This document shows, piece by piece, positions 1 to 64,000 of a DNA stretch of 64,000 bases. The stretch comes from Holophagae bacterium (lineage in GTDB: Bacteria > Acidobacteriota > Thermoanaerobaculia > Thermoanaerobaculales > Sulfomarinibacteraceae). The stretch's first letter is position 1. Each line of letters starts with the position of its first letter. The position numbers were made by a program, and so were the translations under genes. Below the pieces are notes generated by a model. It made no database searches. It worked only from the letters and a program-made list of their open reading frames with translations, and was not told the DNA's origin. The stretch lies in contig PQAJ01000177.1 of NCBI GenBank assembly GCA_003105185.1, forward strand, positions 14,848 through 78,847, given 5' to 3'.

Positions 1-90
1 CGCGGGACCTCCGGATGTGGTCACTCCAGTATCACACGAAGAAATGATCAGGTGGGTGAGCGAAAGGCAACCTGTACGAACGTCTGTCGC

Positions 91-678
91 CTATGTCGAT
101 GTCGCCTCGACGGCAGTGGCTTCGCTGGCGGCGGTGCAAAGGCGGTCGAGCACGGGCAGGAAGCGCAGGCCCTTTTCGGTGAGGGAATAGGTTGCGGCGG
201 GCGGGTAGCCGTGGCTGACCTCGCGGTGGACCATCCCGGCCGCCTGGAGGTCCTTGAGCGCGAGGGCGAGCGCCCGCGCGGTGATCCCGGGGAGTTGGGC
301 CTTCATCTCGTTGTAGCGCGACGCGCCCCGGCCGAGGGCGACGGCAACGAGCATCGGCCACTTCTTCAGGGCGATCGGGAGCACGTCAGTGCCCGCAATC
401 GCAGTCACGGCGGCGACGCACGCGCTGCCGACGTGTTCGCCGACCGGCGTGAGCTGGTATCGGGGGCGCGGGATGCCCTGCTCGTGGGTGACCGCGCCGG
501 ACTGTTCGAGCTTCGCCAGGGTGTCGGCCAGGGTGTCGCGGCTGGCGGAAAGGGAGCGGGCAAGATCGGCGAAGCGGCTCGGGCCATCGCGGTGGAGCGT
601 TGCCACGATCGGCACCGACCAGCGGTAATGGAAAAGGCGGATGGCAGGGGCGAGCGACGGAATGCGGGACCTCTTGAC
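91..678 (-). CDS. HxlR-family transcriptional regulator with two tandem winged-helix domains; start codon not resolved
   Basis: C-terminal ~195 aa of minus ORF 91..1134 carries two HxlR-like wHTH units (RWSVPIVATLHRDGPSRFADLARSL...YQLTPVG and KKWPMLVAVALGRGASRYNEMKAQLPGITARALALALKDLQAAGMVHREV...YSLTEKG). The upstream part of the ORF is S/P/T-rich and lies antisense to the VOC gene, so it is not coding. I found no clean ATG/GTG at the domain boundary. Confidence 0.55.
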   Translation of the reverse strand, partial: VKRSRIPSLAPAIRLFHYRWSVPIVATLHRDGPSRFADLARSLSASRDTLADTLAKLEQSGAVTHEQGIPRPRYQLTPVGEHVGSACVAAVTAIAGTDVLPIALKKWPMLVAVALGRGASRYNEMKAQLPGITARALALALKDLQAAGMVHREVSHGYPPAATYSLTEKGLRFLPVLDRLCTAASEATAVEATST

Positions 679-781
679 GCGCCAGTATACTTTCCCTGCA
701 TTCTTGCTGCCGGGCAGGAGCTCCGGCGAACTGGAACGCGGGACCGGCGAGTCGGTCCCGGTAAGCCGAAAGGGGCCCACG

Positions 782-1159
782 ATGACAGAACTCAGCTTCA
801 AGCCCGAACTCACGCTCTCGGTGCTGGTCACCGACTTCGCCGCCGCCCGCCGCTGGTACACGGAGAAGCTGGGCTTCAAGGAGATGTACGCGGTCGAGGA
901 AGTCGGCTGGGTCGAGCTCCAGACGCCGCTGGGCGGCGCAACCATCGGGCTCAACCGGCTGGCAGCCGCGCACCCGGGGCCAGGCTCCGTGACGATTACG
1001 TTCGGAGTGCAGGACATCGATGCGACTCGCGCCGAGCTGGAAAAGCGCGGCGTGGCGTTCGATGGTCCGACGAACGAGATCCCCGGTATGGTGAAGCTTG
1101 CGCCGTTCCACGACCCGGATGGGAACGCGCTCATGCTCGCCCAGACGCTGGGGCAATAG
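782..1159 (+). CDS. VOC / glyoxalase-bleomycin resistance family protein
   Basis: The internal ATG at 782 (MTELSFKPELTLSVLVTDFAAARRWYTEKLGFKE...) gives a ~125 aa single VOC fold ending ...FHDPDGNALMLAQ. It is divergent from the HxlR gene. Confidence 0.75.
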   Translation: MTELSFKPELTLSVLVTDFAAARRWYTEKLGFKEMYAVEEVGWVELQTPLGGATIGLNRLAAAHPGPGSVTITFGVQDIDATRAELEKRGVAFDGPTNEIPGMVKLAPFHDPDGNALMLAQTLGQ

Positions 1160-1201
1160 GCCCCCGGACAGCCGTCCCCGGCCGGGGTATCTAACCCTTC
1201 G

Positions 1202-2995
1202 GTGGGCTACGATTTCCCGATGCTGAAAGACACGAACTGCGGGGAACTTCGACTCGCCGATGCGGGCCGCACCGTCCGGCTCGCCGGCTGGGTGCACCGC
1301 CGCCGCGACCACGGCGGCCTGATCTTCATCGACCTGCGCGATTCGAGCGGGCTCGTGCAGCTCGTGTTCAACCCCGATAACGCGGCCCTGCACGAGGTGG
1401 CCCACCGTGTGCGCACCGAATGGGTACTCCAGGTCGAGGGTGTCGTAGCTGCCCGCGATGCGGCGACGGTGAACCCGAACATGGCGACGGGCGAAGTGGA
1501 GATCATCCCGGGCGCCTGCACAGTGCTGAACGAAGCACTCACGCCACCGTTCTACATCAACGAACCGGCGGACGTGGATGAGCAACTCCGTTTGAAGTAC
1601 CGCTATCTGGACCTGCGCCGCCCGGAAGTGTCCGAGGTCATCAAGCTGCGGCACGAGGTGGTCTGGTACATCCGCACGTTCCTGGTGGAGCGCGGGTTCT
1701 ACGAGATCGAGACGCCCACGCTGATCAAATCGACCCCCGAAGGGGCGCGCGATTTCCTTGTGCCTTCGCGGACGAAGCCGGGGCATTTCTTCGCGCTGCC
1801 GCAATCGCCCCAGATCCTGAAGCAGCTGCTGATGTATGGCGGCTTTGAGAAGTACTTCCAGATCGCGCGCTGCTACCGCGACGAAGACACGCGGGCGAAC
1901 CGCGTGGCCGAGCACACCCAGCTCGACCTGGAGATGAGCTTCGTCGAAGAAGGCGACGTGATGGCCCTGATCGAAGAGCTGTACACCGGGATCGCGCGGA
2001 CCTTTGGCAAGGGGAAGATCGCGCAGACACCGTTCCCGCGGATGGACTACGAAGATTGCATGGACCGCTACGGCATCGACCGGCCCGACCTCCGTTACGG
2101 GCTCGAGTTCGTCAACATCGCCGCCCCGCTCGCGGGGTCGGGGTTCCAGGTGTTCTCGGGGGCGCTGCAGGGCGGCGGCAACATCAAGGCTATTCGGGTA
2201 CCAGGTAAGGCGGACATGACCCGGCGCGAGATCGATGAGCTGACGGAAATCGCGAAGGGCGGTGGCGCGAAGGGCCTGGCCTACATCGGCTTCGCGGGTT
2301 CGGAACTGCGCTCGCCGATCGCGAAATTCCTGACCGCGGACGAGATCGCAGGCATCCGTGACCTGACGGGCGCAGAGGACGGCGACATGGTGTTCATCGT
2401 CGCGGACCAGCCCGAGGTGGTGGCGCGGTCGCTGCACGCGGTGCGCGACACACTCGGCGACCGCCTTGGCCTGAAAGACGAGAACGTGCTTGCATTCGAA
2501 TGGGTCGAGGGTTTTCCGCTGCTCGAATGGCGGCCGGACGAGGAACGCTGGGATGCGACCCACAACCCCTTCAGCGGGTTCAAGGAAGAGCATCGTGGCA
2601 TGCTCGACACAGACCCGGGCAAGGTGGTCGCGAGGCAGTACGACCTGGTCCTGAACGGTTCGGAAGTGGGCGGCGGCTCGGTGCGCATCCACACCCGGGC
2701 GGACCAGGTGAAGGTGCTGTCGCTGATGGGCTACACCGACGAGGAGATGCAGGACCGTTTCGGCGTGGTGCTGGACGCCCTCGAGTACGGGGCGCCCCCG
2801 GAGGGCGGTGTGGGCATGGGCATCGACCGGCTGATCATGTCGCTCATCGGCAGTGAGAACATCCGCGACGTGATTGCATTCCCGAAGACGTCTGCGGGCA
2901 GCGACCCGCTGATGGGCGCGCCCGCGCCGGTGGACAAAGCCCAGCTGGACGAGCTCGGCTTGCGGTTGATCGAGGACCCTGCCCGCGGGAGCTAA
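1202..2995 (+). CDS. aspS: aspartyl-tRNA synthetase
   Basis: 597 aa. It has an N-terminal OB anticodon-binding domain (GWVHRRRDHGGLIFIDLRDSSG) and class II motifs (FQIARCYRDED, GGGSVRIH, GMGIDRL). GTG start at 1202, alternative ATG at 1220. Confidence 0.95.
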   Translation: MGYDFPMLKDTNCGELRLADAGRTVRLAGWVHRRRDHGGLIFIDLRDSSGLVQLVFNPDNAALHEVAHRVRTEWVLQVEGVVAARDAATVNPNMATGEVEIIPGACTVLNEALTPPFYINEPADVDEQLRLKYRYLDLRRPEVSEVIKLRHEVVWYIRTFLVERGFYEIETPTLIKSTPEGARDFLVPSRTKPGHFFALPQSPQILKQLLMYGGFEKYFQIARCYRDEDTRANRVAEHTQLDLEMSFVEEGDVMALIEELYTGIARTFGKGKIAQTPFPRMDYEDCMDRYGIDRPDLRYGLEFVNIAAPLAGSGFQVFSGALQGGGNIKAIRVPGKADMTRREIDELTEIAKGGGAKGLAYIGFAGSELRSPIAKFLTADEIAGIRDLTGAEDGDMVFIVADQPEVVARSLHAVRDTLGDRLGLKDENVLAFEWVEGFPLLEWRPDEERWDATHNPFSGFKEEHRGMLDTDPGKVVARQYDLVLNGSEVGGGSVRIHTRADQVKVLSLMGYTDEEMQDRFGVVLDALEYGAPPEGGVGMGIDRLIMSLIGSENIRDVIAFPKTSAGSDPLMGAPAPVDKAQLDELGLRLIEDPARGS

Positions 2996-3175
2996 TCATC
3001 GCCGGCGCGGGGGCTCCGTGTAACGGCGATGTAAAGCCGGGTTTTCGCGCGTCGCCGTCATCCAATGTGCGCGGCGGGGGTTCCCGTGTACCCTTTGACG
3101 CACTCCCGGTCCGGCCGGGGACAAATCGTCCCATGGCCTGGCGGGCGTACCGCAGAAAGACTTCCCCGGGATTGA

Positions 3176-4855
3176 ATGCCGATGTCGAACCGCATGCTGA
3201 CCCTCATGATGGGGGTTGTCGCGTTCCTGATTCTCGCTGTGGGCGTTGTGTTCGTGGTTGCGCTGGCGGGCGGTGGCGGCGATGACGACAACGGATCTCC
3301 GGCGAGCCCCTCCAACAACGATGACAGCCCCCGGAGCACGGGCAAGGGCATCTGCAGCGGCAAGTCGCTCATTGTCCCGGGGAACGACCCGAACACGGTC
3401 CTCGACCCCATCCAGGTCGGGGATGTCTCAACGAGCGAGTACGTGGTGGAGATCTTCGGCGGGCTTGTGACCCTCGATCCCGAGTTGAACGTGCAGCCGG
3501 ACATCGCGCAGAGCTGGGAAGTCACCAACGGCGGCAAGACGTACACGTTCAAACTGCGCGATGACGTGGTGTTCCACACCGGCAACACGCGCCGCGTGAC
3601 CGCTGAAGACGTGAAGTACAGCATCGAACGGGCGGCCGACCCGGTGAACGCCTCGCCGACGGTGCGCGCCTACCTGGGGAACATCGTGGGCGTGCGTGAC
3701 CGCTTCGAGAACAAGGCATCGAACGTGAGCGGCGTGAAGGTCATCGATGAGCGCACGATCCAGATCGACTTGATCGAGCCCTCAGACTTCTTCCTCTCGG
3801 AGTTGACCTACCCCGTTGCGTTCGTGGTCGACCGCGAGCAGATCGAGTCGAACCCGCGAAACTGGACCCAGAAGCCGAACGGCACGGGGCCCTTCCGGCT
3901 GGCCGAGTTCAAGCCTGCCGAGCGCATCCGGATTGTGAAGAACGACCGCTACCACCTCGGCGCGCCCAAGCTGGATGAAGTGATCTTCGAGCTCGGCGGC
4001 GGCTCGTTGTTGACGCGCTACGAGAACGACGAGATCCACATCGGCGGCTTCCCGGCCTCGCTCCTCGATTCAGTGAAGGACGGTTCGAACAAGCTCGCGA
4101 AAGAGTACCGGGCGGTGCCGAACATGGCGGTGTTCTATTTCACCCTGAACCCGCAGCAGCCGCCCTTCGACGACCCCAAGGTGCGCCAGGCGTTCGCGAT
4201 GACGCTTGACCGCGAGACCATCAATTCCGTCCTCCTGTACGACGCCTATCGGGTTGCCGATGGCTTCCTGCCGCCGGATATGCCCGGCTACACCGAGTCG
4301 GTCCACAGCTATGAGTACAACGTTGCCCGCGCGAAGCAACTGCTTTCGGAATCCAGGTACGCGGGCAACATGCCGCGGGTGGTGTTGACGTTCAGTGGAA
4401 GCGGCGCCGCCCCGGGCGACCTGCTCGTGGCGATCCAGCAGGGCTGGCAGGATGCGCTTGGAGTAAACATCGAACTGCAGGCGATCGATACCTCCGCGTT
4501 CCTGCGCGAGCAGCGGCGGGGCACCTTCCAGATGCATTCGGACGGGTGGTCGGCCGACTACCCGGACCCGGAGGACTTCCTCGGCAAGCTCTTTGCCAGC
4601 GACAGCACCCTGAACTACACAAGGTACAAGAACGACGAGGTCGACAAGCTGCTGCTGGCCGCACGGGTCGAGACTGACCGGACGAAGCGCTACCAGATGT
4701 ATGCGGAGGCTGAGCAACTCATCATGGACGATGCGGTGGTCATCCCGACGTTCTGGCCGGTGGACCACGTGGTGGTGAAGCCCTGTGTGCACGGGTACCC
4801 GGATGTCTCCATGACGGTGCCGAAGTACCGCTTCGTGGAAATCAAGGCAGAATAA
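3176..4855 (+). CDS. ABC transporter substrate-binding protein, family 5 (peptide/nickel type)
   Basis: 559 aa with an N-terminal membrane anchor or signal (MLTLMMGVVAFLILAVGVVFVVALAGG). SBP_bac_5-like sequence throughout (TYTFKLRDDVVFH, YPDPEDFL), followed by two permease genes. Confidence 0.85.
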   Translation: MPMSNRMLTLMMGVVAFLILAVGVVFVVALAGGGGDDDNGSPASPSNNDDSPRSTGKGICSGKSLIVPGNDPNTVLDPIQVGDVSTSEYVVEIFGGLVTLDPELNVQPDIAQSWEVTNGGKTYTFKLRDDVVFHTGNTRRVTAEDVKYSIERAADPVNASPTVRAYLGNIVGVRDRFENKASNVSGVKVIDERTIQIDLIEPSDFFLSELTYPVAFVVDREQIESNPRNWTQKPNGTGPFRLAEFKPAERIRIVKNDRYHLGAPKLDEVIFELGGGSLLTRYENDEIHIGGFPASLLDSVKDGSNKLAKEYRAVPNMAVFYFTLNPQQPPFDDPKVRQAFAMTLDRETINSVLLYDAYRVADGFLPPDMPGYTESVHSYEYNVARAKQLLSESRYAGNMPRVVLTFSGSGAAPGDLLVAIQQGWQDALGVNIELQAIDTSAFLREQRRGTFQMHSDGWSADYPDPEDFLGKLFASDSTLNYTRYKNDEVDKLLLAARVETDRTKRYQMYAEAEQLIMDDAVVIPTFWPVDHVVVKPCVHGYPDVSMTVPKYRFVEIKAE

Positions 4856-4861
4856 ACGGCG

Positions 4862-5812
4862 ATGGGCCCGGGGCTGCTTGGCTACACGGTTCGCCGGCTG
4901 CTCTGGGCTGTCCCCGTACTTTTCGTCATTTCGGTCGTCGTGTTCTACATGATGCGCCTCGCGCCGGGCGACCCGGTCGACGCGATCCTGGGGCAGCGCT
5001 ACCAGGAGGAGCAGGCCGCCCTGCTCCGCAAGAAGTACGGCTACGACGAGCCCATCCACGTGCAGTACATCAAGTACATGCAGAACCTCGCCAAAGGCGA
5101 CCTGGGCGTCTCGACCCGGCATCAGCAGTTCACGGTCAGCGAAATCATCATCCCAAAGATCTGGGTCTCGACCCGGCTCGGCGCCATCGCACTCGTGATC
5201 TCGTTCACCCTCGGGATCCTGGCAGGGATCTACGCTGCTCTCGCGCGGGGGACGTTCCTCGACCCGTTGACCATCTCGTTCTGGCTGGCTATCGACGCGA
5301 TCCCGGTGTTCGTGGCGGCGCCGGCCCTCATGTGGTTGTTCGCGCTCAAGCTTGACCTGGTTGGCCTGGGCTGGCGCGGGTTCGGGAGCGTGAACATCAT
5401 CCTGCCAATCATCGTGCTCTCGCTGCCGGGGACAGCCGGGGTGGCGCGGTTCGTCCGCGCATCGGTGCTCGGGGTCCTCCAGGAGGATTACGTGCGGACT
5501 GCGCGCGCAAAGGGCCTCCAGGAGCGGACCGTCGTCTTCACGCATATCGCCCGGAACGCGCTGCTGCCGCTCATCACCGTCATTGGACTTTCACTGCCGG
5601 GCGTGGCCGGGGGCTCGCTCATTGTCGAGCAGCTGTTCGGAATCCCTGGAATCGGGCGCGAGGGCTTCGACGCCGTGCTCGCGCCGGACTTCGACGTCAT
5701 CCTCGCGCTTGTGTTGTTCGGGTCGTTCCTGTTCGTGATCGCGAACATCCTGATCGACTTGCTGTATGCGGTCATCGACCCGCGCATCCGGCTCGGCGCG
5801 GCGAGAGGGTAG
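4862..5812 (+). CDS. ABC transporter permease (DppB/OppB-like)
   Basis: 316 aa polytopic protein with N-terminal YTVRRLLWAVPVLFVISVVVF and the EAA-type loop region (YVRTARAKGLQERTVVFTHIARNALLP). Confidence 0.85.
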   Translation: MGPGLLGYTVRRLLWAVPVLFVISVVVFYMMRLAPGDPVDAILGQRYQEEQAALLRKKYGYDEPIHVQYIKYMQNLAKGDLGVSTRHQQFTVSEIIIPKIWVSTRLGAIALVISFTLGILAGIYAALARGTFLDPLTISFWLAIDAIPVFVAAPALMWLFALKLDLVGLGWRGFGSVNIILPIIVLSLPGTAGVARFVRASVLGVLQEDYVRTARAKGLQERTVVFTHIARNALLPLITVIGLSLPGVAGGSLIVEQLFGIPGIGREGFDAVLAPDFDVILALVLFGSFLFVIANILIDLLYAVIDPRIRLGAARG

Positions 5813-5816
5813 CGGG

Positions 5817-6794
5817 ATGAGTGTCGCCGTCGCACCGGAGCCAGTGCTGACCGAGGGTGTTTCGCTTTCGCCGCGCCGACGGATGTTCCTGGCGCTGGTG
5901 CGCAAGAAGATCGCGATGCTCGCGATCGCGTATCTCGCGGTCTTCTACTTCTGTGGAGTGTTCGCTCCGTGGGTTGCGCCGCAGGACCCGTACCGCCAGA
6001 ACCTCAGTGCGGAGGCCCGCCTGCAAGGGCCTTCTTCTGAGCACTGGCTTGGAACCGACCGGCTGGGCCGCGACATCGCAAGCCGCGTCGTTTACGCGAC
6101 CCGGACGACCGTTGCCTTCACGGCCGTGGTGTTGATCAGCGGCAGCCTCTTCCTCGGGCTTGGGCTGGGATTGCTGGCGGGCTATCGCGGCGGCTGGGTC
6201 GACACGCTGATCATGCGTGTCGGCGAGGTGATGGGCGGGCTCCCGACGCTCCTGCTGATGCTGGCGATCACTGCTGCCTTCCGCACGCGGCTCAACGATG
6301 TGTCCTTCTGGCTCGAAGACCACACCTGGCTCGGCGACGATGCCCGGACGGTGACCAAGTTCGGGATCATCGTTTTCGCCACAGTGCCCTTTGCGTGGAT
6401 CGGAAGTACGCGCATCGTGCGCAGCCAGGCCCTGGCTATCCGCGAAGAGACCTACGTCGCCGCGGCCGAGGCGATGGGAGCTTCGACCTGGCGGGTGATT
6501 GCCCGGCACGTGCTTCCCGGCGTGATGCCGTTGTTCATCGTCGGCGTCTCGGCGGGAATGGCGGGCACGGCTGGCGCCGAAGTTACGCTGAGCTTCCTGG
6601 GCCTGGGCATCGACCCGCCGACAGCCAGCTTCGGCAGCCTGATCGCCGACGGCGCGGGGCCCCAGACGCTCGAACGGTTCCCGCATCTGCTGCTGGCGCC
6701 GGCCATCCCCGTGGCGTTGTTCTTCTTCGCCTGGAACCTGCTCGGCGATGCCCTCGTGGACCTGCTTTCGCCTCGTGGCCAGGGGCTCCGCTAG
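5817..6794 (+). CDS. ABC transporter permease (DppC/OppC-like)
   Basis: ATG at 5817, in frame with ORF 5766..6794 and just after the stop of the preceding permease. It has the EAA loop (YVAAAEAMGASTWRVIARHVLPG). No ATPase gene follows. Confidence 0.85.
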   Translation: MSVAVAPEPVLTEGVSLSPRRRMFLALVRKKIAMLAIAYLAVFYFCGVFAPWVAPQDPYRQNLSAEARLQGPSSEHWLGTDRLGRDIASRVVYATRTTVAFTAVVLISGSLFLGLGLGLLAGYRGGWVDTLIMRVGEVMGGLPTLLLMLAITAAFRTRLNDVSFWLEDHTWLGDDARTVTKFGIIVFATVPFAWIGSTRIVRSQALAIREETYVAAAEAMGASTWRVIARHVLPGVMPLFIVGVSAGMAGTAGAEVTLSFLGLGIDPPTASFGSLIADGAGPQTLERFPHLLLAPAIPVALFFFAWNLLGDALVDLLSPRGQGLR

Positions 6795-6878
6795 ACCTGG
6801 GCGTCATGCAGCTCACACGGGCGGGCGGGCCACCCGGATTTCGTCTGATATACTCGGACGGGAGGCAGTGATCGCCCT

Positions 6879-8171
6879 GTGAAGGTAACTCTTGAACGGC
6901 TCCCCGAGAGCCGCGTTCAGTTGCAAATCGAAATCGATGACGAGCGTCTCGAGAAGTCGCTCGATTCCGCGTACAAGCGCCTCGCGCAGAAGAACCGGTT
7001 CCCCGGCTTCCGGCCGGGCAAGGCGCCACGGCCCATCGTGGAGCGAGCTGTTGGCCGCGAGGGGCTCATCCGCGAGGCCCTCGATAAGCTCGTGCCGGCC
7101 GCCTACAACGAGGCCATCGAGACCGAGAACGTCGATGCCATCGGTCAGCCAGACCTGGAGATCGAACAGCTCGAGCCGGTGAAGTTCACGGCGACGGTCC
7201 CGATTCGGCCAACGGTCGCCCTGAACGACTACCACTCCATCCGCGTCGATCCCGAGCCGGTGGAGGTCACCAGCGAGATGGTGGAGGAGCAGGTGCTGCT
7301 TTTGCGCCGCCGCCACGCCACCCAGGTGCCGGTCGACCGCGCCATCCAGTGGGATGACGTGATTATCGCCGACGTGAAGGCGAGCGAAGACGGCAACCAG
7401 TTCCTGGATGACGAGAACGCCGAGTTCCCGCTGCGCGAGGGCAAGGTGCTGTTCGTTCCGGGCCTGGCCGAGGAATTCCTCGGGATGAACAAGGGCGACG
7501 AAAAGACTTTCGACATAGCAGTCCCCGAGGACTTCCAGGTCGAACAGTTGAAGGGCAAGACCGCGACGTTCACGCTCACCATCCACGAAGTGAAGGAAGA
7601 GCAGCTGCCCGAGGCTGACGACGAGTTCGCCAACCTGGTTAACGCCGACGAATTCCCCGACTTCGCCTCGCTGCGCGCCCGCATCGAATCGGACATGAAG
7701 ACCTCGCTCGAAAACGACGCGGAGTCGAAGTTCCGGAACTCCGTCATCGACAAGCTCGTTGAAGGCGCCACTCTTGAATACCCGCGAGTCCTTGTAGAGC
7801 ACGAGATCGACCACCTGGTGCGCGAAGCAATGGGCAACAACCAGCAGCAGTACCAGATGTACCTCCAGCAGCTCGGGCGCTCGGAAGCGGACTTCCGGGA
7901 GACGTGGCGGGAGGCGGCGGACATGCGGCTCCGCCGGTCGCTGGTGATCAGCGAGCTTGCGGAGGCTGAAGGTTTGGACGTTTCAGCCGAAGAGATAGAA
8001 GAGGAACTGGACACTCTCGTGGCTCCCATGGGAGATGACGCTGCACGGTTCCGCCAAATGTTCGCCACCGAAGAGGGGGTTTCGACGATTCGCCGAAACC
8101 TTCTTTCGCGAAAGACGCTCGAACGTCTCGCGGCGATCGCCCGGGGTGAACTGCAGGAGGAACAGGCATGA
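6879..8171 (+). CDS. tig: trigger factor
   Basis: 430 aa starting [20 protein letters not shown], with the ribosome-binding signature GFRPGKAPR, a central FKBP-like region and a conserved position upstream of clpP-clpX. Confidence 0.93.
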
Positions 8172-8797
8172 ACGACCAGTCCGCGCGGGTACACCCGCTT
8201 GTGCAAGCCGTCATTCCCACCGTGATCGAAACGGGCCCACGCTCGGAGCGGGCGTTCGACATCTTCTCGCTGTTGCTGAAGGAGCGGATTGTCTTCCTCG
8301 GTACGCCGATCGACGACCAGATTGCGAACCTTATCGTGGCGCAATTGCTCTACCTCCAGCGCGAGGACCCGGAGCGCGACATCAGCATGTACATCCACTC
8401 CCCGGGGGGCGTGATCACGGCCGGGCTGGCGATCTATGACACGATGCAGCTCATTGAGCCCGACGTTTCGACCATCGCCGTCGGGCAGACCGCCTCGATG
8501 GCGACCGTGCTGCTGTGCGCCGGCGCCAAGGGCAAGCGCTTCGCTCTGCCGAACGCCACGGTGCACATGCACCAGGCGCTTGGTGGTGCACGGGGCCAGG
8601 CGACCGATATTGAAATTGCGGCGAAAGAGATCCTCCGCAACAACGAGATCATCCGAAACATCATCGCCCGGCACACGGGCCAGGCCGTTGAGCGGGTGAC
8701 GCGGGACTTCGACCGCGACTTCTACCTCGACGCGCCCGGCGCGAAGGAATACGGATTCGTGGACGAGCTGCTCGCGCGGCCGGCCGAGAACCGCTAG
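8168..8797 (+). CDS. clpP: ATP-dependent Clp protease proteolytic subunit
   Basis: 209 aa with [19 protein letters not shown], the active-site region [11 protein letters not shown], and MHQALGG. It overlaps the tig stop by 4 nt. Confidence 0.95.
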
Positions 8798-8816
8798 GCA
8801 GAGGGGGACCATCGCC

Positions 8817-10133
8817 TTGGCAACCAACCGCACCAATCGCGTCCAATACCACTGCTCGTTCTGCGGAAAAAACCAGGACCAGGTCCGGCGGCTCATTGCC
8901 GGGCCCGGCGCCGTGTACATCTGCGATGAGTGCGTCGACCTCTGCAGGGAGATCATCGACGAAGAGAGCGGCAGTGCGACCACGGCTGCGAGCGGCAAGA
9001 CTGCCACAGGTCTCAGCGATCGGGTTCCCCCACCCAAGTCCATCTACGACCACCTGCAGGAGTACGTCGTCGGCCAGGAGCAGGCGAAGAAGGTCCTCTC
9101 GGTCGCCGTCTACAACCACTACAAGCGCATCGGCGCCGCCGCCGAACACGACATCGAGCTCGAGAAGTCGAACATCCTGCTTGTCGGCCCAACGGGTGTC
9201 GGCAAAACGTACCTGGCGAAGACGCTGGCGAAGATGCTCGACGTCCCCTTCTCGATCGCGGACGCGACCGCGCTCACCGAAGCGGGTTACGTCGGCGAGG
9301 ATGTCGAGAACATTCTCCTCCACCTCATCCAGGCGGCCGACTTCGATATCCAGAAGGCCGAGCGCGGGATCATCTACATCGACGAAATCGACAAGATCGC
9401 CCGAAAGAGCGACAACCCCAGCATCACGCGGGATGTCTCGGGCGAGGGCGTGCAGCAGGCGCTCCTGAAGATCATTGAAGGCTGCGTGGCCAACGTTCCG
9501 CCGCAGGGCGGCCGAAAGCACCCCCACCAGGACTTCCTGCAGATCAATACCGCGAACATCCTGTTCATCTGCGGCGGCGCCTTCGAGGGCCTCGAGAATC
9601 ACATCGAAAAGCGCCTCACGCGCGACCACGTGCGCCTCGGGTTCCAGGCGCAGCGCGGCTTCCGCGGGACGAGGCGCAAGGATGAGCTGATGACGCACGT
9701 CACCCACGACGACTTGCTCGAATTCGGACTCATCCCCGAATTCGTGGGCCGGTTGCCGATGGTTGTCGGCCTCCAGTCGCTCGACGAGGGCTCACTGGTC
9801 AAGATCCTGACCGAGCCGAAGAACGCGCTCGTGAAGCAGTACCAGCGCTACTTCCAGATGGATGGCGTCGACCTCGTCTTCACGGATGACGCGCTCCGGG
9901 CCATCGCGGAGTCGGCGATCAAGCACAAGACGGGCGCGCGCGGCCTCCGTACCGTGCTCGAAGAGACGCTCATGGAAGTGATGTACGAAATCCCGGGCCG
10001 CGGCGACGTGAAGAAGTGTGTCGTGAACGCCGACTCGGTGCTCAACAAGACGCGCCCCTTGCTCCTCACCCGGGGCGGACAGGAAGTCGACATCCCGGTC
10101 GCGAACCAGGAACTGCACGGCGAAACCGCCTGA
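8817..10133 (+). CDS. clpX: ATP-dependent Clp protease ATP-binding subunit ClpX
   Basis: 438 aa with an N-terminal C4 zinc finger (CSFCGK...CDECV), Walker A GPTGVGKT, Walker [10 protein letters not shown] and the pore loop GYVGEDV. Apparent TTG start. Confidence 0.95.
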
Positions 10134-10172
10134 GGGCGGGTTCGCTCGCCCATGTGCCCCGAACGGCCGATG

Positions 10173-10200
10173 GCCCCCTCTGGCGAGGGGGCTTCTTCGT
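10173..10200 (+). terminator. rho-independent terminator after clpX
   Basis: Hairpin GCCCCCTC-tggc-GAGGGGGC followed by TTCTTCGTG, about 40 nt after the clpX stop. Confidence 0.6.
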
Positions 10201-10347
10201 GCGGTGTTCCCGTTTTCGCCGCTCCCGTTGGCCTTGTCCCGTCAGGTGCGCGGATATGGTGTGCGGAGCCGGGAGAACCTCGGCGCGTGCGCGCCTCCTA
10301 CTGATTGGCACATACTGTCTCTCTGCCACCGCGGCTGGAGGGACATC

Positions 10348-11205
10348 ATGCTCAGCTACGTCGACCGGGTGCAGCTTGTCGTGCCGGACCGCAAAGCGGC
10401 GGTGGAGCGCTGGAACGTCATCTTCGGCGCCGAACAGGTGAGCGAGGATGGCTCGCGATTCCTCAACGCGCACCGGACCACCGTGCAGGCGGGCCGATCG
10501 CTGTTCGAGTTCCTCGAGCCCGCCGGGCCCGGCCCGGTGCAGGACTTCCGCGACCGCTGGGGACAGGGGCTTTACGGGGCGGGATTCTCGACACCGGACC
10601 TCGGCGCGATTGCGAAGCGGCTGGCGGCAGCCGGTGTGCCGGGGGTCGACGAGAAGGGCTGCCTCTACCTGGGCGAGACCAGGTTCGGCATGCCAACCGT
10701 AATCGTGCAGGACGAGCACAGGGACTTTGCCGGCCACATTCGTTGCGTGTACGAAGTCACCAACCCGGTTGGCTACTGGGAAGCGGCCTCGAGCTACTAC
10801 ACCGAGATCTTCGGGCTGGACCAATCGAAGTACTGCCCCATCGAAAGCAAGCTGTACGGCTACAAGGGCACACTTACCCTCTTCGACCCGCCGCACCGGC
10901 TCGACCGGATCGAGGTCACCCAGACCTGGGGCGGCGGCGCGATGGACCGCTTCTGGCAAAAGCGCGGCGACTCGCTCTACATGTGCTACATCGAAACCGA
11001 CGACGTGACGGCGATGGAGGCGCGGCTGCAGTCGGCCAACCTGCGCTACGCCCCCGGCGAAGGCCGCCCCGACGGCACGAACATCTTCATCCACCCGCAG
11101 ACGCTCTTCGGAATGCTGATGGGCGTGAGCAAGACGGACTATGGCTGGCTCTGGAGCGGGCGGCCCGAACTCGCCGGCGCGGGCCCGGGCGACGCGGCGC
11201 ACTGA
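10348..11205 (+). CDS. two-domain VOC/glyoxalase-like protein of unknown specificity
   Basis: ATG at 10348 (MLSYVDRVQLVVPDRKAAVERWNVIFGAEQ). The protein has two beta-alpha-beta-beta-beta-like halves. The family assignment is by sequence feel only. Confidence 0.45.
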   Translation: MLSYVDRVQLVVPDRKAAVERWNVIFGAEQVSEDGSRFLNAHRTTVQAGRSLFEFLEPAGPGPVQDFRDRWGQGLYGAGFSTPDLGAIAKRLAAAGVPGVDEKGCLYLGETRFGMPTVIVQDEHRDFAGHIRCVYEVTNPVGYWEAASSYYTEIFGLDQSKYCPIESKLYGYKGTLTLFDPPHRLDRIEVTQTWGGGAMDRFWQKRGDSLYMCYIETDDVTAMEARLQSANLRYAPGEGRPDGTNIFIHPQTLFGMLMGVSKTDYGWLWSGRPELAGAGPGDAAH

Positions 11206-11223
11206 GCCGGCCCGGACCCGCGC

Positions 11224-12156
11224 TCAGCGGTGGCCGATGAGCACCGCGAGGGCAGTGATGGTGAAGCCCACCCCTGCGATGATGATCTGCGGGTCGGTGA
11301 AGAGGATGCGGTCGGGGGCGTCGGTGCTGCGCGGGCCGTTCAGCAGGAGCAGGTAGCGGAAGAGCGCGAACGCCGCGAAGGGGATGGTCAGCGCCATCGA
11401 ACCGTCGGAAGGCACGCGCGCGGATTCGATGGTATAGAGCGAGTAGCTGAGCAGCACCGAAGCCGCGCTGATGGTGAGCATCTGCGCGAGGATGTCGCCG
11501 TTGTAGTGCGCGAGCGACGGGCGGTGGCGGGCTGCTTCGGGGCCGAGCTGGCGGTATTCGGCCCAGCGCTTGCTGCAGGCGAAGAAGAACGCGCCGAAGC
11601 TCGAACAGACGTAGAGCCACGGGCTGATGTCGACTTCGATGGCAGCGGCGCCACCCACCGCGCGCCCGACCACGCCCGTGCAGAGGATGAGGATGTCGAG
11701 CACCGGAGCGCGCTTCAGGCCGAACGAGTAGGCGGTCATGAGGGCCGCATAGCCCGCCAGCACTCCCCCTGCCATCGGGTCCAGCGCGAACGCGGGCGGG
11801 AGGGCCACGAGCACGAGCACGCCGGCCGCGAGCGCTGCCGTGGGCACGGGCAGGTCGCCGCTGGCGATAGGGCGGAAGCGCTTGCGCGGGTGGAGACGGT
11901 CGGCCTCGCGGTCCTGGATGTCGTTGACCAGGTAGGTGGCGCTGGCGACCAGGCACCAGAGCCCGAAGAGGGCGCCGCTGCGCCAGAGCAACGGCCACCA
12001 GGTGTCGGCTTCGCGCGGGACCCAGGCGTCGCCGGCGCTGAAGATGAGGGCCGCGAAGACGATCAGGTTCTTCGGCCACTGGTAGGGCCGCATGGCGACC
12101 ACCAGCGCCGGCAGCACCGAGCGCCCGCCCGCTGCTACCGTCGTCGCCTCGGTCAT
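11224..12156 (-). CDS. UbiA-family prenyltransferase, decaprenyl-phosphate phosphoribosyltransferase-like
   Basis: Polytopic protein with RPYQWPKNLIVFAALIF and the Asp-rich motif YLVNDIQDREADRLHPRKRFRPIASG. The ATG at 12156 forms an ATGA overlap with the ybaK stop, indicating translational coupling. Confidence 0.7.
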   Translation of the reverse strand: MTEATTVAAGGRSVLPALVVAMRPYQWPKNLIVFAALIFSAGDAWVPREADTWWPLLWRSGALFGLWCLVASATYLVNDIQDREADRLHPRKRFRPIASGDLPVPTAALAAGVLVLVALPPAFALDPMAGGVLAGYAALMTAYSFGLKRAPVLDILILCTGVVGRAVGGAAAIEVDISPWLYVCSSFGAFFFACSKRWAEYRQLGPEAARHRPSLAHYNGDILAQMLTISAASVLLSYSLYTIESARVPSDGSMALTIPFAAFALFRYLLLLNGPRSTDAPDRILFTDPQIIIAGVGFTITALAVLIGHR

Positions 12157-12635
12157 CCTGGCGACCGTACCACTGCGGCCCACTGACCGTTGACGGCGCG
12201 GACCAGGTCTTCGGTGCGGGCGGGGAAGACGGCGTTCGGGGCGCCGGCCGCGGCCCAGACCTCGTCGAAGCGCTTGAGCGAGTCATCGACGACCACGTCG
12301 ACCGGCTTCGGCCAGCCCACGGGCGCGACGCCGCCGACGGGGTAGCCGGTGTATTCCATGACCTCGGCGGGGGTACCCATCTTCAGCTTCTTGCGTCCGA
12401 CGCCGAGGATGGGCGCGAGCAGGGCGGTATCGACCTGGCGGTCGCCGGCGGCGAGGACCATGGTCGGGCGGCTTTCGGCCATGAAGAAGAGGGTCTTGAC
12501 GATCTGCCCGAGCGCGCAGCCGACCGCGTCGGCGGCTTCCTGGGCGGTGTGGGTGCTGCCGTCATCGAAGACGCGCACCCGCCCGGGGAGTCCGAGGGCG
12601 TCGAGGGCCTGTTGCACGCGTTCGGGGGAAGACAC
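12153..12635 (-). CDS. YbaK/EbsC-type aminoacyl-tRNA deacylase domain protein
   Basis: GTG at 12635 (VSSPERVQQALDALG...) gives 160 aa with GQIVKTLFFMAE and TGYPVGGVAPVG, typical of YbaK/ProX editing domains. The longer ORF extending to 12758 would run through repeat DNA. Confidence 0.75.
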   Translation of the reverse strand: MSSPERVQQALDALGLPGRVRVFDDGSTHTAQEAADAVGCALGQIVKTLFFMAESRPTMVLAAGDRQVDTALLAPILGVGRKKLKMGTPAEVMEYTGYPVGGVAPVGWPKPVDVVVDDSLKRFDEVWAAAGAPNAVFPARTEDLVRAVNGQWAAVVRSPG

Positions 12636-12640
12636 GCGGG

Positions 12641-12679
12641 AATTGTCGAGTGTCGAGGGGCGGATTGTCGATTCGGGGG
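12641..12679. repeat. heptamer tandem array (a), TGTCGA/AATCGAC type, degenerate
   Basis: aattgtcgagtgtcgaggggcggattgtcgattcggggg. It aligns over its whole length with array (f) at 46057..46094. It ends 5 nt from the ybaK GTG. Confidence 0.8.
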
Positions 12680-12685
12680 TTGGGG

Positions 12686-12861
12686 GACTCGCAGTCGCGC
12701 GGCTCCGCCCCCGCTTAATGACCCTGACGTTCGCGGCAGGCTCCCAAGGTCCCCGCACCCCCGCGCCACGGCCGAAGGCCGGGCGCGGGCAGGAGGCAGG
12801 CCGGCGTCCGGGCTGGGTGGTTGGTTGGGGTGAATAAGCGGGGGCGGAGCCCCGCGACTCC
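12686..12861. repeat. REPIN-like element, left copy
   Basis: Ends are inverted repeats (cagtcgcgcggctccgcccccgctt ... aagcgggggcggagccccgcgactcc), each containing an imperfect GCGGGGC/GCCCCGC palindrome. The core ggccgaaggccgggcgcgggcaggaggcaggccggcgtccgggctgggtggttggttggggtgaataagcggggg is identical to the right copy. Confidence 0.8.
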
Positions 12862-12877
12862 GGTATGATGACGTGTC

Positions 12878-13363
12878 GTGCGGTATCCCAAGACGATTCG
12901 CCGGCCCGACAAGGCTGAGTATGCTGATGTCGAACGCTGCTTCCACCTGACCATCCGTGCTCACCCGGAGGTGCATCGTTTCGCTCCGGCAGTTGCGGAG
13001 GCTGTCTGGCGCTCTGTCCTGCAGCAACGCGATCTGCCGCACGTCGAACTGCACGCCGCCTGTCTCATGCCCGACCACCTCCACCTGCTCGTTTCGCCGC
13101 GTGAGCGGGACATCATCGCTTTCGTGCGGACGTGGAAGTCGTGGACAACCCGGCTCGCTCGCGAAGCCGGGCACGCGTTGCCACTCTGGCAGCCGGGCAT
13201 GTGGGATCGCACCTGCCGTGATGAGGCCGACTTCGAGGTGACCGCCACCTATATCGTTCAGAACCCGGTGGTTGCGGGTCTGGTGGACGATGCCAGCCAA
13301 TGGCCGCACACGTGGGCGTTTTGGATGGAGTCGCGGGGCTCTGCCCCCGCTTCATGGCCCTGA
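12878..13363 (+). CDS. REP-associated tyrosine transposase (RAYT, IS200/IS605 Y1 HUH superfamily)
   Basis: 161 aa with a GTG start, the HUH motif in MPDHLHLLVSP and a catalytic-Tyr region TATYIVQNPVVAGLVDDASQWPH. The last ~12 codons and the stop are encoded by the right REPIN. Confidence 0.8.
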   Translation: MRYPKTIRRPDKAEYADVERCFHLTIRAHPEVHRFAPAVAEAVWRSVLQQRDLPHVELHAACLMPDHLHLLVSPRERDIIAFVRTWKSWTTRLAREAGHALPLWQPGMWDRTCRDEADFEVTATYIVQNPVVAGLVDDASQWPHTWAFWMESRGSAPASWP

Positions 13364-13500
13364 CGCTCGCGGCCAGCCCACCTGTTTTCGCACACCCCCC
13401 CGCGCCATGGCCGAAGGCCGGGCGCGGGCAGGAGGCAGGCCGGCGTCCGGGCTGGGTGGTTGGTTGGGGTGAATAAGCGGGGGCAGAGCCCCGCGCCTCC
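13327..13500. repeat. REPIN-like element, right copy
   Basis: ggagtcgcggggctctgcccccgctt ... aagcgggggcagagccccgcgcctcc, in the same orientation as the left copy. It ends 13 nt before the tlyA ATG. Confidence 0.8.
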
Positions 13501-13513
13501 GTACAATTCCCCC

Positions 13514-14257
13514 ATGCCACGCCTCCGCGCTGACCTGCTCCTCCTCCAACGCAACCTGGCGCCGACGCGCGAGGCGGCGCAGCGGCTCATTTTGGCCGGG
13601 CGGGTGCGGTCGGGGACGCTGGTGCTTGTCAAGCCCTCGCAGATGCTGGCGGAGGATGCCGAGCTCGCGGTCTCGGAGCCGGAACGGTACGTCTCGCGCG
13701 GGGGGCACAAGCTCGAAGGCGCGCTGTCCGGGTTCGGGATCGACGTGACCGGGTTGCGCTGCCTCGACCTCGGCGCTTCAACCGGCGGGTTCACCGATTG
13801 CCTGTTGCAGCACGGGGCGGCCTCGGTGTTCGCGGTCGACGTGGGGCGGGCTCAGCTGCACCAGCGCCTGCGCGAGGACCCGCGCGTGACGCTGCTCGAA
13901 GGCACGAACGCGCGCGCTCTGCCGGAGCTGCCGCCCATCGACTTCTTCGTGGCCGACCTGTCGTTCATCTCGCTGGCGAAGGTGTTGCCCTCGGTGGCGG
14001 AGCGGCTGGCGCCGGGCACGCCGGGGGTGGTGCTGCTCAAGCCCCAGTTCGAAGCCGGGCCGAAGGACGTGCCCCGCGGCGGAGTCATCCGCGACGGAGC
14101 GGTGTTGCAGCGCGTTTGTGACGAGTTCGTAAACCGCGCGACGAGCGAGGGGTGGCGCGTCTGTGGCATCATTCCCTCGCCCATTCGCGGAGGCGATGGC
14201 AATACGGAGTTTCTCGTGCATCTGATCTCGCCCTCGGGTCGTGTCGAACCATGCTGA
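13514..14257 (+). CDS. tlyA: TlyA-family rRNA 2'-O-methyltransferase
   Basis: ATG at 13514. It has an S4-like N-terminus (RADLLLLQRNLAPTREAAQRLILAGRV), YVSRGGHKL and the SAM motif LDLGASTGGFTDCLL. Confidence 0.85.
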   Translation: MPRLRADLLLLQRNLAPTREAAQRLILAGRVRSGTLVLVKPSQMLAEDAELAVSEPERYVSRGGHKLEGALSGFGIDVTGLRCLDLGASTGGFTDCLLQHGAASVFAVDVGRAQLHQRLREDPRVTLLEGTNARALPELPPIDFFVADLSFISLAKVLPSVAERLAPGTPGVVLLKPQFEAGPKDVPRGGVIRDGAVLQRVCDEFVNRATSEGWRVCGIIPSPIRGGDGNTEFLVHLISPSGRVEPC

Positions 14258-15105
14258 AGCGCGCGGTGGTCTTCCACGCGCCGCGCAGCGAGGGCGCGGC
14301 GGCGTTCGCGAACCAGCTTGCGCAGGAGCTGGAGCGACGCGGCGTCACCTGCACCGTCGGCGATGTCTGGGGCCCGCCGCCCATGGCTGCCATCGAAAGC
14401 GCCGGCGTGGTGATTTGTGTCGGCGGCGATGGGACGGTGTTGCGCGCGAGCCGGGTGACGGTGCCGCACGGCATCCCCATCCTCGGCGTGAACATGGGCC
14501 GGCTGGGGTTCCTGACCGACATGAGCCCGCGCGACTGCTTCAACCACGTCGAACGCATCGTCGCCGAGGACTGGCGCATCGAAGAGCGGCTGATGGTCCG
14601 CTGCGACGTGATGGATAACGGCCAAACGATCCACAGCCACGTAGGGCTGAACGATATCGTGGTCAGCCGGAACTCGCCCGGCCGGCCGGTGTACGTCGAC
14701 GTGCACATCGATGGCGCGCGGCTGGCCATCTACCGCTGCGACGGCATCATCGTGTCGACGCCGACAGGGAGCACGGGGTACTCGCTGAGCGCGGGCGGGC
14801 CCATCCTTGCGCCGACAGAGCACCACCTGGTGCTCACGCCGGTCTCGGCGCACCTCGCGCTCGGGCGGGCGCTGGTCCTGCAACCCGACGCGCTCGTCGA
14901 GATGGAGGTCACCTCTGACCACGGTGCCATCGTGAGCATCGACGGCCAGGAAGACATCCCGATCGACTCCGGAGTGCGAGTAGTGGTGCGCACGAGCGAC
15001 CACGTCACGCGGTTCGTCCGCTTCCGCGAGCCCGCGACGTTCTACGCCGAGCTGGCCGAGAAGCTCGAGATGCAGCTCTCGAGCGCCATGACTCCGCGTG
15101 CTTGA
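14251..15105 (+). CDS. nadK: NAD+ kinase
   Basis: The ATG at 14251 overlaps the tlyA end. It carries the GGDGT motif (VICVGGDGTVLRA), NMGRLGFLTD and IVSTPTGSTGYSLSAGGPIL. Confidence 0.9.
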   Translation: MLKRAVVFHAPRSEGAAAFANQLAQELERRGVTCTVGDVWGPPPMAAIESAGVVICVGGDGTVLRASRVTVPHGIPILGVNMGRLGFLTDMSPRDCFNHVERIVAEDWRIEERLMVRCDVMDNGQTIHSHVGLNDIVVSRNSPGRPVYVDVHIDGARLAIYRCDGIIVSTPTGSTGYSLSAGGPILAPTEHHLVLTPVSAHLALGRALVLQPDALVEMEVTSDHGAIVSIDGQEDIPIDSGVRVVVRTSDHVTRFVRFREPATFYAELAEKLEMQLSSAMTPRA

Positions 15106-16777
15106 ACGTCTCGAAATCACCGACTTCGCGGTAGCCCGTTCGGTCGTGATCGAACCGGGGCCGGGGCTCACGGTGTTCACCGGCGAGACCGGCGCGGGAA
15201 AGTCGCTGGTGGTCGATGCGCTGGCGTTCGTATTCGGGGCGCGCAGGGGACGCGAGGTCATCGCCACCGGCGCCGAACGGGCGGTGGTGCGCGCGACGGT
15301 CGCGCTCCCCGGGGGGCGCAAGACAATCGAGCGCTCGATCGCTCTCAGCGGCCGGACTTCGGCCCGGATCGATGACGCACCGGCGACGGTCGACGACCTG
15401 CGGGAACTCGCGGCCGGGCTGGTGGACATCCACGGGCAGTCCGAGCAGCTGTCGATCCTGCGCCCGCAGGTGCAGCTGGCCGTGCTCGACGAGTTCGCCG
15501 GGCTGGGGCCGCAGCGCGAGGCGGTGGCCGCGACAGTGCGGGAGCTGCGCGAAGCCCGGCGCCAGCTGCAGACGCTGACCACCGGCGCCCGCGAGCGGGA
15601 ACGGCTGGTCGAACAGCTGCGGTTCGAGGTGGACGAAATCGAGGGCGCGGAACTCCGTCCGGGCGAGGATGAGGAGCTGCGGCGGGAGCAAGCGGTGCTC
15701 GGCAACGCCGGGCGGCTGCTGGAGGACGCGGCCCTCGCTCTGGAGGCGCTGGACTCGGCGCCGGTGGGCGAGGCGGTACGCGCTGTGGGTGACCTCGCCG
15801 GACGCGACCCTTCGGCGGGCGAACTGGCCGAGCTGGCGACGGCTCTGGAATCCACAGCGAGCGACCTCGGGCGGGCATTGCGACAGTACTGCGACCGCGT
15901 CGAAGAGAACCCGGAGCGGCTCGCCGAAGTGGGCGAGCGGCTCGACCGGATGGCGCGGCTCTGCCGGAAGTACGGCGACACGGTGGCCGAGGTCATCGCC
16001 TATGGCCGGCAGGCGGCGGAACAGTTGGCGACGCTCACGGGCGCGGGGACCTCGCTCGAGGCGCTAAGCGAGCGCGAACAGGCGCTGCTGCGGCTGCTCG
16101 GCGAGCGGGCGACCGCGCTCTCCCGCGCCCGGCGCGGGGCCGCCGGTGACCTGGTCCACGCCATCGCGGCCGAACTCGAACACCTGGGCATGGGTGGGTC
16201 CACGCTCTCAGTCGGCTTTTCGTGCGAAGACGACGAGGCAGGCCCTGCAGTACCCGTGCCGGACTACGAGATCGTCATCACCCAGAGCCCCCTTGCAGGT
16301 GAGGGCGAACCGCACCCGCGCGCGTTCACCGAGAGCGGGGTCGACCGGATCGAGTTCCTGGTGTCGTTCAACCCCGGCGAGAGCCCGCGGCCGCTCTCGG
16401 CGGTGGCCAGTGGCGGGGAGACGTCGCGCTTCTTGCTCGCGCTCACGACGGCGCTAGGGAGGAGTGGCGAGGGCCGCATCGAGGTGCTGGACGAGGTCGA
16501 CGAGGGCGTGGGCGGACGCACGGGCGCGGTGGTCGGCGAGGCGCTGCTGCGGCTCGCCGCGCGCCACCAGGTGCTCTGTATCACCCACCTGCCCCAGGTC
16601 GCCGCGTACGGCGACCGCCACTTCGTGGTGACGAAGCAGACGGACGGTGCGCGAACGTGGAGCGAGGTCTGCGCAGTCGCCGGCGAAGCGCGCGTTCAGG
16701 AGCTGGCGGCGATGCTCGGCGGGCAGGGCGCGGAGAACGTTGCCGCGGCGCGCGCCCTGCTCCGCCGGGAAACCTGA
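15098..16777 (+). CDS. recN: DNA repair protein RecN
   Basis: 559 aa with N-terminal Walker A FTGETGAGKSLVVDAL, a long coiled-coil middle and a C-terminal signature/Walker B region (ASGGETSRFLLAL...VLDEVDEGVGG). Confidence 0.93.
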   Translation: MLERLEITDFAVARSVVIEPGPGLTVFTGETGAGKSLVVDALAFVFGARRGREVIATGAERAVVRATVALPGGRKTIERSIALSGRTSARIDDAPATVDDLRELAAGLVDIHGQSEQLSILRPQVQLAVLDEFAGLGPQREAVAATVRELREARRQLQTLTTGARERERLVEQLRFEVDEIEGAELRPGEDEELRREQAVLGNAGRLLEDAALALEALDSAPVGEAVRAVGDLAGRDPSAGELAELATALESTASDLGRALRQYCDRVEENPERLAEVGERLDRMARLCRKYGDTVAEVIAYGRQAAEQLATLTGAGTSLEALSEREQALLRLLGERATALSRARRGAAGDLVHAIAAELEHLGMGGSTLSVGFSCEDDEAGPAVPVPDYEIVITQSPLAGEGEPHPRAFTESGVDRIEFLVSFNPGESPRPLSAVASGGETSRFLLALTTALGRSGEGRIEVLDEVDEGVGGRTGAVVGEALLRLAARHQVLCITHLPQVAAYGDRHFVVTKQTDGARTWSEVCAVAGEARVQELAAMLGGQGAENVAAARALLRRET

Positions 16778-16784
16778 GGTTGAC

Positions 16785-18002
16785 CTACAGGAGGTCGCTC
16801 TCGAAAGCGCTGATCGAGAGGATCGGCGGCAGGGTGCCGGGCAGGCGCTCCCAGTGGTCGCCGCCGTCGCGGCCCATGTAGACCTGGCCGTTCGTCGTCC
16901 CGACGTAGACGCCTTCGGAGTCGGCCCCGTCGGTGTCCATCGCGTCGCGATAGGCGCTCTGGTAGTCGTGCGGGCCGGGGAGGCCGTTCTCGAGGCGAGC
17001 CCACGATTGCCCACTGTCGGTCGTCCGGTAGACGGCGAACTGGCCCGGGCAAACGCGGAAGTTATCGGCCGCGAACTCCAGCGGTACGACGAACACGGCA
17101 TCGGGTCCGCGCTTTGTCACCGCCAGCGGGAACCCGTGGAACGACGGGAGGCCCTCCGTGACATCGTTCCAGCTGCCGCCGCCGTCATCCGAGCGGAAGA
17201 CGCCGATGTGGGCCTGTCCCCACAGGCGGTCCGGGTTCTTTGAGTCCATGCGGAACTTGTGGAACTCGTTGGCGGCGGCCGGGTCGACGCCTTCCGGCAC
17301 TTCGAAGCCGTCGCCGAAGTCCATCTCCTCCATCGCCTTGAGCATTGCCCGGGCGCCGGGGTTGGTCGCGACGCAGTTGTGGGAGGTGTTCTTCCAGGTC
17401 TTGCCGCCATCGCTCGTGGCGTAGGTGCCGCCTGAGGCAATCGAGGCGAAGATGTGGTTGCCATCGCGGGGGTCGATCTCGATCCCGTGAAGGCTGGATG
17501 CGCCGCCGCCGGTCGGGTACCAGTACTTGCGCTCGGGGTGGTAGATGAGGCTTTCGACCGGCGCCCAGCTTTCACCGCGGTCGTCGCTGCGGAAGAGGCC
17601 GGCAGGCTGGGTGCCGGCCCAGACCACTCCCGGCTGGCTCGGGAGGCCCGGGGTGATGGCCCAGACGTTCTCGACCGTTACCGGCCCACGGTCAGTCATG
17701 CCGCCGGAGGCATCGAAATTGAGGTTGGGGATCGGGCGCGCCGGGTCCTGGGGGAAGGCAAGGCCGGGCGTGTTGAGTTCCCAGGTCTTCCCGCCGTCAT
17801 CGCTGCGGGCGACTGAGCGCCCCCATGCCCAGTGATTCGAGGCCGCGAAGATGCGCGGGCGGCTCTCGCGGGTGTCGACGGTCATGCTGAAGATCGAGGA
17901 GCCGCGCATGAGCGGCTCGGAGACGTCCCATTGGCTGCGGGCGTTGTTGGAGGTATAGATGAAGGCGCCTTTGCGGGTGCCGACGAGGACGTGAACGCGT
18001 GG
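16785..18002 (-). CDS. BNR/Asp-box repeat beta-propeller protein (sialidase/GH74-like fold)
   Basis: Six Asp-box-like motifs (RSDDGGKTW, RSDDRGESW, TSDGGKTW, RSDDGGGSW, TTDSGQSW, GRDGGDHW). TTG start at 18002 preceded by AGGAGGA with a 5-nt spacer. Confidence 0.7.
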   Translation of the reverse strand, partial: PRVHVLVGTRKGAFIYTSNNARSQWDVSEPLMRGSSIFSMTVDTRESRPRIFAASNHWAWGRSVARSDDGGKTWELNTPGLAFPQDPARPIPNLNFDASGGMTDRGPVTVENVWAITPGLPSQPGVVWAGTQPAGLFRSDDRGESWAPVESLIYHPERKYWYPTGGGASSLHGIEIDPRDGNHIFASIASGGTYATSDGGKTWKNTSHNCVATNPGARAMLKAMEEMDFGDGFEVPEGVDPAAANEFHKFRMDSKNPDRLWGQAHIGVFRSDDGGGSWNDVTEGLPSFHGFPLAVTKRGPDAVFVVPLEFAADNFRVCPGQFAVYRTTDSGQSWARLENGLPGPHDYQSAYRDAMDTDGADSEGVYVGTTNGQVYMGRDGGDHWERLPGTLPPILSISAFESDLL

Positions 18003-18059
18003 CAAGAAGGTCCTCCTGTAGTGAGAGGAGGAAAAGTATACTAACTCTACTGAGCGATC

Positions 18060-18091
18060 AAGACGGGCGCCCCCCCGGGGGCGCCCGTCTT
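18060..18091 (-). terminator. GC-rich hairpin downstream of the CAP-domain gene
   Basis: AAGACGGGCGCC-ccccc-GGGGCGCCCGTCTT, 28 nt after the stop at 18119. It has no clear U-tract. Confidence 0.4.
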
Positions 18092-18118
18092 CGTCGTAAT
18101 CTGCTGCCAGCCGGTCCG

Positions 18119-19273
18119 TTACTCGGCGACGCGAAGCTGGGACGCCTGGTTGGCGATGACCCAGTAGGCCCCGCCCTTGTTCAGGCGGGCGAGGTTGTTC
18201 AGGTAGGCCGGCAGCCCGGGGAAGTAGCGTCGCCACTCACCGGTCGTGGGATTCCACTCGTAGACCACCTTGATGGAGGAGTTTCCGGCGAACGCCTGGG
18301 CGGGCGGGACACTGTCTCCGGGCCAGGCGACCAGGTTCGCGCCAGGCGACAGGGGCAGCGAGGGAGTGCCGGGTGTCGGCGAACCCGGTGCTCGGGTGGG
18401 CGCGGGAATCGGTGTGTTGGTTGGGGCGAGCGTCGGCGCCTTTGTCGGTGTCGCCGGGGCTGCCGTGGGCGTGTTGGCCGGGCTCGAGCCGGCGGGCTGC
18501 GGAGTCGGGGTGCTGGTGGGCACGAACGGGGTCGGCGTGGGTGTGGTCTGTCCGCCGGGATTGCCCTGGTTTACCGTGGGCGTGCTCGTGGGAGGCATCG
18601 AGGTGGGAGTGGCGGTCGGCTGAGCCGGCGTTGGGGTGTTCGTGGGGAGCGGCGTACTGGTTGGCGGGAATGGCGTGTTGGTGGGTTGACCGCCACCGCC
18701 GCCGCCGTCGTCTCCACCGCCGCCGCCGCCAGTGCCGTCGTTCGTCGTACCGAAGGTCGTGGCCCAGTACCAGCCATACTGCGAACCGGCCTGGTAGTGG
18801 CGGGCGATGCCGATCTGCTTGTAGTACTGGCCGAGCATATTTGCGTTGTGCCCGGGAGAGTTCTGCCAGGCGTTAAAGGCTGCCTGTGCCGAGCTCCAGG
18901 CGCCGCCCGCAGCCAGGTTCTCGCCAGCGCCAGAGGGGTAACCGCAGTCTATGGCGCGCTGGTAGGCAGAGCGCCCCAGCGAGTCGGTGTGCGCGAAGTA
19001 GTTGTTCGTCGCCAGGTCTTCGGTCATCCATGCGGAGCCGCGGTTCAGGTTCGTCGAAATGGTCAGCGCGCCGAGACCGTTCTGGGACCGGTAGTTGTTG
19101 ATGAGCGTGAGGAAGGCGAGCTCTTCTGAGTCATTCCCGTCGTGGGTGACGGTGCAGTTGGTGAGAGCGCCGGCGCGGTTATCGTCGGCGAACGTCATCG
19201 CAAAGGCGGCGAGCAGCGCCCCCATGATGGCGAGCGCCAGCGGCAGTAGGCCGCGGTGTGTCCTGATGTGCAT
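18119..19273 (-). CDS. secreted CAP/SCP (PR-1-like) domain protein with Gly- and Pro/Thr-rich linker and C-terminal domain
   Basis: Signal/anchor LLPLALAIMGALLAAFA. CAP-like core (LINNYRSQNGLGAL...NYFAHTD...GENLAAG...WQNSPGHNANML). About 130 aa of G/P/T low complexity, then an ~80 aa C-terminal domain. Confidence 0.7.
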   Translation of the reverse strand: MHIRTHRGLLPLALAIMGALLAAFAMTFADDNRAGALTNCTVTHDGNDSEELAFLTLINNYRSQNGLGALTISTNLNRGSAWMTEDLATNNYFAHTDSLGRSAYQRAIDCGYPSGAGENLAAGGAWSSAQAAFNAWQNSPGHNANMLGQYYKQIGIARHYQAGSQYGWYWATTFGTTNDGTGGGGGGDDGGGGGGQPTNTPFPPTSTPLPTNTPTPAQPTATPTSMPPTSTPTVNQGNPGGQTTPTPTPFVPTSTPTPQPAGSSPANTPTAAPATPTKAPTLAPTNTPIPAPTRAPGSPTPGTPSLPLSPGANLVAWPGDSVPPAQAFAGNSSIKVVYEWNPTTGEWRRYFPGLPAYLNNLARLNKGGAYWVIANQASQLRVAE

Positions 19274-19417
19274 CGATTCCCCCGGGGCGCCGTGTGTTTC
19301 GCAAGGAGCCTGTTAGAGGAATCGACCGCGGAACGGGGCCAGCCGGTGAACGCCGGGTGACCGGGATGGGACGAAGCGGAGCGCCTTTCCTTTGTGAGCG
19401 ACCCCGCTCGGGGAATT

Positions 19418-19792
19418 TCAGGGGGTGCGCGACCGGTAATTGGCGATTGCGCCGCGAAGCGCGTCTGCCGCGAGCACGCTGCAGTGCACCTTGTCGCCCG
19501 GGAGCCCGCCGATCGCCTCGGCGATGCGCTCGCGGGTCAGGGATTCCACCTCTTCGAGCGTCCAGCCGCGCACCATCTCGCTGGTGAACGAGCTCGTGGC
19601 GATGGCGGGGGGACAGCCACGCGTTTGCCAGCGAACCTCGGCCACGTGCCCGTCCGCGACCCGGATGGTGACGCGCATGCGGTCGCCGCAAACCGGGTTG
19701 GACTTCGTCGCCTCACCGTCGGGGTGTTCGATCTCGCCGGCGTTGCGGGGATTCTGGAAGTGTTCGATGACCGTGTCGGAGTAGGCTGCCAC
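19418..19792 (-). CDS. Fe-S cluster assembly scaffold, NifU N-terminal/IscU-SufU type
   Basis: 124 aa with HFQNPRNAGE, NPVCGDRM, TRGCPPAIATSS and the HCSVLA cysteine ligand pattern. Confidence 0.85.
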   Translation of the reverse strand: MAAYSDTVIEHFQNPRNAGEIEHPDGEATKSNPVCGDRMRVTIRVADGHVAEVRWQTRGCPPAIATSSFTSEMVRGWTLEEVESLTRERIAEAIGGLPGDKVHCSVLAADALRGAIANYRSRTP

Positions 19793-19825
19793 CTGGAAAC
19801 GGTAGCAGGTTGGGGATGCGCGGTG

Positions 19826-20329
19826 TCAGGCGAGGCCGAGCGCGCGGAAGATCTCCTCGAAGGTCGAGACGCTGCCCGGGTTGAAGTGGGGGAGGGCGTA
19901 GGTGACGCGCCCGTCCGGATCGAGGATAACGACGCCGCGGCGTGACTTTGCCTCGTCCGGGTCCCACATGCCATACGCCTTTACGACTTCGCCGTAGAAG
20001 TCGCTGATGAGCGGGAAGGGGTAATGGTCGCGCTCCTGAAAGCGGCGGTGAGAGCCGAGCCCGTTGGTGTTGATCGCCAGCACCTGCACGCCCGCCTCCG
20101 CAAGCAGGGCGTGCTCCTGGGCGAACGCCTTCAGCTCGCTCGTGCACACGGGCATCCCGTCGTCCTGGTAGAACACCAGCATGACTGGCCCCGCAGCGAG
20201 GAGCTCGGCGAGGTCCGCGTCGAACTGGGAGCCGTCCGCGCGGATTGCGGGGAGGGTAAAGCGCGGGGCCTGGTCGCCGGGGGCGAGCGGTGTCTCGCGG
20301 GGCGTGAGCGCGGGCCTGGTGTCGCTCAC
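19826..20329 (-). CDS. peroxiredoxin / AhpC-TSA (redoxin) family protein
   Basis: 167 aa with APRFTLPA...VMLVFYQDDGMPVCTSE (peroxidatic Cys context) and a thioredoxin-fold remainder. Confidence 0.8.
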   Translation of the reverse strand: MSDTRPALTPRETPLAPGDQAPRFTLPAIRADGSQFDADLAELLAAGPVMLVFYQDDGMPVCTSELKAFAQEHALLAEAGVQVLAINTNGLGSHRRFQERDHYPFPLISDFYGEVVKAYGMWDPDEAKSRRGVVILDPDGRVTYALPHFNPGSVSTFEEIFRALGLA

Positions 20330-21402
20330 CCGGCGGCCTCGAACCCGGGTGGCACACCCTCGATGCCGCTGGTGGCGGCCAGCACTCGGATGCGGCCCAG
20401 GCCGGCGCCGTCGGCCAGCTGTTCGAGCGCGCGGCGCCGGGCGAAGTACTCCTGCATATCGCTCCGGGCCGCATCGACCAGCCCGCCGATGCCGAGGGCG
20501 TAAAGGAACTCCGACTGGGAAACCGGTCCGAAGATGGTCATGCCCTCGTCTTCGCCGGCCGCGGCGAGTTCAGAGAAGTTCACATGGGTGGTGATGTCCT
20601 GTTCGCCAACATGGAGGTAGGGGTCTTCGTGGGCGGTGTGGCGATAGAAGCAGAGGAGGGTGCCGGTGGTGCGCCACGGGGCCCAGAGCTCTTCCTGGGG
20701 GTAGCCGTAGTCGAAGACGAGCACCGAACCGCGTTCGACCAGCGAGCAGAGGCTGCGCATCACTGGATAGGCGCGCTGATTGACCTCGAACCGGCCCTCC
20801 ATGGGCGCGCCATCGATCGAAGCGATACCTCCGGGCTGCTCGACGAACCGCTCGCCATCCCAGCGGACATACACCTCCACGGGGCCGCGCGGACCAGCAT
20901 CGAAGAGCCGCACCGGCAAGGCGTCGAAGAGCTCGTTGGTCACCACGACCCCGCTCGGGGCCGGCGCGACCGGTGGCGTGGCCCACTCGACCCGCGGGTC
21001 CGTGCCCGGGCTGTTTGGTTCGAGGGCAACATAACGGATGGCTTCACGGAAGCCGTCGCCGCGGCCTTCGGCCCAGTCGAGGATGGCGGTGGCGAGCGCG
21101 CCCTCCCCGGCGGCAGGTTCGAAGATGGTGAACTGCGCCGGCTCGCCGAGCCGAGCCCACGCATCGCGGCACCATGCCGCGATCGCCCACCCGAACATCG
21201 GGTGGATGACCGGGCTGGTGAGGAAGTCGCCCTGGCGGCCGATGCGCCCCGGCTTGCGGTAGTAGCCGTGCTCCGGGTGGTAGAGCGCCAGTTCCATGAA
21301 GCGTTCGAAGGAGATAGCGCCGCCGGCCATCTCATCGACGATGGCCTGGATGAGCTGTGGGTTGCCGAGAGCGGCGGTTCCGGGGTCGAGGTCCAGCGCC
21401 AT
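20326..21402 (-). CDS. class I SAM-dependent methyltransferase, MidA/NDUFAF7 (DUF185) family
   Basis: 358 aa with FERFMELALYHPEHGYYRK...GDFLTSPVIHPMFG and FEPAAGEGALA. Confidence 0.8.
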   Translation of the reverse strand: MALDLDPGTAALGNPQLIQAIVDEMAGGAISFERFMELALYHPEHGYYRKPGRIGRQGDFLTSPVIHPMFGWAIAAWCRDAWARLGEPAQFTIFEPAAGEGALATAILDWAEGRGDGFREAIRYVALEPNSPGTDPRVEWATPPVAPAPSGVVVTNELFDALPVRLFDAGPRGPVEVYVRWDGERFVEQPGGIASIDGAPMEGRFEVNQRAYPVMRSLCSLVERGSVLVFDYGYPQEELWAPWRTTGTLLCFYRHTAHEDPYLHVGEQDITTHVNFSELAAAGEDEGMTIFGPVSQSEFLYALGIGGLVDAARSDMQEYFARRRALEQLADGAGLGRIRVLAATSGIEGVPPGFEAAG

Positions 21403-21541
21403 GTGTCCAGTATCGCGAGCAAACCGCTGAGGAGCACGGGCGCCGCCGATGTGAGTGGCGTGATGGAACCCGGCCCCCTGTCGCCATCCGGCCGCCGCCT
21501 GTTACCCTGCGGGCTGCGAAGTCCTTCGCACGAGGCTAACC

Positions 21542-22045
21542 GTGTCGACTTCTCCTCCGGCGTCCGAGCACGCGGTCGATACCGCCATCCGCTACTTCGG
21601 CAAGACGGTCAACATGTTCGACCCGCTCCGCTTCCGCGCATGGGCTGAAATGGGCCTGACAACTGCCCAGCTGCGCGTGCTCTTTCTCGTTCGCGAGTCC
21701 CCAGGGGTTACTGCGGGCGAGCTGGCGCACAAGATCGGCGTGACTCCCCCGACGATTTCGGGCATCGTCGACCGTCTCGTGAAGATGGACCTGGTGCGGC
21801 GCGAGGACGACGAGTCCGACCGGAGGCTGGTGCGGAACCTGCTCACCGAGCAGGGGGACGCAACCTGCAGCCGGATGGAGCAGAGCACGGAGATCTTCAC
21901 ACGACGCATCCTCATCGAGATGAACCACGAGGACCTGGATGCGTTCATCACGGGCCTCAGGGCCTTCGCCAACGCCAGCGAGTACGTCTCCCGCGTGGAG
22001 CCCGACCTCGCGGCGGTCGCAATGCCGGGGTTGAATTACGCATGA
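21542..22045 (+). CDS. MarR-family transcriptional regulator
   Basis: 167 aa with wHTH LTTAQLRVLFLVRESPGVTAGELAHKIGVTPPTISGIVDRLVKMDLVRRE. GTG start, and an ATGA overlap with the next gene. Confidence 0.85.
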   Translation: MSTSPPASEHAVDTAIRYFGKTVNMFDPLRFRAWAEMGLTTAQLRVLFLVRESPGVTAGELAHKIGVTPPTISGIVDRLVKMDLVRREDDESDRRLVRNLLTEQGDATCSRMEQSTEIFTRRILIEMNHEDLDAFITGLRAFANASEYVSRVEPDLAAVAMPGLNYA

Positions 22046-22752
22046 CGACACGGAAACGGGTTCGGACGATTGACCTGGAGAATCCCTTCGCGGACTCGTT
22101 CGAGGGGATGTGCGAGGTGCTGCTGGTGCGCCATGGCGAGCAGCAGTTCTTCGACAACATCCCGCTGGGGCAGGCCTACGACGCGCCGCTTTCGGCACTG
22201 GGCAAGCGGCAGGCCGAGGCGGTCGGCGAGCGGCTGGCGCCGGCCCGCATCGGCCGGGTGTACACCAGCAACATGCGCCGAGCGCACGACACGGGCCAGG
22301 CTATTGCCAGGCATCACGGGCTCACGCCGGTCGTGGAGCCGGACCTCCGCGAGATCGACCTCTGGCAGCGCGCCCCGCAGGACAAGGGCCTGCTGGACAT
22401 CTACTCGCGGGAGCAGCTCGCCGACATCTATCGCGAAGTGACGCGGACGCGCAAGCACGACGCCTATCCGTACTGCGAAGATGTCGATGCGTTCCGCACC
22501 CGCGTATTCAGCGCGTTCGACCAGATCGTGGAAGAAAGCATCGGTATGCGTGTCGTGGTGGCATGTCACGGCGGGGTCATCAACGCGATCCTGAGCCGGG
22601 TGCTCGGCTCCGTCTTCGACCACCTGGTCTCGGTACACCACACCAGCATCACGGTCATGCGGGCAGCCGACACCCGCCGCTTCCTCCTGACCATCAACGA
22701 CTACTCCCACGTGATGGAGTTCCAGAAGTCGCGCGGCGACATGAACGCCTGA
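22042..22752 (+). CDS. histidine phosphatase (phosphoglycerate mutase-like) family protein
   Basis: It has the RHG motif (VLLVRHGEQ), a second catalytic His region (VVVACHGGVI) and SNMRRAHDT. Confidence 0.8.
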   Translation: MTTRKRVRTIDLENPFADSFEGMCEVLLVRHGEQQFFDNIPLGQAYDAPLSALGKRQAEAVGERLAPARIGRVYTSNMRRAHDTGQAIARHHGLTPVVEPDLREIDLWQRAPQDKGLLDIYSREQLADIYREVTRTRKHDAYPYCEDVDAFRTRVFSAFDQIVEESIGMRVVVACHGGVINAILSRVLGSVFDHLVSVHHTSITVMRAADTRRFLLTINDYSHVMEFQKSRGDMNA

Positions 22753-23444
22753 TGGAGCTGCTGAAGCCGGACGCTTCGTGGTTCGAAATCGACCCGGAGT
22801 ACTACCGGCATGGTGGCAGTTGCCTCAACCTGGCCGAGTCTGAAGGCATTGGCGTCCACGCCGGGCAGGCGATCCTCGTCGCGCCGCCGGGGAACGGGGA
22901 AGAGGCGCTTTCCTTCATGAACCTCGGTGCCGAGGTTACGGTCCTCGGCGACAGTCAGATGCTCGAACCGGTGCGGAAGCTGGCTGACGGCGCCGGCATG
23001 CAGGTAACCCTTGCCGCCGGCGACGCGAATGACCCCGGCGCAGCCTTCGGCGAAGAGGCCTTCGACGCCGTCTACTGCCCCTGGGGGACAATCGACTGGC
23101 TGGAGGCGTTCGACACGTGGGCGGAGAGCGTTGCCAACGTGCTCAAGCCGGCCGGGCGCCTCGTGCTCTACGACCGCCACCCGGTCTCCAGCGTCGGCGC
23201 GGCGCATAAGGGGCTGTTCGTGGTCGGCAAATCGTACTTCGGCGACGACGACCCGAAGGGCCACGGCTGGACGCTCGGCGATCTGATCAGTTCACTGGGG
23301 GCCGAAGGCCTGGCGACGATGTTGTTCGACGAGTTTCCTGATGCGGACCGCTTTCCGACGCCGCTGGACGGCCTCGGGATCCGCTGGGATATCCGCTGGA
23401 GGCTGCCGGCGGCGATGCTGCTGGTGGCCATCCGCGTGCGCTAA
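22752..23444 (+). CDS. probable class I SAM-dependent methyltransferase
   Basis: The ATG at 22752 overlaps the upstream TGA. The region ILVAPPGNGEEALSFMNLGAEVTVLGDS ... VLKPAGRLVL resembles MTase motifs I and post-I. The upstream part of ORF 22110..23444 is a frame artefact. Confidence 0.6.
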   Translation: MELLKPDASWFEIDPEYYRHGGSCLNLAESEGIGVHAGQAILVAPPGNGEEALSFMNLGAEVTVLGDSQMLEPVRKLADGAGMQVTLAAGDANDPGAAFGEEAFDAVYCPWGTIDWLEAFDTWAESVANVLKPAGRLVLYDRHPVSSVGAAHKGLFVVGKSYFGDDDPKGHGWTLGDLISSLGAEGLATMLFDEFPDADRFPTPLDGLGIRWDIRWRLPAAMLLVAIRVR

Positions 23445-23460
23445 CCGTCCGGAGGAGCTC

Positions 23461-23850
23461 ATGCGGCTCGGCCTGTACTTAACCCTGGTGGTGCTCTTCT
23501 TCGCGGGCGTGGTCTGCTTACGCCGGGGCTATCGCCGCTGGGAGGTGAGCGGCCGCAGCATGATGCCGGCGCTCGAACCCGGTGATTGGCTCATCGTTGA
23601 GCGTGTACGCAGGGGCGGTCGGCCGGTCCGGCCCGGCGACATTGTGCTCGCGGGCGACCCAAGGGAACAGGCGCGAACCCTCGTGAAGCGAGTCGTGCGG
23701 ATCGATGAAGACGGTCTCGCCTGGCTCGAGGGCGACAACCCGGCGGAGAGCACCGACAGCCGCCACTTCGGAGCCGTTGGTGTGGACGAGATCCTCGGGC
23801 GGGTGCGCTGGCGCTACTGGCCGCCCCGGCGCGTGGGGCGCCTGGCGTAG
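23461..23850 (+). CDS. S26-family signal peptidase I-like protease (short form)
   Basis: One N-terminal TM helix, the catalytic Ser context VSGRSMMPALEPGD, KRVVRID, and GDNPAESTDSRHFG. Confidence 0.75.
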   Translation: MRLGLYLTLVVLFFAGVVCLRRGYRRWEVSGRSMMPALEPGDWLIVERVRRGGRPVRPGDIVLAGDPREQARTLVKRVVRIDEDGLAWLEGDNPAESTDSRHFGAVGVDEILGRVRWRYWPPRRVGRLA

Positions 23851-23893
23851 TCCGGCCCCGGCCGTTACCAACCGATTCCTCCCGCGTTAGGCT

Positions 23894-24439
23894 TTGGTGA
23901 TGGAAGAATCGGCGCTGGTGGCCGCGGCAAAGTCCTCTCCCGATGCCTTTGCCGCGCTCTACGACCGGACGCAGCCGGAGGTCTACCGCTTCGCCTATTC
24001 GCTCGCGGGCAACCATGCGGGCGCCGAGGACCTGACCGCCGAGGCGTACCGGCGGGCGCTCATCCACCTGCCGAGGTACGAAGACCGCGGCAAGCCGTTC
24101 GCGGCGTGGCTTTGCACCATTGTGAGGAACCTGGCGCGTGACCGGGGGCGTAAGGCCGGCCGGGAGGTGCCGCTGATGGACCACGATCGGCCCATCGACG
24201 ACTGGCCCGGAATGGAAGTGGTGCGATCCGAGCAGCGCTGCCTGGTGCAGGCCGCGGTTGCGCGGCTGCCCGACGTGCAGCGACAGGTCGTCGTCCTCCG
24301 GTTCGGGCATGAGCGCTCGTGCCGGGAGATCGCCGGCCAGCTCGGCAAGACCGAGGCTGCCGTAAAGCAACTGACCTACCGCGCGGTGAACCGCCTGCGC
24401 GACATCCTGGTGGAGGCCGGATATGAACATGATGGCTGA
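23894..24439 (+). CDS. ECF-type RNA polymerase sigma-70 family factor
   Basis: 181 aa with region 2 (EDLTAEAYRRAL...FAAWLCTIVRNLARD) and region 4 (LPDVQRQVVVLRFGHERSCREIAGQLGKTEAAVKQLTYRA). Start at TTG 23894 or ATG 23900. Confidence 0.85.
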   Translation: MVMEESALVAAAKSSPDAFAALYDRTQPEVYRFAYSLAGNHAGAEDLTAEAYRRALIHLPRYEDRGKPFAAWLCTIVRNLARDRGRKAGREVPLMDHDRPIDDWPGMEVVRSEQRCLVQAAVARLPDVQRQVVVLRFGHERSCREIAGQLGKTEAAVKQLTYRAVNRLRDILVEAGYEHDG

Positions 24440-25220
24440 ACCCGAGACCGGCCTGCCGGACGACGTGCGCGAGGAACTTTCGCGGACGGCCGACCCGGGG
24501 TTCGCGAGCCGTCTGCGCTCGGAACTGCGGGCGCGGCAGGCACGGGCCACCCGCAGCCTGAGCTGGTTCGACCTCGAACTGCCGGTCGGGCCGATCCGGC
24601 TGGTGCACGATGGCGAGCTCATCCACCTGGTAACGAACGACCTGCGGCGCTTCGACGCGCTGGTCGACGAAGGGCTGGGGTTCGAACCCGGCTTTGGCGA
24701 CTCGAACCGGGTGCGGCAGGAGGTCTCGTCCGTGCTTGCCGGGCGGCGGCGGGGGAACGAGGTGGCATTCCTCGGCGCGCTTTCCCCATTCCAGCAGGAA
24801 GTGCTGCGGGTGACGGCGACCATCCCGAAGGGCCAGCTGCGGCCGTACCACTGGGTGGCGCGTCACGCGGGGTCGCCAGGGGCGGTGCGGGCGGCGGGGA
24901 CGGCGTTGGGACACAACCCGGTGCCCTTCGTGGTGCCGTGCCACCGGGTGGTACGGTCCGACTGGACGCTGGGCGAGTACTCGGCGGGCGGCACGGAGAT
25001 GAAGGAGCAGGTCCTCCGCGCGGAGGGTGTCACCCACGAACGGCTGGAGTGGCTGCGGCACGCGCCCCGCTATATCGGCCAGCTTAGCAGCCATGAGTTC
25101 TGCCTCGCGGCCTGCCCCGGGCTGGACGAAGAGGATCCTGCGCTCCACCGTGCTTTCCGCTCGCCGGAGGAGGCGCTGGCGGAGGGGTACGTACCGTGCG
25201 AGGTGTGCCGGCCGGTGTAG
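24423..25220 (+). CDS. methylated-DNA-protein-cysteine methyltransferase (MGMT/Ogt) fused to a C-terminal Ada-type C4 zinc domain
   Basis: It has the active site VPCHRVV preceded by an HTH-like PYHWVARHAGSPGAVRAAGTALGHNP. The C-terminal CLAAC-x27-CEVC follows the Ada_Zn pattern. It overlaps the sigma gene by 17 nt. Confidence 0.75.
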   Translation: MNMMAEPETGLPDDVREELSRTADPGFASRLRSELRARQARATRSLSWFDLELPVGPIRLVHDGELIHLVTNDLRRFDALVDEGLGFEPGFGDSNRVRQEVSSVLAGRRRGNEVAFLGALSPFQQEVLRVTATIPKGQLRPYHWVARHAGSPGAVRAAGTALGHNPVPFVVPCHRVVRSDWTLGEYSAGGTEMKEQVLRAEGVTHERLEWLRHAPRYIGQLSSHEFCLAACPGLDEEDPALHRAFRSPEEALAEGYVPCEVCRPV

Positions 25221-25248
25221 GCATGAGGCATGAGGCGCGAGGCATGAG
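25221..25248. repeat. heptamer tandem array (b), GCATGAG type
   Basis: gcatgag gcatgag gcGCgag gcatgag, starting at the first base after the TAG stop of the MGMT-Ada gene. Confidence 0.8.
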
Positions 25249-25345
25249 TGCCCCTCACCGGCCGCTCCCAGAGCGCCGGGGCAGGATCGACCGGATGTCA
25301 TCCGCCGTCATATTGCTTTGCCCCTGGCCGGTTCTGAATTAGAGG

Positions 25346-25702
25346 TCATTCAAACGCCCCGGTCCAAACGAGTATGAGCACGACGGTCGAGACCATAGCC
25401 GCGAACCACATGAGCCGGACGGGAGGTGGTTCACCCCGGAAGAAGCGGACTAGTGAAAATGCGGGTGCCCACGTGAGAAGGAGCATCGTCAGGGTCCACC
25501 ACTCCTCGGAGCGCCGCGCGATCAGAATTCTGAGGACCGTGGCGTAGACCGCCACCATGAGGACTGCAACTACCAGCAACCAGGGTATGAGCGGGTATCG
25601 TTCACGCCAGCCAAGGCCCGGTTGAGTCTCAGGCTCGTTGCCATTGTCTTCTGACAAAGAGTGGGACGAACTCCGCTCGTTCATGTCTTCAGTATCGGCC
25701 AC
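25346..25702 (-). CDS. small membrane protein, unknown function
   Basis: 118 aa with an acidic N-terminus followed by three predicted hydrophobic helices. GC is visibly lower than in the neighbours. Confidence 0.45.
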   Translation of the reverse strand: MADTEDMNERSSSHSLSEDNGNEPETQPGLGWRERYPLIPWLLVVAVLMVAVYATVLRILIARRSEEWWTLTMLLLTWAPAFSLVRFFRGEPPPVRLMWFAAMVSTVVLILVWTGAFE

Positions 25703-25786
25703 TGCAGTCGTCGCTCAAGGGCGCAACGCCTCTTGTCGTTGCCGTTCTTTGCGTCCTGGCGGTTCCGAGACCGTTAGACTCCCGGC

Positions 25787-26302
25787 ATGATCGTATTCCT
25801 GAACGGGCCGTTCGGGGTGGGTAAGTCCACGACGGCACGTATCCTGGCGACGCTCCTCCCACAGGCCGTGCACTACAACCCGGAGCACATTGGGGCCGGG
25901 CTCAGGATGGCTTTCGGGCCGCTCTACCGGGTGACGGACTACCAGGACGTTGCTGCGTGGCGGCGGCTCGTGCCCGTCGGTGCGCGATTGTGCCGGCTCC
26001 GCTATCGGACCGTGGTGATGCCGATGACAGTCTGGCGCCGAGACTACCTGGATGAACTCGTTGAGAGGCTGCAGTGCGTCGATGATGACCTGCGCCTGTT
26101 CCAGTTGACCGCGCCCGCGGATGAAGTCCGGCGGCGAGTGCTCGGGAGGGCTGACGCCCGGGAAGGCCACGACTGGTGGTGGTCGCACCTCGAGTCCGGG
26201 CTGGCGATGGCCCGAGACCCCGCCTTCGGCGAGACGGTCGACACAGCCGGACTGTCGCCGCTGCAGGTGGCATCGACGATTGCCGCCCGCATCCGCGCCT
26301 GA
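25787..26302 (+). CDS. P-loop NTPase/kinase (TmrB or chloramphenicol-phosphotransferase-like)
   Basis: 171 aa starting MIVFLNGPFGVGKSTTARILA (Walker A at the extreme N-terminus), with the size and layout of small-molecule kinases. Confidence 0.55.
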   Translation: MIVFLNGPFGVGKSTTARILATLLPQAVHYNPEHIGAGLRMAFGPLYRVTDYQDVAAWRRLVPVGARLCRLRYRTVVMPMTVWRRDYLDELVERLQCVDDDLRLFQLTAPADEVRRRVLGRADAREGHDWWWSHLESGLAMARDPAFGETVDTAGLSPLQVASTIAARIRA

Positions 26303-26308
26303 GTGATC

Positions 26309-27565
26309 TCAGGCGTTCGCGAGCGCGGCTGCGGCCCGCTCGGCTACCTCCCGCGACGACCCGATAACGAACAGCACCTCGGACGAGTTCGGCGAGGCCA
26401 ACTGGATGGTGGTCCGGCCGTCCCTGAGCTCGGCTACCACCCCCGAGGGCGAATCGGCAGGTGTGGCGCCGGCCACGGTCAATAGCTCGGCCTGAGCGGC
26501 CGTGAACTCGGCGGCCCCGGTTTCGTGGGCGAAGCGCACGCGGAAGAAGGCTACCGAGTCCGTGCCGTTCACGTACACGTCATAACGGTCGCCGCGCCAG
26601 CCTGCCGCCGCCGTCACAGCGGGAAGAGCTGTGAGCCGCAGTTCGAGGTAGTTGCGCAGGTGGAATTCGCCCAGGGTGCCGCCCGACTCGCGCTTCCAGC
26701 CGCCGCCGAGTGCTGCGGCGAGGTCGGGGAGCTCCACGGTTTCAGGGCTCCAGCCCGCGTCGCGCAGCTCCGGGTGGAGGATGTGGGAGGTCGAGAGCGG
26801 CTCGCCCGCCAGGTAGCGGTCGATGGCGGCGGTGCCCTCCCGGCTCCGGACGATGTTCACCCACTCCGCCCCGGTGGTGTACGGGAAGCGCAGTTCGCGC
26901 TCGATCGACGGCGGCGTGCTGAATACCGCCGGGCCGCCGCTGAGGAACAGCCGTGTGCCCCCGGGCAGCACCACCTGGCGCCCCTCCCAGAGACCCTGGT
27001 GGGTCACCGCGTCGCCCTCGACGACCGAGGTCGCGGCAAGTCCCCAATCGAGGTTGGCTGCTGTGTGCTCGGACAGTTCATCAAGCGAGAAGTGGTAGTC
27101 CTGGATGGCGTGGACGAGTTCGTGGGCCAGCGCCGACCGTTCGACCGGGCTCATCGCGTCCAGGTCGATTTCTGGTTCGCGCTGGACCACCCAGAGGCGA
27201 TTCTCTACGGGAGAGTAGAGGCCGATGATCGCGCCTTCACCGAAGGCTCGGAGCACCGAGAGATAGTCCTCTTCGGGGCCGAGGTGGCCCAGCAAGCGGT
27301 AGAGCGTCGTTGTCGTGGCGAACCACTCGCGGTCAGAATCGGTCAGCTGGCGGTCGAGGAGGGCGGTGATGTCGAACCGCGAGACGGTCCCGGCTTCGAG
27401 CGCAGGCGGCGGTGCGAGCCCGCGCAGTTCGCCGATCTCCTCGAGCATCTGTTGCAGTTCAGGCGTGAGCGGGCGCGTTTCGAAGGGGTCGGACTCGGAC
27501 TCGCGGCAGCCGCCGGGCAACAGCGCGGCGAAGGCGATGGCGGCCGCGATCGGTAGCCACCTCAC
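26309..27565 (-). CDS. lipoprotein with HExxH motif (putative zinc metallopeptidase-like), unknown family
   Basis: Lipobox-like N-terminus (AFAALLPGGCRES) and ALAHELVHAIQD. I recognise no further family. Confidence 0.5.
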   Translation of the reverse strand: MRWLPIAAAIAFAALLPGGCRESESDPFETRPLTPELQQMLEEIGELRGLAPPPALEAGTVSRFDITALLDRQLTDSDREWFATTTTLYRLLGHLGPEEDYLSVLRAFGEGAIIGLYSPVENRLWVVQREPEIDLDAMSPVERSALAHELVHAIQDYHFSLDELSEHTAANLDWGLAATSVVEGDAVTHQGLWEGRQVVLPGGTRLFLSGGPAVFSTPPSIERELRFPYTTGAEWVNIVRSREGTAAIDRYLAGEPLSTSHILHPELRDAGWSPETVELPDLAAALGGGWKRESGGTLGEFHLRNYLELRLTALPAVTAAAGWRGDRYDVYVNGTDSVAFFRVRFAHETGAAEFTAAQAELLTVAGATPADSPSGVVAELRDGRTTIQLASPNSSEVLFVIGSSREVAERAAAALANA

Positions 27566-27615
27566 GGGCCGATTCCTTGCCCGAACTCACGGCCAACAGC
27601 TATCCTGAACGGTAC

Positions 27616-27692
27616 GGCGCATTCGTCTAGTGGCCTAGGACACCGCCCTCTCAAGGCGGAGATCAGGGGTTCGAATCCCCTATGCGCTACCA
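27616..27692 (+). tRNA. tRNA-Glu (anticodon CTC), CCA encoded
   Basis: ggcgcattcgtctagtggcctaggacaccgccctCTCaaggcggagatcaggggttcgaatcccctatgcgctacca. A cloverleaf can be drawn with a 7-bp acceptor stem (first pair G-U), anticodon loop ctCTCaa and T loop ttcgaat. Confidence 0.9.
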
Positions 27693-27701
27693 GGAAACCC
27701 G

Positions 27702-27729
27702 CGGGCAGGGAGCCATCCCTGCCCGTTTT
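27702..27729 (+). terminator. rho-independent terminator after tRNA-Glu(CTC)
   Basis: CGGGCAGGGA-gcca-TCCCTGCCCG followed by TTTT. Confidence 0.7.
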
Positions 27730-27794
27730 GCTGTCGCTGTCCGTGGGTGCTGGTACGATGCGCACTCGCGTGAATCCTCGCCCTGGAGGGTGTC

Positions 27795-28040
27795 ATGGCA
27801 TTCGTCGATGAAGCAACTGCGAAGGCCTATCGCGAGGCGTGGGATGCCTGGTCCAGGCAGGTCGAACACGTGCACCGGGTATTCCTCGAGGGTGAGCCAA
27901 TTCGCCCCGACCAGATCAAGGGGCTCCTGAACCGCGAGGCGCGCGCGAAAGAAAAGTATGACGCCGCCAGGCTGCGCTTACTCGGCGTTGACGAAGCCCC
28001 GCCCGCCCCCGCGAACCCGGACGACAATCCCTTCAGATAG
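27795..28040 (+). CDS. small hypothetical protein
   Basis: 81 aa, helical and charged (MAFVDEATAKAYREAWDAWSRQVEHVHRVF...). I recognise no family. Coding-like codon usage. Confidence 0.4.
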   Translation: MAFVDEATAKAYREAWDAWSRQVEHVHRVFLEGEPIRPDQIKGLLNREARAKEKYDAARLRLLGVDEAPPAPANPDDNPFR

Positions 28041-28087
28041 GCCGCTGCTGTGCGCCCCGGAACGCCATAACCGGCTATGATCGAAGC

Positions 28088-29101
28088 GTGGCATCACGTC
28101 GTGCAGCCGTAGCGTCGCTCCCATCCCGAAACACGCTGTACCTGATCTTCGGGGTGCTGGCGCTCATTCCGGTCGCCGCGTTCGCCATCGGACCGCTGAC
28201 CAGTACGAGTTTCGACCTCCAGGGTCCGGCCGGGCCCTTCCTGGCTTTCTCAGCCGGGGTGCTCTCGTTTTTCTCGCCCTGCGTGCTTCCCATCGTCCCG
28301 ATCTTCATTGCCCAGATCTCCGGGTCGAGCATCCAGAACGGGCGGCTCACCGCCGACCGGAAGGTGACCTTCAGCCACGCGGTAGCGTTCGTCACGGGGC
28401 TCTCCATCGTGTTCATCGCGCTGGGCGCGGCAGCCGGGCTCTTCGGTTCGTATTTCTTGCAGGACAACCAGCGCGACCTCGGACAGATCGCGGGGGCGAT
28501 CCTCGTGCTGATGGGCGTACTCGTCATCCCGCCGCGTGGCCGCGCCGACCCTTTCCGTTCCGCCCTGATGCTCATCGGGCTGACCATCGTGTTCTTTTTC
28601 CTCGCCGAGCTTTCGGGCTTGAAGGACGACCGCGTGCGTCTGCTGCTGCTGGGCGCGGTGCTGCTGGTGGTGTGGGGGCGGTTCGCGGGCTACCTGCAGC
28701 TCACGCTCTTCTATCGAACGTACGAAGTGGGCATCGCCCGCAACCACAAGGTGGGGTATGCGCGTTCGGGGTTCGTGGGCGGCGCCTGGGCGTTAGGGTG
28801 GATTCCCTGCGTGGGGCCGATCCTGGGCAGCATCCTGACCTTGGCGGGCAATTCGGGCGAGGCACTCCAGGGGACCTACCTGTTGATGGCGTACGCGGCC
28901 GGCATGAGCATCCCGTTCCTCATCGCCGGGCTGGCCATTTCGGACGTGAACCGCTTCATGAAGAAGATCCAGCCGTACACGCCGTTCATCGAGGTGTTCA
29001 GCGGGATCGCCATCATCACGGTCGGAGTGCTGCTGCTGGCCGGCAACCTCCAGAACCTGAACGAATACTTCGGGTTCGCGGAGTTCAACCAGGGACTGTA
29101 G
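28088..29101 (+). CDS. ccdA: cytochrome c biogenesis / thiol-disulfide transporter CcdA (DsbD core) family, extended form
   Basis: It has both conserved Cys-containing TM motifs (FFSPCVLPIVPIF and WIPCVGPILGSIL). At 337 aa it is longer than the ~240 aa I recall as typical. Confidence 0.8.
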   Translation: MASRRAAVASLPSRNTLYLIFGVLALIPVAAFAIGPLTSTSFDLQGPAGPFLAFSAGVLSFFSPCVLPIVPIFIAQISGSSIQNGRLTADRKVTFSHAVAFVTGLSIVFIALGAAAGLFGSYFLQDNQRDLGQIAGAILVLMGVLVIPPRGRADPFRSALMLIGLTIVFFFLAELSGLKDDRVRLLLLGAVLLVVWGRFAGYLQLTLFYRTYEVGIARNHKVGYARSGFVGGAWALGWIPCVGPILGSILTLAGNSGEALQGTYLLMAYAAGMSIPFLIAGLAISDVNRFMKKIQPYTPFIEVFSGIAIITVGVLLLAGNLQNLNEYFGFAEFNQGL

Positions 29102-29115
29102 GGCAAGGGCGATAC

Positions 29116-29361
29116 CTACCCGACCTCGCGGACGAGTCGCGCCATCGCGGCGCCGGTCACCGCCGCGAGAATTGCCGCCATGAGCAGCCCCGCGACGCCC
29201 CATACAGCCAGGTCGAGTGCGACCGGGGCATCGGCTGGCACCAGCGCGGGGCCGATGAAGGTCGGCGGCAGAGCGACGAACCAGGCGACCGCGACGGCCG
29301 GGCGGCCCAAATCCGCTGATCCTGGTGGACCGGGCCGGGGTGATCGTAGCGGAGGCGCCAT
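29116..29361 (-). CDS. possible small membrane protein
   Basis: The internal ATG at 29361 avoids overlap with the tRNA. C-terminal hydrophobic stretch LAVWGVAGLLMAAILAAVTGAAMA. Weak call. Confidence 0.3.
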   Translation of the reverse strand: MAPPLRSPRPGPPGSADLGRPAVAVAWFVALPPTFIGPALVPADAPVALDLAVWGVAGLLMAAILAAVTGAAMARLVREVG

Positions 29362-29379
29362 GCTACGCTGGAACTCCTC

Positions 29380-29456
29380 GGCGCGTTCGTCTAGAGGCCT
29401 AGGACGCCGCCCTTTCAAGGCGGAGATCAGGGGTTCGAATCCCCTACGCGCTACCA
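29380..29456 (+). tRNA. tRNA-Glu (anticodon TTC), CCA encoded
   Basis: ggcgcgttcgtctagaggcctaggacgccgccctTTCaaggcggagatcaggggttcgaatcccctacgcgctacca. It differs from the first copy at 5 positions, including a compensated acceptor-stem pair. It is followed by an imperfect hairpin at 29471..29494 and then TTT. Confidence 0.9.
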
Positions 29457-29626
29457 GGAACTTGAATCTGGCGGCTCCCTCTCAAGGGGGCCGCTTTACG
29501 TTGAGTCACGTGATCCGTTGTGCCCGGTTCGGGGCCCGGCGCGCCCATCCCTCGTTCGGAGCCTTCCGGGGGCGCCGGGAGAGGGCCGTTCTGCGCGGAA
29601 TTTGGACGCCAATACCTAACAGAGCA

Positions 29627-30025
29627 ATGTATAGTGCTCCTATGCAAGCCGGAAACGACATCCGAATTGGCAAGGACCTCGTCGCCGCCTCGGCCATGCC
29701 CCTTGTCCTGGCCATCCTCAACGAGGGTGAGAGTTACGGATACGCCATCCTCAGGCGGATCGATGAGCTGTCTGGCGGGCAGATGGAGTGGACCGACGGG
29801 ATGCTGTATCCGCTGCTGCACCGTCTCGACCGGCTCGGCTACGTCGAGGCGAACTGGGACTCTCCGCCGGGTGGCCGGCGGCGCAGGTACTACCGCATCA
29901 CTCCCCGTGGCCTGACCGCCCTCACCGAGCAGCGCCGCCAGTGGGAGGTCGTCTCGGGCGCTCTCCAGAACGTTTGGCGCTCGTTCCAGGTCGCCAACTC
30001 AGCTCTCAGCACGGCCGAAGGGTAG
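29627..30025 (+). CDS. PadR-family transcriptional regulator
   Basis: LVLAILNEGESYGYAILRRIDELSGGQMEWTDGMLYPLLHRLDRLGYVEANW...RRRYYRITPRG. Start at ATG 29627 or 29642. The longer ORF from 29180 would read through the tRNA. Confidence 0.85.
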   Translation: MYSAPMQAGNDIRIGKDLVAASAMPLVLAILNEGESYGYAILRRIDELSGGQMEWTDGMLYPLLHRLDRLGYVEANWDSPPGGRRRRYYRITPRGLTALTEQRRQWEVVSGALQNVWRSFQVANSALSTAEG

Positions 30026-30031
30026 CGGCCG

Positions 30032-31432
30032 ATGGAATCCGCCGGCGATCCGGGCATCGAGGCGCCAATCAGGGAATGGAGGTCGTACCTCCAGCGCCGC
30101 CAGGCGATCCACCACGTCGACGTCGATGAGCTCGAGGACCATCTGCGTAGCCAGCTCTCGGACCTCGGAGCGGCTGGCCTCAGCGAAGACGAATCCTTCC
30201 TCGTTGCCATCAAGCGGATTGGCGGTGTGAACGAGCTTTCGCGGGAGTTCGCGCGCGAGCGGTCGAGCCAGCTCTGGAAGCAGCTCGTCCTCGGCGGCGA
30301 CGAGGCTCGCGGGCACCCGGCTTCGCAGGGCGCCGGGCTCCTGGTAACGATGAGCTTCGCAATCGGGGCCGCCGTGATGTTCAAGCTTCCCGCGGTATTC
30401 GGGATCGACCCGTTCGCCTCGGGGACGGCCGATGGCGGGAATGGCGATGCCGAGGTGTCGTTCTACTTGCGGAATACCGCCCTCCTGGTGCTGCCCTTTC
30501 TTGTCGGCTTTTTCGCATGGAGGCGGGCTCTTCCGGTCCGGGTGGTCGCCGGGTTGGCCCTGCCCTTCATCGCGGCGGCGATCGTGGTCAATGTGTTCCC
30601 CTTCGACACCGGCGGCGACACGGAGCTGCTTGCGGCGATCCACCTTCCGATCATCTTGTGGCTGGTTGTTGGTGTGGCGTACCTGGGCGGCGCCTGGCGG
30701 GGCGATGCGCCCCGGATGGACTTCGTTCGATTCACGGGTGAATGGTTCATCTACTACACCCTCATCGCGTTCGGGGGCGTTGCCCTCAGCGGGCTGACCC
30801 TGGGGGTTTTCGAGGCCATTGGCATCGATGTGGAGCCCTTTATTGCTTCGTGGGTGCTGCCTTGCGGCGCGGCGGGCGCGGTCGTCGTGGTCGCCTGGCT
30901 GGTCGAGGCCAAGCAGAGCGTCATCGAAAACATGGCGCCGGTCCTGACCAGCGTTTTCACGCCATTGTTCGCCGTGATGCTCGTCGCCGCCATCTTCGGC
31001 ATGGCGCTTACCGGCAATGTCGTCGACGCCGAACGCGACGTGCTCATCCTCTTCGATGTGCTCCTGGTGATCGTCGTCGGGCTGGTCCTGTACTCGATCT
31101 CGGCCCGTGATTCGGATGCGACGCCAACGCTCATGGACGCCATTCAACTGGTCCTGGTGGTGAGCGCCCTTGTGATCGACGTGTTGGCGCTGGCCGCGAT
31201 ACTCAGCCGTATCACGGAGTTCGGCTTCACGCCGAACCGGAACGCTGGGCTCGGACTCAACGTGGTGTTGCTCGCCAACCTCGTGTGGTCGGCGTGGCTG
31301 CTTTGGGCGTTCCTTCGCGGAAGGCGCCAATTCTCGGACCTGGAGCGCTGGCAGACGAGGTACGTGCCGGTGTACGCGGTCTGGGCGGGCATCGTGGTGG
31401 TTGTGTTTCCCCCGCTCTTCGGCTTCGACTGA
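30032..31432 (+). CDS. polytopic membrane protein (DUF4153-like) with N-terminal soluble permease-prefix-type domain
   Basis: 466 aa. The first ~85 aa are soluble and helical (IREWRSYLQRRQAIHHVDVDELEDHLRSQL...), followed by about 10 hydrophobic segments. Its position after padR is the usual one. Confidence 0.6.
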   Translation: MESAGDPGIEAPIREWRSYLQRRQAIHHVDVDELEDHLRSQLSDLGAAGLSEDESFLVAIKRIGGVNELSREFARERSSQLWKQLVLGGDEARGHPASQGAGLLVTMSFAIGAAVMFKLPAVFGIDPFASGTADGGNGDAEVSFYLRNTALLVLPFLVGFFAWRRALPVRVVAGLALPFIAAAIVVNVFPFDTGGDTELLAAIHLPIILWLVVGVAYLGGAWRGDAPRMDFVRFTGEWFIYYTLIAFGGVALSGLTLGVFEAIGIDVEPFIASWVLPCGAAGAVVVVAWLVEAKQSVIENMAPVLTSVFTPLFAVMLVAAIFGMALTGNVVDAERDVLILFDVLLVIVVGLVLYSISARDSDATPTLMDAIQLVLVVSALVIDVLALAAILSRITEFGFTPNRNAGLGLNVVLLANLVWSAWLLWAFLRGRRQFSDLERWQTRYVPVYAVWAGIVVVVFPPLFGFD

Positions 31433-31464
31433 CGCCCCGTCTCCGGCGAGGCCAGGCATTCCCC

Positions 31465-32508
31465 CTACTGCGCCCGGTCGCGCGCGTGTTCGTTCGCCCA
31501 TGCCGACGCTTCGACGCGGTTGCGGACACCGAGCTTGCTGTACACGTTGGCGAGGTGGCGGGCGACCGTCGCCCTGCTGAGCCAGAGCGCGGCGGCAATC
31601 TCCTCATTCGTGGCCCCGGAGACCGCGTGATTGAGGACTTCGATCTCACGCGGGGTGAGCGTCCTCCAGCCATCGCCGCCCACCTTGCGTGGGCCCCCCC
31701 GAACTGTGGGCCGCTCGGTTTCATCGAAGTCGTTCGCCAGGAAGCTTTGGACCTCGCGGGTCACCGCATCATCCCTGGCCCATCGCTTGCCGGATCTAAT
31801 GACAAGGCTGTGGTTGGGGATCAGGCGGGCGAGATCGGCGGCGGCCGTGTGGGGCATCATAGGGTCATCGGCGTTGTGAAGGATGAGACACTCGGCCCGC
31901 ACCAGCGGCGCGAACTGGGAGAGGTCCGCGCGGTCGAAGAGCACCTTGAGCAATGCGCGGATATCCGCCGGATTGGTTGCTGAGACGTAGTACCGGACCC
32001 AGGCTTCGATGTCCGCCGCCTCGCCCCAGCCAACCGCAAACTGGAGGAAGGCCCTCCAGAACGTCGCGAAGTCGTGGTCCAGGAGCGCATATAAGGACTT
32101 CTGGGTGGTGAGGTCGTCGCGGCCCACGCGGAAGGCCGGCTCGACGAGGACCATCCTCTTGACCCGCGGGCTACGTGCGGCGAGCACGACGCTCTCAAAC
32201 GTCCCGGCCGCCGCCCCGTACAGCGTCATCAGGTCGATTCCCGCGGCGTCCGCGACCGCCTCAAGGTCGTCGGCATACTGATCGAGGCCGTGCTCGACGC
32301 CCCAGTCGGAGAGGCCAAACCCACGCCGGTCGTACGAGACGATGCGACCGCCAAACGCCTGGCGGAGGGTGTGCCTCACAAATCCTGATTCGATGGTCTC
32401 CGACCAGGGCGGGACGAAGATGACAGATGGCCCCGTGCCCCAGGATGTCCATGCAATGCGGGTTCCGTCGCGCGATGTCGCATACCGAATGGGGCCTCGC
32501 GTGGTCAC
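31465..32508 (-). CDS. alpha/beta-hydrolase fold domain fused to LuxR-type HTH (transcriptional regulator)
   Basis: The N-terminal ~250 aa are hydrolase-like (IAWTSWGTGPSVIFVPPW...YDRRGFGLSDW). The C-terminus LTPREIEVLNHAVSGATNEEIAAALWLSRATVARHLANVYSKLGVRNR is a GerE/LuxR HTH. Confidence 0.75.
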   Translation of the reverse strand: MTTRGPIRYATSRDGTRIAWTSWGTGPSVIFVPPWSETIESGFVRHTLRQAFGGRIVSYDRRGFGLSDWGVEHGLDQYADDLEAVADAAGIDLMTLYGAAAGTFESVVLAARSPRVKRMVLVEPAFRVGRDDLTTQKSLYALLDHDFATFWRAFLQFAVGWGEAADIEAWVRYYVSATNPADIRALLKVLFDRADLSQFAPLVRAECLILHNADDPMMPHTAAADLARLIPNHSLVIRSGKRWARDDAVTREVQSFLANDFDETERPTVRGGPRKVGGDGWRTLTPREIEVLNHAVSGATNEEIAAALWLSRATVARHLANVYSKLGVRNRVEASAWANEHARDRAQ

Positions 32509-32620
32509 GCTCCGGACCCCACTCGTACCGCCGGCGCGCAGCGTGGTCGTGCGAACATTCCGGGATTATAGCAACGAGTCAAGCCCGCGACGCGATGTGA
32601 GCGTCAGTGCCGTCGAATCG

Positions 32621-32669
32621 AGGTTGGCTTGAGGCCCGGGACCTGCAGTCTGGTCCCGGGCCAACCTGT
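32621..32669 (-). terminator. long hairpin downstream of the beta-propeller gene
   Basis: AGGTTGG-ctt-GAGGCCCGGGACC-tgcagtc-GGTCCCGGGCC-AACCT. It has no U-tract and lies 12 nt after the stop at 32681. Confidence 0.4.
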
Positions 32670-32680
32670 GCGCGATGCGT

Positions 32681-33688
32681 TCAGCGATTCAGTTTGATCC
32701 GGTAGAGCGCCGGCTTTGGATCCGGGAAGATGAATCCGGACTGATTCACGACATAGAGGTACTTGCCAAGTCGCCCGGTGCCGAAGGCAAGCGTCACGGG
32801 GCCGAGGAGTCCATCCTCCTGGTCCGCGATGATTTCGAGGCTGCCGTCGTCGCCGACCAGGCTTAGCGTGCTGTTGAACCACGACGATACGTATGTGGCG
32901 CCTCTCCGGGAAACGGCGATGCCTTCGCACATGTAAAGCGCGGGGTGGCTTTCCAGCACAACCGCCATCTGTCCGGCGGACCCGTCCTTCTTGATGTCGA
33001 TGCGGACCACGCGAGACTTCTCTTCGACGGTCACCAGCAGCGAGCGCCCGTCGACCGCCAACCCCCCGGCGCCGAGATTGACACCGAAGCCGAGGCTGCC
33101 ATCTCCCGCCAGCAGTGGGTCCTGGGCCCAGAGTTCGGCACCGTCAGCGCCGTGCCGGACCCGCCAGATGGATCCCGTAAGCGAGTCTGAAATGTAGAGG
33201 TTCTTCTTGCGGTCGACCGTGATGCCATTTCCCGCGACGCTCCCCGGCACCCGGGAGACCGAGCCATCGCTGAGTATCCGATACACTCCCGAATTCGGAC
33301 CGGTATCACCAGCGGTAGTAATCTCGGCCACGGTTGCGTAGACAACAGTGTTCTCCCTCCCGCCATGCTCAACAACTGCCACGCCGGTGAGCATGTCGAG
33401 TGCATCGTCGGCACCGAAGAAGGGCAACTGTGCCACAACGGTCTCCGTACCATCCGGGGCGAGTTTCCTCACCTGACCGAGCATTTGCATGCCGAAATAG
33501 ATATTCCCATCCCGGTCAAATGCAATGCCCTTCGGGAACTCTCCCAGCGCAGCATCGAACTCCCGGACCAACTCCAATTCCATGGCATGGTTTCCTTTGG
33601 TGTCCTTTGCGTACCCCGTCTCACTGAAGGCAAATCCTGAAGCGACCATCAGGAGCGCCAGGACGACGATGAGCGACTTGCGAAACAT
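32681..33688 (-). CDS. secreted six-bladed beta-propeller protein (SMP-30/gluconolactonase/LRE- or NHL-like)
   Basis: Signal peptide MFRKSLIVVLALLMVASGFAFSE. Repeated blade-like segments (PKGIAFDRDGNIYF, GNGITVDRKKNLYISD, GGLAVDGRSLLVT, CEGIAVSRRGATYVS). Family assignment is approximate. Confidence 0.5.
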   Translation of the reverse strand: MFRKSLIVVLALLMVASGFAFSETGYAKDTKGNHAMELELVREFDAALGEFPKGIAFDRDGNIYFGMQMLGQVRKLAPDGTETVVAQLPFFGADDALDMLTGVAVVEHGGRENTVVYATVAEITTAGDTGPNSGVYRILSDGSVSRVPGSVAGNGITVDRKKNLYISDSLTGSIWRVRHGADGAELWAQDPLLAGDGSLGFGVNLGAGGLAVDGRSLLVTVEEKSRVVRIDIKKDGSAGQMAVVLESHPALYMCEGIAVSRRGATYVSSWFNSTLSLVGDDGSLEIIADQEDGLLGPVTLAFGTGRLGKYLYVVNQSGFIFPDPKPALYRIKLNR

Positions 33689-33917
33689 GACCGTCTCTCC
33701 TTCCGGGTTCGAAGTCGAACCTGAAGGGCAGGCTAGGGGCGGGTCCTGACGCCCGCATCGACCGATCTATGCAAGTTTCCCCAGGGCGATGAGACGAGAT
33801 ATGTAGCTTTTGGGGGCCCGGAGTGTTGCAGGCCCGGACCCCGAATGTTTACCGGGCGGGTTCGCCGGGGTTCCGAAGCGGGCCGCGGCCGGTGTACTCT
33901 GCGGCGGGGGGCAGACC

Positions 33918-35018
33918 ATGAAATATCGCGCATTGTGGGCAGGCGCCATGGCGGGGCTTGCCCTGCACCTGGGCGGCCTCGCCTGGGATGTCTACCGGCA
34001 CTCCGCCGACTCGACCCTCGCCCAGCGCGAGGACGTGCTTTCGCTGGCCAACCCGAGCCACCTGATGATCGTCGTGGGCATGGCCGTCGTGGCCGCGTGC
34101 CTGCTGGGCGTTGCATTCGCCTGGCTCCAGGAGCGGAACGTTGGCGGAAGCGGCCCGGCGGGCGTGATGCTCCGGGGCATCGGCTTGCCGCTCATCGGCG
34201 TGGTGGCTGCCGGCTCGATCTGGCTGGCATCGCAGGCAGAGGACGGCGGGCACGCCCACGGCGATACGCTTGTGTCAGCCGACCATCTCCATCCTGGTGG
34301 CCTGCCTGCCGGCCACGACCATGCGCACGCGGAAGAGACCGGGGTCATCCTCGCGGTCATGGCCGCGGCAGGCCACCTCGGCGATGTAGTAGACGGCACG
34401 GCCCATTCGCACGACGAGCCGGAACCCGGTTCGATGGACGAAGGGAGCGCGCACCACCACGGCCAGGAAGTCCCGGTGACGGGTGAGCAATTGGCGGCGG
34501 CGTCCGAGTTCGTCGCGACGTTAAAGCAGCACACGGCACAGTACGAGGATGTCCGCGCGGCGATGGCCGACGGCTACGCGCAGATCACGCCGGACCTCCC
34601 CGGGATTGCGGCCCATTTCATCCGGGGGAACTACCAGCGGGACGGGCGCGAGATGGACCCGGAGCACCCGGAGGTGTTGCTGTACACAAAGCGGCTCGAT
34701 GGCGAGTGGCGCCTGGTGGGCGCGATGTTCCTCGCCGAACAGATGACGGAGGAGCCGCCCAGCTACTTCGGCCCGCTGGACTCGTGGCACTATCATTCGA
34801 ACCTGTGTTTCACCGCCGGTGCGGGCGTGCGCGCAGTTGGCAGCCGGGGCGACTGTCTGAACGGCGTATTTGTTGCGCGGACGGCATGGCAGCTCCATGT
34901 CTGGACCGCGCCCGGCGGTAACGGCATTTTCGCGCACGATTACGCGCCGATATCACCCGGGGCGTTCCCCGGTGCGAGCAAACCGGCCGCGGCGGAGCTG
35001 CTCGTGCAGGCGCCATAG
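33918..35018 (+). CDS. membrane protein with His-rich segments and conserved C-terminal domain, unknown function
   Basis: ATG at 33918. About four TM helices, then HAHGD...HLHPGG...GHDHAHAEE...HSHDEPEPG...AHHHGQE, and a ~170 aa C-terminal domain (PGIAAHFIRGNY...WHYHSNLCF...LHVWTAP). Confidence 0.45.
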   Translation: MKYRALWAGAMAGLALHLGGLAWDVYRHSADSTLAQREDVLSLANPSHLMIVVGMAVVAACLLGVAFAWLQERNVGGSGPAGVMLRGIGLPLIGVVAAGSIWLASQAEDGGHAHGDTLVSADHLHPGGLPAGHDHAHAEETGVILAVMAAAGHLGDVVDGTAHSHDEPEPGSMDEGSAHHHGQEVPVTGEQLAAASEFVATLKQHTAQYEDVRAAMADGYAQITPDLPGIAAHFIRGNYQRDGREMDPEHPEVLLYTKRLDGEWRLVGAMFLAEQMTEEPPSYFGPLDSWHYHSNLCFTAGAGVRAVGSRGDCLNGVFVARTAWQLHVWTAPGGNGIFAHDYAPISPGAFPGASKPAAAELLVQAP

Positions 35019-35310
35019 CCCGGGAGATTTTGCCAGGGGTTTACGCGGCTGGCGTTGGCGTTTCACATGCGGGGTCTAGAGTTGCTCATGCAAGGAGAAG
35101 CGAAGGCCCGCCCACTCTCCCCACCCTTGAGCGCCGGCTAGCCGTCCCTGGCCAGCAGGCGTACGGCGGGCCAGCGTCATCCTCGTAAGAAGCACCGTCG
35201 CATGGCGGTCTCCGTCCTGGCGGCGCCAGACCCCCTCCCCGGGCTGGCGCTCAGCCACCTCTTCCGCGTATTTCCAGGCTTCAGCCGGTCTCTACCTCTC
35301 CAGTCCGAAG

Positions 35311-35350
35311 CCAAAAACCGAAGAACCCGCCGTTGGCCCGGCGGGTTCTT
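35311..35350 (-). terminator. rho-independent terminator of nuoG
   Basis: On the minus strand: AAGAACCCGCCG-ggccaa-CGGCGGGTTCTT followed by CGGTTTTTGG, 20 nt after the stop at 35371. Confidence 0.7.
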
Positions 35351-35370
35351 TCGTGTGGATGGCGACAGGT

Positions 35371-38262
35371 TCAGTGGGTGATGGCCGGCGCCATCTCGTT
35401 CGCGGCCGCGACCCACGCCTGGACTACCGGGGCGGCGGGCGCCAGTGAGCCGCCAACCTCGGAGAGCTTTGCATGGAGGTTCTCCGGGTTGCGGGTGGCA
35501 AGCTCCTTCACCGTGTCCACCCCTGCGTTCTCAAGGAGGTCGGCCAGGGCCGCAGTGACGCCGGGCACGCGCATGAGGTCGGCGCGGTTGGCCCATTCGA
35601 GCAACTGAGAGGCATCGATACCGGTCTGTGCCGAGAGCGCCTTTCGTCCCTCAACCGGGCCTGCGGCATCGAGGAACTCGTCGAGCCAGGTGATGCCGGC
35701 GGCGTTCAAAACCGCCTTCTCCGGGTCGTTGACGCCGACGATGGCTTCGACGGGGATGCGGCCACCAGCCGCTGCCGCCGAAGCTGCGACGGGCTGGATT
35801 GCCTGCGCCGGCTGGGCGCCGCGCACGGCCGAAAGCTCGACACCGGGGACTTGGCCGTTCCCGAAGAACCCGGCGACCGCGCCGCCCTGGAGCAGGCTCG
35901 AAACGTAGACGTGGCCCGCGGGCACGCGCTCGGTCACAGTTGCCTTTGCGGCCAGCGCTACCCCGCCGGCGGCGATCCGGACCTCGTCGCCGGAGCTGAT
36001 ACCCATGGCGGCGGCGTCCTGCTCGCTGACCTGGATGCGGTCGTAGCGGTGGAGCTTCTCGGCCTCCGGGTGGCGGATGGAGGCCGCGTCGAGCGCGGTG
36101 TAGAGGTCGCGCGAGGCGATCACGCGCAGTCCGTTCGCGGCGGATGGCGCCTCGACCGGCACCGCGGCCGACTTCGGGGAGGCGGGCACCTCAAGGCGCA
36201 CGCCTTCGCCCACGATGAGGTCCCATGCGGGCTCGTATGCCTTGTTCGCTTTCGCGATCTCGCCCAGGGCTGCGTCCGGCGACGCCGGCACATCGACGCC
36301 CAGTTCGCGCGCCAGTGCGGCGAGCGCTTCGAACAGCGTGGTTGCGTCGCCTTCGGGCTCGATGGCGGCGGCAAGGCGCTGCACGCGGAAGTCGCCCTGC
36401 GTGTAGGTGCCGTTCGAGGCATAGGCGCGGCCCTCGGCGATCACGGCCGTGGCTCGTTTCGCCGTCTCGTGGAGCACGTTGTCGATGACGACAACGGCGT
36501 CCATGCCCGCCAGCGCGCCTGCCGCTCCGGGAAGGCGCATCGTGGGGTCGTCACGGATGACGAGCACGCCGGTGGCGCCGGCGAGCGGGTTGTCCGAGCC
36601 TTCCGCGGCGATGCCCTGGTCGAGGAGGCCGTGGACGTTCACTTCCGGCGGGAGCACGACCAGGTTCTTGCTGGCATCGCTGCCGAAGAGCGAGATGGCG
36701 AGGTTCGCCGCGCCACCGGCCATCGTGCCCGCGATGGCGGCGCTGACCGGGTTGGGCGCGCAGATGATGAGGGTCTCGTCTTTCGGCGCCTCGTGGAGGA
36801 TCTCGGCGGCTCGGGCGATGTCATCGTTGGCTGGATGGCCCCCGTTGACCGCATCGGCAATCTGCGCGGCGGCGAGGCCCTCCTCGCCGGCGTTGGTCTG
36901 CACCCAGAGCGCTGCGAAGTCGACCAGCTCGCTTCGCAGCGGTCCGATGACGATGAGCTTCGCCTTGTGGTGTACCACCGCGTCCTTGACGCGGACGCTG
37001 GCGACGTTGTGGCTTTCTTCGAGGTCGTCGGCGACCACGACGATGGCCTTCGACGACTTGATGCGGGTCATGTCGGCAGCCATACGCCAGGTGCCCAGGC
37101 GGGCTTCGAGCGCCTGCTTTGTGGCCCGGATGACCGGGCCGAGCGAGCTATCGGCGCTTGTCTTGAATGCCGAGCGCGCGATCGCCTGGGCGAGGAGCGC
37201 TTCTTCGTTGGTGATGGTGCCCCCGGCGATGACGGCCACGCGGCCCTTCGCGGCAGCAGCCTTGAGCGCCTTCACAGCTTCGGCGATTGCGTCGGGCATG
37301 CTGGCCGGGGCCTGGATGTTGCCGCGACGGACCAGGTGCTTGCCCAGGCGTTCGCGCGGCTTGAGCGAGTCGTAGTGGTAGCGCCCGCGGACGCAGATCT
37401 GGTCTTCACTGACGGGGTTCCCCTCGCCGGGCCGGACGATGACGCCGCGGCCGTCCTTGGCGCCCAGGCGGATGCTGCAGCCGATGGCACAGGAGTCGCA
37501 GGTGGTGGTGGTCCAGGCTTCGGGCTTGGCGACCCACTTGTTCGGATGCTCCATCAGCGTGGCCGTCGGGCAGACGTCGATGCAGGCGCCGGAGAAGTCG
37601 CAGTTGCTTTCGTGGATGGGACCGCCGGCGCCGAAGGCGATCATGGTGTCCCAGCCGCGGCCGCTGAGGGTGATGGCGCCGGTGTGGCGCTTTTCGTCGC
37701 AGGCGCGGACGCAGCGGGTGCAGATGATGCACATCTGCGGGTCGAACTCCATGTAGGGGTTCGCGCGGTCGGCCGGAGGATGCTGGGTCTGGTACCAGGA
37801 GCGTTCTTCGCCGACCCATGGCTCGTACCCGGAGGAGCCGACCATCTCGCAGGTGGCCTGGAGTTCGCAGCGGTAGTTCTTCGAACAGGTGAGGCAGCGG
37901 TGGGTCACCACGTCGTCGCGCAGGCAGATGTCGCCGGGGTGGCAGTGCTCGCGGCGGTGGCAGGTGAGGCAGCGGTCGCTGTGGTTGGCGAGGATGATGG
38001 AGAGCACCGACTTGCGCGCTTCCTTCACCTCGTCGGTGTCGGTGTGGACGACCATGTTCTCCTGGACGACGGCGGTGCAGGAGAGCTGCAGGGCGGGAGG
38101 CCCTTCGATGCGGACAAGGCAGGAGCGGCAGCCGGCGTACGGTTTCAGCCCGTCGATGTAACAGAGGCTGGAGACGTAAAACCCGTTGTCCTTGAGGACT
38201 TCGACAAGGGGCGCGCCAGCGGGCGCGTCGAGGACCTGGCCGTCAACCGTGATGGAAACCAT
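35371..38262 (-). CDS. nuoG: NuoG-like (NADH-quinone oxidoreductase 75-kDa / molybdopterin-oxidoreductase fold) protein with C-terminal DUF4332-like HhH extension
   Basis: 963 aa with an N-terminal 2Fe-2S ferredoxin fold (SLCYIDGLKPYAGCRSCLV), Fe-S motifs (CIICTRCVRAC, CDFSGACIDVCPT, CDSCAIGCSI) and a molybdopterin-oxidoreductase-like body. The last ~130 aa include DLMRVPGVTAALADLLENAGVDTVKELATRNPENLHAKL. Confidence 0.8.
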   Translation of the reverse strand: MVSITVDGQVLDAPAGAPLVEVLKDNGFYVSSLCYIDGLKPYAGCRSCLVRIEGPPALQLSCTAVVQENMVVHTDTDEVKEARKSVLSIILANHSDRCLTCHRREHCHPGDICLRDDVVTHRCLTCSKNYRCELQATCEMVGSSGYEPWVGEERSWYQTQHPPADRANPYMEFDPQMCIICTRCVRACDEKRHTGAITLSGRGWDTMIAFGAGGPIHESNCDFSGACIDVCPTATLMEHPNKWVAKPEAWTTTTCDSCAIGCSIRLGAKDGRGVIVRPGEGNPVSEDQICVRGRYHYDSLKPRERLGKHLVRRGNIQAPASMPDAIAEAVKALKAAAAKGRVAVIAGGTITNEEALLAQAIARSAFKTSADSSLGPVIRATKQALEARLGTWRMAADMTRIKSSKAIVVVADDLEESHNVASVRVKDAVVHHKAKLIVIGPLRSELVDFAALWVQTNAGEEGLAAAQIADAVNGGHPANDDIARAAEILHEAPKDETLIICAPNPVSAAIAGTMAGGAANLAISLFGSDASKNLVVLPPEVNVHGLLDQGIAAEGSDNPLAGATGVLVIRDDPTMRLPGAAGALAGMDAVVVIDNVLHETAKRATAVIAEGRAYASNGTYTQGDFRVQRLAAAIEPEGDATTLFEALAALARELGVDVPASPDAALGEIAKANKAYEPAWDLIVGEGVRLEVPASPKSAAVPVEAPSAANGLRVIASRDLYTALDAASIRHPEAEKLHRYDRIQVSEQDAAAMGISSGDEVRIAAGGVALAAKATVTERVPAGHVYVSSLLQGGAVAGFFGNGQVPGVELSAVRGAQPAQAIQPVAASAAAAGGRIPVEAIVGVNDPEKAVLNAAGITWLDEFLDAAGPVEGRKALSAQTGIDASQLLEWANRADLMRVPGVTAALADLLENAGVDTVKELATRNPENLHAKLSEVGGSLAPAAPVVQAWVAAANEMAPAITH

Positions 38263-38271
38263 GTATGCCTG

Positions 38272-38745
38272 CTACAACCGGTGGAAGTCGGTGCCGGGTT
38301 GCGGAGCCGACATACCGTTGGGATAGGTGTTGTTGTTCCCTTTCAGGAACTGTTCGGCGAAGCGCGTGAGCGCGTGCTTGTCGCGGTACATCTCATCGAA
38401 CTGGTAGACGGCGTCGTCCATGGGGCCGCCGGGCTGGATCGCCTCGTAGGGGCAGGCCTCGGTGCAGAGCCCGCAGTACATGCAGATGCGGAAGTCGATC
38501 TCGTAACGGTCGATGTTGCGGCGGCCTTCGGCGTCCTGGCTGGTGGCGACCAGGATGCAGCCATCGGGGCAGGCCTGGGCGCAGGTCGAGCAGCCGGTGC
38601 AACGCTCTTCGAACCAGAGCAGGTTCGTGCGCGCGTAGACGGGGACGGGACGGACTTCTTCGGGGTAGTTAATGGTCGCGACGGGCTTGAACATGCTCCT
38701 GAGCGTGAGGCTCATGCCTTTTGCGATGCCACTGCCGTACGCCAT
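38272..38745 (-). CDS. nuoI: NADH-quinone oxidoreductase subunit I (2x[4Fe-4S])
   Basis: 157 aa with ATINYPEE, CTGCSTCAQACP and CMYCGLCTEACP. It lies 10 nt upstream of nuoG. Confidence 0.85.
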   Translation of the reverse strand: MAYGSGIAKGMSLTLRSMFKPVATINYPEEVRPVPVYARTNLLWFEERCTGCSTCAQACPDGCILVATSQDAEGRRNIDRYEIDFRICMYCGLCTEACPYEAIQPGGPMDDAVYQFDEMYRDKHALTRFAEQFLKGNNNTYPNGMSAPQPGTDFHRL

Positions 38746-38834
38746 TGCGCCCCCATTTCACGGCGGGCGATACGGCGCCCGATCCGGCGAGAAGAGTCTA
38801 GCAAGGGGCGATTGTGATTACAAACACAAGAGGG

Positions 38835-38862
38835 GAGGAGCGAGGAGGGAGGAGCGAGGAGT
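38835..38862. repeat. heptamer tandem array (c), GAGGAGC type
   Basis: gaggagc gaggagG gaggagc gaggagT, about 90 nt upstream of the nuoI start in the nuoI / lipoprotein-gene spacer. Confidence 0.75.
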
Positions 38863-38964
38863 CCCCACCCCCACGGCTGGAGCACGCTGACCGATTTTCG
38901 GAGGTCCTGGCAGTTCGCCCCGGTTAGGTACCGAACGCGCCTTGCGAGTTGCGCGTCCGAAAGC

Positions 38965-39651
38965 CTACCTGCCGGGGACGACCATGCCCCGTGCGCGGGC
39001 CGCCTCGCGGAGGGCCCCGTGGAACTCGTCGAGCGACATGCCATCACCGAAAGACAGGGCGCTGAGGACCGGATGGCCCTCCTTCTCGTCGCCGAGGAAT
39101 GCGTACGCCAGCAGGCCGTTGCGTTCGACGAATCTCCCGTAGTCGCCGAAGAGCGCAACGGTGATCGATGGGTTACCGTCCCAGGGGTGTGCGATCAGCG
39201 TGATCTCCTGCCCGAACACCGGGCGCGCTACCCCATACCCCAACCCGCGATCATCCCGCAGGTCGCCGGCCTGGGCCACCGTTAGCTCCATTGGCCCTTG
39301 CCCCACGATGTATTCGGTCACCACGAACCTCATGAGCGTGTAGGGCGAGCCCGCCTCGGCAGTCGTGCCGAACAGTTCGGCTTGTTCGGTGGGGACAGGC
39401 CGGGGATCGCGGCGAACCTCCAGCACCTCCGCGTAATGGCCCCGGACCACGATCGACATGCGCGAGGTGATGTCGTCGAGAGTGCCCGGCGGGGGCGCCA
39501 GCACGCCAAACTCGTTTCCTTCCGCAAGTGGCGACGTGGCTGGCTGTGGAGCGTCATCGTTCGTGCGGCATCCCACGAGCACGAGGGCGGCTGCCGTCGT
39601 GGCGCCGGCGAGAGGGAGGAGGCGGGAGGCGAGCCTCAGGCTGTTGTGCAC
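38965..39651 (-). CDS. lipoprotein, unknown function
   Basis: 228 aa with lipobox-like AAALVLVGCRT. I recognise no family. Confidence 0.5.
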   Translation of the reverse strand: MHNSLRLASRLLPLAGATTAAALVLVGCRTNDDAPQPATSPLAEGNEFGVLAPPPGTLDDITSRMSIVVRGHYAEVLEVRRDPRPVPTEQAELFGTTAEAGSPYTLMRFVVTEYIVGQGPMELTVAQAGDLRDDRGLGYGVARPVFGQEITLIAHPWDGNPSITVALFGDYGRFVERNGLLAYAFLGDEKEGHPVLSALSFGDGMSLDEFHGALREAARARGMVVPGR

Positions 39652-39681
39652 TTGCCGCCCTCCTGCCCGGCGCGGCCCCCG

Positions 39682-40116
39682 CTAAGGATTCCGCCGAATC
39701 CAGACGCGGCGGATCATCACCGTCTCGCTGACCGCGGCGGCGTCGCCGTAGGGGTCGGGCGTGGCCGATTGGACCACCGGGGCGGTCTCGGCGGCCGGCT
39801 TCACCTTTTCGCGGCGGCCCGGCTTCGGGCGGACGGCACTGACGGCCTGGCGGGTGGCCTGGCGGGCAAGGTACTTGCCGGTCAGGCCAACGCCGATCTG
39901 GAGGGCGGTGCCGATAGCGACCGCGGTCGCGGCCTTCCTCACCGGGGCCGGAAGTTGGGCGCGCTGGCGTTCGACGCGGGCCGGTGGTGTGGCAGCCGAG
40001 GCGATGATGGCGGTATCCCGCAGGGCGGCGAGGTACATCCCGCACTGGCGGCAGTAGTTGTCGGCGGGCTCGAAGCTCGCGGCGCAGTCGGGGCAGGTGC
40101 GGGGTGCGTCGATCAT
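39682..40116 (-). CDS. zinc-ribbon domain protein with one hydrophobic segment
   Basis: ATG at 40116. MIDAPRTCPDCAASFEPADNYCRQCG (CxxC-x12-CxxC), then AATAVAIGTALQIGVGLTG. It starts 8 nt after the upstream gene. Confidence 0.55.
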   Translation of the reverse strand: MIDAPRTCPDCAASFEPADNYCRQCGMYLAALRDTAIIASAATPPARVERQRAQLPAPVRKAATAVAIGTALQIGVGLTGKYLARQATRQAVSAVRPKPGRREKVKPAAETAPVVQSATPDPYGDAAAVSETVMIRRVWIRRNP

Positions 40117-40124
40117 GCGGGCGA

Positions 40125-40964
40125 TTATACGGATCGTGTCGAGCGCGGCACCGCCGCTTCCACCGCTTCGGTTAAGTCGACCGGTTCGAGCGGCGGTACC
40201 ACGAGACTCCCGGTGGCCACCGCCCGCAGCGTTTCGACCATGAACGGGCGTTCGCGGGCGACGCCGCGCGCCCGGATGTCGGCGTAGAGCGGCATTGCCA
40301 TGATCTCGTTCAGGCTGGCCGCGCCGATCCCGCTGGCGGAGAGCGCTTCCCATGCCGGCTCGTTTGCCGCATCTCGGATCGGGAAGCGGCAGTAGCTGAC
40401 GGCCGGGCCGCGGTCCACGTCGCCGGTCACCAGGTTCACCATGCAGCCCGACTCCAGCGCCCGCGTGCGCATCAGCTCGGCGATGACCTCCTGGTAGGTG
40501 CCGATCGGGCCATCCGGCAGCGCGGGGTGGTCGTTGATAAAGGTGAACTTCGAGTAGAGCGGTTCGGTGGCGATGAGCATGTAGCCGAACATCACACCGA
40601 GCGTGAAGTCGTAACCGGAAAGGGTGCGGGTCACTTCGGCGTCGTAGTCGAAGCGCCAGGGTTGGAGCGGCTCGCCGGGCTTGCCGATCTTGCCGCCGCG
40701 CGCCTTGCGGAACGCCACCGATGACATCGTCTCGACGCGGATGGCGTTGGCGTCGAGCATCTCGATGAGCCGGTCGGTGGGCTCGGCCTCGCCGCGGTCG
40801 CGGTTGATGAAGACGACGGCGATCTCGACCGGCAGCCCACCCTCGATGGCCTCGAGCAAGTACTCGAGCGCCCCGTACGACCCGGGGCCGCGGCCGGTGG
40901 TGAGCCACGCGATGCGAAGCGACGGCGTCACCGGCGGCCACACGACAAGGAAACACAGGGGCAT
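40125..40964 (-). CDS. formyltransferase-fold protein (PurN-like)
   Basis: 279 aa. INDHPALPDG and GDVDRGP resemble the PurN N-H-D catalytic triad contexts. Substrate unknown. Confidence 0.5.
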   Translation of the reverse strand: MPLCFLVVWPPVTPSLRIAWLTTGRGPGSYGALEYLLEAIEGGLPVEIAVVFINRDRGEAEPTDRLIEMLDANAIRVETMSSVAFRKARGGKIGKPGEPLQPWRFDYDAEVTRTLSGYDFTLGVMFGYMLIATEPLYSKFTFINDHPALPDGPIGTYQEVIAELMRTRALESGCMVNLVTGDVDRGPAVSYCRFPIRDAANEPAWEALSASGIGAASLNEIMAMPLYADIRARGVARERPFMVETLRAVATGSLVVPPLEPVDLTEAVEAAVPRSTRSV

Positions 40965-40986
40965 AGAGGCGCGGAGGAGATTGTGA

Positions 40987-41021
40987 ATTTCCGATCTCCG
41001 ATTTCGGATTTCCGATTGCAG
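40987..41021. repeat. heptamer tandem array (d), ATTTCCG (= AATCGGA on minus) type
   Basis: atttccg atCtccg atttcGg atttccg attGcAg. It ends 22 nt upstream of the ATG at 40964. Confidence 0.8.
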
Positions 41022-41122
41022 AGGTGGCCGGGGGAGGTGAAGGGGCGTGTCCCGTGGTCCGCCCGAGTGCCGCTCCCTGCCGGTCGCGGCTCTGAGGATC
41101 CTCGGAACGTCGGCACCGCAAA

Positions 41123-41157
41123 GAATCGTGAATCGTGAGTCGTGAATCGTGAATCGG
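41123..41157. repeat. heptamer tandem array (e), GAATCGT (AATCGTG) type
   Basis: gaatcgt gaatcgt gaGtcgt gaatcgt gaatcgG, 24 nt downstream of the xseB stop. Its AATCG core is on the opposite strand to that of array (d). Confidence 0.85.
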
Positions 41158-41180
41158 CCCGGCGCATCGGGGCCTCTCGG

Positions 41181-41432
41181 TCAGTCGCGGTCATCGGCGT
41201 CGTACTCGGCTTCGACTTCGTGGAGCTGCATTTCATCCTCGTCCAGCCGGGACTGGAGCGTCTTTACCTGGAGCTCGGCCTTTTCGAGGATGGCCCTGAG
41301 CTGGTCGACGAGCTTCGCCCCGTCTTCGTACAGGCGCAGCGATTCCTCGAGCGGGAGGTTTCCCTGTTCGAGGCGGCGCGCCTTCTCTTCCAGCGCGGCG
41401 TAGAGCGATTCGAAGGTCGGTTCAGAGGCCAT
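41181..41432 (-). CDS. xseB: exodeoxyribonuclease VII small subunit
   Basis: 83 aa with FESLYAALEEKARRLEQGNLPLEESLRLYEDGAKLVDQLRAIL. It overlaps the xseA stop. Confidence 0.85.
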   Translation of the reverse strand: MASEPTFESLYAALEEKARRLEQGNLPLEESLRLYEDGAKLVDQLRAILEKAELQVKTLQSRLDEDEMQLHEVEAEYDADDRD

Positions 41433-42622
41433 CAGCTTACCTCCGCCCAGAATGCGCCATCGGCCACCGATACGGAAAGCCGGTCGCCCGGTTTCACCTT
41501 GCGCGTGCTGTTCACGACGGGCTTCCTGGCCGTCCCTTCCTTCTGGACGATGGCGAAGCCGCGGGCGAGCGTGGCCATCGGGTCGAGTGCGGCAAGCCGT
41601 CCGGCGACCTGCTCGAACCGCGCGCGGTCGGCGGCGCAGCGCCGGTCGAGCGACGATTCGAGCGTGCGCAGGAGCGTGTTCAGGTCACGAGTCATGGCTG
41701 CCGGGTCCGGCGCGGCGCGCTGAAGCCGCCGCAGGGTGCCCTCCACATCCGCGGCGGTCTCACCGATGGTGCCTCGCACGGCCGAGGCCATCGCCCGGTC
41801 GAAGACCCGGAGGGTGCGGTCGAGCTGGGCGACGTCCGGGGCGCACCGTTCGGCGGCTGCGCTGGGCGTGGGCGCGCGGAGGTCGGCCACCAGGTCGGCG
41901 ATGGTCACGTCAGTCTCGTGCCCGACGCCGGAGACGACCGGGACGGGGAAGGCAAAGATCGCACGGGCGACGCGCTCATCGTTGAAGGCCGAGAGGTCCT
42001 CGGCGGCGCCACCGCCGCGGGCGACGATGCAGAGGTCGAGCCCGGGCTCGTGGGCGAGACGCCGTAGCGCGGCGGCGACCTGCCCGGCGGCCTGCTCGCC
42101 CTGGACGAGCGCCGGCGCCAGCAGGACGGTGGCGAGCGGCCAGCGCCGGGCAAGGACGTTCTTGATGTCCTGGAGGGCTGCCCCCGTGGGCGAGGTGACC
42201 AGGCCGATGCGCATCGGGAAGCGCGGAAGGGGGCGCTTGCGGGCGATTTCGAACAGGCCTTCGGCTTCCAGCCGGAGCCTGAGTTCCTCGAACTTCGCGG
42301 CCATGAGCCCGACGCCTTCGGGGCGCACGAAATCGCTCACGAACTGGAGCTCGCCGCGCTGGGGGTAGATCGTGATGCGCCCGTGGGCGAGGACGCGTTC
42401 GCCGTCCTTGAGTTGGAAGCCGGGCATGTTGTCGCGGAAGAGGACGGTGCGCAGCGCGGCGCCCGGGTCCTTCAGCGAGAAGTAGCGGTGACCGAGCTGG
42501 GAGCGGCTGTAGTTCGAGACCTCGCCCTGGATCCAGAGGTCGGAGAAGAACTCGTTCGCCTCCAGCACCTCGCGCAGGAAGGAGACGACAGCGGAGACGG
42601 AGAGGGCGGAGGGGCTGGTCAT
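41432..42622 (-). CDS. xseA: exodeoxyribonuclease VII large subunit
   Basis: ATG at 42622 (MTSPSALSVSAVVSFLREVLEANEFFSDLWIQGEVSNY: OB-fold N-terminus). RIGLVTSPTGAALQDI and IVARGGGAAEDL are present. Confidence 0.9.
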   Translation of the reverse strand: MTSPSALSVSAVVSFLREVLEANEFFSDLWIQGEVSNYSRSQLGHRYFSLKDPGAALRTVLFRDNMPGFQLKDGERVLAHGRITIYPQRGELQFVSDFVRPEGVGLMAAKFEELRLRLEAEGLFEIARKRPLPRFPMRIGLVTSPTGAALQDIKNVLARRWPLATVLLAPALVQGEQAAGQVAAALRRLAHEPGLDLCIVARGGGAAEDLSAFNDERVARAIFAFPVPVVSGVGHETDVTIADLVADLRAPTPSAAAERCAPDVAQLDRTLRVFDRAMASAVRGTIGETAADVEGTLRRLQRAAPDPAAMTRDLNTLLRTLESSLDRRCAADRARFEQVAGRLAALDPMATLARGFAIVQKEGTARKPVVNSTRKVKPGDRLSVSVADGAFWAEVS

Positions 42623-42671
42623 CGACCGGGACAGCGTAACCGAAGCCGCGCGGTTGAGGAGAGATGCATGG

Positions 42672-43037
42672 TCATTCTTCGAACCGGACCGCCAGTTCGC
42701 CGGCGACAGCAGCCAGGCGGCGATCCCGGGTCCACAAGCGCGCATCTTCTTCAAGCATCACCGATGCGAGGAGGTGGACATCGGTGTAGCCGATTCCCCT
42801 GCCCATGAGGGAACGCGCATCGATGAACGTGAGTACTTCTGCGTGGGTCGCGACCGGCGATGCTGGCAACTTCTGGAGAAGTGCCAGGACCGTGGTCCGG
42901 TTCTTCAGATTACCGCAGGCGAGTTCTCCCACCACGAACGGGTGCGTCACGACCAGACTGTGCTCGAGAGCCGACACAAGCAGGGCATCACCGGAGCGGA
43001 GGTGATCCACCCACACCGAGGTGTCTACGAGGATCAT
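42672..43037 (-). CDS. vapC: type II toxin VapC (PIN-domain ribonuclease)
   Basis: 121 aa starting MILVDTSVWVDHL, with an acidic residue pattern typical of PIN domains. It has a 4-nt overlap with the upstream antitoxin gene. Confidence 0.85.
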   Translation of the reverse strand: MILVDTSVWVDHLRSGDALLVSALEHSLVVTHPFVVGELACGNLKNRTTVLALLQKLPASPVATHAEVLTFIDARSLMGRGIGYTDVHLLASVMLEEDARLWTRDRRLAAVAGELAVRFEE

Positions 43038-43231
43038 TCCGCTTCCGGTCGTCTCCGCGGGATGTCGGCGAGCTGGGGCTCAGTGCCACCCAGCCGCGCG
43101 AGACGCCGCGCACTCTCTCGCTCGATCAAGGCGATCAGGCCGGCCCGGATCAGCGCCCCGCGCTCTTCCAGGCCGGTCAGGCTGCGCGCCCGGTCCAGGA
43201 GTTCGTCATCGAGAGTTACTGTTGTTCGCAT
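43034..43231 (-). CDS. vapB: type II antitoxin VapB (DUF2191-like)
   Basis: ATG at 43231. MRTTVTLDDELLDRARSLTGLEERGALIRAGLIALIE, 65 aa. Confidence 0.7.
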   Translation of the reverse strand: MRTTVTLDDELLDRARSLTGLEERGALIRAGLIALIERESARRLARLGGTEPQLADIPRRRPEAE

Positions 43232-43349
43232 AGGAGTTCCGAGCACATCATACCGCATCACACGATGCGCAAGATGATGCGGACGCGCGAAAGCCAACCC
43301 GGGCGGGGCCGCGTACGCGCAACGGCGGACATGTGCCAAACTGGCCCCC

Positions 43350-43847
43350 ATGTCCGAATCCAGCGCCATCGAACACGCCATCGAGGCAAACCGCCGCTTC
43401 GCCGAAGCGTTCGCCCCAACCGAAGCGGGCCAACCCGAGCTTGCTGTCATCCTCTGCATGGACGCCCGCATTGACCCGATCCGGGCGCTGGGGCTCCGCT
43501 ACGGCCACGCTCACATCATCCGGAACGCTGGCGGCCGAATGGCGGATGCCTTGCGGAGCCTGGCGATTAGCCAGCGCCTGGTCGGCACGCGCGAGGTCGC
43601 CGTCATCCACCATACCGAGTGCGCGATGATGACCTTCAGCGACGACGACATGCGCCAGCGGCTGCGCGATGAGGCCGGCTATATCGCCGACCACCTCGCG
43701 TTCCTTCCGTTCCGTGATGTCGAACAGTCCGTACGGGATGACCTGGAGGTCTACCGGTCGTCGCCGCTGGTACGGCAGGACGTGCTCTTGCGCGGTTTCG
43801 TCTACGACGTTGCCACGGGGCTGCTGCGGGAAGTGGAGGCGGACTGA
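43350..43847 (+). CDS. beta-class carbonic anhydrase
   Basis: 165 aa with CMDARIDP and HHTECAM zinc ligands, plus IIRNAGGR. Confidence 0.85.
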   Translation: MSESSAIEHAIEANRRFAEAFAPTEAGQPELAVILCMDARIDPIRALGLRYGHAHIIRNAGGRMADALRSLAISQRLVGTREVAVIHHTECAMMTFSDDDMRQRLRDEAGYIADHLAFLPFRDVEQSVRDDLEVYRSSPLVRQDVLLRGFVYDVATGLLREVEAD

Positions 43848-43901
43848 CGGGAGGCCTCGAAACAGGCGAAGGATTCGCCGGGTGTAGCTGTGGGCGGGGT
43901 T

Positions 43902-44462
43902 CTACTGCACCCGTTCGATGTAGGCCCCGCTGTCGGTGTTGACGCGGATCTTCGTGCCTTCTTCGATGAAGAGCGGGACCTGGACGACAAGGCCGGTTTC
44001 GACGGTTGCGGGCTTCGTGCCGCCCGTTGCGGTGTCACCCTTGAAGCCGGGGTCGGTCACGGTGACAGTGAGTTCGACTGAGATGGGCATCTCGACGCCG
44101 ATGACTTCGTCGCCGTAGAGGACGACCTCGCAGGTGTCGTTCTCCTTCAGGTACTTATTCGCGTCGCCCACCTTCTCGGCGCCCACGGGGATCTGCTCGA
44201 AGGTTTCCGTGTTCATGAAGTAGTAGAACTGGTCGTCGGAATAGAGGTATTGCATCTCGCGGCGCTCGACGCGGGCCCGGTTGAACTTGGTCCCGGCCTG
44301 GAAGGTCTGCTCGATGATCGAGCCGGAACGCACGTCGCGGAACTTGATTTTGACCTGGGCCGAGCCGCGGCCCGTCTTGATGTGGGAATAGTCCATGATC
44401 GAGTAGAGCTTTCCATCGAGTTCGATGGTGGCGCCCTTCTTCAGTTCGCCGGTGGAAATCAC
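43902..44462 (-). CDS. efp: translation elongation factor P
   Basis: 186 aa starting MISTGELKKGATIELDGKLYSIMDYSHIKTGRGSAQVKIKFRD, with three OB/KOW-like domains. Confidence 0.95.
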   Translation of the reverse strand: MISTGELKKGATIELDGKLYSIMDYSHIKTGRGSAQVKIKFRDVRSGSIIEQTFQAGTKFNRARVERREMQYLYSDDQFYYFMNTETFEQIPVGAEKVGDANKYLKENDTCEVVLYGDEVIGVEMPISVELTVTVTDPGFKGDTATGGTKPATVETGLVVQVPLFIEEGTKIRVNTDSGAYIERVQ

Positions 44463-44465
44463 GAG

Positions 44466-45608
44466 TCACACTCCTGCGGGTGTCAGTTTTCGCGCATGGC
44501 TGAGCACGCGGGCCCGGCCGTTTTCGAGGACCACGATGTCTTCGATCCTCACGCCGCCCCATCCGGGCAGATAGATGCCGGGCTCAATGGTAAACACCAT
44601 TCCCTCTTCCAAGACATCTTCGGACGATGTTCCAAGGTACGGGTCTTCGTGGACATCGAGCCCGACCCCGTGCCCCAGGCCGTGCCCGAAGCGATCGCCG
44701 TAGCCCGCCGCGGCGATTACGTCCTGTGCGAGCAGGTGTGCGTCCGAGGCCTTCATGCCGGCTTCGATACCTGCGATCGCCGCCTGCTGGGCCTCGAAGA
44801 CGATGCCGTAAACCTCGCGGAACTTCGCATCCGGCTGACCGATGACAACCGTGCGCGTGAGGTCGCTGCAGTACCCCTCGTAGCGCGCGCCCATGTCGAT
44901 GACCACCGGCCGATCGGTGCCCAGCCGCTCCGCGCGGGGGCTCGCATGTGGCATGGCGCTCCACGGCCCCCCGGCGACGATCGTCGGGAACGAGATGTCT
45001 TCACCGCCCGCCGCCTTCACGTTCGCGGCGAAGACCTCGGCGGCTTCGAGTTCGGTCATCTCCGGAGTGAGCGCAGTCTCCAGCCGTTCGAAGGCGTCAT
45101 CGGAGATGTGGATCGCGCGCTGGAGGAGGGCGAGCTCCTCCGGGTCTTTCTGCCGGCGGAGTTTCTCGATGATGCCCTTGGCCGGGACGAACTCGGGGCG
45201 GTCTGGTCCGGGCAGTGGCTCCAGGTAGTCGAGCATCGAAAGGTAACCCGCGTAGGAGAGGTCCCGCGTGGAGACTCCGACGCGTTTCCCGGCGAGGTCC
45301 GCTTCCCCGATGAGCTTCGGGAACCACTCCTTGCGCGCGCCGAGGGCAGGAAAGACTTCGAAGCCGCGGGGACCGCACTCGCGTTCGGCCTGTTCGATGT
45401 AGCGAAAGTCGGCGGCGAAGATGGCCCGGTCGCGGGTGACCAGCACCTGGCCTGTCGAGCCGGTGAAGCCGCTGATGTACCGGCGCGTGGCGGCGCCCAG
45501 CTCCTCTTCGCCGGGCGCGGAGACGAGGAGCGCGTCGAGGTTGCGCTCCTGGAGCTCGATGCGGATCCGGGTGAGGCGGTCGGTCATGGCGGCTCCCGCC
45601 GGTGTCAC
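44466..45608 (-). CDS. pepP: Xaa-Pro aminopeptidase (M24B family)
   Basis: It has the M24 metal-ligand contexts ([47 protein letters not shown]). The GTG at 45608 forms a GTGA overlap with the aroQ stop, and an alternative ATG lies at 45587. Confidence 0.88.
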
Positions 45609-46051
45609 GCCCCGGCCCGCGCCTCCAGGTGGTCGACGAGGAGGTTGGTCGCGACAGTGTAGCCAGCGCGACCCAGCCCGGTCACCTGCCCGAGGCAGAC
45701 CGGGGCGATGAAGGAGCGGTGGCGGAAGCCTTCCCGCGCGTGGGTGTTCGAGATGTGGACCTCGACGACCGGGAGCTGGACAGCCTCGATCGCGTCGCGG
45801 AGCGCTACCGACGTGTGGGTGTAGGCCCCGGCGTTGATGACGACGCCATCGGCCAGCTTGCGGTGCTCGTGGAGGAAATCGATGAGCGAGCCCTCGTGGT
45901 TGCTCTGGTAGCAGAGGACGGCCGCCCCCCGCGCTCCCGCCGCGGCTGCAACGTCGGCCTCAATGTCGAGCAGCGTGGTCGTGCCGTAGACAGCCGGGTT
46001 GCGCTCGCCGAGGAGGTTCAGGTTCGGCCCGTGGACGAGGAGCAGGTTCAC
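45605..46051 (-). CDS. aroQ: type II 3-dehydroquinate dehydratase
   Basis: GTG at 46051 gives [48 protein letters not shown] and [12 protein letters not shown] are present. An upstream GTG at 46105 would add 18 aa encoded by the heptamer array. Confidence 0.9.
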
Positions 46052-46056
46052 GGGTG

Positions 46057-46094
46057 AATTGTCGATTGTCGATTGGCGGTTGTCGATTGGGTGG
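46057..46094. repeat. heptamer tandem array (f), ATTGTCG (= AATCGAC on minus) type
   Basis: aattgtcg attgtcg attgGcg Gttgtcg attgGGtgg. It ends 5 nt from the aroQ GTG and is homologous to array (a). Confidence 0.85.
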
Positions 46095-46189
46095 TAGCGC
46101 GGCACCGGTTAACACGGAGGCCGGGAGACAGGAAGAATTGGAAGAAACACTGCCCGCACTGTGGAGGCCCTCTCCGGTAGACTTTGGCC

Positions 46190-46342
46190 ATGAGATGGCT
46201 GCCATCACAGTGGTTACGTTGGCATCGGCGCCGGCGACTGCGAGATCAGGAACTTCGCCGCTACGATGCCACCATGGCCCGGTTGGAAGGCAAGGTGCGG
46301 ATCGGCCGCAAGCTCTCTCGCGACGAAATGAATGAGCGCTGA
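46190..46342 (+). CDS. possible small basic protein (50 aa)
   Basis: Read by hand; it is below the ORF-track size cutoff. MRWLPSQWLRWHRRRRLRDQELRRYDATMARLEGKVRIGRKLSRDEMNER. It fills the aroQ-xerC spacer. I recognise no family. Confidence 0.2.
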   Translation: MRWLPSQWLRWHRRRRLRDQELRRYDATMARLEGKVRIGRKLSRDEMNER

Positions 46343-46400
46343 GGCCTGCGCGACAGACTCACCACTCTGATTCCCGCCCTCGCGCCTCCTTTTTCCGGGC

Positions 46401-47378
46401 TCAGGCGGAGCGTGAGCGCTTTCGGCGGGGGCCCTCGAGTGCCTGTTCCGCGACCTTCTCCCAGGCGGCAGCGCTGACCTGGGCCTGGCGGGCCTGCGAG
46501 ACGTGCGTGTAGATCTGAGTCGTATTGGCCGAGGAGTGACCGAGGAGGTCCTGGACGATCCGCAGGTCGGCACCGCCATCGAGCAGGTGAGTCGCGAACG
46601 AGTGGCGGAGGAGGTGGGGATGGACGTCCGCGGCGATCCCGGCGGCGACCGCGTGCCGCTTGATGAGCGTCTGGACCGAGCGCGCGGTCAGGCGGCCGCC
46701 GAAGCGGTTGAGGAAGAGGGGATTTCCGATTTCCGGTTTCCGATTTCCGATTTCCGATCGGAGGGCCGGGCGGGCGGATTCCAGGTAGGTTTCGAGCGCG
46801 CGCATGGCGGGTTCGCCGAAGAGGACGAGGCGCTCCTTCGATCCCTTCCCGTGGATGATGGCAGACCCGTCGGCGAGGCTGACCTGGCTCAGATCAAGCG
46901 AGACGAGCTCGGAGATGCGCAGGCCGCCCCCGTAGAGGAGCTCGAACATGGCCCGGTCGCGGAGGCCCTGTGGGGTTGAGGGGTCGGGGGAGGCGAGGAG
47001 CGCATCGAGGAGGGCCGGGTCGAGCACTTTCGGCAGCCGCTTCGGGCGCTTCGGCAGGGCGACGCCGTAGAGGAGGTCGCGCTCGGTGGCGCCCTCGCGG
47101 TGGAGGTACTTGTAGAAGCCGTGGACGGTGCTGGTCCGGCGTGTGATCGAGGCGGCGACCATGCCGGATTCCTTCAGCTGGGTGAGGTACTCGCGGAAAA
47201 CCTGGCGCGTCGTCCGGAGGGGTTCCTGGCCCTGGTCGCCGCACCAGGCGAGAAAGCTGCCGATATCGGTGCGGTAGTTGCGGATGGTATAGGGCGAGCG
47301 CCCGCCGACAGCGCCGAGCTCGCGCAGGTAGGCTTCGAGAAAGGCTTCGGCGGATTTGTGGTGCGCCGGGCTTGGCAT
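46401..47378 (-). CDS. xerC: site-specific tyrosine recombinase XerC/XerD family
   Basis: 325 aa with an N-terminal SAM-like core-binding domain and catalytic residues in context (GLRISELVSL, HGKGSKERLV, HLLRHSFATHLL, LLGHSSANTTQIYTHV). Confidence 0.88.
   Translation of the reverse strand: MPSPAHHKSAEAFLEAYLRELGAVGGRSPYTIRNYRTDIGSFLAWCGDQGQEPLRTTRQVFREYLTQLKESGMVAASITRRTSTVHGFYKYLHREGATERDLLYGVALPKRPKRLPKVLDPALLDALLASPDPSTPQGLRDRAMFELLYGGGLRISELVSLDLSQVSLADGSAIIHGKGSKERLVLFGEPAMRALETYLESARPALRSEIGNRKPEIGNPLFLNRFGGRLTARSVQTLIKRHAVAAGIAADVHPHLLRHSFATHLLDGGADLRIVQDLLGHSSANTTQIYTHVSQARQAQVSAAAWEKVAEQALEGPRRKRSRSA
46722..46763. repeat. heptamer tandem array (g), ATTTCCG type, inside the xerC coding sequence
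   Basis: atttccg atttccg Gtttccg atttccg atttccg atcggag (42 bp). It is translated on the minus strand as SEIGNRKPEIGN within xerC. Confidence 0.85.
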
Positions 47379-47447
47379 AACGCGAGTATGGACTGTTAAG
47401 GGAGAAGGCGCGAGAGGAACGGAACGTGAGATGTCCCGGCGGATGGG

Positions 47448-48161
47448 CTACGGCGTGCACGTGAAGGGCGCATCCCAGGCGTTGGTGGCCTTGTCGTCGG
47501 CGTCGATCAGGATGACCTGGTAGCCGAACTGGACCGTGTGTGTGAACCCGAAGCACCAGACGGACTCGGGGAACACCAGGGGGTTGGCGGAGGTGTTGAA
47601 GGTCATGATCGGGTCGGTGCAGTTGGTATCCGGAGGGCAGCTGTACATCTGGTAGACCATCGTCACCGGGAACCTGGGCCGGCCGCTCCAGGAGACGCTG
47701 AGCGAACCTTTCGCGCCGCCAGCGACGACCGACGATGGGTAGTTCACGCCCGTAATCCGGAAGGGCGCGGGAGTCGGCGTTGCCGTCGGTTGGGGGGTTG
47801 TGGTCGGCGTTGCCGTTGCGGGGGCTGTGGTCGCTGTCGGCGGCGGAGGCGTTGCCGTTGCGGGCGGTTTCGTCGGGGTCGCGGTCGGTGGAGGGTTCGT
47901 GGGGCTCGGGGCCCTCGTGGGGGTTGGTGCGGCTGTGGTGGCCGTGGCAACAGCCGGCGAGGCTGATTGGGCGGCCCGGGTCGCTGTCGCCTGAGCTGTG
48001 AGGGACGGTGCCGCGGTGGGCGTTGCGGCCGGTGTTGGCGAATCTGGGGCCGGCGTCGGTGTGGGGGCCGGATCGGAGCCGCCGCAGGTTGCCGCGACGG
48101 CCAGCGAGACCCAGGAAATCAGCCCGGCAGCGGTCAGAATCACGGACTTCCGGACGGCCAT
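47448..48161 (-). CDS. lipoprotein with ~130 aa Pro/Thr/Ala-rich linker and Cys-containing C-terminal domain
   Basis: Lipobox-like VSLAVAATCGGS, a long PT-rich tract, and a ~100 aa C-terminal domain (FRITGVNYPSS...YSCPPDTNCTDP...WCFGF...FTCTP). Confidence 0.5.
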   Translation of the reverse strand: MAVRKSVILTAAGLISWVSLAVAATCGGSDPAPTPTPAPDSPTPAATPTAAPSLTAQATATRAAQSASPAVATATTAAPTPTRAPSPTNPPPTATPTKPPATATPPPPTATTAPATATPTTTPQPTATPTPAPFRITGVNYPSSVVAGGAKGSLSVSWSGRPRFPVTMVYQMYSCPPDTNCTDPIMTFNTSANPLVFPESVWCFGFTHTVQFGYQVILIDADDKATNAWDAPFTCTP

Positions 48162-48288
48162 CTCACTAACCTTGCACCGGTGGGAGCCGGTGGGCGCAAG
48201 CTACATCGACGGTATGCGGTTTGTCGATGGCAATTTTTGCCTGGAACCCGAGAAAACCGGGCGCTGGGCCGGCACGTGCCGACGAGAA

Positions 48289-48843
48289 CTACCGTCTGTA
48301 GAGCGACCTGAACAGGCGCGCCACTTCATCCGGTGGCGGCGGGTTCGGGCCCCAGAACGAGACAAAGAAGTGCGGGGACCCTGCGACCGTCCAGTACTGC
48401 GTGCGCTCGTCGGACCAGGCGGAGTCGATCGTCACGCCCTCGATACCCGCGTCGAACTGGACCAGCCGGACGGTGGGGCCGACGGGTTGCTGTCCCTGGG
48501 CGATGGTGAGCGGCGTTTCGCGGCCCTCCGTGTCGGCGTAGCCGATGACCACGCGGTGGTCGCGCGCGCTCCGGAGTTCGTCGTCGACCCAAACCGCGTC
48601 GACGTACTCAGGCCGGTAGCCGCCCGGGAGGCTTTGGGGGCGGACGAGTTCATAGCCGACTTCGGCCTCCGCGCGCCGGATGGCCTCGCCGAGCGAGACC
48701 GTCGCCACGGCCGCCCCGTCCACCCGGAACTCGACCTTCGGGTCGTCACCTTTTCCGATGAATGCCCACAACGCTACGGCCGCAACGACGAGTGGAGGGG
48801 CCAGCCAGAGCGCCAGCCGGCCCCAGGAAGGTTGTCTCAGCAT
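48289..48843 (-). CDS. membrane-anchored hypothetical protein
   Basis: 184 aa with an N-terminal TM helix (LALWLAPPLVVAAVALWAFI) and an extracytoplasmic domain. Its start is coupled (TGATG) to the upstream gene. Confidence 0.45.
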   Translation of the reverse strand: MLRQPSWGRLALWLAPPLVVAAVALWAFIGKGDDPKVEFRVDGAAVATVSLGEAIRRAEAEVGYELVRPQSLPGGYRPEYVDAVWVDDELRSARDHRVVIGYADTEGRETPLTIAQGQQPVGPTVRLVQFDAGIEGVTIDSAWSDERTQYWTVAGSPHFFVSFWGPNPPPPDEVARLFRSLYRR

Positions 48844-49745
48844 CAGTTGGCAGAAGCCAGCGAGATGGTGGCCTCCGCGGGCAATCGCGGGTCGGCGAGG
48901 CGTGCTGGCGTAGCCGTGCCGGGCTGCGCGGGAAGCACGCCGAGGCGAAGCGTGAGCGCCGGGTCCGTGGGGACGTCCTTACCGGCGAAGACGAGTTCGA
49001 ACCGTTCGTACTTCTCGCCGAAGCCGCCGCGGAAGGAGTAGACGCGAAGCTCGTTGCCGGGCACCGCGAGCGAACTACCGATCAGTTCCATTGCCTGGAG
49101 CTCCTCGGTCGAGAAGCCCGCGAAGTGGCCCGTTATCTCGACGCCTGAAGCATCGCGGACGACGCGGTCGATGACAGCGACCCCGGGTCCGAGAGCCACT
49201 TCCAGCCCCGCCGACCTGGCGGTCTCGGCGGCGTACGGCGCGTCGATGCTGATGGGCAGGTCCAGCATCGCGGTCCTGCCGGGCGTGCCCGCGTCCATCT
49301 GTCCGGCTTCGCGTGAGAGGCTGAGCTCGAGCCGCGCCTCGCCGCCGGTGCTCCCGGGGAAGAGGAGGGTGAGCCGGTCGACGCCGGTCTCCTGCCCGCG
49401 AGCCTCCACGGCGCGGCCGTCGGCCAGCACCAGGCGCGGTCGGCTTGCAGTGCGAATGGGCAGTGTGCGTTCGTCTCCGATTGCGCCCACCCTCAGTTCG
49501 ATGCGCGTTTCGATGGCCGTGCTGACGGCGCTGGCCACTGCGATGTCGGCGCTCACGGCGGCGGGTGGAAGGGAAAACGATGGCGGTGGGGTGCCCGACT
49601 CATCCCCGGCACGGACGGTGATCCACGCCACGACGAGCGCGGCGATGCCCACGTTGAGCGCCAGCCAGAGGCGCCAGCGAAGGCTCGCCGGTGCGGGCAG
49701 GTGCCCTACGTGTCCGAGAATACTTGCAACGCTTGGCCGCTCCAT
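48843..49745 (-). CDS. membrane-anchored hypothetical protein
   Basis: 300 aa with an N-terminal TM helix (WRLWLALNVGIAALVVAWITV) and a beta-rich extracytoplasmic region. I recognise no family. Confidence 0.45.
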   Translation of the reverse strand: MERPSVASILGHVGHLPAPASLRWRLWLALNVGIAALVVAWITVRAGDESGTPPPSFSLPPAAVSADIAVASAVSTAIETRIELRVGAIGDERTLPIRTASRPRLVLADGRAVEARGQETGVDRLTLLFPGSTGGEARLELSLSREAGQMDAGTPGRTAMLDLPISIDAPYAAETARSAGLEVALGPGVAVIDRVVRDASGVEITGHFAGFSTEELQAMELIGSSLAVPGNELRVYSFRGGFGEKYERFELVFAGKDVPTDPALTLRLGVLPAQPGTATPARLADPRLPAEATISLASAN

Positions 49746-49963
49746 GCGGTCAGGATATGCGCCAGAGGAGGGGTGTCAATCTGTTGCATGGATGTCTTGA
49801 CCGAACTCGGCTAGACTCGGGCCTGCCAGCTCCAGCGGGCAAGCAGCCGGGGACCGCTACCAGAATGCGCACCGGTCTCCCCATGGACTCAAAACCCGCC
49901 CGGCGTCGGATCTATCAAGCAACGGGGATGACATCGTTGACGAAACACGTATAGTTCTCAACT

Positions 49964-50554
49964 ATGCACGGCAGGGCAATCGTCCTAACGCTGGCCGCGT
50001 CGCTCCTCCTCGCCGTCCTTGTGACGCCGAACGCCACGGCCAAAGGCGGCTACCAGATCGAAGGGGCCGGAGTCTCTGGCGGCCGGCTCGGGTCTCAAGT
50101 CGTTAACGTCGCAATCGTTCTACCCGAGGGCTACGACGAGATGTACGAGCGGCAACCGCCAGTCATTGAGTCCATGTCAAGCTACGAATCCGGCGGTTAC
50201 CATATCGAGCTGCGTTACGACTTCCAGGATTCCGGACACGGGCACCTCACTTGGCTGGGCTTCTACGATGGCCAAGACGTCCTGTTCTTCAGCGCAGATA
50301 TGCGCGTGGGCAACGGTGTTTGGTCCGCGGGTTGGTACACGGCGAGCCCGCTCCTCGCCACCGCCCTCCAATCCGGGCTCGACCCGCTACCGCCGGCAGC
50401 GGGGACCGGATCGCGGGATGATGGATCTGTTGGAATAGAGTCGCTTGGTGCGCGGCCGCGCCTGATAGGCGCGGCTGCGGTGAGCGCGATTGCGATGGTT
50501 GCGGGTGCAGCGGGAGTTGTGTCCTGCCGCCGCTCGCGCGAGAAGAGGATCTAA
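49964..50554 (+). CDS. secreted hypothetical protein with C-terminal membrane anchor
   Basis: 196 aa with a signal peptide (IVLTLAASLLLAVLVTPNATA) and a C-terminal hydrophobic segment followed by CRRSREKRI. GC is lower than in the surroundings. Confidence 0.45.
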   Translation: MHGRAIVLTLAASLLLAVLVTPNATAKGGYQIEGAGVSGGRLGSQVVNVAIVLPEGYDEMYERQPPVIESMSSYESGGYHIELRYDFQDSGHGHLTWLGFYDGQDVLFFSADMRVGNGVWSAGWYTASPLLATALQSGLDPLPPAAGTGSRDDGSVGIESLGARPRLIGAAAVSAIAMVAGAAGVVSCRRSREKRI

Positions 50555-50645
50555 CAGACTACCTTTGGAGGGCTGGTGCCGGAGGTAGTAACCAGCGACT
50601 GACCGGGCGCGCGAGTCGGGCAACCTGCCTGGCAGATGCGGAGTA

Positions 50646-50903
50646 ATGCGACGACACTCCAGTACCGGCCTGGGCGAGTTACGAGATGTGCGGCCAGAGG
50701 AAGCGATCCGTGCGTTCATTCGCGCGGGGGGTATCATGCGGGCCGGAAAGGGCTCCCACGTGAATATCCAGATGCCGAACGGTCAGAGCGTGACACTCGT
50801 CAGGTCGCGCGCAGACGTGAAAATTGGGCTGCTGAAGGATATGCTGAAGCGAGCGGGAATCTCGCAAGAGGAGTTCCTGCGTCATCTCGGGAGACGTCGC
50901 TGA
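50646..50903 (+). CDS. hicA: type II toxin HicA (mRNA interferase) family
   Basis: RPEEAIRAFIRAGGIMRAGKGSHVNIQMPNGQSVTLV...IGLLKDMLKRAGIS matches the HicA dsRBD-like pattern with the catalytic His context GSH. Confidence 0.7.
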   Translation: MRRHSSTGLGELRDVRPEEAIRAFIRAGGIMRAGKGSHVNIQMPNGQSVTLVRSRADVKIGLLKDMLKRAGISQEEFLRHLGRRR

Positions 50904-51133
50904 TGGACTACGCCGTGGTCATCCACAAAGCAGAAGAGGGCGGGTACTGGGCAGAAGTGCCGGCGTTACCCGGGTGCTACACGCAGGGCGAGACAATCGA
51001 GGAGACACTGACCAACGTCGTCGAGGCCATCGAACTTCATATCGAAGTGATGCGCCAAGAAGGCATGCCGTTGCCTGACTCGGATGCTGTGCGGATCGAG
51101 TCAGTGACGGTCAATGTGCCAACCGCGGCGTAG
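50903..51133 (+). CDS. hicB: type II antitoxin HicB (UPF0150) family
   Basis: The ATG at 50903 overlaps the hicA TGA. MDYAVVIHKAEEGGYWAEVPALPGCYTQGETIEETLTNVVEAIELHI. Confidence 0.75.
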   Translation: MDYAVVIHKAEEGGYWAEVPALPGCYTQGETIEETLTNVVEAIELHIEVMRQEGMPLPDSDAVRIESVTVNVPTAA

Positions 51134-51191
51134 ACCCGAGAAGGACCACCGTGCGGATGTCTGCCTGCCGTGGCGGTCGGTGGGCTGACCC

Positions 51192-53696
51192 TTAGCTCGC
51201 CTTCCGTGCGCGAGTTGCGGTCGCGTTGGTCTTGCGCTTCGCGAAGGCTGCCTTGCCACGGGCGCTGCGTTCCAACAGCTTCTTGTTCGCCTCCTCGCGT
51301 TCGGGGAGCGGGCGGGCAGGTGACATCTTCCCGGGTTCGAGGCTATTGGTGGTGTAGCTGCAGTTCGGGTAGTTCCAGCACCCGTAGAAGATGCCGCGTT
51401 TCGTCTGTTTCTGGACGAGTTGGCCCGTCTCCGGCTCCTCCGGGCAGGCGACGCCGACGGGCACGCCGCCGCGGAAGTCGCACGTGCCTTTCTCGCGGTT
51501 CACGCAATCCACGTACTGGCCGTAGGGCCCGCTCTTCTGCACGAGCGCGCCGCCGTCCTTCGGGCAGCGGTAGGCGATCTCCTGCGGGGCGGCCGCGAAG
51601 ACTGGCTCTCCATCGGGGCCCATGGGGAGGGAGTTGGTGCATTCCGGGTAACGCGGGCAGGCGAAGAACTTGCCGTTGCGGCCCCACTTGATGACGAGGT
51701 TCGCCTGGTCGCAGACGTTGCAGCGAATACTCGTGACTTCCTGCTGCTTCTCGGCGGCGCCCCCAGCCTGGTCGAGTTCGCGCTTGAACTCGGGCCAGAA
51801 CTGGTTGAGCACCTCGTCGTACTCACGCTGGCCCTGCGCGACCTCGTCCAGCTCGCGCTCCATCTCGCCGGTGAAGGGCACGTCGACGTACTTCTTCATG
51901 TGCTGTTCGAGCAGGTCGTGGACGATGAAGCCGAGCTCCTGGGGGACGAGCTGGCGGCCCTGTTTCTCGACATAATCCCGTTTCAAGACTGTCTGGACGA
52001 TGGTCGCGTAGGTGCTCGGGCGGCCGATGCCCTCTTCCTCGAGCGCCTTCACCAGGGTGGCCTCGGTGTAGCGCGGGGGCGGCTCGGTCTGGTGGCGGCG
52101 GCCATCGACGCTGCGCTGTTCGAGTACGTCGCCCTCGGCGAGATCGGGCAGCGAGCCCTGGAGCCCGTCCTCCTCGTCGTCCTCCGCTGCCGGCTCGGCG
52201 GCATCCGCACCGTACACCTTCAGGTGGCCTTCGAAGGTGAGCGTGCTGGAGCTCGCGCGGAAGGTGCCGTGGGTGGTCGCGTCCTCGGTGGCTTCGATGT
52301 CGATCGTGACGGTGGCGTAGCGCGCGTCTGACATCTGGCTGGCCATGAAGCGCTGCCAGATGAGCGTATAGACGCGCAGCTGGTCGTTATTCAGGGTTCG
52401 GCGAACGCTGTCGGGGGTGGCAGAAGGATTGGTCGGGCGAATGGCCTCGTGGGCTTCCTGGGCGCCGCGTGAGCGGGTGACGTAGACGCGCTCCTTGGCC
52501 GGGATGAAGTCGCTGCCCCAGGTGTGGGCGGCGAAGTCGCGCGCCTGGAGCCGGGCACCGGGCGAGATGTTGAGCGAGTCGGTGCGCATGTAGGTGATGA
52601 GGCCAGCCTGTCCGTTGACGCCTTCGTACAGCTCCTGGGCGATGCTCATCGCGCGGGCGGCGCTCATACCGAGGCGGTTGACGGCGGCCTGCTGGAAGGT
52701 GCTCGTCGTGAACGGCGGGGCGGGCGACCGCTTCTTCTCGCCGCGGGCCACGCTGGCGACGCGGAACTGCGAGCGGCGGAGCTTCGCGACGAGTTCGTTC
52801 GCGGCCATCTCCGAGGGGATGGCAGGCCCGGCGTTCGTGAACGTGGGCTTGAGCTTCGTGCCTTTTACGGCGCCAGCGAACTTCGTCAGCTCGGCTTCGA
52901 ATGCGCGGGCCTGCTTCGCAAGGCCGGCATGCACGGTCCAGTACTCGACCGGCCGGAAGTCCCGGATCTGCTTCTCGCGGTTGACGATCAGGCCGAGGGC
53001 GACGCTTTGGACCCGGCCCGCGCTGGCGCCCCGGCTCACTTTTTTCTGCACGAACCAGGTGAGTGGGAACCCGATCAGCCGGTCGAGGACGCGGCGGGCC
53101 TGCTGGGCATCCACCAGGTCCATGTCGATCTTGCCGGGCGCCTTGCGCTGGTGGCCGTCGGCGTTGGTGGCGACCTGTTCGCCCATCGCCTCGGCGAAGG
53201 CGGCCTCAATGGCCGGTTTCGTGATCTCGTGGAAAACCACCCGGGTCGACTTCTCATCGGGGATGCCCGCGGCTTCCTTGATGTGCCAGGCGATCGCCTC
53301 TCCCTCGCGGTCGGGGTCGGTAGCGATGAAGATGCGGCTCGCGGCCTTCGCCGCGCGGGCGATATCGGCGACAACTTCGTTCTTGTCGACCCCACGGCGC
53401 TTGTCTTTGACGACCACGTACTTCGGCCTGAAGTTCAGCGACTCAATGTCCTCGACGCCGTAACCGTAAGGCGGCAGGTCTCGCACATGCCCGACCGAGG
53501 CGATCACGTCATAGTCGTCGCCGAGGATGTTCTTGACCGTCCGGGCCTTTGTTGGGGACTCGACGATGACGAGGTTGGGGGCGTGCTTGCCCCGGGTGCG
53601 CCCGTTTGCCGGGGGGGCGGGCTCAGGCTTCCTCCGCGGGGTGCGGCCGGTGGCCTTCGCGGTGCTCTTGCCCGTTGTTGCTGTTGCTGTAGTCAA
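51192..53696 (-). CDS. topA: DNA topoisomerase I
   Basis: 834 aa with a Toprim N-terminus (LVIVESPTKARTV...GHVRDLP), the active-site Tyr region (LITYMRTDS) and C-terminal zinc ribbons (CxxC...C...C repeated). Confidence 0.95.
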   Translation of the reverse strand: MTTATATTGKSTAKATGRTPRRKPEPAPPANGRTRGKHAPNLVIVESPTKARTVKNILGDDYDVIASVGHVRDLPPYGYGVEDIESLNFRPKYVVVKDKRRGVDKNEVVADIARAAKAASRIFIATDPDREGEAIAWHIKEAAGIPDEKSTRVVFHEITKPAIEAAFAEAMGEQVATNADGHQRKAPGKIDMDLVDAQQARRVLDRLIGFPLTWFVQKKVSRGASAGRVQSVALGLIVNREKQIRDFRPVEYWTVHAGLAKQARAFEAELTKFAGAVKGTKLKPTFTNAGPAIPSEMAANELVAKLRRSQFRVASVARGEKKRSPAPPFTTSTFQQAAVNRLGMSAARAMSIAQELYEGVNGQAGLITYMRTDSLNISPGARLQARDFAAHTWGSDFIPAKERVYVTRSRGAQEAHEAIRPTNPSATPDSVRRTLNNDQLRVYTLIWQRFMASQMSDARYATVTIDIEATEDATTHGTFRASSSTLTFEGHLKVYGADAAEPAAEDDEEDGLQGSLPDLAEGDVLEQRSVDGRRHQTEPPPRYTEATLVKALEEEGIGRPSTYATIVQTVLKRDYVEKQGRQLVPQELGFIVHDLLEQHMKKYVDVPFTGEMERELDEVAQGQREYDEVLNQFWPEFKRELDQAGGAAEKQQEVTSIRCNVCDQANLVIKWGRNGKFFACPRYPECTNSLPMGPDGEPVFAAAPQEIAYRCPKDGGALVQKSGPYGQYVDCVNREKGTCDFRGGVPVGVACPEEPETGQLVQKQTKRGIFYGCWNYPNCSYTTNSLEPGKMSPARPLPEREEANKKLLERSARGKAAFAKRKTNATATRARKAS

Positions 53697-53799
53697 TCGA
53701 TATCAACCTTTTTCGGCGCCCAGCGGAATGGCGCAGTACTTCGAGGTTAGTGAGCGAGTCTTCGCTCTGTCTAGGGGGTGCCCGGAAAGCCGGCCGCTC

Positions 53800-54936
53800 T
53801 CAGGCAAGGCCATAGGTCATCGGCGCGGTCTGCCGGACCGCCCCGGTGAGCTCGAATAGCTGGAGAGAACTGCTCACCTGGGCGACTGGCAAACCCGCTT
53901 CACGAGCGACCTCATCGACATGCCGTGGGCCCGCGACAAGGGCCCGCAGCACCGGGTCATCCGGCGGCGGACCAGAAACACTCCCGCGCTCCTGTAACGC
54001 CGGGGAGGGCTCGCGGGTTAACGGGAGTTGGCCCGCCGTGGTCAGCAGGTTGAGCTCCTGGCAGAGCTGTTCGGGGGTCGCCACCAGCTTCGCGGTGTTC
54101 TCGCGGATGAGCTGGTTCGTGCCCTGGCTCTGGCGGGAGAAGATGCTGCCGGGGACGGCGAAGACATCGCGGCCCTGTTCGAACGCCCAGTTCGCGGTAT
54201 GGAGCGCACCGCTGCCTTCGCCCGCCTCTATCAGCAGTGCGGCCCGGGCCAGGCCGGAAAGGATGCGGTTTCGGCGTGGGAAGTAGTCGCGGCGGGCAGG
54301 GATGCCGACGGGGTACTCGCTGACGAGGCAGCCATGCTGGAGGATGCGCTCGGCGAGGCCCACGTTTTCCCGCGGGTAGACCTGGTCGATGCCGCCGGCC
54401 AGGACCGCGACGGTGGGCGCGCCGTGTTCGAGGGCGACGCGGTGGGCTATGGCATCCACGCCTCGCGCCAGGCCGCTGACGATGGTCACGCCCGCCCTGG
54501 CGAGCGCTTCGCAGAAGTGCTCGGCCGCCTGCCGGCCGTAGGGCGTAACGTGCCGCGTGCCCACCACGGCAACAGCCTGCTCGAACTGCGGCCCTTCGGC
54601 GCCCCGGACAAAGATGACAGGCGGGCTCTGCGGGATCTCGCGGAGGTTTGCCGGGTAGTCCCGGTCGAGCCATGTGAGCGCCCGCGATTGGTGCTGTTCA
54701 AGCAGCCGGAGTTCCTTGTCGGGGTCGAAGCCCGCCCGGGCTTTCGCCATGGCGCGCACGTATTGGGGGTCGATCCCGGCGGCGGCCTGGGCTCCGGCCG
54801 GTGCTGTCCAGGCGGCTTCGATGGTGCCGAACCGGGCGAGCAGCAACGCAAAGTTCGTGCTCCCCAGGCCGGCGCGCCTGAGGGCGAGCCAATACGGCAG
54901 TTCTGGATGGTGTGTCACGGCCGGGGATTCTCTCAT
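53800..54936 (-). CDS. dprA: DNA-processing protein DprA (Smf)
   Basis: 378 aa with a Rossmann-like core (VAVVGTRHVTPYG...VSGLARGVDAIAH...GGIDQVYPREN...SEYP) and a C-terminal wHTH-like tail. Confidence 0.9.
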   Translation of the reverse strand: MRESPAVTHHPELPYWLALRRAGLGSTNFALLLARFGTIEAAWTAPAGAQAAAGIDPQYVRAMAKARAGFDPDKELRLLEQHQSRALTWLDRDYPANLREIPQSPPVIFVRGAEGPQFEQAVAVVGTRHVTPYGRQAAEHFCEALARAGVTIVSGLARGVDAIAHRVALEHGAPTVAVLAGGIDQVYPRENVGLAERILQHGCLVSEYPVGIPARRDYFPRRNRILSGLARAALLIEAGEGSGALHTANWAFEQGRDVFAVPGSIFSRQSQGTNQLIRENTAKLVATPEQLCQELNLLTTAGQLPLTREPSPALQERGSVSGPPPDDPVLRALVAGPRHVDEVAREAGLPVAQVSSSLQLFELTGAVRQTAPMTYGLA

Positions 54937-54945
54937 GTCCGCTCG

Positions 54946-56214
54946 CTATTGTGGGATTGCCCCCTCGGGCACGGCGCCGCGATCGCGGGCAACGCGCAGG
55001 CGGCGCACTCGCCGGCCCGCCATGCTCAGCACCCGCAGCGTGAGGCCATCGGCTTCGACCTCATCGCCCACGGCGGGCAGGCGGCCGAGCTGGTGAATGA
55101 GGAAGCCACCGACCGTGTCGAAGTCCTCGGATTCGACCTCGTAGCCGAAGAGCTCCTTCAAGACATCGGTGCTGGCGCCCGCATCGAGGACGACCTCATC
55201 CTGGGAGATTATCTCCATCGGTGGCCGGGCGACGTCGTATTCGTCCTCGATTTCGCCCACGATCTCCTCGAGGAGGTCTTCGATCGTGACGAGGCCGGCG
55301 GTCCCACCGTATTCATCGACGACGATGGCCATGTGCACGCGGCGCGCCTGCATCTCCGTCAGGAGCTCGTCGAGGCGTTTGGACTCGGGGATGAAGAATG
55401 CGTCCCGCAGGAGGTCCGAGAGTGGGCGGTCCTTCCCGCCGTTTCCGATCGCGCGCAAGAGATCCTTTGCATAGACGATGCCGGCGATATCGTCGATGTT
55501 CTCGCGGTAGACGGGCACGCGGCTGAAGCCGCGCTCGGTGACGATTGCGGCGATATCGCCGACCGAGTCCTCGATGTCGGCCACGGCCATGTCGATCCGC
55601 GGGACCATGATTTCGCGGGCGGTCTTGTCCTCCAGGGCGATGATGCCGCGGATCATGCGGCGCTCTTGCTCCTCCACGCCGCCGGCGGCTTCTTCTCGTT
55701 CGACGAGCGAGAGAATGTCGGTGCCGGCATCCGGAGTCACGGCGCTGATGGAGCGGGCGACCAGCGCGGAAGGCAGCCCCAGGATGAACGCCGGTATGGC
55801 GAAGACGATGCGGGTGACGTGAGCGACCCCGGAGAGGCGCAGGGCGGCATACTCGGGCGCCCGGGCGACCACCATCCCCACGGTGAGCTGGATGACCGCG
55901 ATGAGGGTGCCGCCGAGCATGCCAAAGCCAACCGCGCCGATGAACGGCGAGTACTCGCGGGCGCCAAGGTAGGCGAAGAGCGAAAGGATGAGCGTAGCGC
56001 TCAACACGCGTGCGGCGGTGATCGCACCGAGGAAGCGCCCCGGCTGGCCCACGCTGGGCGCGATGCGTTGCGCCTGGCGGTTGCCCCGGGCGGCGAGTGC
56101 CTGGATGCGGATGTCGTTCGCCCGTTCGAGGGCGGCCTCGGTCGCGGCCACCGCGCCCAATACCAGGACCAGCACCACGATGACGGCGATGGTAGCGATC
56201 GTCTCTAAGCCCAC
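54946..56214 (-). CDS. CNNM/CorC-HlyC family transporter (DUF21-CBS pair-CorC_HlyC)
   Basis: GTG at 56214 ([17 protein letters not shown]...), four TM helices, a CBS pair ([10 protein letters not shown]...GFSRVPVY...[28 protein letters not shown]) and a C-terminal transporter-associated domain. Confidence 0.85.
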
Positions 56215-56281
56215 GGCAGGCTCCCATGGCCGCGTGCGCAAGCACCCGGCATCGGTACGGTGGTACTGGCAGGTTGATTGA

Positions 56282-57646
56282 TCACTCGGCCCGCTCCTTG
56301 CGTTCGAACGGCCGTGCCGGGACCCCTGCAACGGTCTGGCCGGGGCCGACATCCCGGGTCACGACGGCGCCACTCGCCGTGTAGGCGCCGTCACCAACGG
56401 TGACGGGCGCAATGAGCAGGGTGTCGCAGCCGATGAACGCGTCCTCGCCGATGGTGGTGCGATGCTTTCGTACCCCATCGAAATTGCTGGTGATCGAACC
56501 GGCCGCGATGTTGGCCCGCGCGCCGATGTCGGCATCCCCCATGTAGCTGAAGTGGTGCATCTTCACGCCGTTTCCGAGGACGGAGTTCTTCACCTCTGCG
56601 TAGTTCCCGATTTCGCAGTCGTCGCCGGCAGTGGTGTTTCCGCGGACGTGGGCGAACGGCCCAACGTTGCAGCGCGCCCCGATCCGCGAATCCTCCACGA
56701 CCGATGACTGCACGCGGGTAGCGGGACCGATGACCGCGTTGCGGAGCGTGGAGGCAGGACCGATGACCCCGCCCGTCTCGACGGTGGTCGCGCCCTGGAG
56801 GTGGCTGCCGGGGAGGACAGTGACGTCCTGGGCGAGCTTCACGCCGGCGTCGATGTAGGTTGCCGCCGGGTCGGAGATGGTCACGCCCGCGAGCATGTGG
56901 CGTTCGAGGATGCGGGCGCGCATCAGTGCCTCGGCCTCGGCCAGCTTGACCCGGTCGTCGACGCCAAGGGCTTCGGTTGCTGCCGCGGTGACCGTCGCCG
57001 CCGGCCGCAGTGCAGCGGCAGCGCCGGCGAGGCTGGTCAGGTAGTACTCGCCTTTCGGGCTGACTGGCACCTGGGGGAGTGTCCGCCAGAGCCAGTCGGC
57101 GTCGAAGACGTATTGACCGGCGTTGATTTCCCCGGGGCCATCCGGCCCCTCGTAGTCCGCAGCTTCGACGATGGCTTTCACCGAGCCCAAAGCATCGCGC
57201 ACTACCCGGCCGAGGCGTCCGGGGTCATCCACCTTGCAGGAGACGAAGGCCATCGCGCCGGAACTTGCGAGGGCATCGTTGAGGCCTAGAAGCAGGAGCG
57301 GGGTGATGAGCGGGCAATCACCATTCAGGACCATCACGCGGTCGCAGCCGGCGAGGGCGCTCTCGCAGCGCCGGACGGCGTCCGCGGTCCCCAGCAGCTC
57401 GGTCTGGTCGACGAAGACCAGGTCGGGCGCCGCGAGCTGGTCGCGGACGAAGTCGCCCTGGTGGCCGACGACCACCGCGATTCGGGCCGGGCCGAGTTCC
57501 CGCGCGGCCGCGATCACGTGGGCGCCCATGGGCATCCCGCAGACTGGATGGAGCACCTTGGGCAGCGCCGAGTTCATCCGGGTGCCCATCCCGGCGGCAA
57601 GCACAACGACGCCGAGGCGGCTCACGGGGCTGCTCCACCGGGGCAC
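56282..57646 (-). CDS. glmU: bifunctional UDP-N-acetylglucosamine pyrophosphorylase / glucosamine-1-phosphate N-acetyltransferase
   Basis: It has LAAGMGTRMNSALPKVLHP and a left-handed beta-helix hexapeptide C-terminus. Start at 57646 or GTG 57625. Confidence 0.92.
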   Translation of the reverse strand: MPRWSSPVSRLGVVVLAAGMGTRMNSALPKVLHPVCGMPMGAHVIAAARELGPARIAVVVGHQGDFVRDQLAAPDLVFVDQTELLGTADAVRRCESALAGCDRVMVLNGDCPLITPLLLLGLNDALASSGAMAFVSCKVDDPGRLGRVVRDALGSVKAIVEAADYEGPDGPGEINAGQYVFDADWLWRTLPQVPVSPKGEYYLTSLAGAAAALRPAATVTAAATEALGVDDRVKLAEAEALMRARILERHMLAGVTISDPAATYIDAGVKLAQDVTVLPGSHLQGATTVETGGVIGPASTLRNAVIGPATRVQSSVVEDSRIGARCNVGPFAHVRGNTTAGDDCEIGNYAEVKNSVLGNGVKMHHFSYMGDADIGARANIAAGSITSNFDGVRKHRTTIGEDAFIGCDTLLIAPVTVGDGAYTASGAVVTRDVGPGQTVAGVPARPFERKERAE

Positions 57647-57846
57647 AGCAAGAGACGCTGGGGTGGGAGGCCGGGACGGGTACTGGGAGGCTCAGATTCG
57701 GTGCGCATAAGGGACGTAACACAGACGTCCACGGGCATCGTAGGAAGTGGTGAAAAAGGCTGTCAAGCAATTTCCCCGTACAGACTCGGCCCGGGCGTCA
57801 TCCCTCGACACGTTGCGGGGGCGCCACATAGGATTCGACGACGACC

Positions 57847-60543
57847 ATGTCAAACCCACCCCGCACGTCTGACGAGATACGAGAGGCCTTCGTTTCCTTC
57901 TTCAAGGAGCGGGGCCACGCCCATCTGCCGCCGTGGCCGCTGGTGCCAATCGGCGACCCGACTTCGATGTTCACCAGTGCCGGAATGCAGCAATTCAAGC
58001 CCATATTCATGGGCGAGCAGGCCCCGCCCGGCCCGCGCGCCGTAACGGTGCAGCGCTGCTTTCGCACTACCGACATCGAAGAAGTCGGCGACATGAGCCA
58101 CTGCACCGCGTTCGAGATGCTGGGCAACTTCAGCTTTGGCGACTACTTCAAGCGCGAAGCGGTGCAGTTCGCGTGGGAGCTCATGACGAAGGTGTACGGA
58201 ATCGACGGCTCGCGGCTGCACGCCACGATCTTTCTCGACGACGACGATTCCTACGGCTTCTGGCGCGAAGTAGGGTTGCCCGACCATCACATCCACCGGC
58301 GCGATGAGGATCTGAACTACTGGTTCAGCTTCTCCAGGGATACGCCCGGCGCGAGCGGCCCCTGCGGGCCGGACAGCGAGATCTACTTCGACCTTCACCC
58401 CGAGGAGGGCGTTGAAGGTGCGCAGTTGCACACCGGCCCTGACGGCAAGCCGGCCGGCGTCGGCTACAGCGACCGATTCCTGGAGATCTGGAACCTGGTG
58501 TTCATGCAGCTGTACCAGCACCCCAACGGTACACGCACGAACCTCCCGGCCCAAAACATCGACACCGGGAGTGGCCTGGAGCGCGTTGCGATGGTGCTCC
58601 AGGGTGTCGGCTCGGTCTTCGAGACCGACATTTTTCTCCCGATCCTCGCCGAGGCCGCGGCGGTGGTCGGCGTCGACTATCTGGGCGGCGGCGCCACCGA
58701 AGAGCAGGCCTACGCCATCCGGGCGATGTCGGAGCATTGCCGCGCGGCCACGCTGCTCGTCGGCGACGGGGTGGTGCCGAGTAACGAGGGACGCGGGTAT
58801 GTGCTGCGCCGCGTTGTCCGGCGGGCCATCTACTTCGCCCGCAAGGTCGGGGTTCGCGAGCCGTTCACGGCGCGGTTGGCCGAGGCGGCGATCGGCAAGA
58901 TGGGTGGCGCCTACCCCCACCTGGCCGAAAACGGTGACTTCATCAAGCGCGCCCTTTCCGCGGAAGAGGAGCGTTTCACGCGGACGCTGGCGGCGGGCTC
59001 GCTGCGGCTCGAAGCGCTCCTCGAACGGCTGGGCGCCGGTGGCGCGGAGGCCGTGCCCGGCGAGGAAGCGTTCAGCCTCTACGACACTTACGGCATGCCG
59101 CTCGAACTCACGCGGGAGATCGCCGCGGTCGAAGGATTCGGGCTCGACGACCGTGGATTCGAGGCCGCCCTCGACGCGCAGCGGGCGCGCGCTCGCCAGC
59201 AAGGCAAGTTCCTCAAGGGCGAGGTTTCGCCTGTGCTGCAGTCGCTGGGAGAGGACCACAGCGACTTCGTGGGGTACTCGCATATCGAGGCCGATGCGGC
59301 GGTGGTGGCCATCCTCAAAGGCGGCGCACTGTCCGACATCGCCACAGGGGGCGAGGCGTGTGAGCTGATCCTGACCACCACACCCTTTTACCCGGAAGGC
59401 GGTGGCCAGGTGGGCGACCACGGGAACATTCGCACGCCTTCGGGCGTCTTCATTGTTGAAGACACGCAGGCAGCAGGGGGCGCAATCGTCCACCGCGGCC
59501 GCGTTGCCGAGGGGGCCATCCGGGTGGCTGAAAGCGCCGATGCAACGGTAGACCTGCAGTGGCGGTCCGGCTCAGCCCGGAACCACACCGGCACGCATCT
59601 CCTGCATGCCGCCCTCCGTTCCATCCTCGGCGGCCACGTCCGCCAGCAGGGCTCCCTGGTGACGCCCGAGCGCCTCCGGTTCGACTTCACCCACCTCGAG
59701 CAGGCGCCGCGTTCGGCCCTCGTGGAGGTGCAGCAGCTTGCGAACGAGAAGATCCGTCACAACCTTGAAGTCGAGTGGCGCACCACTGGCTACCGCCAGG
59801 CCGTCGAATCGGGTGCACTCGCGTTCTTCGGCGACAAGTACGGAGCCGAAGTCCGCGTGGTGGAGATCAGGGACGACGGCGACATGTTCAGCGCCGAGCT
59901 ATGTGGCGGCACCCACGTCCACCACACCGGGGAAATCGGATTCGTCCACATCATTCGCGAATCGGCGGTAGCGGCTGGCACACGGCGCCTCGAAGCCGTC
60001 TCGGGGCGCGCAGCCGAGGCCTACCTGCTCGAACAGCAGGAGCGCATCCTTCGCCTGGCCGAGCGGCTTGGCACCGGCCCGAGCGAAATCGAGGAACGGC
60101 TGGACGCCATGCAGGCCGAACTCGAACGGCTCCGCCGCCAGAGCGATCAGCTCCAGCGGCTCCAGGGCGCGGCAGTCGCCGAGGGCCTCACCGAAGGCGC
60201 CCAGAAGGTGGGTGACGCGTTTCTCGTCGCTGCACGGGTCGATGCCGCCAATGCCGACGTGCTCCGCGACATCGCCGACAAGGTACGCGAGAAACTGAAG
60301 CCCGCGCTCATCATCCTGGCCGCCAACATCGAGGGGCGGCCGGCGTTCCTCGCGGCGGCCACGCCCGAGCTTGTCGAGCGTGGCATCCATGCCGGCAACC
60401 TGATCCGCGAAGTGGCGAAAGTGGCTGGCGGCGGCGGCGGCGGCCGCCCCGACCTTGCCCAGGCCGGAGCGAAGGATGCCTCGAAAATCGACGCGGCACT
60501 GGGCGAGGGGCGGCGCCTGGGCCTCGCCGCGCTGACGGGATAG
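57847..60543 (+). CDS. alaS: alanyl-tRNA synthetase
   Basis: 898 aa with the class II core (FTSAGMQQFKP, RCFRTTDIEEVGD, FEMLGNFSFGDYFK), an editing domain (HTGTHLLH...CGGTH) and a C-terminal DHHA1-like domain. Confidence 0.96.
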   Translation: MSNPPRTSDEIREAFVSFFKERGHAHLPPWPLVPIGDPTSMFTSAGMQQFKPIFMGEQAPPGPRAVTVQRCFRTTDIEEVGDMSHCTAFEMLGNFSFGDYFKREAVQFAWELMTKVYGIDGSRLHATIFLDDDDSYGFWREVGLPDHHIHRRDEDLNYWFSFSRDTPGASGPCGPDSEIYFDLHPEEGVEGAQLHTGPDGKPAGVGYSDRFLEIWNLVFMQLYQHPNGTRTNLPAQNIDTGSGLERVAMVLQGVGSVFETDIFLPILAEAAAVVGVDYLGGGATEEQAYAIRAMSEHCRAATLLVGDGVVPSNEGRGYVLRRVVRRAIYFARKVGVREPFTARLAEAAIGKMGGAYPHLAENGDFIKRALSAEEERFTRTLAAGSLRLEALLERLGAGGAEAVPGEEAFSLYDTYGMPLELTREIAAVEGFGLDDRGFEAALDAQRARARQQGKFLKGEVSPVLQSLGEDHSDFVGYSHIEADAAVVAILKGGALSDIATGGEACELILTTTPFYPEGGGQVGDHGNIRTPSGVFIVEDTQAAGGAIVHRGRVAEGAIRVAESADATVDLQWRSGSARNHTGTHLLHAALRSILGGHVRQQGSLVTPERLRFDFTHLEQAPRSALVEVQQLANEKIRHNLEVEWRTTGYRQAVESGALAFFGDKYGAEVRVVEIRDDGDMFSAELCGGTHVHHTGEIGFVHIIRESAVAAGTRRLEAVSGRAAEAYLLEQQERILRLAERLGTGPSEIEERLDAMQAELERLRRQSDQLQRLQGAAVAEGLTEGAQKVGDAFLVAARVDAANADVLRDIADKVREKLKPALIILAANIEGRPAFLAAATPELVERGIHAGNLIREVAKVAGGGGGGRPDLAQAGAKDASKIDAALGEGRRLGLAALTG

Positions 60544-60567
60544 CGGGACGGAAAGCGAGGGGGAACT

Positions 60568-62154
60568 GTGTCGCAAGAGGACTCCGAACCGGATGGCGAG
60601 GCGAGGTACGAAGGCGACGAGCGGCCGGTGGAGAGCCTCGCCAGCGTGGTCCTCGTCGAACGCTCCGAAGACATTGCCGCGATTTGCGGCAGGGTCGACG
60701 GGGCCCCCACCTGGGCAGTTGTCATCCACGCTCCGGATGGCAATCGCCAGCTGAGCACGGAGCTCGGCATGCGCAGGCTCGTGCGGCACGGGGAAGAGGC
60801 GGGCAAGATCGTCGCGATCGCCACCCGGTCGTCGTCGCTGGCGTCGCGGGCTCGCCAGGTAGGTGTCCCGGTTTCGCGCCGGCCAGAGAGCGTGCGCTGG
60901 GACGCCGGTGGCCGCCACGTGGTCGGCGTGGGGCGGTGGAGCCTGGCTACGCCTGCGATCGGCCGGTACGTACAGCTCGTGGTCATCGCCGCCGTCGGGC
61001 TTTTCGCGCTGGGGCTGGTCCTCACCATGGCGCCTTCGGCAAGCGTGGTCGCCTATCCGCCCACTGAAACCGTCAGCAGTGTCGTCACCATCACCGCCTC
61101 GGAGGACGTCACGGAAGTCGACCTGGACACCCTGGAGGTCCCCGCCACGCGGATCTCGGGCGAGCAGGTCATCACGCTCGCCGTCGCCGCAACCGGCACG
61201 ACGGAGGTTGGCGTCCAGCCCGCCACCGTATCGGTGGTCATCAGTAACCGGACGCAGGCGGATGTAGTTGTCGCCGCCGGAACAGTGCTCCTTGCCGGGC
61301 CTTCCTATTTCCCATTCGAGCTGGATGAGACGCTCACGGTGCCGCGCGAAGGGAACATAACTGGAACCGCAACGGCCGCGAAGCCGGGAACCGGCGGCAA
61401 CCTCGGTCCAGACACGGTTGGCGGCTGGTTTGATGAGAAGTTCCGCTTCCTGGAGGTCACCAACCCGGAGGCAGCCGCTGGCGGCGTGAGTGAACCCCGC
61501 CCCGCGGTCGACCCGCAGGACGTGGTGAACCTGCAGACGCTCGCGAAGGCACTCGAGGGTTCCGAGATGATCAAGCGCGGGCTGGTGGAGGCCCGGCCCC
61601 ACGATGCGGTGTTCTTGCGGACGGCGGAGACGACGGTGGAGTACACGCTGCCCGAACCCCCGGTCGGCACCCCCACCGATATCGTGCTCCTGCGGGTGAC
61701 GGTGAAGGTGTCGGCCCTTGCGGTGCTGGCGGAGACGCTCGATCAATTAGCCCGGCGGGTGCTTCAGTCCGAAGGCGGCGCGGGCGAGTTTCTGCCGGGG
61801 ACGGTGACGGCCCTGGAGACCGGGGCGCGTCAGCTCGATGCGGACACGGGGCTAATCCGGACCGAGGTCCGGCTCCAGGGTGAGTTCGCCCGGGGTGTCA
61901 CCGCCGCCGCGGTGAAGGATGCCGTGAAGGGGAAGTCAACGGAGGACGCGCGGTCGACTCTCTCAGACCGGTATGGTATTCAGGAAGCAGAGGTGAAGTT
62001 GACGCCGGGATGGGCGCCATGGGTGCCGCGCTTCGGGTTCCGGATTGATGCCGAACTCCGGAGCCACAGTGCCGAACCCGCCGGCGATGCCTCGACAACG
62101 AATGACCCAACCACAACCGACAGCTCCACCGACCCGACGACTCCTGGCCCTTGA
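60568..62154 (+). CDS. membrane-anchored hypothetical protein (possible baseplate-J-like fold), unknown function
   Basis: 528 aa with a soluble N-terminal domain, one TM helix (YVQLVVIAAVGLFALGLVLTM), a long beta-rich region and a T/D/P-rich tail. The family guess is weak. Confidence 0.5.
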   Translation: MSQEDSEPDGEARYEGDERPVESLASVVLVERSEDIAAICGRVDGAPTWAVVIHAPDGNRQLSTELGMRRLVRHGEEAGKIVAIATRSSSLASRARQVGVPVSRRPESVRWDAGGRHVVGVGRWSLATPAIGRYVQLVVIAAVGLFALGLVLTMAPSASVVAYPPTETVSSVVTITASEDVTEVDLDTLEVPATRISGEQVITLAVAATGTTEVGVQPATVSVVISNRTQADVVVAAGTVLLAGPSYFPFELDETLTVPREGNITGTATAAKPGTGGNLGPDTVGGWFDEKFRFLEVTNPEAAAGGVSEPRPAVDPQDVVNLQTLAKALEGSEMIKRGLVEARPHDAVFLRTAETTVEYTLPEPPVGTPTDIVLLRVTVKVSALAVLAETLDQLARRVLQSEGGAGEFLPGTVTALETGARQLDADTGLIRTEVRLQGEFARGVTAAAVKDAVKGKSTEDARSTLSDRYGIQEAEVKLTPGWAPWVPRFGFRIDAELRSHSAEPAGDASTTNDPTTTDSSTDPTTPGP

Positions 62155-62548
62155 CCCTGGTGGGGCGCGCATTGGCGTCGCGATTTCTGATGACCTGGGT
62201 ATCCTGGCCCACCCGCGCCCGGCGATCATCGAGAAGGGGCGGACGGCCGCGCTCCGCCGCATCGCCGAACTTGTGCGCTCGGAAGGCGTCGCGGAAGTGG
62301 TTGTCGGCCTCCCGCTTACGCTCCAGGGCGCGCGGGGTGCGCAGGCAGAGGAAGTCGGCCAGTTCGTCGCCGAGCTCCGCAAGCTCCTCGCCGTGCCCGT
62401 GACCGAAGTCGATGAGCGGCTCTCCTCGGCACAGGCGGAATGGCTGGTGCCCGGCGCGGGGAAGAAACGCGACGGTACACTCGACTCGGCTGCCGCCGCC
62501 GTCATCCTCCAGACCGTGCTCGATCGCCGGCGCGGGGGGCGCCGATGA
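62087..62548 (+). CDS. ruvX: Holliday-junction-resolvase-like pre-16S rRNA nuclease RuvX (YqgF)
   Basis: LLALDPGGARIGVAISD...VVVGLPLTLQG...VDERLSS...DSAAAAVILQ. The start (ATG 62087 or 62102) lies inside the 3' end of the preceding gene. Confidence 0.8.
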   Translation: MPRQRMTQPQPTAPPTRRLLALDPGGARIGVAISDDLGILAHPRPAIIEKGRTAALRRIAELVRSEGVAEVVVGLPLTLQGARGAQAEEVGQFVAELRKLLAVPVTEVDERLSSAQAEWLVPGAGKKRDGTLDSAAAAVILQTVLDRRRGGRR

Positions 62549-63633
62549 AGCGGGCACTGCCAACGCCAATCGCGATCATTGGGTTGCTGTTCACCGTGGC
62601 GGCCATCCTGGTTGCAAGCTACTGCGTTGCGCGCACACCGAAAGATGTCCTCGGCGGCGACTTCCCCGGTGCCGCCCCGGTGAGCAGCGACCGCACCCAG
62701 GTGCCCTACACGCTCGAAGCGGGCCGCTCAGCGGGCGACATCGGGAAAGACCTCGAGGAGCTCGGCATTATCCGTTCGGCGCGCCAATTCGAGCTGCTCG
62801 CGAGCCTGATGGGTGTGCATCGCCAGCTCAGCGCCGGGGACTTCCTGCTGGCGAAGAACTCCTCGACGCTTTCCATCCTGAACCGGCTGACGGTCCGGGA
62901 TCTCGTGCCGGTCCTGAAGGTGACCTTCCCGGAGGGTATCCGGTTCGAAGAGATGGCCGTGCTCGCTGAACAGGCGGGCTTCGGGCCCCGCGAGGAGTTC
63001 ATCGCTGCCGCCGGGCGGGCCAGGTTGCCCACCGGGCTGGCCGAGACGCTGCCCGAGGGCGCGGACCTCCAGGGCTACCTCTTCCCCGACACCTACATCC
63101 TCCCGGAAGGCTCCACGATGGACGACCTGGTCGCGTTGATGATCGAGACGCTGGACCGGCGGTTCTCGCCCGAGCTGCGGGCGGCGGCGCTTGCGCAAGG
63201 GCTCAACCCACACCAGGCGTTGACGCTCGCCGCTGTGGTAGAGCGGGAGGCGGTGCTGGCGGATGAACGGCCGCTGATCGCCGGGGTGTTCTACAACCGC
63301 CTGGCCGAGAACGACCGCCTCCAGGCCGACCCGACGGTCCAATTCGCCGCAGCGCTCGACCCGAAGTCGGTCGACGAGTTCGGCTGGTGGAAGAGGGAAC
63401 TGACCATCCTCGACCTCGAGAACCCGTCTCCCTACAACAGCTACCTGTTCCCCGGCCTGCCCCCCGGCCCGATCACGAACCCCGGGCTGGCTTCCATCGA
63501 GGCTGTTGCGAACCCCGAGGAGACGGACTACTACTACTTCGTCGCCGATGCGATAAAGGGCGACGGCTCACACGCATTCGCGGTTACCTTCGCCGAACAC
63601 GAACGAAACATCGCGACGGTCGGCGGGCGGTGA
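62545..63633 (+). CDS. mltG: endolytic murein transglycosylase MltG (YceG)
   Basis: The ATG at 62545 forms an ATGA overlap with ruvX. N-terminal TM helix. VTFPEGIRFEEM...LASIVEREA-like LAAVVEREA...YNSYLFPGLPPGPITNPG. Confidence 0.88.
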   Translation: MKRALPTPIAIIGLLFTVAAILVASYCVARTPKDVLGGDFPGAAPVSSDRTQVPYTLEAGRSAGDIGKDLEELGIIRSARQFELLASLMGVHRQLSAGDFLLAKNSSTLSILNRLTVRDLVPVLKVTFPEGIRFEEMAVLAEQAGFGPREEFIAAAGRARLPTGLAETLPEGADLQGYLFPDTYILPEGSTMDDLVALMIETLDRRFSPELRAAALAQGLNPHQALTLAAVVEREAVLADERPLIAGVFYNRLAENDRLQADPTVQFAAALDPKSVDEFGWWKRELTILDLENPSPYNSYLFPGLPPGPITNPGLASIEAVANPEETDYYYFVADAIKGDGSHAFAVTFAEHERNIATVGGR

Positions 63634-64000
63634 CGCGGCAGGCCGGTATCATCGGGCACCCGGTAGCCCACTCGCTCTCGCCGGTATTCCAGTCGGCGGC
63701 GTTCGCGCATTGCGGGCTCGATGTCGTGTACGAGAGATGGGACACCCCGGGAGGAAGGCTGCCTGAGCGTATTGCATCCCTGCGCGAGCCGGACGTGCTG
63801 GGCGCGAACGTGACCATCCCGCACAAGGAAGCCGTCATCCCGCTCCTCGACGAGCTGGGCGGCCAGAGCGCTCGCATGGGCGCGGTGAACACCATCGTGA
63901 ACCGCGAGGGCCGCCTGTTCGGGTTCAATACCGACGGCCCCGGATTCGTTGCCGCCCTCAAGGCGGAAGCCGTGTTCGACCCCGCCGGGAAGCGCGTACT
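63630..64000 (+). CDS. aroE: shikimate dehydrogenase (5' partial, runs off the window)
   Basis: Hand translation from GTG 63630, which overlaps the mltG TGA: VTRQAGIIGHPVAHSLSPVFQSAAF...GANVTIPHKEAV...GAVNTIVNREGRLFGFNTDGPGF. Confidence 0.8.
   Translation, partial: MTRQAGIIGHPVAHSLSPVFQSAAFAHCGLDVVYERWDTPGGRLPERIASLREPDVLGANVTIPHKEAVIPLLDELGGQSARMGAVNTIVNREGRLFGFNTDGPGFVAALKAEAVFDPAGKRV

Follow-up and report, generated by a model that had tools for sequence, protein, structure and literature searches.

The closest description in the literature to the sequence element considered here is that of the TAACTGA repeats of marine Beggiatoaceae, Cyanobacteria and Bacteroidetes (MacGregor 2015, PMC4679880), tandem heptamers in two to six copies, often 'split' by a related 7-mer, which stand just before start codons without ribosome-binding sites. 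A post-transcriptional role has been suggested for them (PMC4679880). In Actinobacteria and Deinococcus-Thermus, leaderless genes are recognised by a TANNNT hexamer that precedes the start codon by about 12 nt (Zheng et al. 2011, PMC3160421), and for translation in mycobacteria a 5'-terminal ATG or GTG is both required and sufficient (Shell et al. 2015, PMC4633059); for the Chloroflexi, the published estimate of leaderless genes is only ~5% (PMC3160421). A further point of comparison is offered by Streptomyces promoters, where heptameric direct repeats within or next to the -35 region form the operators of SARP proteins (PMC5930380).

Here we examine two similar blocks in a stretch of 64,000 nt of contig PQAJ01000177.1 (hereafter 'the window'), each composed of four heptamers and each lying directly upstream of a gene, one ybaK-like and the other aroQ. 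We consider it probable that both are sigma-70 promoters built from a repeat, with transcription starting at the start codon and yielding a leaderless mRNA. Their likeness would then be that of one repeat-built type of promoter, and would owe nothing to shared regulation or to a shared protein.

12636..12679, minus strand: predicted promoter block of the ybaK-like gene, a degenerate four-unit heptamer array (sequence, alignment, promoter scan)
12671-12665, minus strand: unit 1 of the ybaK-like block, TCGACAA
12664-12657, minus strand: unit 2 of the ybaK-like block, TCCGCCCC
12656-12650, minus strand: unit 3 of the ybaK-like block, TCGACAC
12649-12643, minus strand: unit 4 of the ybaK-like block, TCGACAA
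46052..46094, minus strand: predicted promoter block of aroQ, a four-unit heptamer array (sequence, alignment, promoter scan, orthologues)
46086-46080, minus strand: unit 1 of the aroQ block, TCGACAA
46079-46073, minus strand: unit 2 of the aroQ block, CCGCCAA
46072-46066, minus strand: unit 3 of the aroQ block, TCGACAA
46065-46059, minus strand: unit 4 of the aroQ block, TCGACAA

Like the TAACTGA repeats, these blocks are tandem heptamers, precede unrelated genes in several phyla and are made of a unit that forms long arrays elsewhere. They differ in unit, spacing and proposed mechanism: the TAACTGA repeat mostly ends 1 nt before the start and varies in copy number, whereas here four copies of TCGACAA end 5-6 nt before it, and the TAACTGA unit gives, on our inspection, no -35/-10 pair. 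With this unit and this array end, the blocks were not classed as TAACTGA-type repeats. To the leaderless promoters of high-GC bacteria (PMC3160421, PMC4633059) the likeness extends from the position of the -10 (-12 to -7), the lack of a Shine-Dalgarno and the ATG or GTG predicted as first codon of the transcript to the wider setting, namely first genes of transcription units, internal genes that keep their Shine-Dalgarno, and diverse downstream genes. The blocks depart from those promoters in the G at the first -10 base, a near-consensus -35, the tandem heptamer array and C-rich flanks, and in a host read as Chloroflexota, where leaderless genes are estimated to be rare. SARP operators share the heptameric direct repeats at the -35 region, but their periodicity is 11 bp (heptamer plus 4-bp spacer) against 7 bp here, they serve as binding sites for pathway-specific activators of antibiotic gene clusters and do not adjoin start codons; on periodicity, the blocks were not placed among them. 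Short tandem repeats also belong to the promoter regions of phase-variable genes, such as the 7-bp repeats upstream of the hmw genes of H. influenzae and the TTTTGAT repeats of the V. cholerae ctx promoter. In those tracts copy number tunes expression or gives ToxR sites, and the repeats are not known to supply both hexamers, unlike the present blocks, which are fixed at four copies and precede housekeeping genes.

Leaderless sigma-70 promoters are thus well known, whereas the literature searched yielded no promoter that consists wholly of a four-unit tandem heptamer and recurs before unrelated genes in two phyla. Queries with the TCGACAA heptamer (six of its seven rotations and the tandem) returned no relevant paper, and those on leaderless genes in Dehalococcoidia nothing relevant. 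That the promoter is made from a repeat is most likely the sole unusual point of the blocks.

The two blocks and their genes

Read on the minus strand, the block of the ybaK-like gene (12679-12636) is cccccgAATCGACAATCCGCCCCTCGACACTCGACAATTcccgcGTG, followed by GTG at 12635-12633, and that of aroQ (46094-46052) is ccacccAATCGACAA-CCGCCAATCGACAATCGACAATTcacccGTG, followed by GTG at 46051-46049. Pairwise alignment bears out the close match to which the first-pass annotation had drawn attention: the similarity spans about 45 nt with one 1-nt indel, and reaches from the GTG on one side to about 6 nt upstream of the first heptamer on the other, beyond which the flanks have only C-richness in common. 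The chance expectation for the consensus drawn up in that annotation is 0.00 in the window, and TCGACAA occurs there 16 times against 6.2 expected, with five of the 16 copies inside the two blocks. A T directly follows unit 4 in both arrays, and both carry CCGCC in unit 2; in heptamer register, the unit-2 substitution truly common to the two is a single one, and the common CCGCC may stem from gene conversion, selection or parallel GC-biased drift. The minus-strand reading agrees with the earlier statement that the blocks end 5 nt before both GTG starts. It was also right that neither gene has a Shine-Dalgarno, no purine-rich one being found in the last 20 nt before either start, in contrast to the BNR gene of the window (AGGAGGA, 5 nt, then TTG at 18005).

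12153..12635, minus strand: YbaK/ProX-like aminoacyl-tRNA trans-editing protein, 160 aa, GTG start, predicted leaderless (Pfam tRNA_edit, homologue 2cx5)
45605..46051, minus strand: aroQ, type II 3-dehydroquinate dehydratase, 148 aa, GTG start (Pfam DHquinase_II, homologue 1gqo)
45608-44466, minus strand: Xaa-Pro-type M24 peptidase, downstream in the presumed aroQ operon
44462-43902, minus strand: efp, downstream in the presumed aroQ operon, with its own Shine-Dalgarno AGGAG

The encoded N-termini, of a tRNA_edit and a DHquinase_II protein, are indeed unrelated, and the similarity lies in the leader, as had been claimed, where it takes the form of a heptamer-based non-coding cis element. The gene aroQ heads a cluster of aroQ, M24 peptidase and efp (43902-46051, minus strand), an order which we take to be the yqhS-yqhT-efp order of Bacillus subtilis.

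Judged from the sequences, the GTGs directly after the blocks are the true starts of both genes, because homologues and Pfam models are collinear with the short forms, the upstream GTG is not kept and the two blocks differ by an indel. Residue 3 of AroQ corresponds to residue 3 in the B. subtilis enzyme (143 aa, 1gqo) and to position 2 of the Pfam model, and residue 3 of the YbaK-like protein to residue 6 in TTHA1699 of Thermus (158 aa, 2cx5). Mis-assigned starts had been put forward as one explanation of the match, in which case the blocks would code for N-terminal extensions running from GTGs at 46105 (aroQ) and 12758 (ybaK). The heptamer contains no stop codon in any frame and the window does have in-frame upstream GTGs, yet the frame is shifted by the 1-nt indel between the two blocks, a 1-nt deletion in the orthologous locus L049 takes the GTG at 46105 out of frame, and the alternative ybaK-like starts are not kept in the orthologous locus L055. 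With solved homologues and Pfam models that begin at residues 2-6 of the short forms, a coding function for the blocks, including the upstream aroQ start that the first-pass annotation had singled out, is scarcely credible.

Proposed promoter anatomy

A consensus scan for sigma-70-type hexamer pairs, compared with shuffled sequence, resolves both blocks into the parts of a promoter.

12666..12671, minus strand: predicted -35 hexamer of the ybaK-like gene, TCGACA, 5/6 to TTGACA (promoter scan, 0.0 expected in shuffles)
12642..12647, minus strand: predicted -10 hexamer of the ybaK-like gene, GACAAT, with A2 and T6, after a spacer of 18 nt (promoter scan)
12636..12641, minus strand: discriminator of the ybaK-like gene, TCCCGC, 6 nt, pyrimidine-rich, with predicted transcription start at G 12635 (sigma-70 geometry)
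46081..46086, minus strand: predicted -35 hexamer of aroQ, TCGACA, 5/6 to TTGACA (promoter scan)
46058..46063, minus strand: predicted -10 hexamer of aroQ, GACAAT, after a spacer of 17 nt (promoter scan)

In each block the -35 falls on unit 1 and the -10 on unit 4. In an array of TCGACAA, GACAAT is offset by 2 nt from TCGACA, and this offset added to the length of three units gives the 23 nt that canonically lie between the starts of the two hexamers when the spacer is 17 nt. Of 19 related cases, 18 have a spacer of that length. GACAAT matches TATAAT at four of six positions in both blocks, including A2 and T6, and about zero sites of the form TCGACA-17/18 nt-GACAAT are expected in shuffles. 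The discriminator of aroQ, TCACCC, is likewise 6 nt long, which places the G of GTG 7 nt after the final T of the -10 in both genes, and the predicted transcription start has a pyrimidine at -1 and a purine at +1 in each. Sequence features typical of a sigma-70 promoter are found here (a -35, a -10, a spacer of 17 +/- 1 nt, and hexamers kept while the spacer drifts among orthologues), as are those typical of a leaderless one (a -10 at about -12 to -7, no Shine-Dalgarno, an enriched geometry and true start codons).

We propose that each block is a promoter for sigma-70, the housekeeping sigma factor, made of four tandem copies of TCGACAA, of which unit 1 would supply the -35 and unit 4 the -10. 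With the -10 ending at this distance from the GTG, RNA polymerase is predicted to initiate on the G itself; the transcript would have no 5' leader and would be translated by the leaderless route, which would account for the missing Shine-Dalgarno, since a leaderless mRNA needs none. The sequences directly show this geometry, how it is enriched and conserved, and that the start codons are correct; promoter activity and the position of the transcription start are what we infer from geometry and comparison, with leaderless translation as their predicted consequence. Of the earlier suggestion that the blocks are a shared cis-regulatory or translation-initiation element, the non-coding cis element stands; the evidence points to a promoter of transcription, through which the initiation of translation would be fixed only indirectly, by way of the leaderless mRNA.

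Some features run counter to this model. At the first -10 position G takes the place of the customary T, and the spacer of ybaK measures 18 nt, both of them sub-optimal, and both genes start with GTG. GTG is a poor leaderless start in E. coli. It is functional as a leaderless start in mycobacteria (PMC4633059).

On the coding strand upstream of both blocks the promoter scan found no other promoter-like site. A divergent promoter-like site on the plus strand at 46109-46138 was taken as chance, its -10 not being kept in orthologues. There is no Rfam match at the blocks, two tRNAs being the only ones above gathering score in the whole window, and the blocks with early coding sequence, folded against shuffles, have no unusual RNA structure (z-scores -0.9 and -0.2); with neither an Rfam family nor a stable structure, a known cis-regulatory RNA such as a riboswitch, leader or attenuator was set aside.

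These observations bear on a different use of the same position, in which the block would be transcribed within a 5' UTR and act as an unstructured CA-rich, Shine-Dalgarno-independent translation enhancer or as a protein-binding site. The predicted lack of structure in the block RNA and the lack of a Shine-Dalgarno suit that reading, as does the precedent of the TAACTGA repeats. However, no other promoter-like site is seen further upstream on the coding strand, and an RNA enhancer would need neither a -35/-10 pair at 17-18 nt nor a fixed 6-nt distance held in common with the unrelated TANNNT boxes of the genome described below. We regard it as decidedly improbable, and the orthologues and the copy number of the arrays bear on it further.

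Conservation and exchange among orthologues

The loci matching the window comprise a metagenome contig at 99% identity (L133), a Dehalococcoidia MAG at 91% (L080) and a Chloroflexota MAG at 86-88% (L049), to which L055 adds a match of 94-97% over the ybaK locus. From these matches the window reads as a Chloroflexota lineage, apparently of Dehalococcoidia type. L055 (JADLBU010000111.1) is a 4.8-kb contig in a MAG labelled Phycisphaerales, yet of the near identity just given, and is probably mis-binned.

Upstream of aroQ, in four genomes 87-99% identical, units 1, 3 and 4 are invariant, all variation being confined to unit 2 and the discriminator. L080 and L049 have a perfect (TCGACAA)4 array; relative to them the window carries only two substitutions, both in unit 2, and an altered discriminator. 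The orthologues of xerC and tlyA, two genes of the window with a -10 box at the same distance from the start, similarly keep the -10 and the 6-nt distance while the discriminator varies. A more distant pair, the orthologous 207-aa genes of L070 and L095 (82% amino acid identity), keeps TCGACA, GACAAT and the 6-nt distance, while the 5' half of the spacer differs and the DNA upstream of about -37 is essentially unalignable. Conservation that begins at about -37 argues against the 5'-UTR reading, although at aroQ conservation runs some 35 nt further upstream. That stretch (CCTCCGTGTTAACCGGTGCCGCGCTACCACCC; 46095-46130, minus strand), upstream of the aroQ block, is nearly invariant in the four orthologous loci, with no conservation beyond it, and could be an UP-like or activator site.

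A further comparison is with L125, whose identity to the window over the ubiA-like/ybaK region is 69.5%. There the ybaK orthologue has TACGCT, 6 nt and GTG (2389, minus strand), a generic box without heptamers, and the tlyA orthologue has the units TCGACAA, CCGCCGG, GTGGCAA and TCGACAAT, then 6 nt and ATG (2467, plus strand), so that positions 2387-2469 hold back-to-back divergent promoter sequences whose types are swapped relative to the window. Because this arrangement is the reverse of that in the window, the heptamer block and the generic -10 box appear to be interchangeable at the same start codons.

The swap also bears on the possibility that the array is an operator for a dedicated DNA-binding regulator of tandem TCGACAA, perhaps overlapping a promoter and bringing the genes behind it under common control. 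Proteins are known to bind heptameric direct repeats, the SARP operators that overlap the -35 being an example (PMC5930380), and some features go beyond the needs of a plain sigma-70 promoter: the conservation of unit 3, the C-rich flanks (cccAA...AATcccccc) found at many loci, and the CCGCC in unit 2 of both window blocks. Yet TCGACA, GACAAT and their distances persist where unrelated sequence has taken the place of the spacer units, the whole block can give way to a generic TANNNT box at the same start codon, the period of 7 bp is not the 10-11 bp of SARP/OmpR-type proteins, the downstream genes are functionally unrelated housekeeping genes, and the motif occurs, among the matches listed, in two phyla. 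An operator is in our judgement unlikely, though it deserves to be kept in mind.

Nor does the evidence favour the explanation that each block is a microsatellite or the end of a mobile or repeat element, inserted preferentially at the 5' ends of genes and without a function. The ybaK block does directly adjoin a REP/RAYT unit, and long (TCGACAA)n microsatellites unrelated to genes exist in many phyla. Against this, the aroQ block has no REP nearby and keeps the same position in orthologues 87-99% identical, the similarity between the blocks ends about 6 nt outside the heptamers, the block is unchanged in L055 where the REP region differs, and the bias of orientation and distance among public matches (23/71 vs 2/71 among the matches listed; see below) is unexpected for neutral microsatellites. 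The common insertion-site preference considered in the first-pass annotation finds no support in an aroQ block that is stable in orthologues, in unlike flanks and in a block that swaps with a generic -10 box, and we hold it to be very improbable. A larger mobile element or target-site duplication was also rejected, the flanks being alike only in C-richness and the CACCC on both sides of the aroQ block being absent in orthologues.

The adjoining unit is of some note in its own right. At 12690-13514 lies a REPtron-like unit, in which an IS200/Y1-transposase-like (RAYT-type) gene (12878-13363, plus strand) sits between two units of about 170 nt (12690-12862 and 13313-13514), inverted-repeat pairs with arms of 35-40 nt on AAGCGGGGGCGGAGCC(N)CGCG. 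All four copies of this motif in the window fall within 12690-13514, and the unit lies exactly between the divergent ybaK and tlyA promoters, an interval of 0.8 kb in the window vs 2.7 kb in L055.

The same geometry elsewhere in the window

Start codons (ATG or GTG) opening ORFs of at least 80 aa with high GC3 were compared with upstream hexamers, a -10-like hexamer being one with A2, T6 and at least 4/6 matches. Exactly 6 nt before these candidate starts there are ten -10-like hexamers against a mean of 1.8 at other offsets, and eight TANNNT hexamers against a mean of 1.1 (Poisson P ~2e-5 in each case).

1220, 13514, 21402, 25787, 28088, 29642, 40116, 47378, 49745: start codons with a TANNNT-type -10 box 6 nt (once 7 nt) upstream and no Shine-Dalgarno
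13502..13516, plus strand: tlyA-like rRNA methyltransferase start, TACAAT, tccccc, ATG, with the S4 domain from residue 5
47378: start of xerC, with a -10 box at the 6-nt geometry
49745: start preceded by TTGACA-16-TATCCT

The Pfam domains of tlyA and of the AAA-domain gene at 25787 begin at residues 3-5, the -35 is weak in most of these other leaderless-type promoters, and operon-internal genes such as efp at 44462 keep a GGAGG-type Shine-Dalgarno. Leaderless initiation thus seems to be common at first genes of transcription units in the genome from which the window comes, although the published figure for the phylum is about 5%. Both tRNA genes also have a -10-like hexamer, TATCCT and TACGCT (27601-27616 and 29364-29380), ending 9-10 nt before the mature 5' end, which suggests very short tRNA leaders.

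Distribution in public genomes

Species-representative genomes, scanned with the pattern TCGACA-N8-11-TCGACA-N-TCGACAAT, gave at least 120 loci. Among the matches listed, the start of the first long ORF falls 6-8 nt after GACAAT in 23 of 71 high-GC arrays read forward, vs 2 of 71 in the reverse-orientation control (P 3e-6). All start-adjacent arrays among the matches listed have exactly four units, whereas the TAACTGA repeats to which the 5'-UTR reading appeals come in two or more. The MAGs that carry them are labelled, among the matches listed, Chloroflexota (Tepidiformaceae, Dehalococcoidia, Anaerolineaceae) and Planctomycetota/Phycisphaerae, with single Acidobacteria and Neomarinimicrobiota MAGs besides. 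The genes that follow are unrelated (AroQ, YbaK-like, Zn-ribbon, MoaB-like, Trm112, HAD, DinB, luciferase-like), with domains that start from residues 1-6.

Most array loci came from patterns that force units 1, 3 and 4; in the small sample outside forced patterns (n=4), three of four GACAAT-N6-start cases have TCGACA 17 nt upstream, vs 7 of 312 for GACAAT elsewhere. A metagenome scan with the CCGCC variant, in which unit 3 was left free, gave 20 loci where units 2 and 3 vary, seven of them with a start at 6-9 nt. The low-GC matches to the 20-specified-base pattern (Bacteroidales, Desulfobacterales, Brachyspira and others) are long (TCGACAA)n microsatellites unrelated to starts, and were set aside.

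Repeats as a possible source of promoters

It is tempting to go one step further, and to regard (TCGACAA)4 as a self-contained 'microsatellite promoter', which recurs before many unrelated genes in at least two phyla, Chloroflexota and Planctomycetota, by repeat expansion, maintenance or spread, and whose unconstrained units 2 and 3 then decay. Four tandem copies would automatically complete a promoter, to which a 6-nt C-rich discriminator would add a precise leaderless start. In a stronger version, the conservation of unit 3 and of the C-rich flanks would reflect a dedicated factor or a growth-rate control signal. We offer the 'microsatellite promoter' as a tentative idea, about which doubt outweighs belief; if true, it would describe a general route of promoter birth and turnover.

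Several consequences may be drawn from the blocks. For annotation, the start codons of the ybaK-like gene and aroQ are fixed, and gene callers that rely on a Shine-Dalgarno would mis-start leaderless first genes in the genome of the window and its relatives. For promoter evolution, a four-unit heptamer amounting to a full promoter would be a testable example of one-step promoter creation by microsatellite expansion, and the apparent exchange of heptamer promoters with generic -10 boxes at the same start codon an example of promoter turnover. The block is, moreover, a candidate compact constitutive promoter for high-GC, hard-to-engineer phyla. Should transcription starts map elsewhere, it would instead be a second case of an unexplained, TAACTGA-like heptamer repeat before a start codon.

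The heptamer itself has a wider life in bacterial genomes. Perfect (TCGACAA)n runs of at least ten units occur at L013, L032, L048, L076, L102, L115 and other loci, with no relation to start codons, in MAGs of Desulfobacterales, Roseiflexaceae, Brachyspira, Burkholderiaceae, Verrucomicrobiales and Bacteroidales, and beside such long microsatellites stand the related heptamers TCGACAT, AATCAGC, AATCGGC and AATCGTC. Some genomes carry many TCGACAA/TCGACAT arrays, since a single Phycisphaera MAG, CAYQZH01, alone gave at least ten loci with them (L005, L018, L020, L058, L064, L067, L087, L093, L101 and L120).

Follow-up and report, generated by a model that had tools for sequence, protein, structure and literature searches.

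Heptanucleotide tandem arrays in a 64-kb high-GC bacterial window and candidate leaderless promoters among them

Seven short arrays of head-to-tail 7-nt units are dispersed over 64 kb of DNA (the window, by which we mean the whole stretch analysed) from a Chloroflexota genome of 67% GC, Tepidiformaceae-like within the Dehalococcoidia. An earlier note on this sequence described the arrays and suggested a propagating or selected element. This raises the question of whether they are copies of one element, a residue of slippage, or sequences kept for what they do beside particular genes.

Inventory of the arrays

Tandem Repeats Finder (TRF) run on the window called six of the seven arrays, (b) to (g), where the earlier note had placed them (Table 1). 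The seventh, (a), is degenerate and was seen by eye at 12641-12679 without a TRF call. Arrays were counted at a threshold of at least 3.5 copies and a score of at least 40, with 200 second-order Markov simulations of the window as the null. Six period-7 arrays were observed, compared with a simulated mean of 0.015 and a simulated maximum of 1, and periods 4-6 and 8-12 yielded none at this threshold in the 64-kb window. The earlier note had proposed a genome-wide comparison with shuffled sequence, and its view that the arrays are non-random was borne out, 7-nt arrays lying far above the simulated frequency. The AATCG core it had pointed out is common to five arrays, (a), (d), (e), (f) and (g). 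Allowing up to three mismatches, AATCGNNAATCGNNAATCG gave 13 overlapping matches at four loci against 1.09 expected, and none of 100 shuffles reached 13. With at least three to four head-to-tail 7-nt copies at dispersed loci, above chance, these sequences belong to the class of heptanucleotide tandem arrays and are STRR-like in form, as the note had said. When Rfam covariance models were run against the window, two tRNAs alone reached the gathering score, and the arrays match no structured RNA family.

Table 1. Positions of the heptamer arrays and associated features in the window.
Feature	Position	Strand	TRF unit and copies	Sequence and setting	Boxes and start codon
Array (a)	12642-12679	-		degenerate AATCGAC units reading as candidate promoter	-35 TCGACA 12671-12666; 18 bp spacer; -10 GACAAT 12647-12642; 6 nt; GTG 12635
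Array (b)	25219-25248		AGGCATG x4.3	GCATGAG x4, third unit GCGCGAG; between convergent genes	
Array (c)	38835-38861	-	GAGGAGC x3.9	CTCCTCG/CTCCTCC x3.9; immediately 5' of the -35 in a conserved nuoI-like promoter	promoter: TTTGTA 38824-38819; -10 TAGACT 38800-38795; ATG 38745
Insertion	40932-41180	-		~250 bp, species-specific; carries (e) and (d); splits xseB/formyltransferase-like junction	
Array (d)	40987-41017	-	ATTTCCG x4.4	AATCGGA x4.4, ends AATTCAC; upstream of formyltransferase-like gene	candidate -10-like GAAATT 40991-40986 or CACAAT 40985-40980; ATG 40964 or GTG 40931
Array (e)	41123-41156	+	GAATCGT x4.9	AATCGTG x4.9; back-to-back with (d)	
Array (f)	46058-46089	-	ATTGTCG x4.6	AATCGAC x4.6; candidate aroQ promoter	-35 TCGACA 46086-46081; 17 bp spacer; -10 GACAAT 46063-46058; 6 nt; GTG 46051
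Array (g)	46721-46758	-	GATTTCC x5.4	AATCGGA x5.4; in frame within XerC-like recombinase gene (46401-47378)	
xerC upstream	47385-47407	-		candidate leaderless promoter and array remnant	-10 CATACT 47390-47385; 6 nt; ATG 47378

The closest relatives of the window sequence are Chloroflexota MAGs (Dehalococcoidia, Tepidiformaceae). Period 7 is dominant in the window, in these close relatives and in viral contigs regardless of the unit sequence; in the viral contigs 432 arrays have period 7, and no other period exceeds 85. The array length distribution has a sharp mode at 31-33 bp and does not decay, and the modal ~4.4 units is also found for units without G-tracts. The NN of AATCGNN varies even inside single arrays on many unrelated contigs, with the AATCG core kept and no preference of the variable NN by position of the unit in the array.

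The prevalence of period 7 whatever the unit would agree with a neutral by-product, in which the arrays are the residue of a 7-nt slippage bias, persisting where harmless. Polymerase slippage has been proposed for the heptamer excess in literature cited in PMC4692102. The sharp, non-decaying length mode argues against this reading, as does the absence of copy-number polymorphism in the 2 to 11 strains or assemblies compared. Array length was unchanged in every comparison, which covered five strains for (b), 11 assemblies for (e), 10 for (d), and two strains each for (c), (f) and (g). The search for copy-number polymorphism suggested in the earlier note thus gave no length change in any comparable array, and the slippage hot spot it had considered finds no support in these constant copy numbers, which show no hypermutability.

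Promoter-like arrays upstream of aroQ and a ybaK-like gene

Leaderless sigma-70 promoters in Actinobacteria and Deinococcus-Thermus carry a TANNNT -10 element 6-7 nt before the start codon and produce no leader. Across 334 ORFs, TANNNT before candidate start codons was most frequent at 6 nt (21 cases) and 7 nt (13 cases), the background at other distances being mostly 1-7. Because the element is so placed before many start codons, leaderless mRNAs appear to be common in the window's lineage. Examples outside arrays in the window are TTGACA-N17-TATCCT-N6-ATG at 49745 and TACAAT-N6-ATG at 13514.

Judged by their sequence, arrays (a) and (f) read as complete sigma-70-type promoters in form. Both contain near-consensus hexamers, a spacer within 16-18 bp, A at -11 and T at -7, a combination that none of arrays (b), (c), (d), (e) and (g) shows, and in both GACAAT-N6-GTG has the leaderless 6-7 nt spacing. 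An independent consensus scanner applied to ~29 kb returned three sigma-70-like sites, two of which are (f), called as TCGACA-17-GACAAT, and (a), called as TCGACA-18-GACAAT, with 9 of 12 matches each; (a) is the sole such site in 5000-24900. Unlike the leaderless promoters of Actinobacteria and Deinococcus-Thermus, the hexamers and spacer of (a) and (f) are built from one repeated heptamer. The gene downstream of (f) is aroQ, encoding a type II dehydroquinase (45605-46051), and that downstream of (a) is a ybaK-like tRNA-editing gene (12153-12635) with a Pfam tRNA_edit match. Independent gene calls reproduce both starts, the ybaK-like one in another strain.

Array (f) is identical in strain L201. 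Across eight species, the -35 and -10 boxes of aroQ are 100% identical, with the -10 always 6 nt before the start codon; most species begin the gene with GTG, L004 with ATG. The spacer varies, and in L004 and L012 it is wholly non-repetitive with gene and spacing kept. The distance to the start codon is 6 nt in nine of ten array-bearing species and 7 nt in L022. Perfect identical arrays are present in three species, and these would require homogenisation or selection on every base. In a metagenome set of 70 perfect AATCGAC arrays of four or more units on contigs of at least 55% GC, 20 had a credible ORF start at -2 to 11 nt when read in sense, with a mode at 6-7 nt, and two when read in antisense. 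About half of the perfect AATCGAC arrays in metagenomes had no ORF start nearby. AATCGNN arrays of viral contigs showed a sense-only ORF-start peak at 5-6 nt. Heptamers other than AATCG in viral contigs were not more sigma-70-like than permuted units (7.89 vs 7.83, p = 0.43). This result speaks against the promoter reading, as do the absence of a positional preference in NN, the perfect arrays of three species and the metagenome arrays that lie away from ORF starts. Neutral slippage, which would make the promoter likeness of (a) and (f) coincidental, sits poorly with invariant outer boxes around a variable spacer, with the near-exact 6 nt to the start and with the strong sense bias towards start codons; we regard it as unlikely. 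The 'selected' half of the earlier suggestion is thereby upheld for at least two arrays.

The promoter reading of (a) and (f), which draws on consensus match and conservation, has simple arithmetic behind it. From the start of the -35 hexamer to that of the -10 is 23 bp, or 3x7+2; a first AATCGAC unit therefore gives TCGACA and the unit three periods on gives GACAAT, with a 17 bp spacer. In sequence, about 4.4 AATCGAC units span a complete sigma-70-type promoter. Because GACAAT stands exactly 6 nt before GTG, the organism's leaderless geometry, (a) and (f) would drive leaderless transcription of the ybaK-like gene and aroQ. Since only the outer units carry boxes, the inner ones would be free to mutate, which may account for a large part of the variant-middle-unit layout described in the earlier note. 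That pattern is clear in (b), (e) and (g) and loose in (d) and (f), and part of it is ascertainment, as a mutated end unit merely shortens the recognised array.

Conservation at the downstream aroQ box spans 11 nt (CAATCGACAAT), beyond the needs of a -10 hexamer, and would also fit a protein reading two direct repeats 21 bp apart. In a wider form of this reading, the arrays would be a regulon of binding sites, with a protein recognising AATCG every 7 nt either on DNA, in the manner of the omega repressor, a ribbon-helix-helix protein that reads contiguous 7-bp heptads, or on the mRNA leader, where S1, a cold-shock protein or a ring-shaped RNA-binding protein might serve. The AATCG core kept while NN varies would suit such a protein, and the arrays abut starts lacking a Shine-Dalgarno sequence, like the TAACTGA repeats, whose proposed binding partners are RNA-binding proteins (PMC4679880). 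However, the inner units of (f) are fully decayed in L004 and L012, which is unexpected if every unit were bound, no candidate for such a protein came to light, the array-adjacent genes are unrelated housekeeping genes, and the same genome has arrays of unrelated units, (b) and (c). We therefore consider binding-site arrays quite improbable.

Arrays at gene ends, within xerC and in an insertion

Array (b) begins where an Ogt-like gene (24423-25220, + strand) has its stop codon, and it does not differ among five strains whose identity is 99.0-99.4%; the gene map here draws on L202-L205. L201 and L007 share array (c) with the window, and L012 and L004 lack it, the core nuoI-like promoter being kept; against strain L201 it shows four substitutions at the same length. 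Array (g) encodes RSEIGNRKPEIGNP in a hypervariable XerC loop. An array occupies this loop in L201, L001 and L003 too. L002, L005, L013 and L016 have a REP-like hairpin there, and other species have unrelated sequence or just 7 residues; (g) is merely tolerated, an in-frame filler of the loop. The remnant upstream of xerC consists of 1.4 units, CTTCTCCCTT, of a CTCCCTT array that has four units in strain L201 and three in L005; the same place in L012 holds eight imperfect CGCCCTT units. Arrays (b) and (e) lie at gene 3' ends and (g) inside a gene, positions where a promoter is unneeded and which favour neutral persistence; all three have no demonstrated role. Arrays (d), (e) and (g), with units AATCGGA and AATCGTG, do not place A at -11, unlike the -10 elements of the lineage; this, like the positions of (b), (e) and (g), counts against the promoter reading.

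Arrays (d) and (e) lie in the insertion that splits xseB from the formyltransferase-like gene. In the eight species compared that do not carry it, the two genes overlap as TGATG (L007, L008 and L012) or lie within a few bases (five others); strain L201 has a DUF559 gene between REP-like hairpins at the junction instead. Array (e), 26 nt beyond the xseB stop codon (41183-41181, - strand), is identical in 11 assemblies. The copy number of (d) is constant in nine further covering assemblies, two of which carry two point substitutions in the last units. RNA structure of the d-e region was not above shuffles (z = 0.04), and no hairpin was detected there. Array (d) probably supplies a promoter to the gene severed from its operon by the insertion. 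In distant relatives aroQ likewise directly follows xerC, the stop codon of one overlapping the start codon of the other in three of them, and where inserted DNA breaks either junction (xerC/aroQ, xseB/formyltransferase-like) an AATCGNN array stands just upstream of the downstream gene.

This insertion, absent from all other species compared and flanked by (d) and (e), could be read as a mobile element, of which the arrays would be ends or footprints. Such an element could also be seen in the arrays at between-strain homology breakpoints (the upstream edge of (a) is the start of between-strain homology), in the REP-like insertion that occupies the XerC loop of (g) in other species, and in the inverted array pairs common in Xanthomonas (PMC4692102). 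Yet the d-e interior has no second copy in the 64 kb of this genome or in the homologous loci compared with it, and neither terminal inverted repeats nor a target duplication turned up. The seven sites differ in context, and (f) and (g) match in length the non-repetitive sequence that sister species have there, resembling in-place conversion rather than insertion. A single propagating element, the other half of the earlier suggestion, finds no support in the 64 kb and homologous loci covered, and we judge any mobile-element reading very improbable.

Known heptamer repeats and a proposed origin

STRRs of heterocystous cyanobacteria are dispersed heptanucleotide arrays with several units per genome and unknown function, and they are not known to have been linked to promoters. 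PMC4692102 mentions them. Dispersed heptamers are common to both systems, but phylum, base composition and units differ. The arrays are not cyanobacterial STRR proper, given relatives among Chloroflexota MAGs and units (AATCGNN, GCATGAG, GAGGAGC) unlike the STRR sequences. An STRR2-like TTTGGTC array occurs on viral contig L081.

Omega operators of inc18 plasmids consist of contiguous 7-bp heptads at promoters. In this they resemble the window arrays, as do the 7-bp hmw promoter repeats of Haemophilus influenzae. The window arrays differ from the omega system in having no known cognate binding protein, and from the hmw repeats in showing no copy-number variation across the 2 to 11 strains or assemblies compared.

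The earlier note knew of no equivalent described for a high-GC genome of this kind, but such repeats are on record. GGGAATC repeats of Xanthomonas, a high-GC host, are dispersed, most commonly have four units and are of unresolved function (Rehm et al. 2015, PMC4692102); they are mostly intergenic near ORF ends, with close pairs on opposite strands. GGGAATC is AATCGGG, another register of the AATCG family of the window. The window units differ in lacking G-tracts and in host phylum, and, unlike the Xanthomonas repeats, they have AATCG on the sense strand shortly before start codons. They fall outside the (GGGANTN)n class, as AATCGAC, AATCGGA and AATCGTG have GG at most; the AATCG register is common to both. 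The Xanthomonas repeats fold into G-quadruplexes in vitro (PMC4692102), and 7-bp tandem promoter repeats are reported to mediate phase variation in H. influenzae. Explaining the window arrays as G-quadruplex-forming repeats or phase-variable contingency loci is barely credible. Units without a G-tract of at least three are not expected to form a canonical intramolecular G3-type quadruplex, so Xanthomonas-type folding does not apply, and such units have the same modal ~4.4 copies; constant lengths contradict phase-variable SSRs for the species at the sampled population depth.

TAACTGA repeats of marine Beggiatoaceae comprise 2-6 tandem heptamers nearly touching RBS-less start codons, with a proposed translational role (MacGregor 2015, PMC4679880). 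A related variant unit 'splits' some of the sets, a few are located within ORFs, and housekeeping genes follow. The window arrays share the direction towards start codons, the variant units, the occasional location inside ORFs and the housekeeping genes; the TAACTGA unit is different and not promoter-like, whereas the window arrays match -35/-10 boxes with leaderless spacing. The heptamer arrays are an already known, poorly understood kind of bacterial repeat and most probably not a new mobile element.

On balance we lean towards a lineage-typical repeat class, not one element, whose AATCGAC members would, from their sequence and placement, be promoters of leaderless genes. We infer that gain and loss of 7-nt units would create and homogenise arrays in DNA free to vary, such as gene-start flanks, intergenic spacers and one tolerant protein loop, and that arrays would then be kept or lost by what they happen to encode. 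A bolder and rather doubtful generalisation is that tandem heptamers are self-assembling sigma-70 promoters, ~4.4 suitable 7-mers arising by slippage alone. The ideal unit would be TTGACAA, here TCGACAA, and later unit gain or loss could not disrupt the spacing. If true, this would explain why, among long SSRs, period 7 is the one in excess in many bacteria and phages, why array length has a sharp mode at 31-33 bp, and why arrays are aimed at RBS-less start codons.

Occurrence and length stability of the arrays

Six of the seven heptamer arrays were recovered at the positions tabulated below by Tandem Repeats Finder, with 3.9 to 5.4 copies of the 7-nt unit; array (a) is degenerate, yet discernible in the sequence. 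The GC content of the window is 64–70%, and windows simulated with a second-order Markov model (n=200) contained a mean of 0.015 and a maximum of 1 period-7 array of comparable quality, versus 6 in the window itself. For the remaining periods between 4 and 12, the window has nothing comparable. A three-unit AATCG-periodic pattern allowing at most 3 mismatches matched arrays (d), (e), (f) and (g), with 13 overlapping hits in all versus 1.09 expected; 0/100 shuffles reached 13. The excess over both simulations and shuffles confirms the observation of the earlier note. The arrays are real and non-random and STRR-like in form (dispersed 7-nt tandem units), and five of the seven share an AATCG core.

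Arrays and other features in the window
Feature	Position	Unit or motif	Setting
Array (a)	12641-12679	AATCGAC	precedes ybaK-like gene (12153-12635)
Array (b)	25221-25248	GCATGAG	between convergent genes; begins at stop codon
Array (c)	38835-38862	GAGGAGC (+); CTCCTCS on sense strand	directly upstream of -35 of conserved nuoI-like promoter, -10 TAGACT
Array (d)	40987-41021	AATCGGA	back to back with (e) in ~250 bp segment between xseB and formyltransferase-like gene
Array (e)	41123-41157	AATCGTG	as (d)
Array (f)	46057-46094	AATCGAC	precedes aroQ (45605-46051, minus strand)
Array (g)	46722-46763	AATCGGA	inside XerC-like gene (46401-47378)
Leaderless-type site, non-array	49745	TTGACA-N17-TATCCT-N6-ATG	
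Leaderless-type site, non-array	13514	TACAAT-N6-ATG	
Leaderless-type site, non-array	28088	TATGAT-N6-GTG	
Leaderless-type site, non-array		CATACT-N6-ATG	xerC itself
IS200-like Y1 transposase gene (RAYT-like, PF01797)	12878-13363		within block 12700-13510
tRNA-Pro(GGG) call (ARAGORN)	13988-14068		inside protein-coding ORF
ECF-type sigma factor gene (region 2 and region 4 domains) and next gene	23900-25220		sigma factor gene overlapped by next gene
Apparent small ORF (~50 codons), + strand	about 46109-46345	TTAACA-18-AAGAAT, promoter-like	antisense, between xerC and aroQ

The nearest relatives of the XerC-like protein that holds (g), at 66-95% identity, are in Chloroflexota MAGs labelled Dehalococcoidia, Tepidiformaceae and Ca. 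Amarobacter. Exact-protein look-ups brought up further strains of this species (98.5-99.6% nucleotide identity), among them the 2.7 Mb contig of GCA_027493915.1 (L201) and contigs of GCA_023954565.1; two more such look-ups gave no match. The species turns up in many public samples, the two proteins looked up being indexed in 56 and 97 blocks of the collection. In the window and its closest relatives, more arrays of at least 3 copies have period 7 than any other period, which is not so in unrelated loci from the same search.

The earlier note had raised a slippage hot spot as one possible function, but copy-number polymorphism, looked for among the strains, was found in none of the arrays compared, which also rules out hypervariability. 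Arrays (b), (e) and (f) are identical in 5 strains, 11 assemblies and 2 strains, respectively. Array (d) shows no length change in the 10 assemblies covering it, two of which carry 2 point substitutions, and (c) differs by 4 substitutions between 2 strains at unchanged length. Array (g) differs by 3 substitutions, all in interior units and again at unchanged length, between 2 strains, a weaker comparison because the L201 xerC reading frame is seemingly broken upstream of the array. The gene in that contig (L201 8675-9655) has a frameshift near codon 131, which reflects either a pseudogene or a fault in the assembly, and the gene caller kept only the last 182 residues. Both (f) and (g) have the same length as non-repetitive sequence in sister species. 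Given this and the stable length among strains, these arrays are neither contingency loci nor insertion-like. That three diverged species carry the same perfect array implies either that its units are homogenised under a constraint on length or that every base is under selection. A G-quadruplex reading was ruled out, as the units contain no G-tracts.

Arrays (a) and (f) as predicted promoters of leaderless genes

On the minus strand, (f) reads cccAATCGACAACCGCCAATCGACAATCGACAATtcaccc followed by GTG AAC CTG, the start of the type II dehydroquinase, and (a) reads AATCGACAATCCGCCCCTCGACACTCGACAATtcccgc followed by the GTG that starts the ybaK-like tRNA-editing protein. A consensus scanner run over ~29 kb returned three sigma-70-like sites, two of which are (f), matched as TCGACA-17-GACAAT, and (a), matched as TCGACA-18-GACAAT; each scores 9/12, with A at -11 and T at -7. 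Exactly 6 nt lie between GACAAT and the start codon in both arrays. A -10 element 6-7 nt from the start codon is a hallmark of leaderless mRNAs, which are established in Actinobacteria and Deinococcus-Thermus. Among 334 ORFs of the window and relatives, TANNNT peaks 6 nt (21 cases) and 7 nt (13) upstream of candidate start codons, over a background of mostly 1-7, and four non-array sites of this type are found in the window (see table). Leaderless-type starts seem frequent in the window and in the loci from relatives (L001-L024); other genes have short leaders with GGAGG.

The -35 and -10 hexamers begin 23 bp apart, or 3x7+2, so that one heptamer repeated ~4.4 times supplies both boxes and the spacer. 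From these sequence features, (a) and (f) are probably promoters of leaderless genes, each built from a single unit. One caveat is that, at 11 nt, the downstream conserved block at aroQ, CAATCGACAAT, exceeds the length of a -10 hexamer.

The aroQ upstream region was compared in 17 relatives, and eight species share the geometry of (f). The -35 TCGACA and -10 GACAAT are identical in 8/8 species and the start codon is always 6 nt on; L022 has 7 nt before its GTG. The start codon is GTG except for an ATG in L004, a replacement that marks it as a genuine start. The spacer differs among species at its centre, which is perfectly repetitive in L002, L005 and L007, carries 2-4 substitutions in the window, L008, L021 and L022, and shows no repetition at all in L004 and L012. 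Invariant boxes around a variable centre indicate that constraint lies on the outer units carrying the boxes and leaves the middle free, which accounts for the variant middle unit of (f). The earlier note had described such a unit in most of the arrays. In (f) it is seen and the outer boxes are constrained; the pattern is also partly one of ascertainment, since intact ends are what make an array recognisable and variants show up in its interior alone. The more distant L014, L016, L017, L019, L020 and L024 have no promoter-array region before aroQ; their aroQ directly follows xerC, with a stop/start overlap in three. The apparent small ORF beyond (f) ends in ...LSRDEMNER and has no Pfam match.

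Settings of the remaining arrays

The window, L201 and L007 have (c), the array upstream of the nuoI-like promoter, whereas L012 and L004 lack it. In L201 and L005 the xerC promoter is preceded by a CTCCCTT array, and in L012 by a related CGCCCTT array; at the xerC promoter of the window just 1.4 CTCCCTT units are left, and homology between the window and L201 breaks there.

The genes flanking (d) and (e) overlap or abut in eight other species, as TGATG in three. In L201 a DUF559 gene occupies this junction with REP-like hairpins on both flanks (L201 14865-15360, corresponding to window 40916-41190). The hairpins are inverted, CCCCTCACCCC...GGGAGAGGGG, with TGA on both sides, and the whole looks like a small mobile unit placed exactly at the TGATG overlap. 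The interior of the d-e segment is single-copy: BLAST against the window and all loci matches the arrays alone, which counts against a multi-copy element in these sequences. With (f) and (g) not insertion-like either, the propagating element suggested in the earlier note was not borne out in the window and the loci compared. An RNA hairpin between the inverted (d) and (e) was rejected because it folds no more stably than shuffled sequence (z = 0.04), and no known RNA family except two tRNAs scored above threshold in the window. Array (d) faces the downstream gene, and its end, AATTCAC, is like that of (f). It may replace the promoter that the formyltransferase-like gene lost on being cut from its operon, a role that stays conjectural because GGAAAT has no A at -11.

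Array (g), read in frame within XerC, encodes RSEIGNRKPEIGNP. The loop that holds it has 7 residues in distant relatives and contains an array in the window, L201, L001 and L003, a REP-like hairpin in L002, L005, L013 and L016, and otherwise unrelated sequence. The hairpin (at the equivalent of window 46715-46765) is an in-frame insertion translated as ...PLARRSGRGAGGEG..., and short repeats of different kinds seem to collect in this loop.

The stop codon at which (b) begins belongs to the gene overlapping that of the ECF-type sigma factor; its 265-residue product has an Ogt-type DNA-binding domain. The IS200-like transposase gene near (a) is flanked by at least 4 copies of a REP-like palindrome, approximately GGAGTCGCGGGGCTCCGCCCCCGCTTA, and in another strain the whole transposase/REP block is replaced by unrelated sequence from the upstream edge of (a). 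The tRNA-Pro(GGG) call has no counterpart in Rfam and is probably a false positive.

Heptamer arrays in other sequences and known systems

The exact (AATCGNN)x4 pattern was found in at least 120 viral contigs (1.08 Mb). Among the matches listed, these hold 432 period-7 arrays versus at most 85 for any other period, with a modal array length of 31-33 bp also for units lacking the AATCG core, and the last AAT lies 5-6 nt upstream of ATG in the sense direction alone. The mode in the listed contigs (L081-L200) is sharp at 31 bp (4 units + 3 nt) even for units with neither AATCG core nor G-tracts; the four-G-tract explanation offered for Xanthomonas is therefore not general. For perfect (AATCGAC)≥4 arrays on metagenome contigs of at least 55% GC, again among the matches listed, a credible ORF start falls within -2 to 11 nt in 20/70 on the sense side (mode 6-7 nt) and in only 2 on the antisense side, and about half of the listed AATCGAC arrays have no nearby ORF start. 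Sigma-70-likeness of all heptamer units was rejected, as the non-AATCG viral units among the matches listed score no better than permuted ones; AAT enrichment in non-AATCG units is merely 1.8-fold, and the NN of AATCGNN shows no positional preference for the first or last unit. Promoter function is unlikely to be the general explanation for heptamer arrays, and a composite account that includes AATCGAC arrays as leaderless-gene promoters is, on the sequence comparisons, somewhat favoured.

In the viral contig L150 (IMGVR_UViG_3300017991_000559), heptamer arrays occupy most intergenic gaps and sit just upstream of ORF starts, several ending 3-16 nt from the start; often two different types stand in series, ATTTGAR first and AAATART after it. 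The terminase of an array-rich phage contig, compared to place its host, matched solely unrelated phages, at <30% identity.

The STRR sequences of cyanobacteria are the classical case of heptamer arrays. According to PMC4692102, heptameric repeats were reported in 2007 to be over-represented in bacterial genomes, and polymerase slippage was given as the cause. Such repeats have been detailed for Xanthomonas, Nostoc and Beggiatoaceae, with no agreed function (PMC4692102, PMC4679880). The Xanthomonas GGGAATC repeats, mostly of four units, are intergenic and often in inverted pairs, and their function is not settled (Rehm et al. 2015, PMC4692102); in a different register GGGAATC reads AATCGGG, comparable to the AATCG core here. 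TAACTGA arrays are directed at start codons without ribosome-binding sites (MacGregor 2015, PMC4679880); some sets are split by variant units, and a translational role was proposed (PMC4679880). Literature searches found no description of heptamer arrays in Chloroflexota.

The arrays are a further instance of this known repeat class rather than an element of a new kind; the addition to existing knowledge is the reading of AATCGAC arrays as candidate leaderless-gene promoters built from one unit. Heptameric repeats are unusually easy to read in this Chloroflexota lineage, in that the aroQ upstream regions of eight species range from an ordinary -35/-10 promoter whose spacer is not repetitive to a perfect array of 4.7 units, all with the start spacing fixed. 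If the promoter reading is wrong, the arrays stay an ordinary example of their class; if it is true, it would give a simple, testable reason for the period, length and position of such arrays, which would then help to mark transcription starts in the annotation of uncultured genomes.
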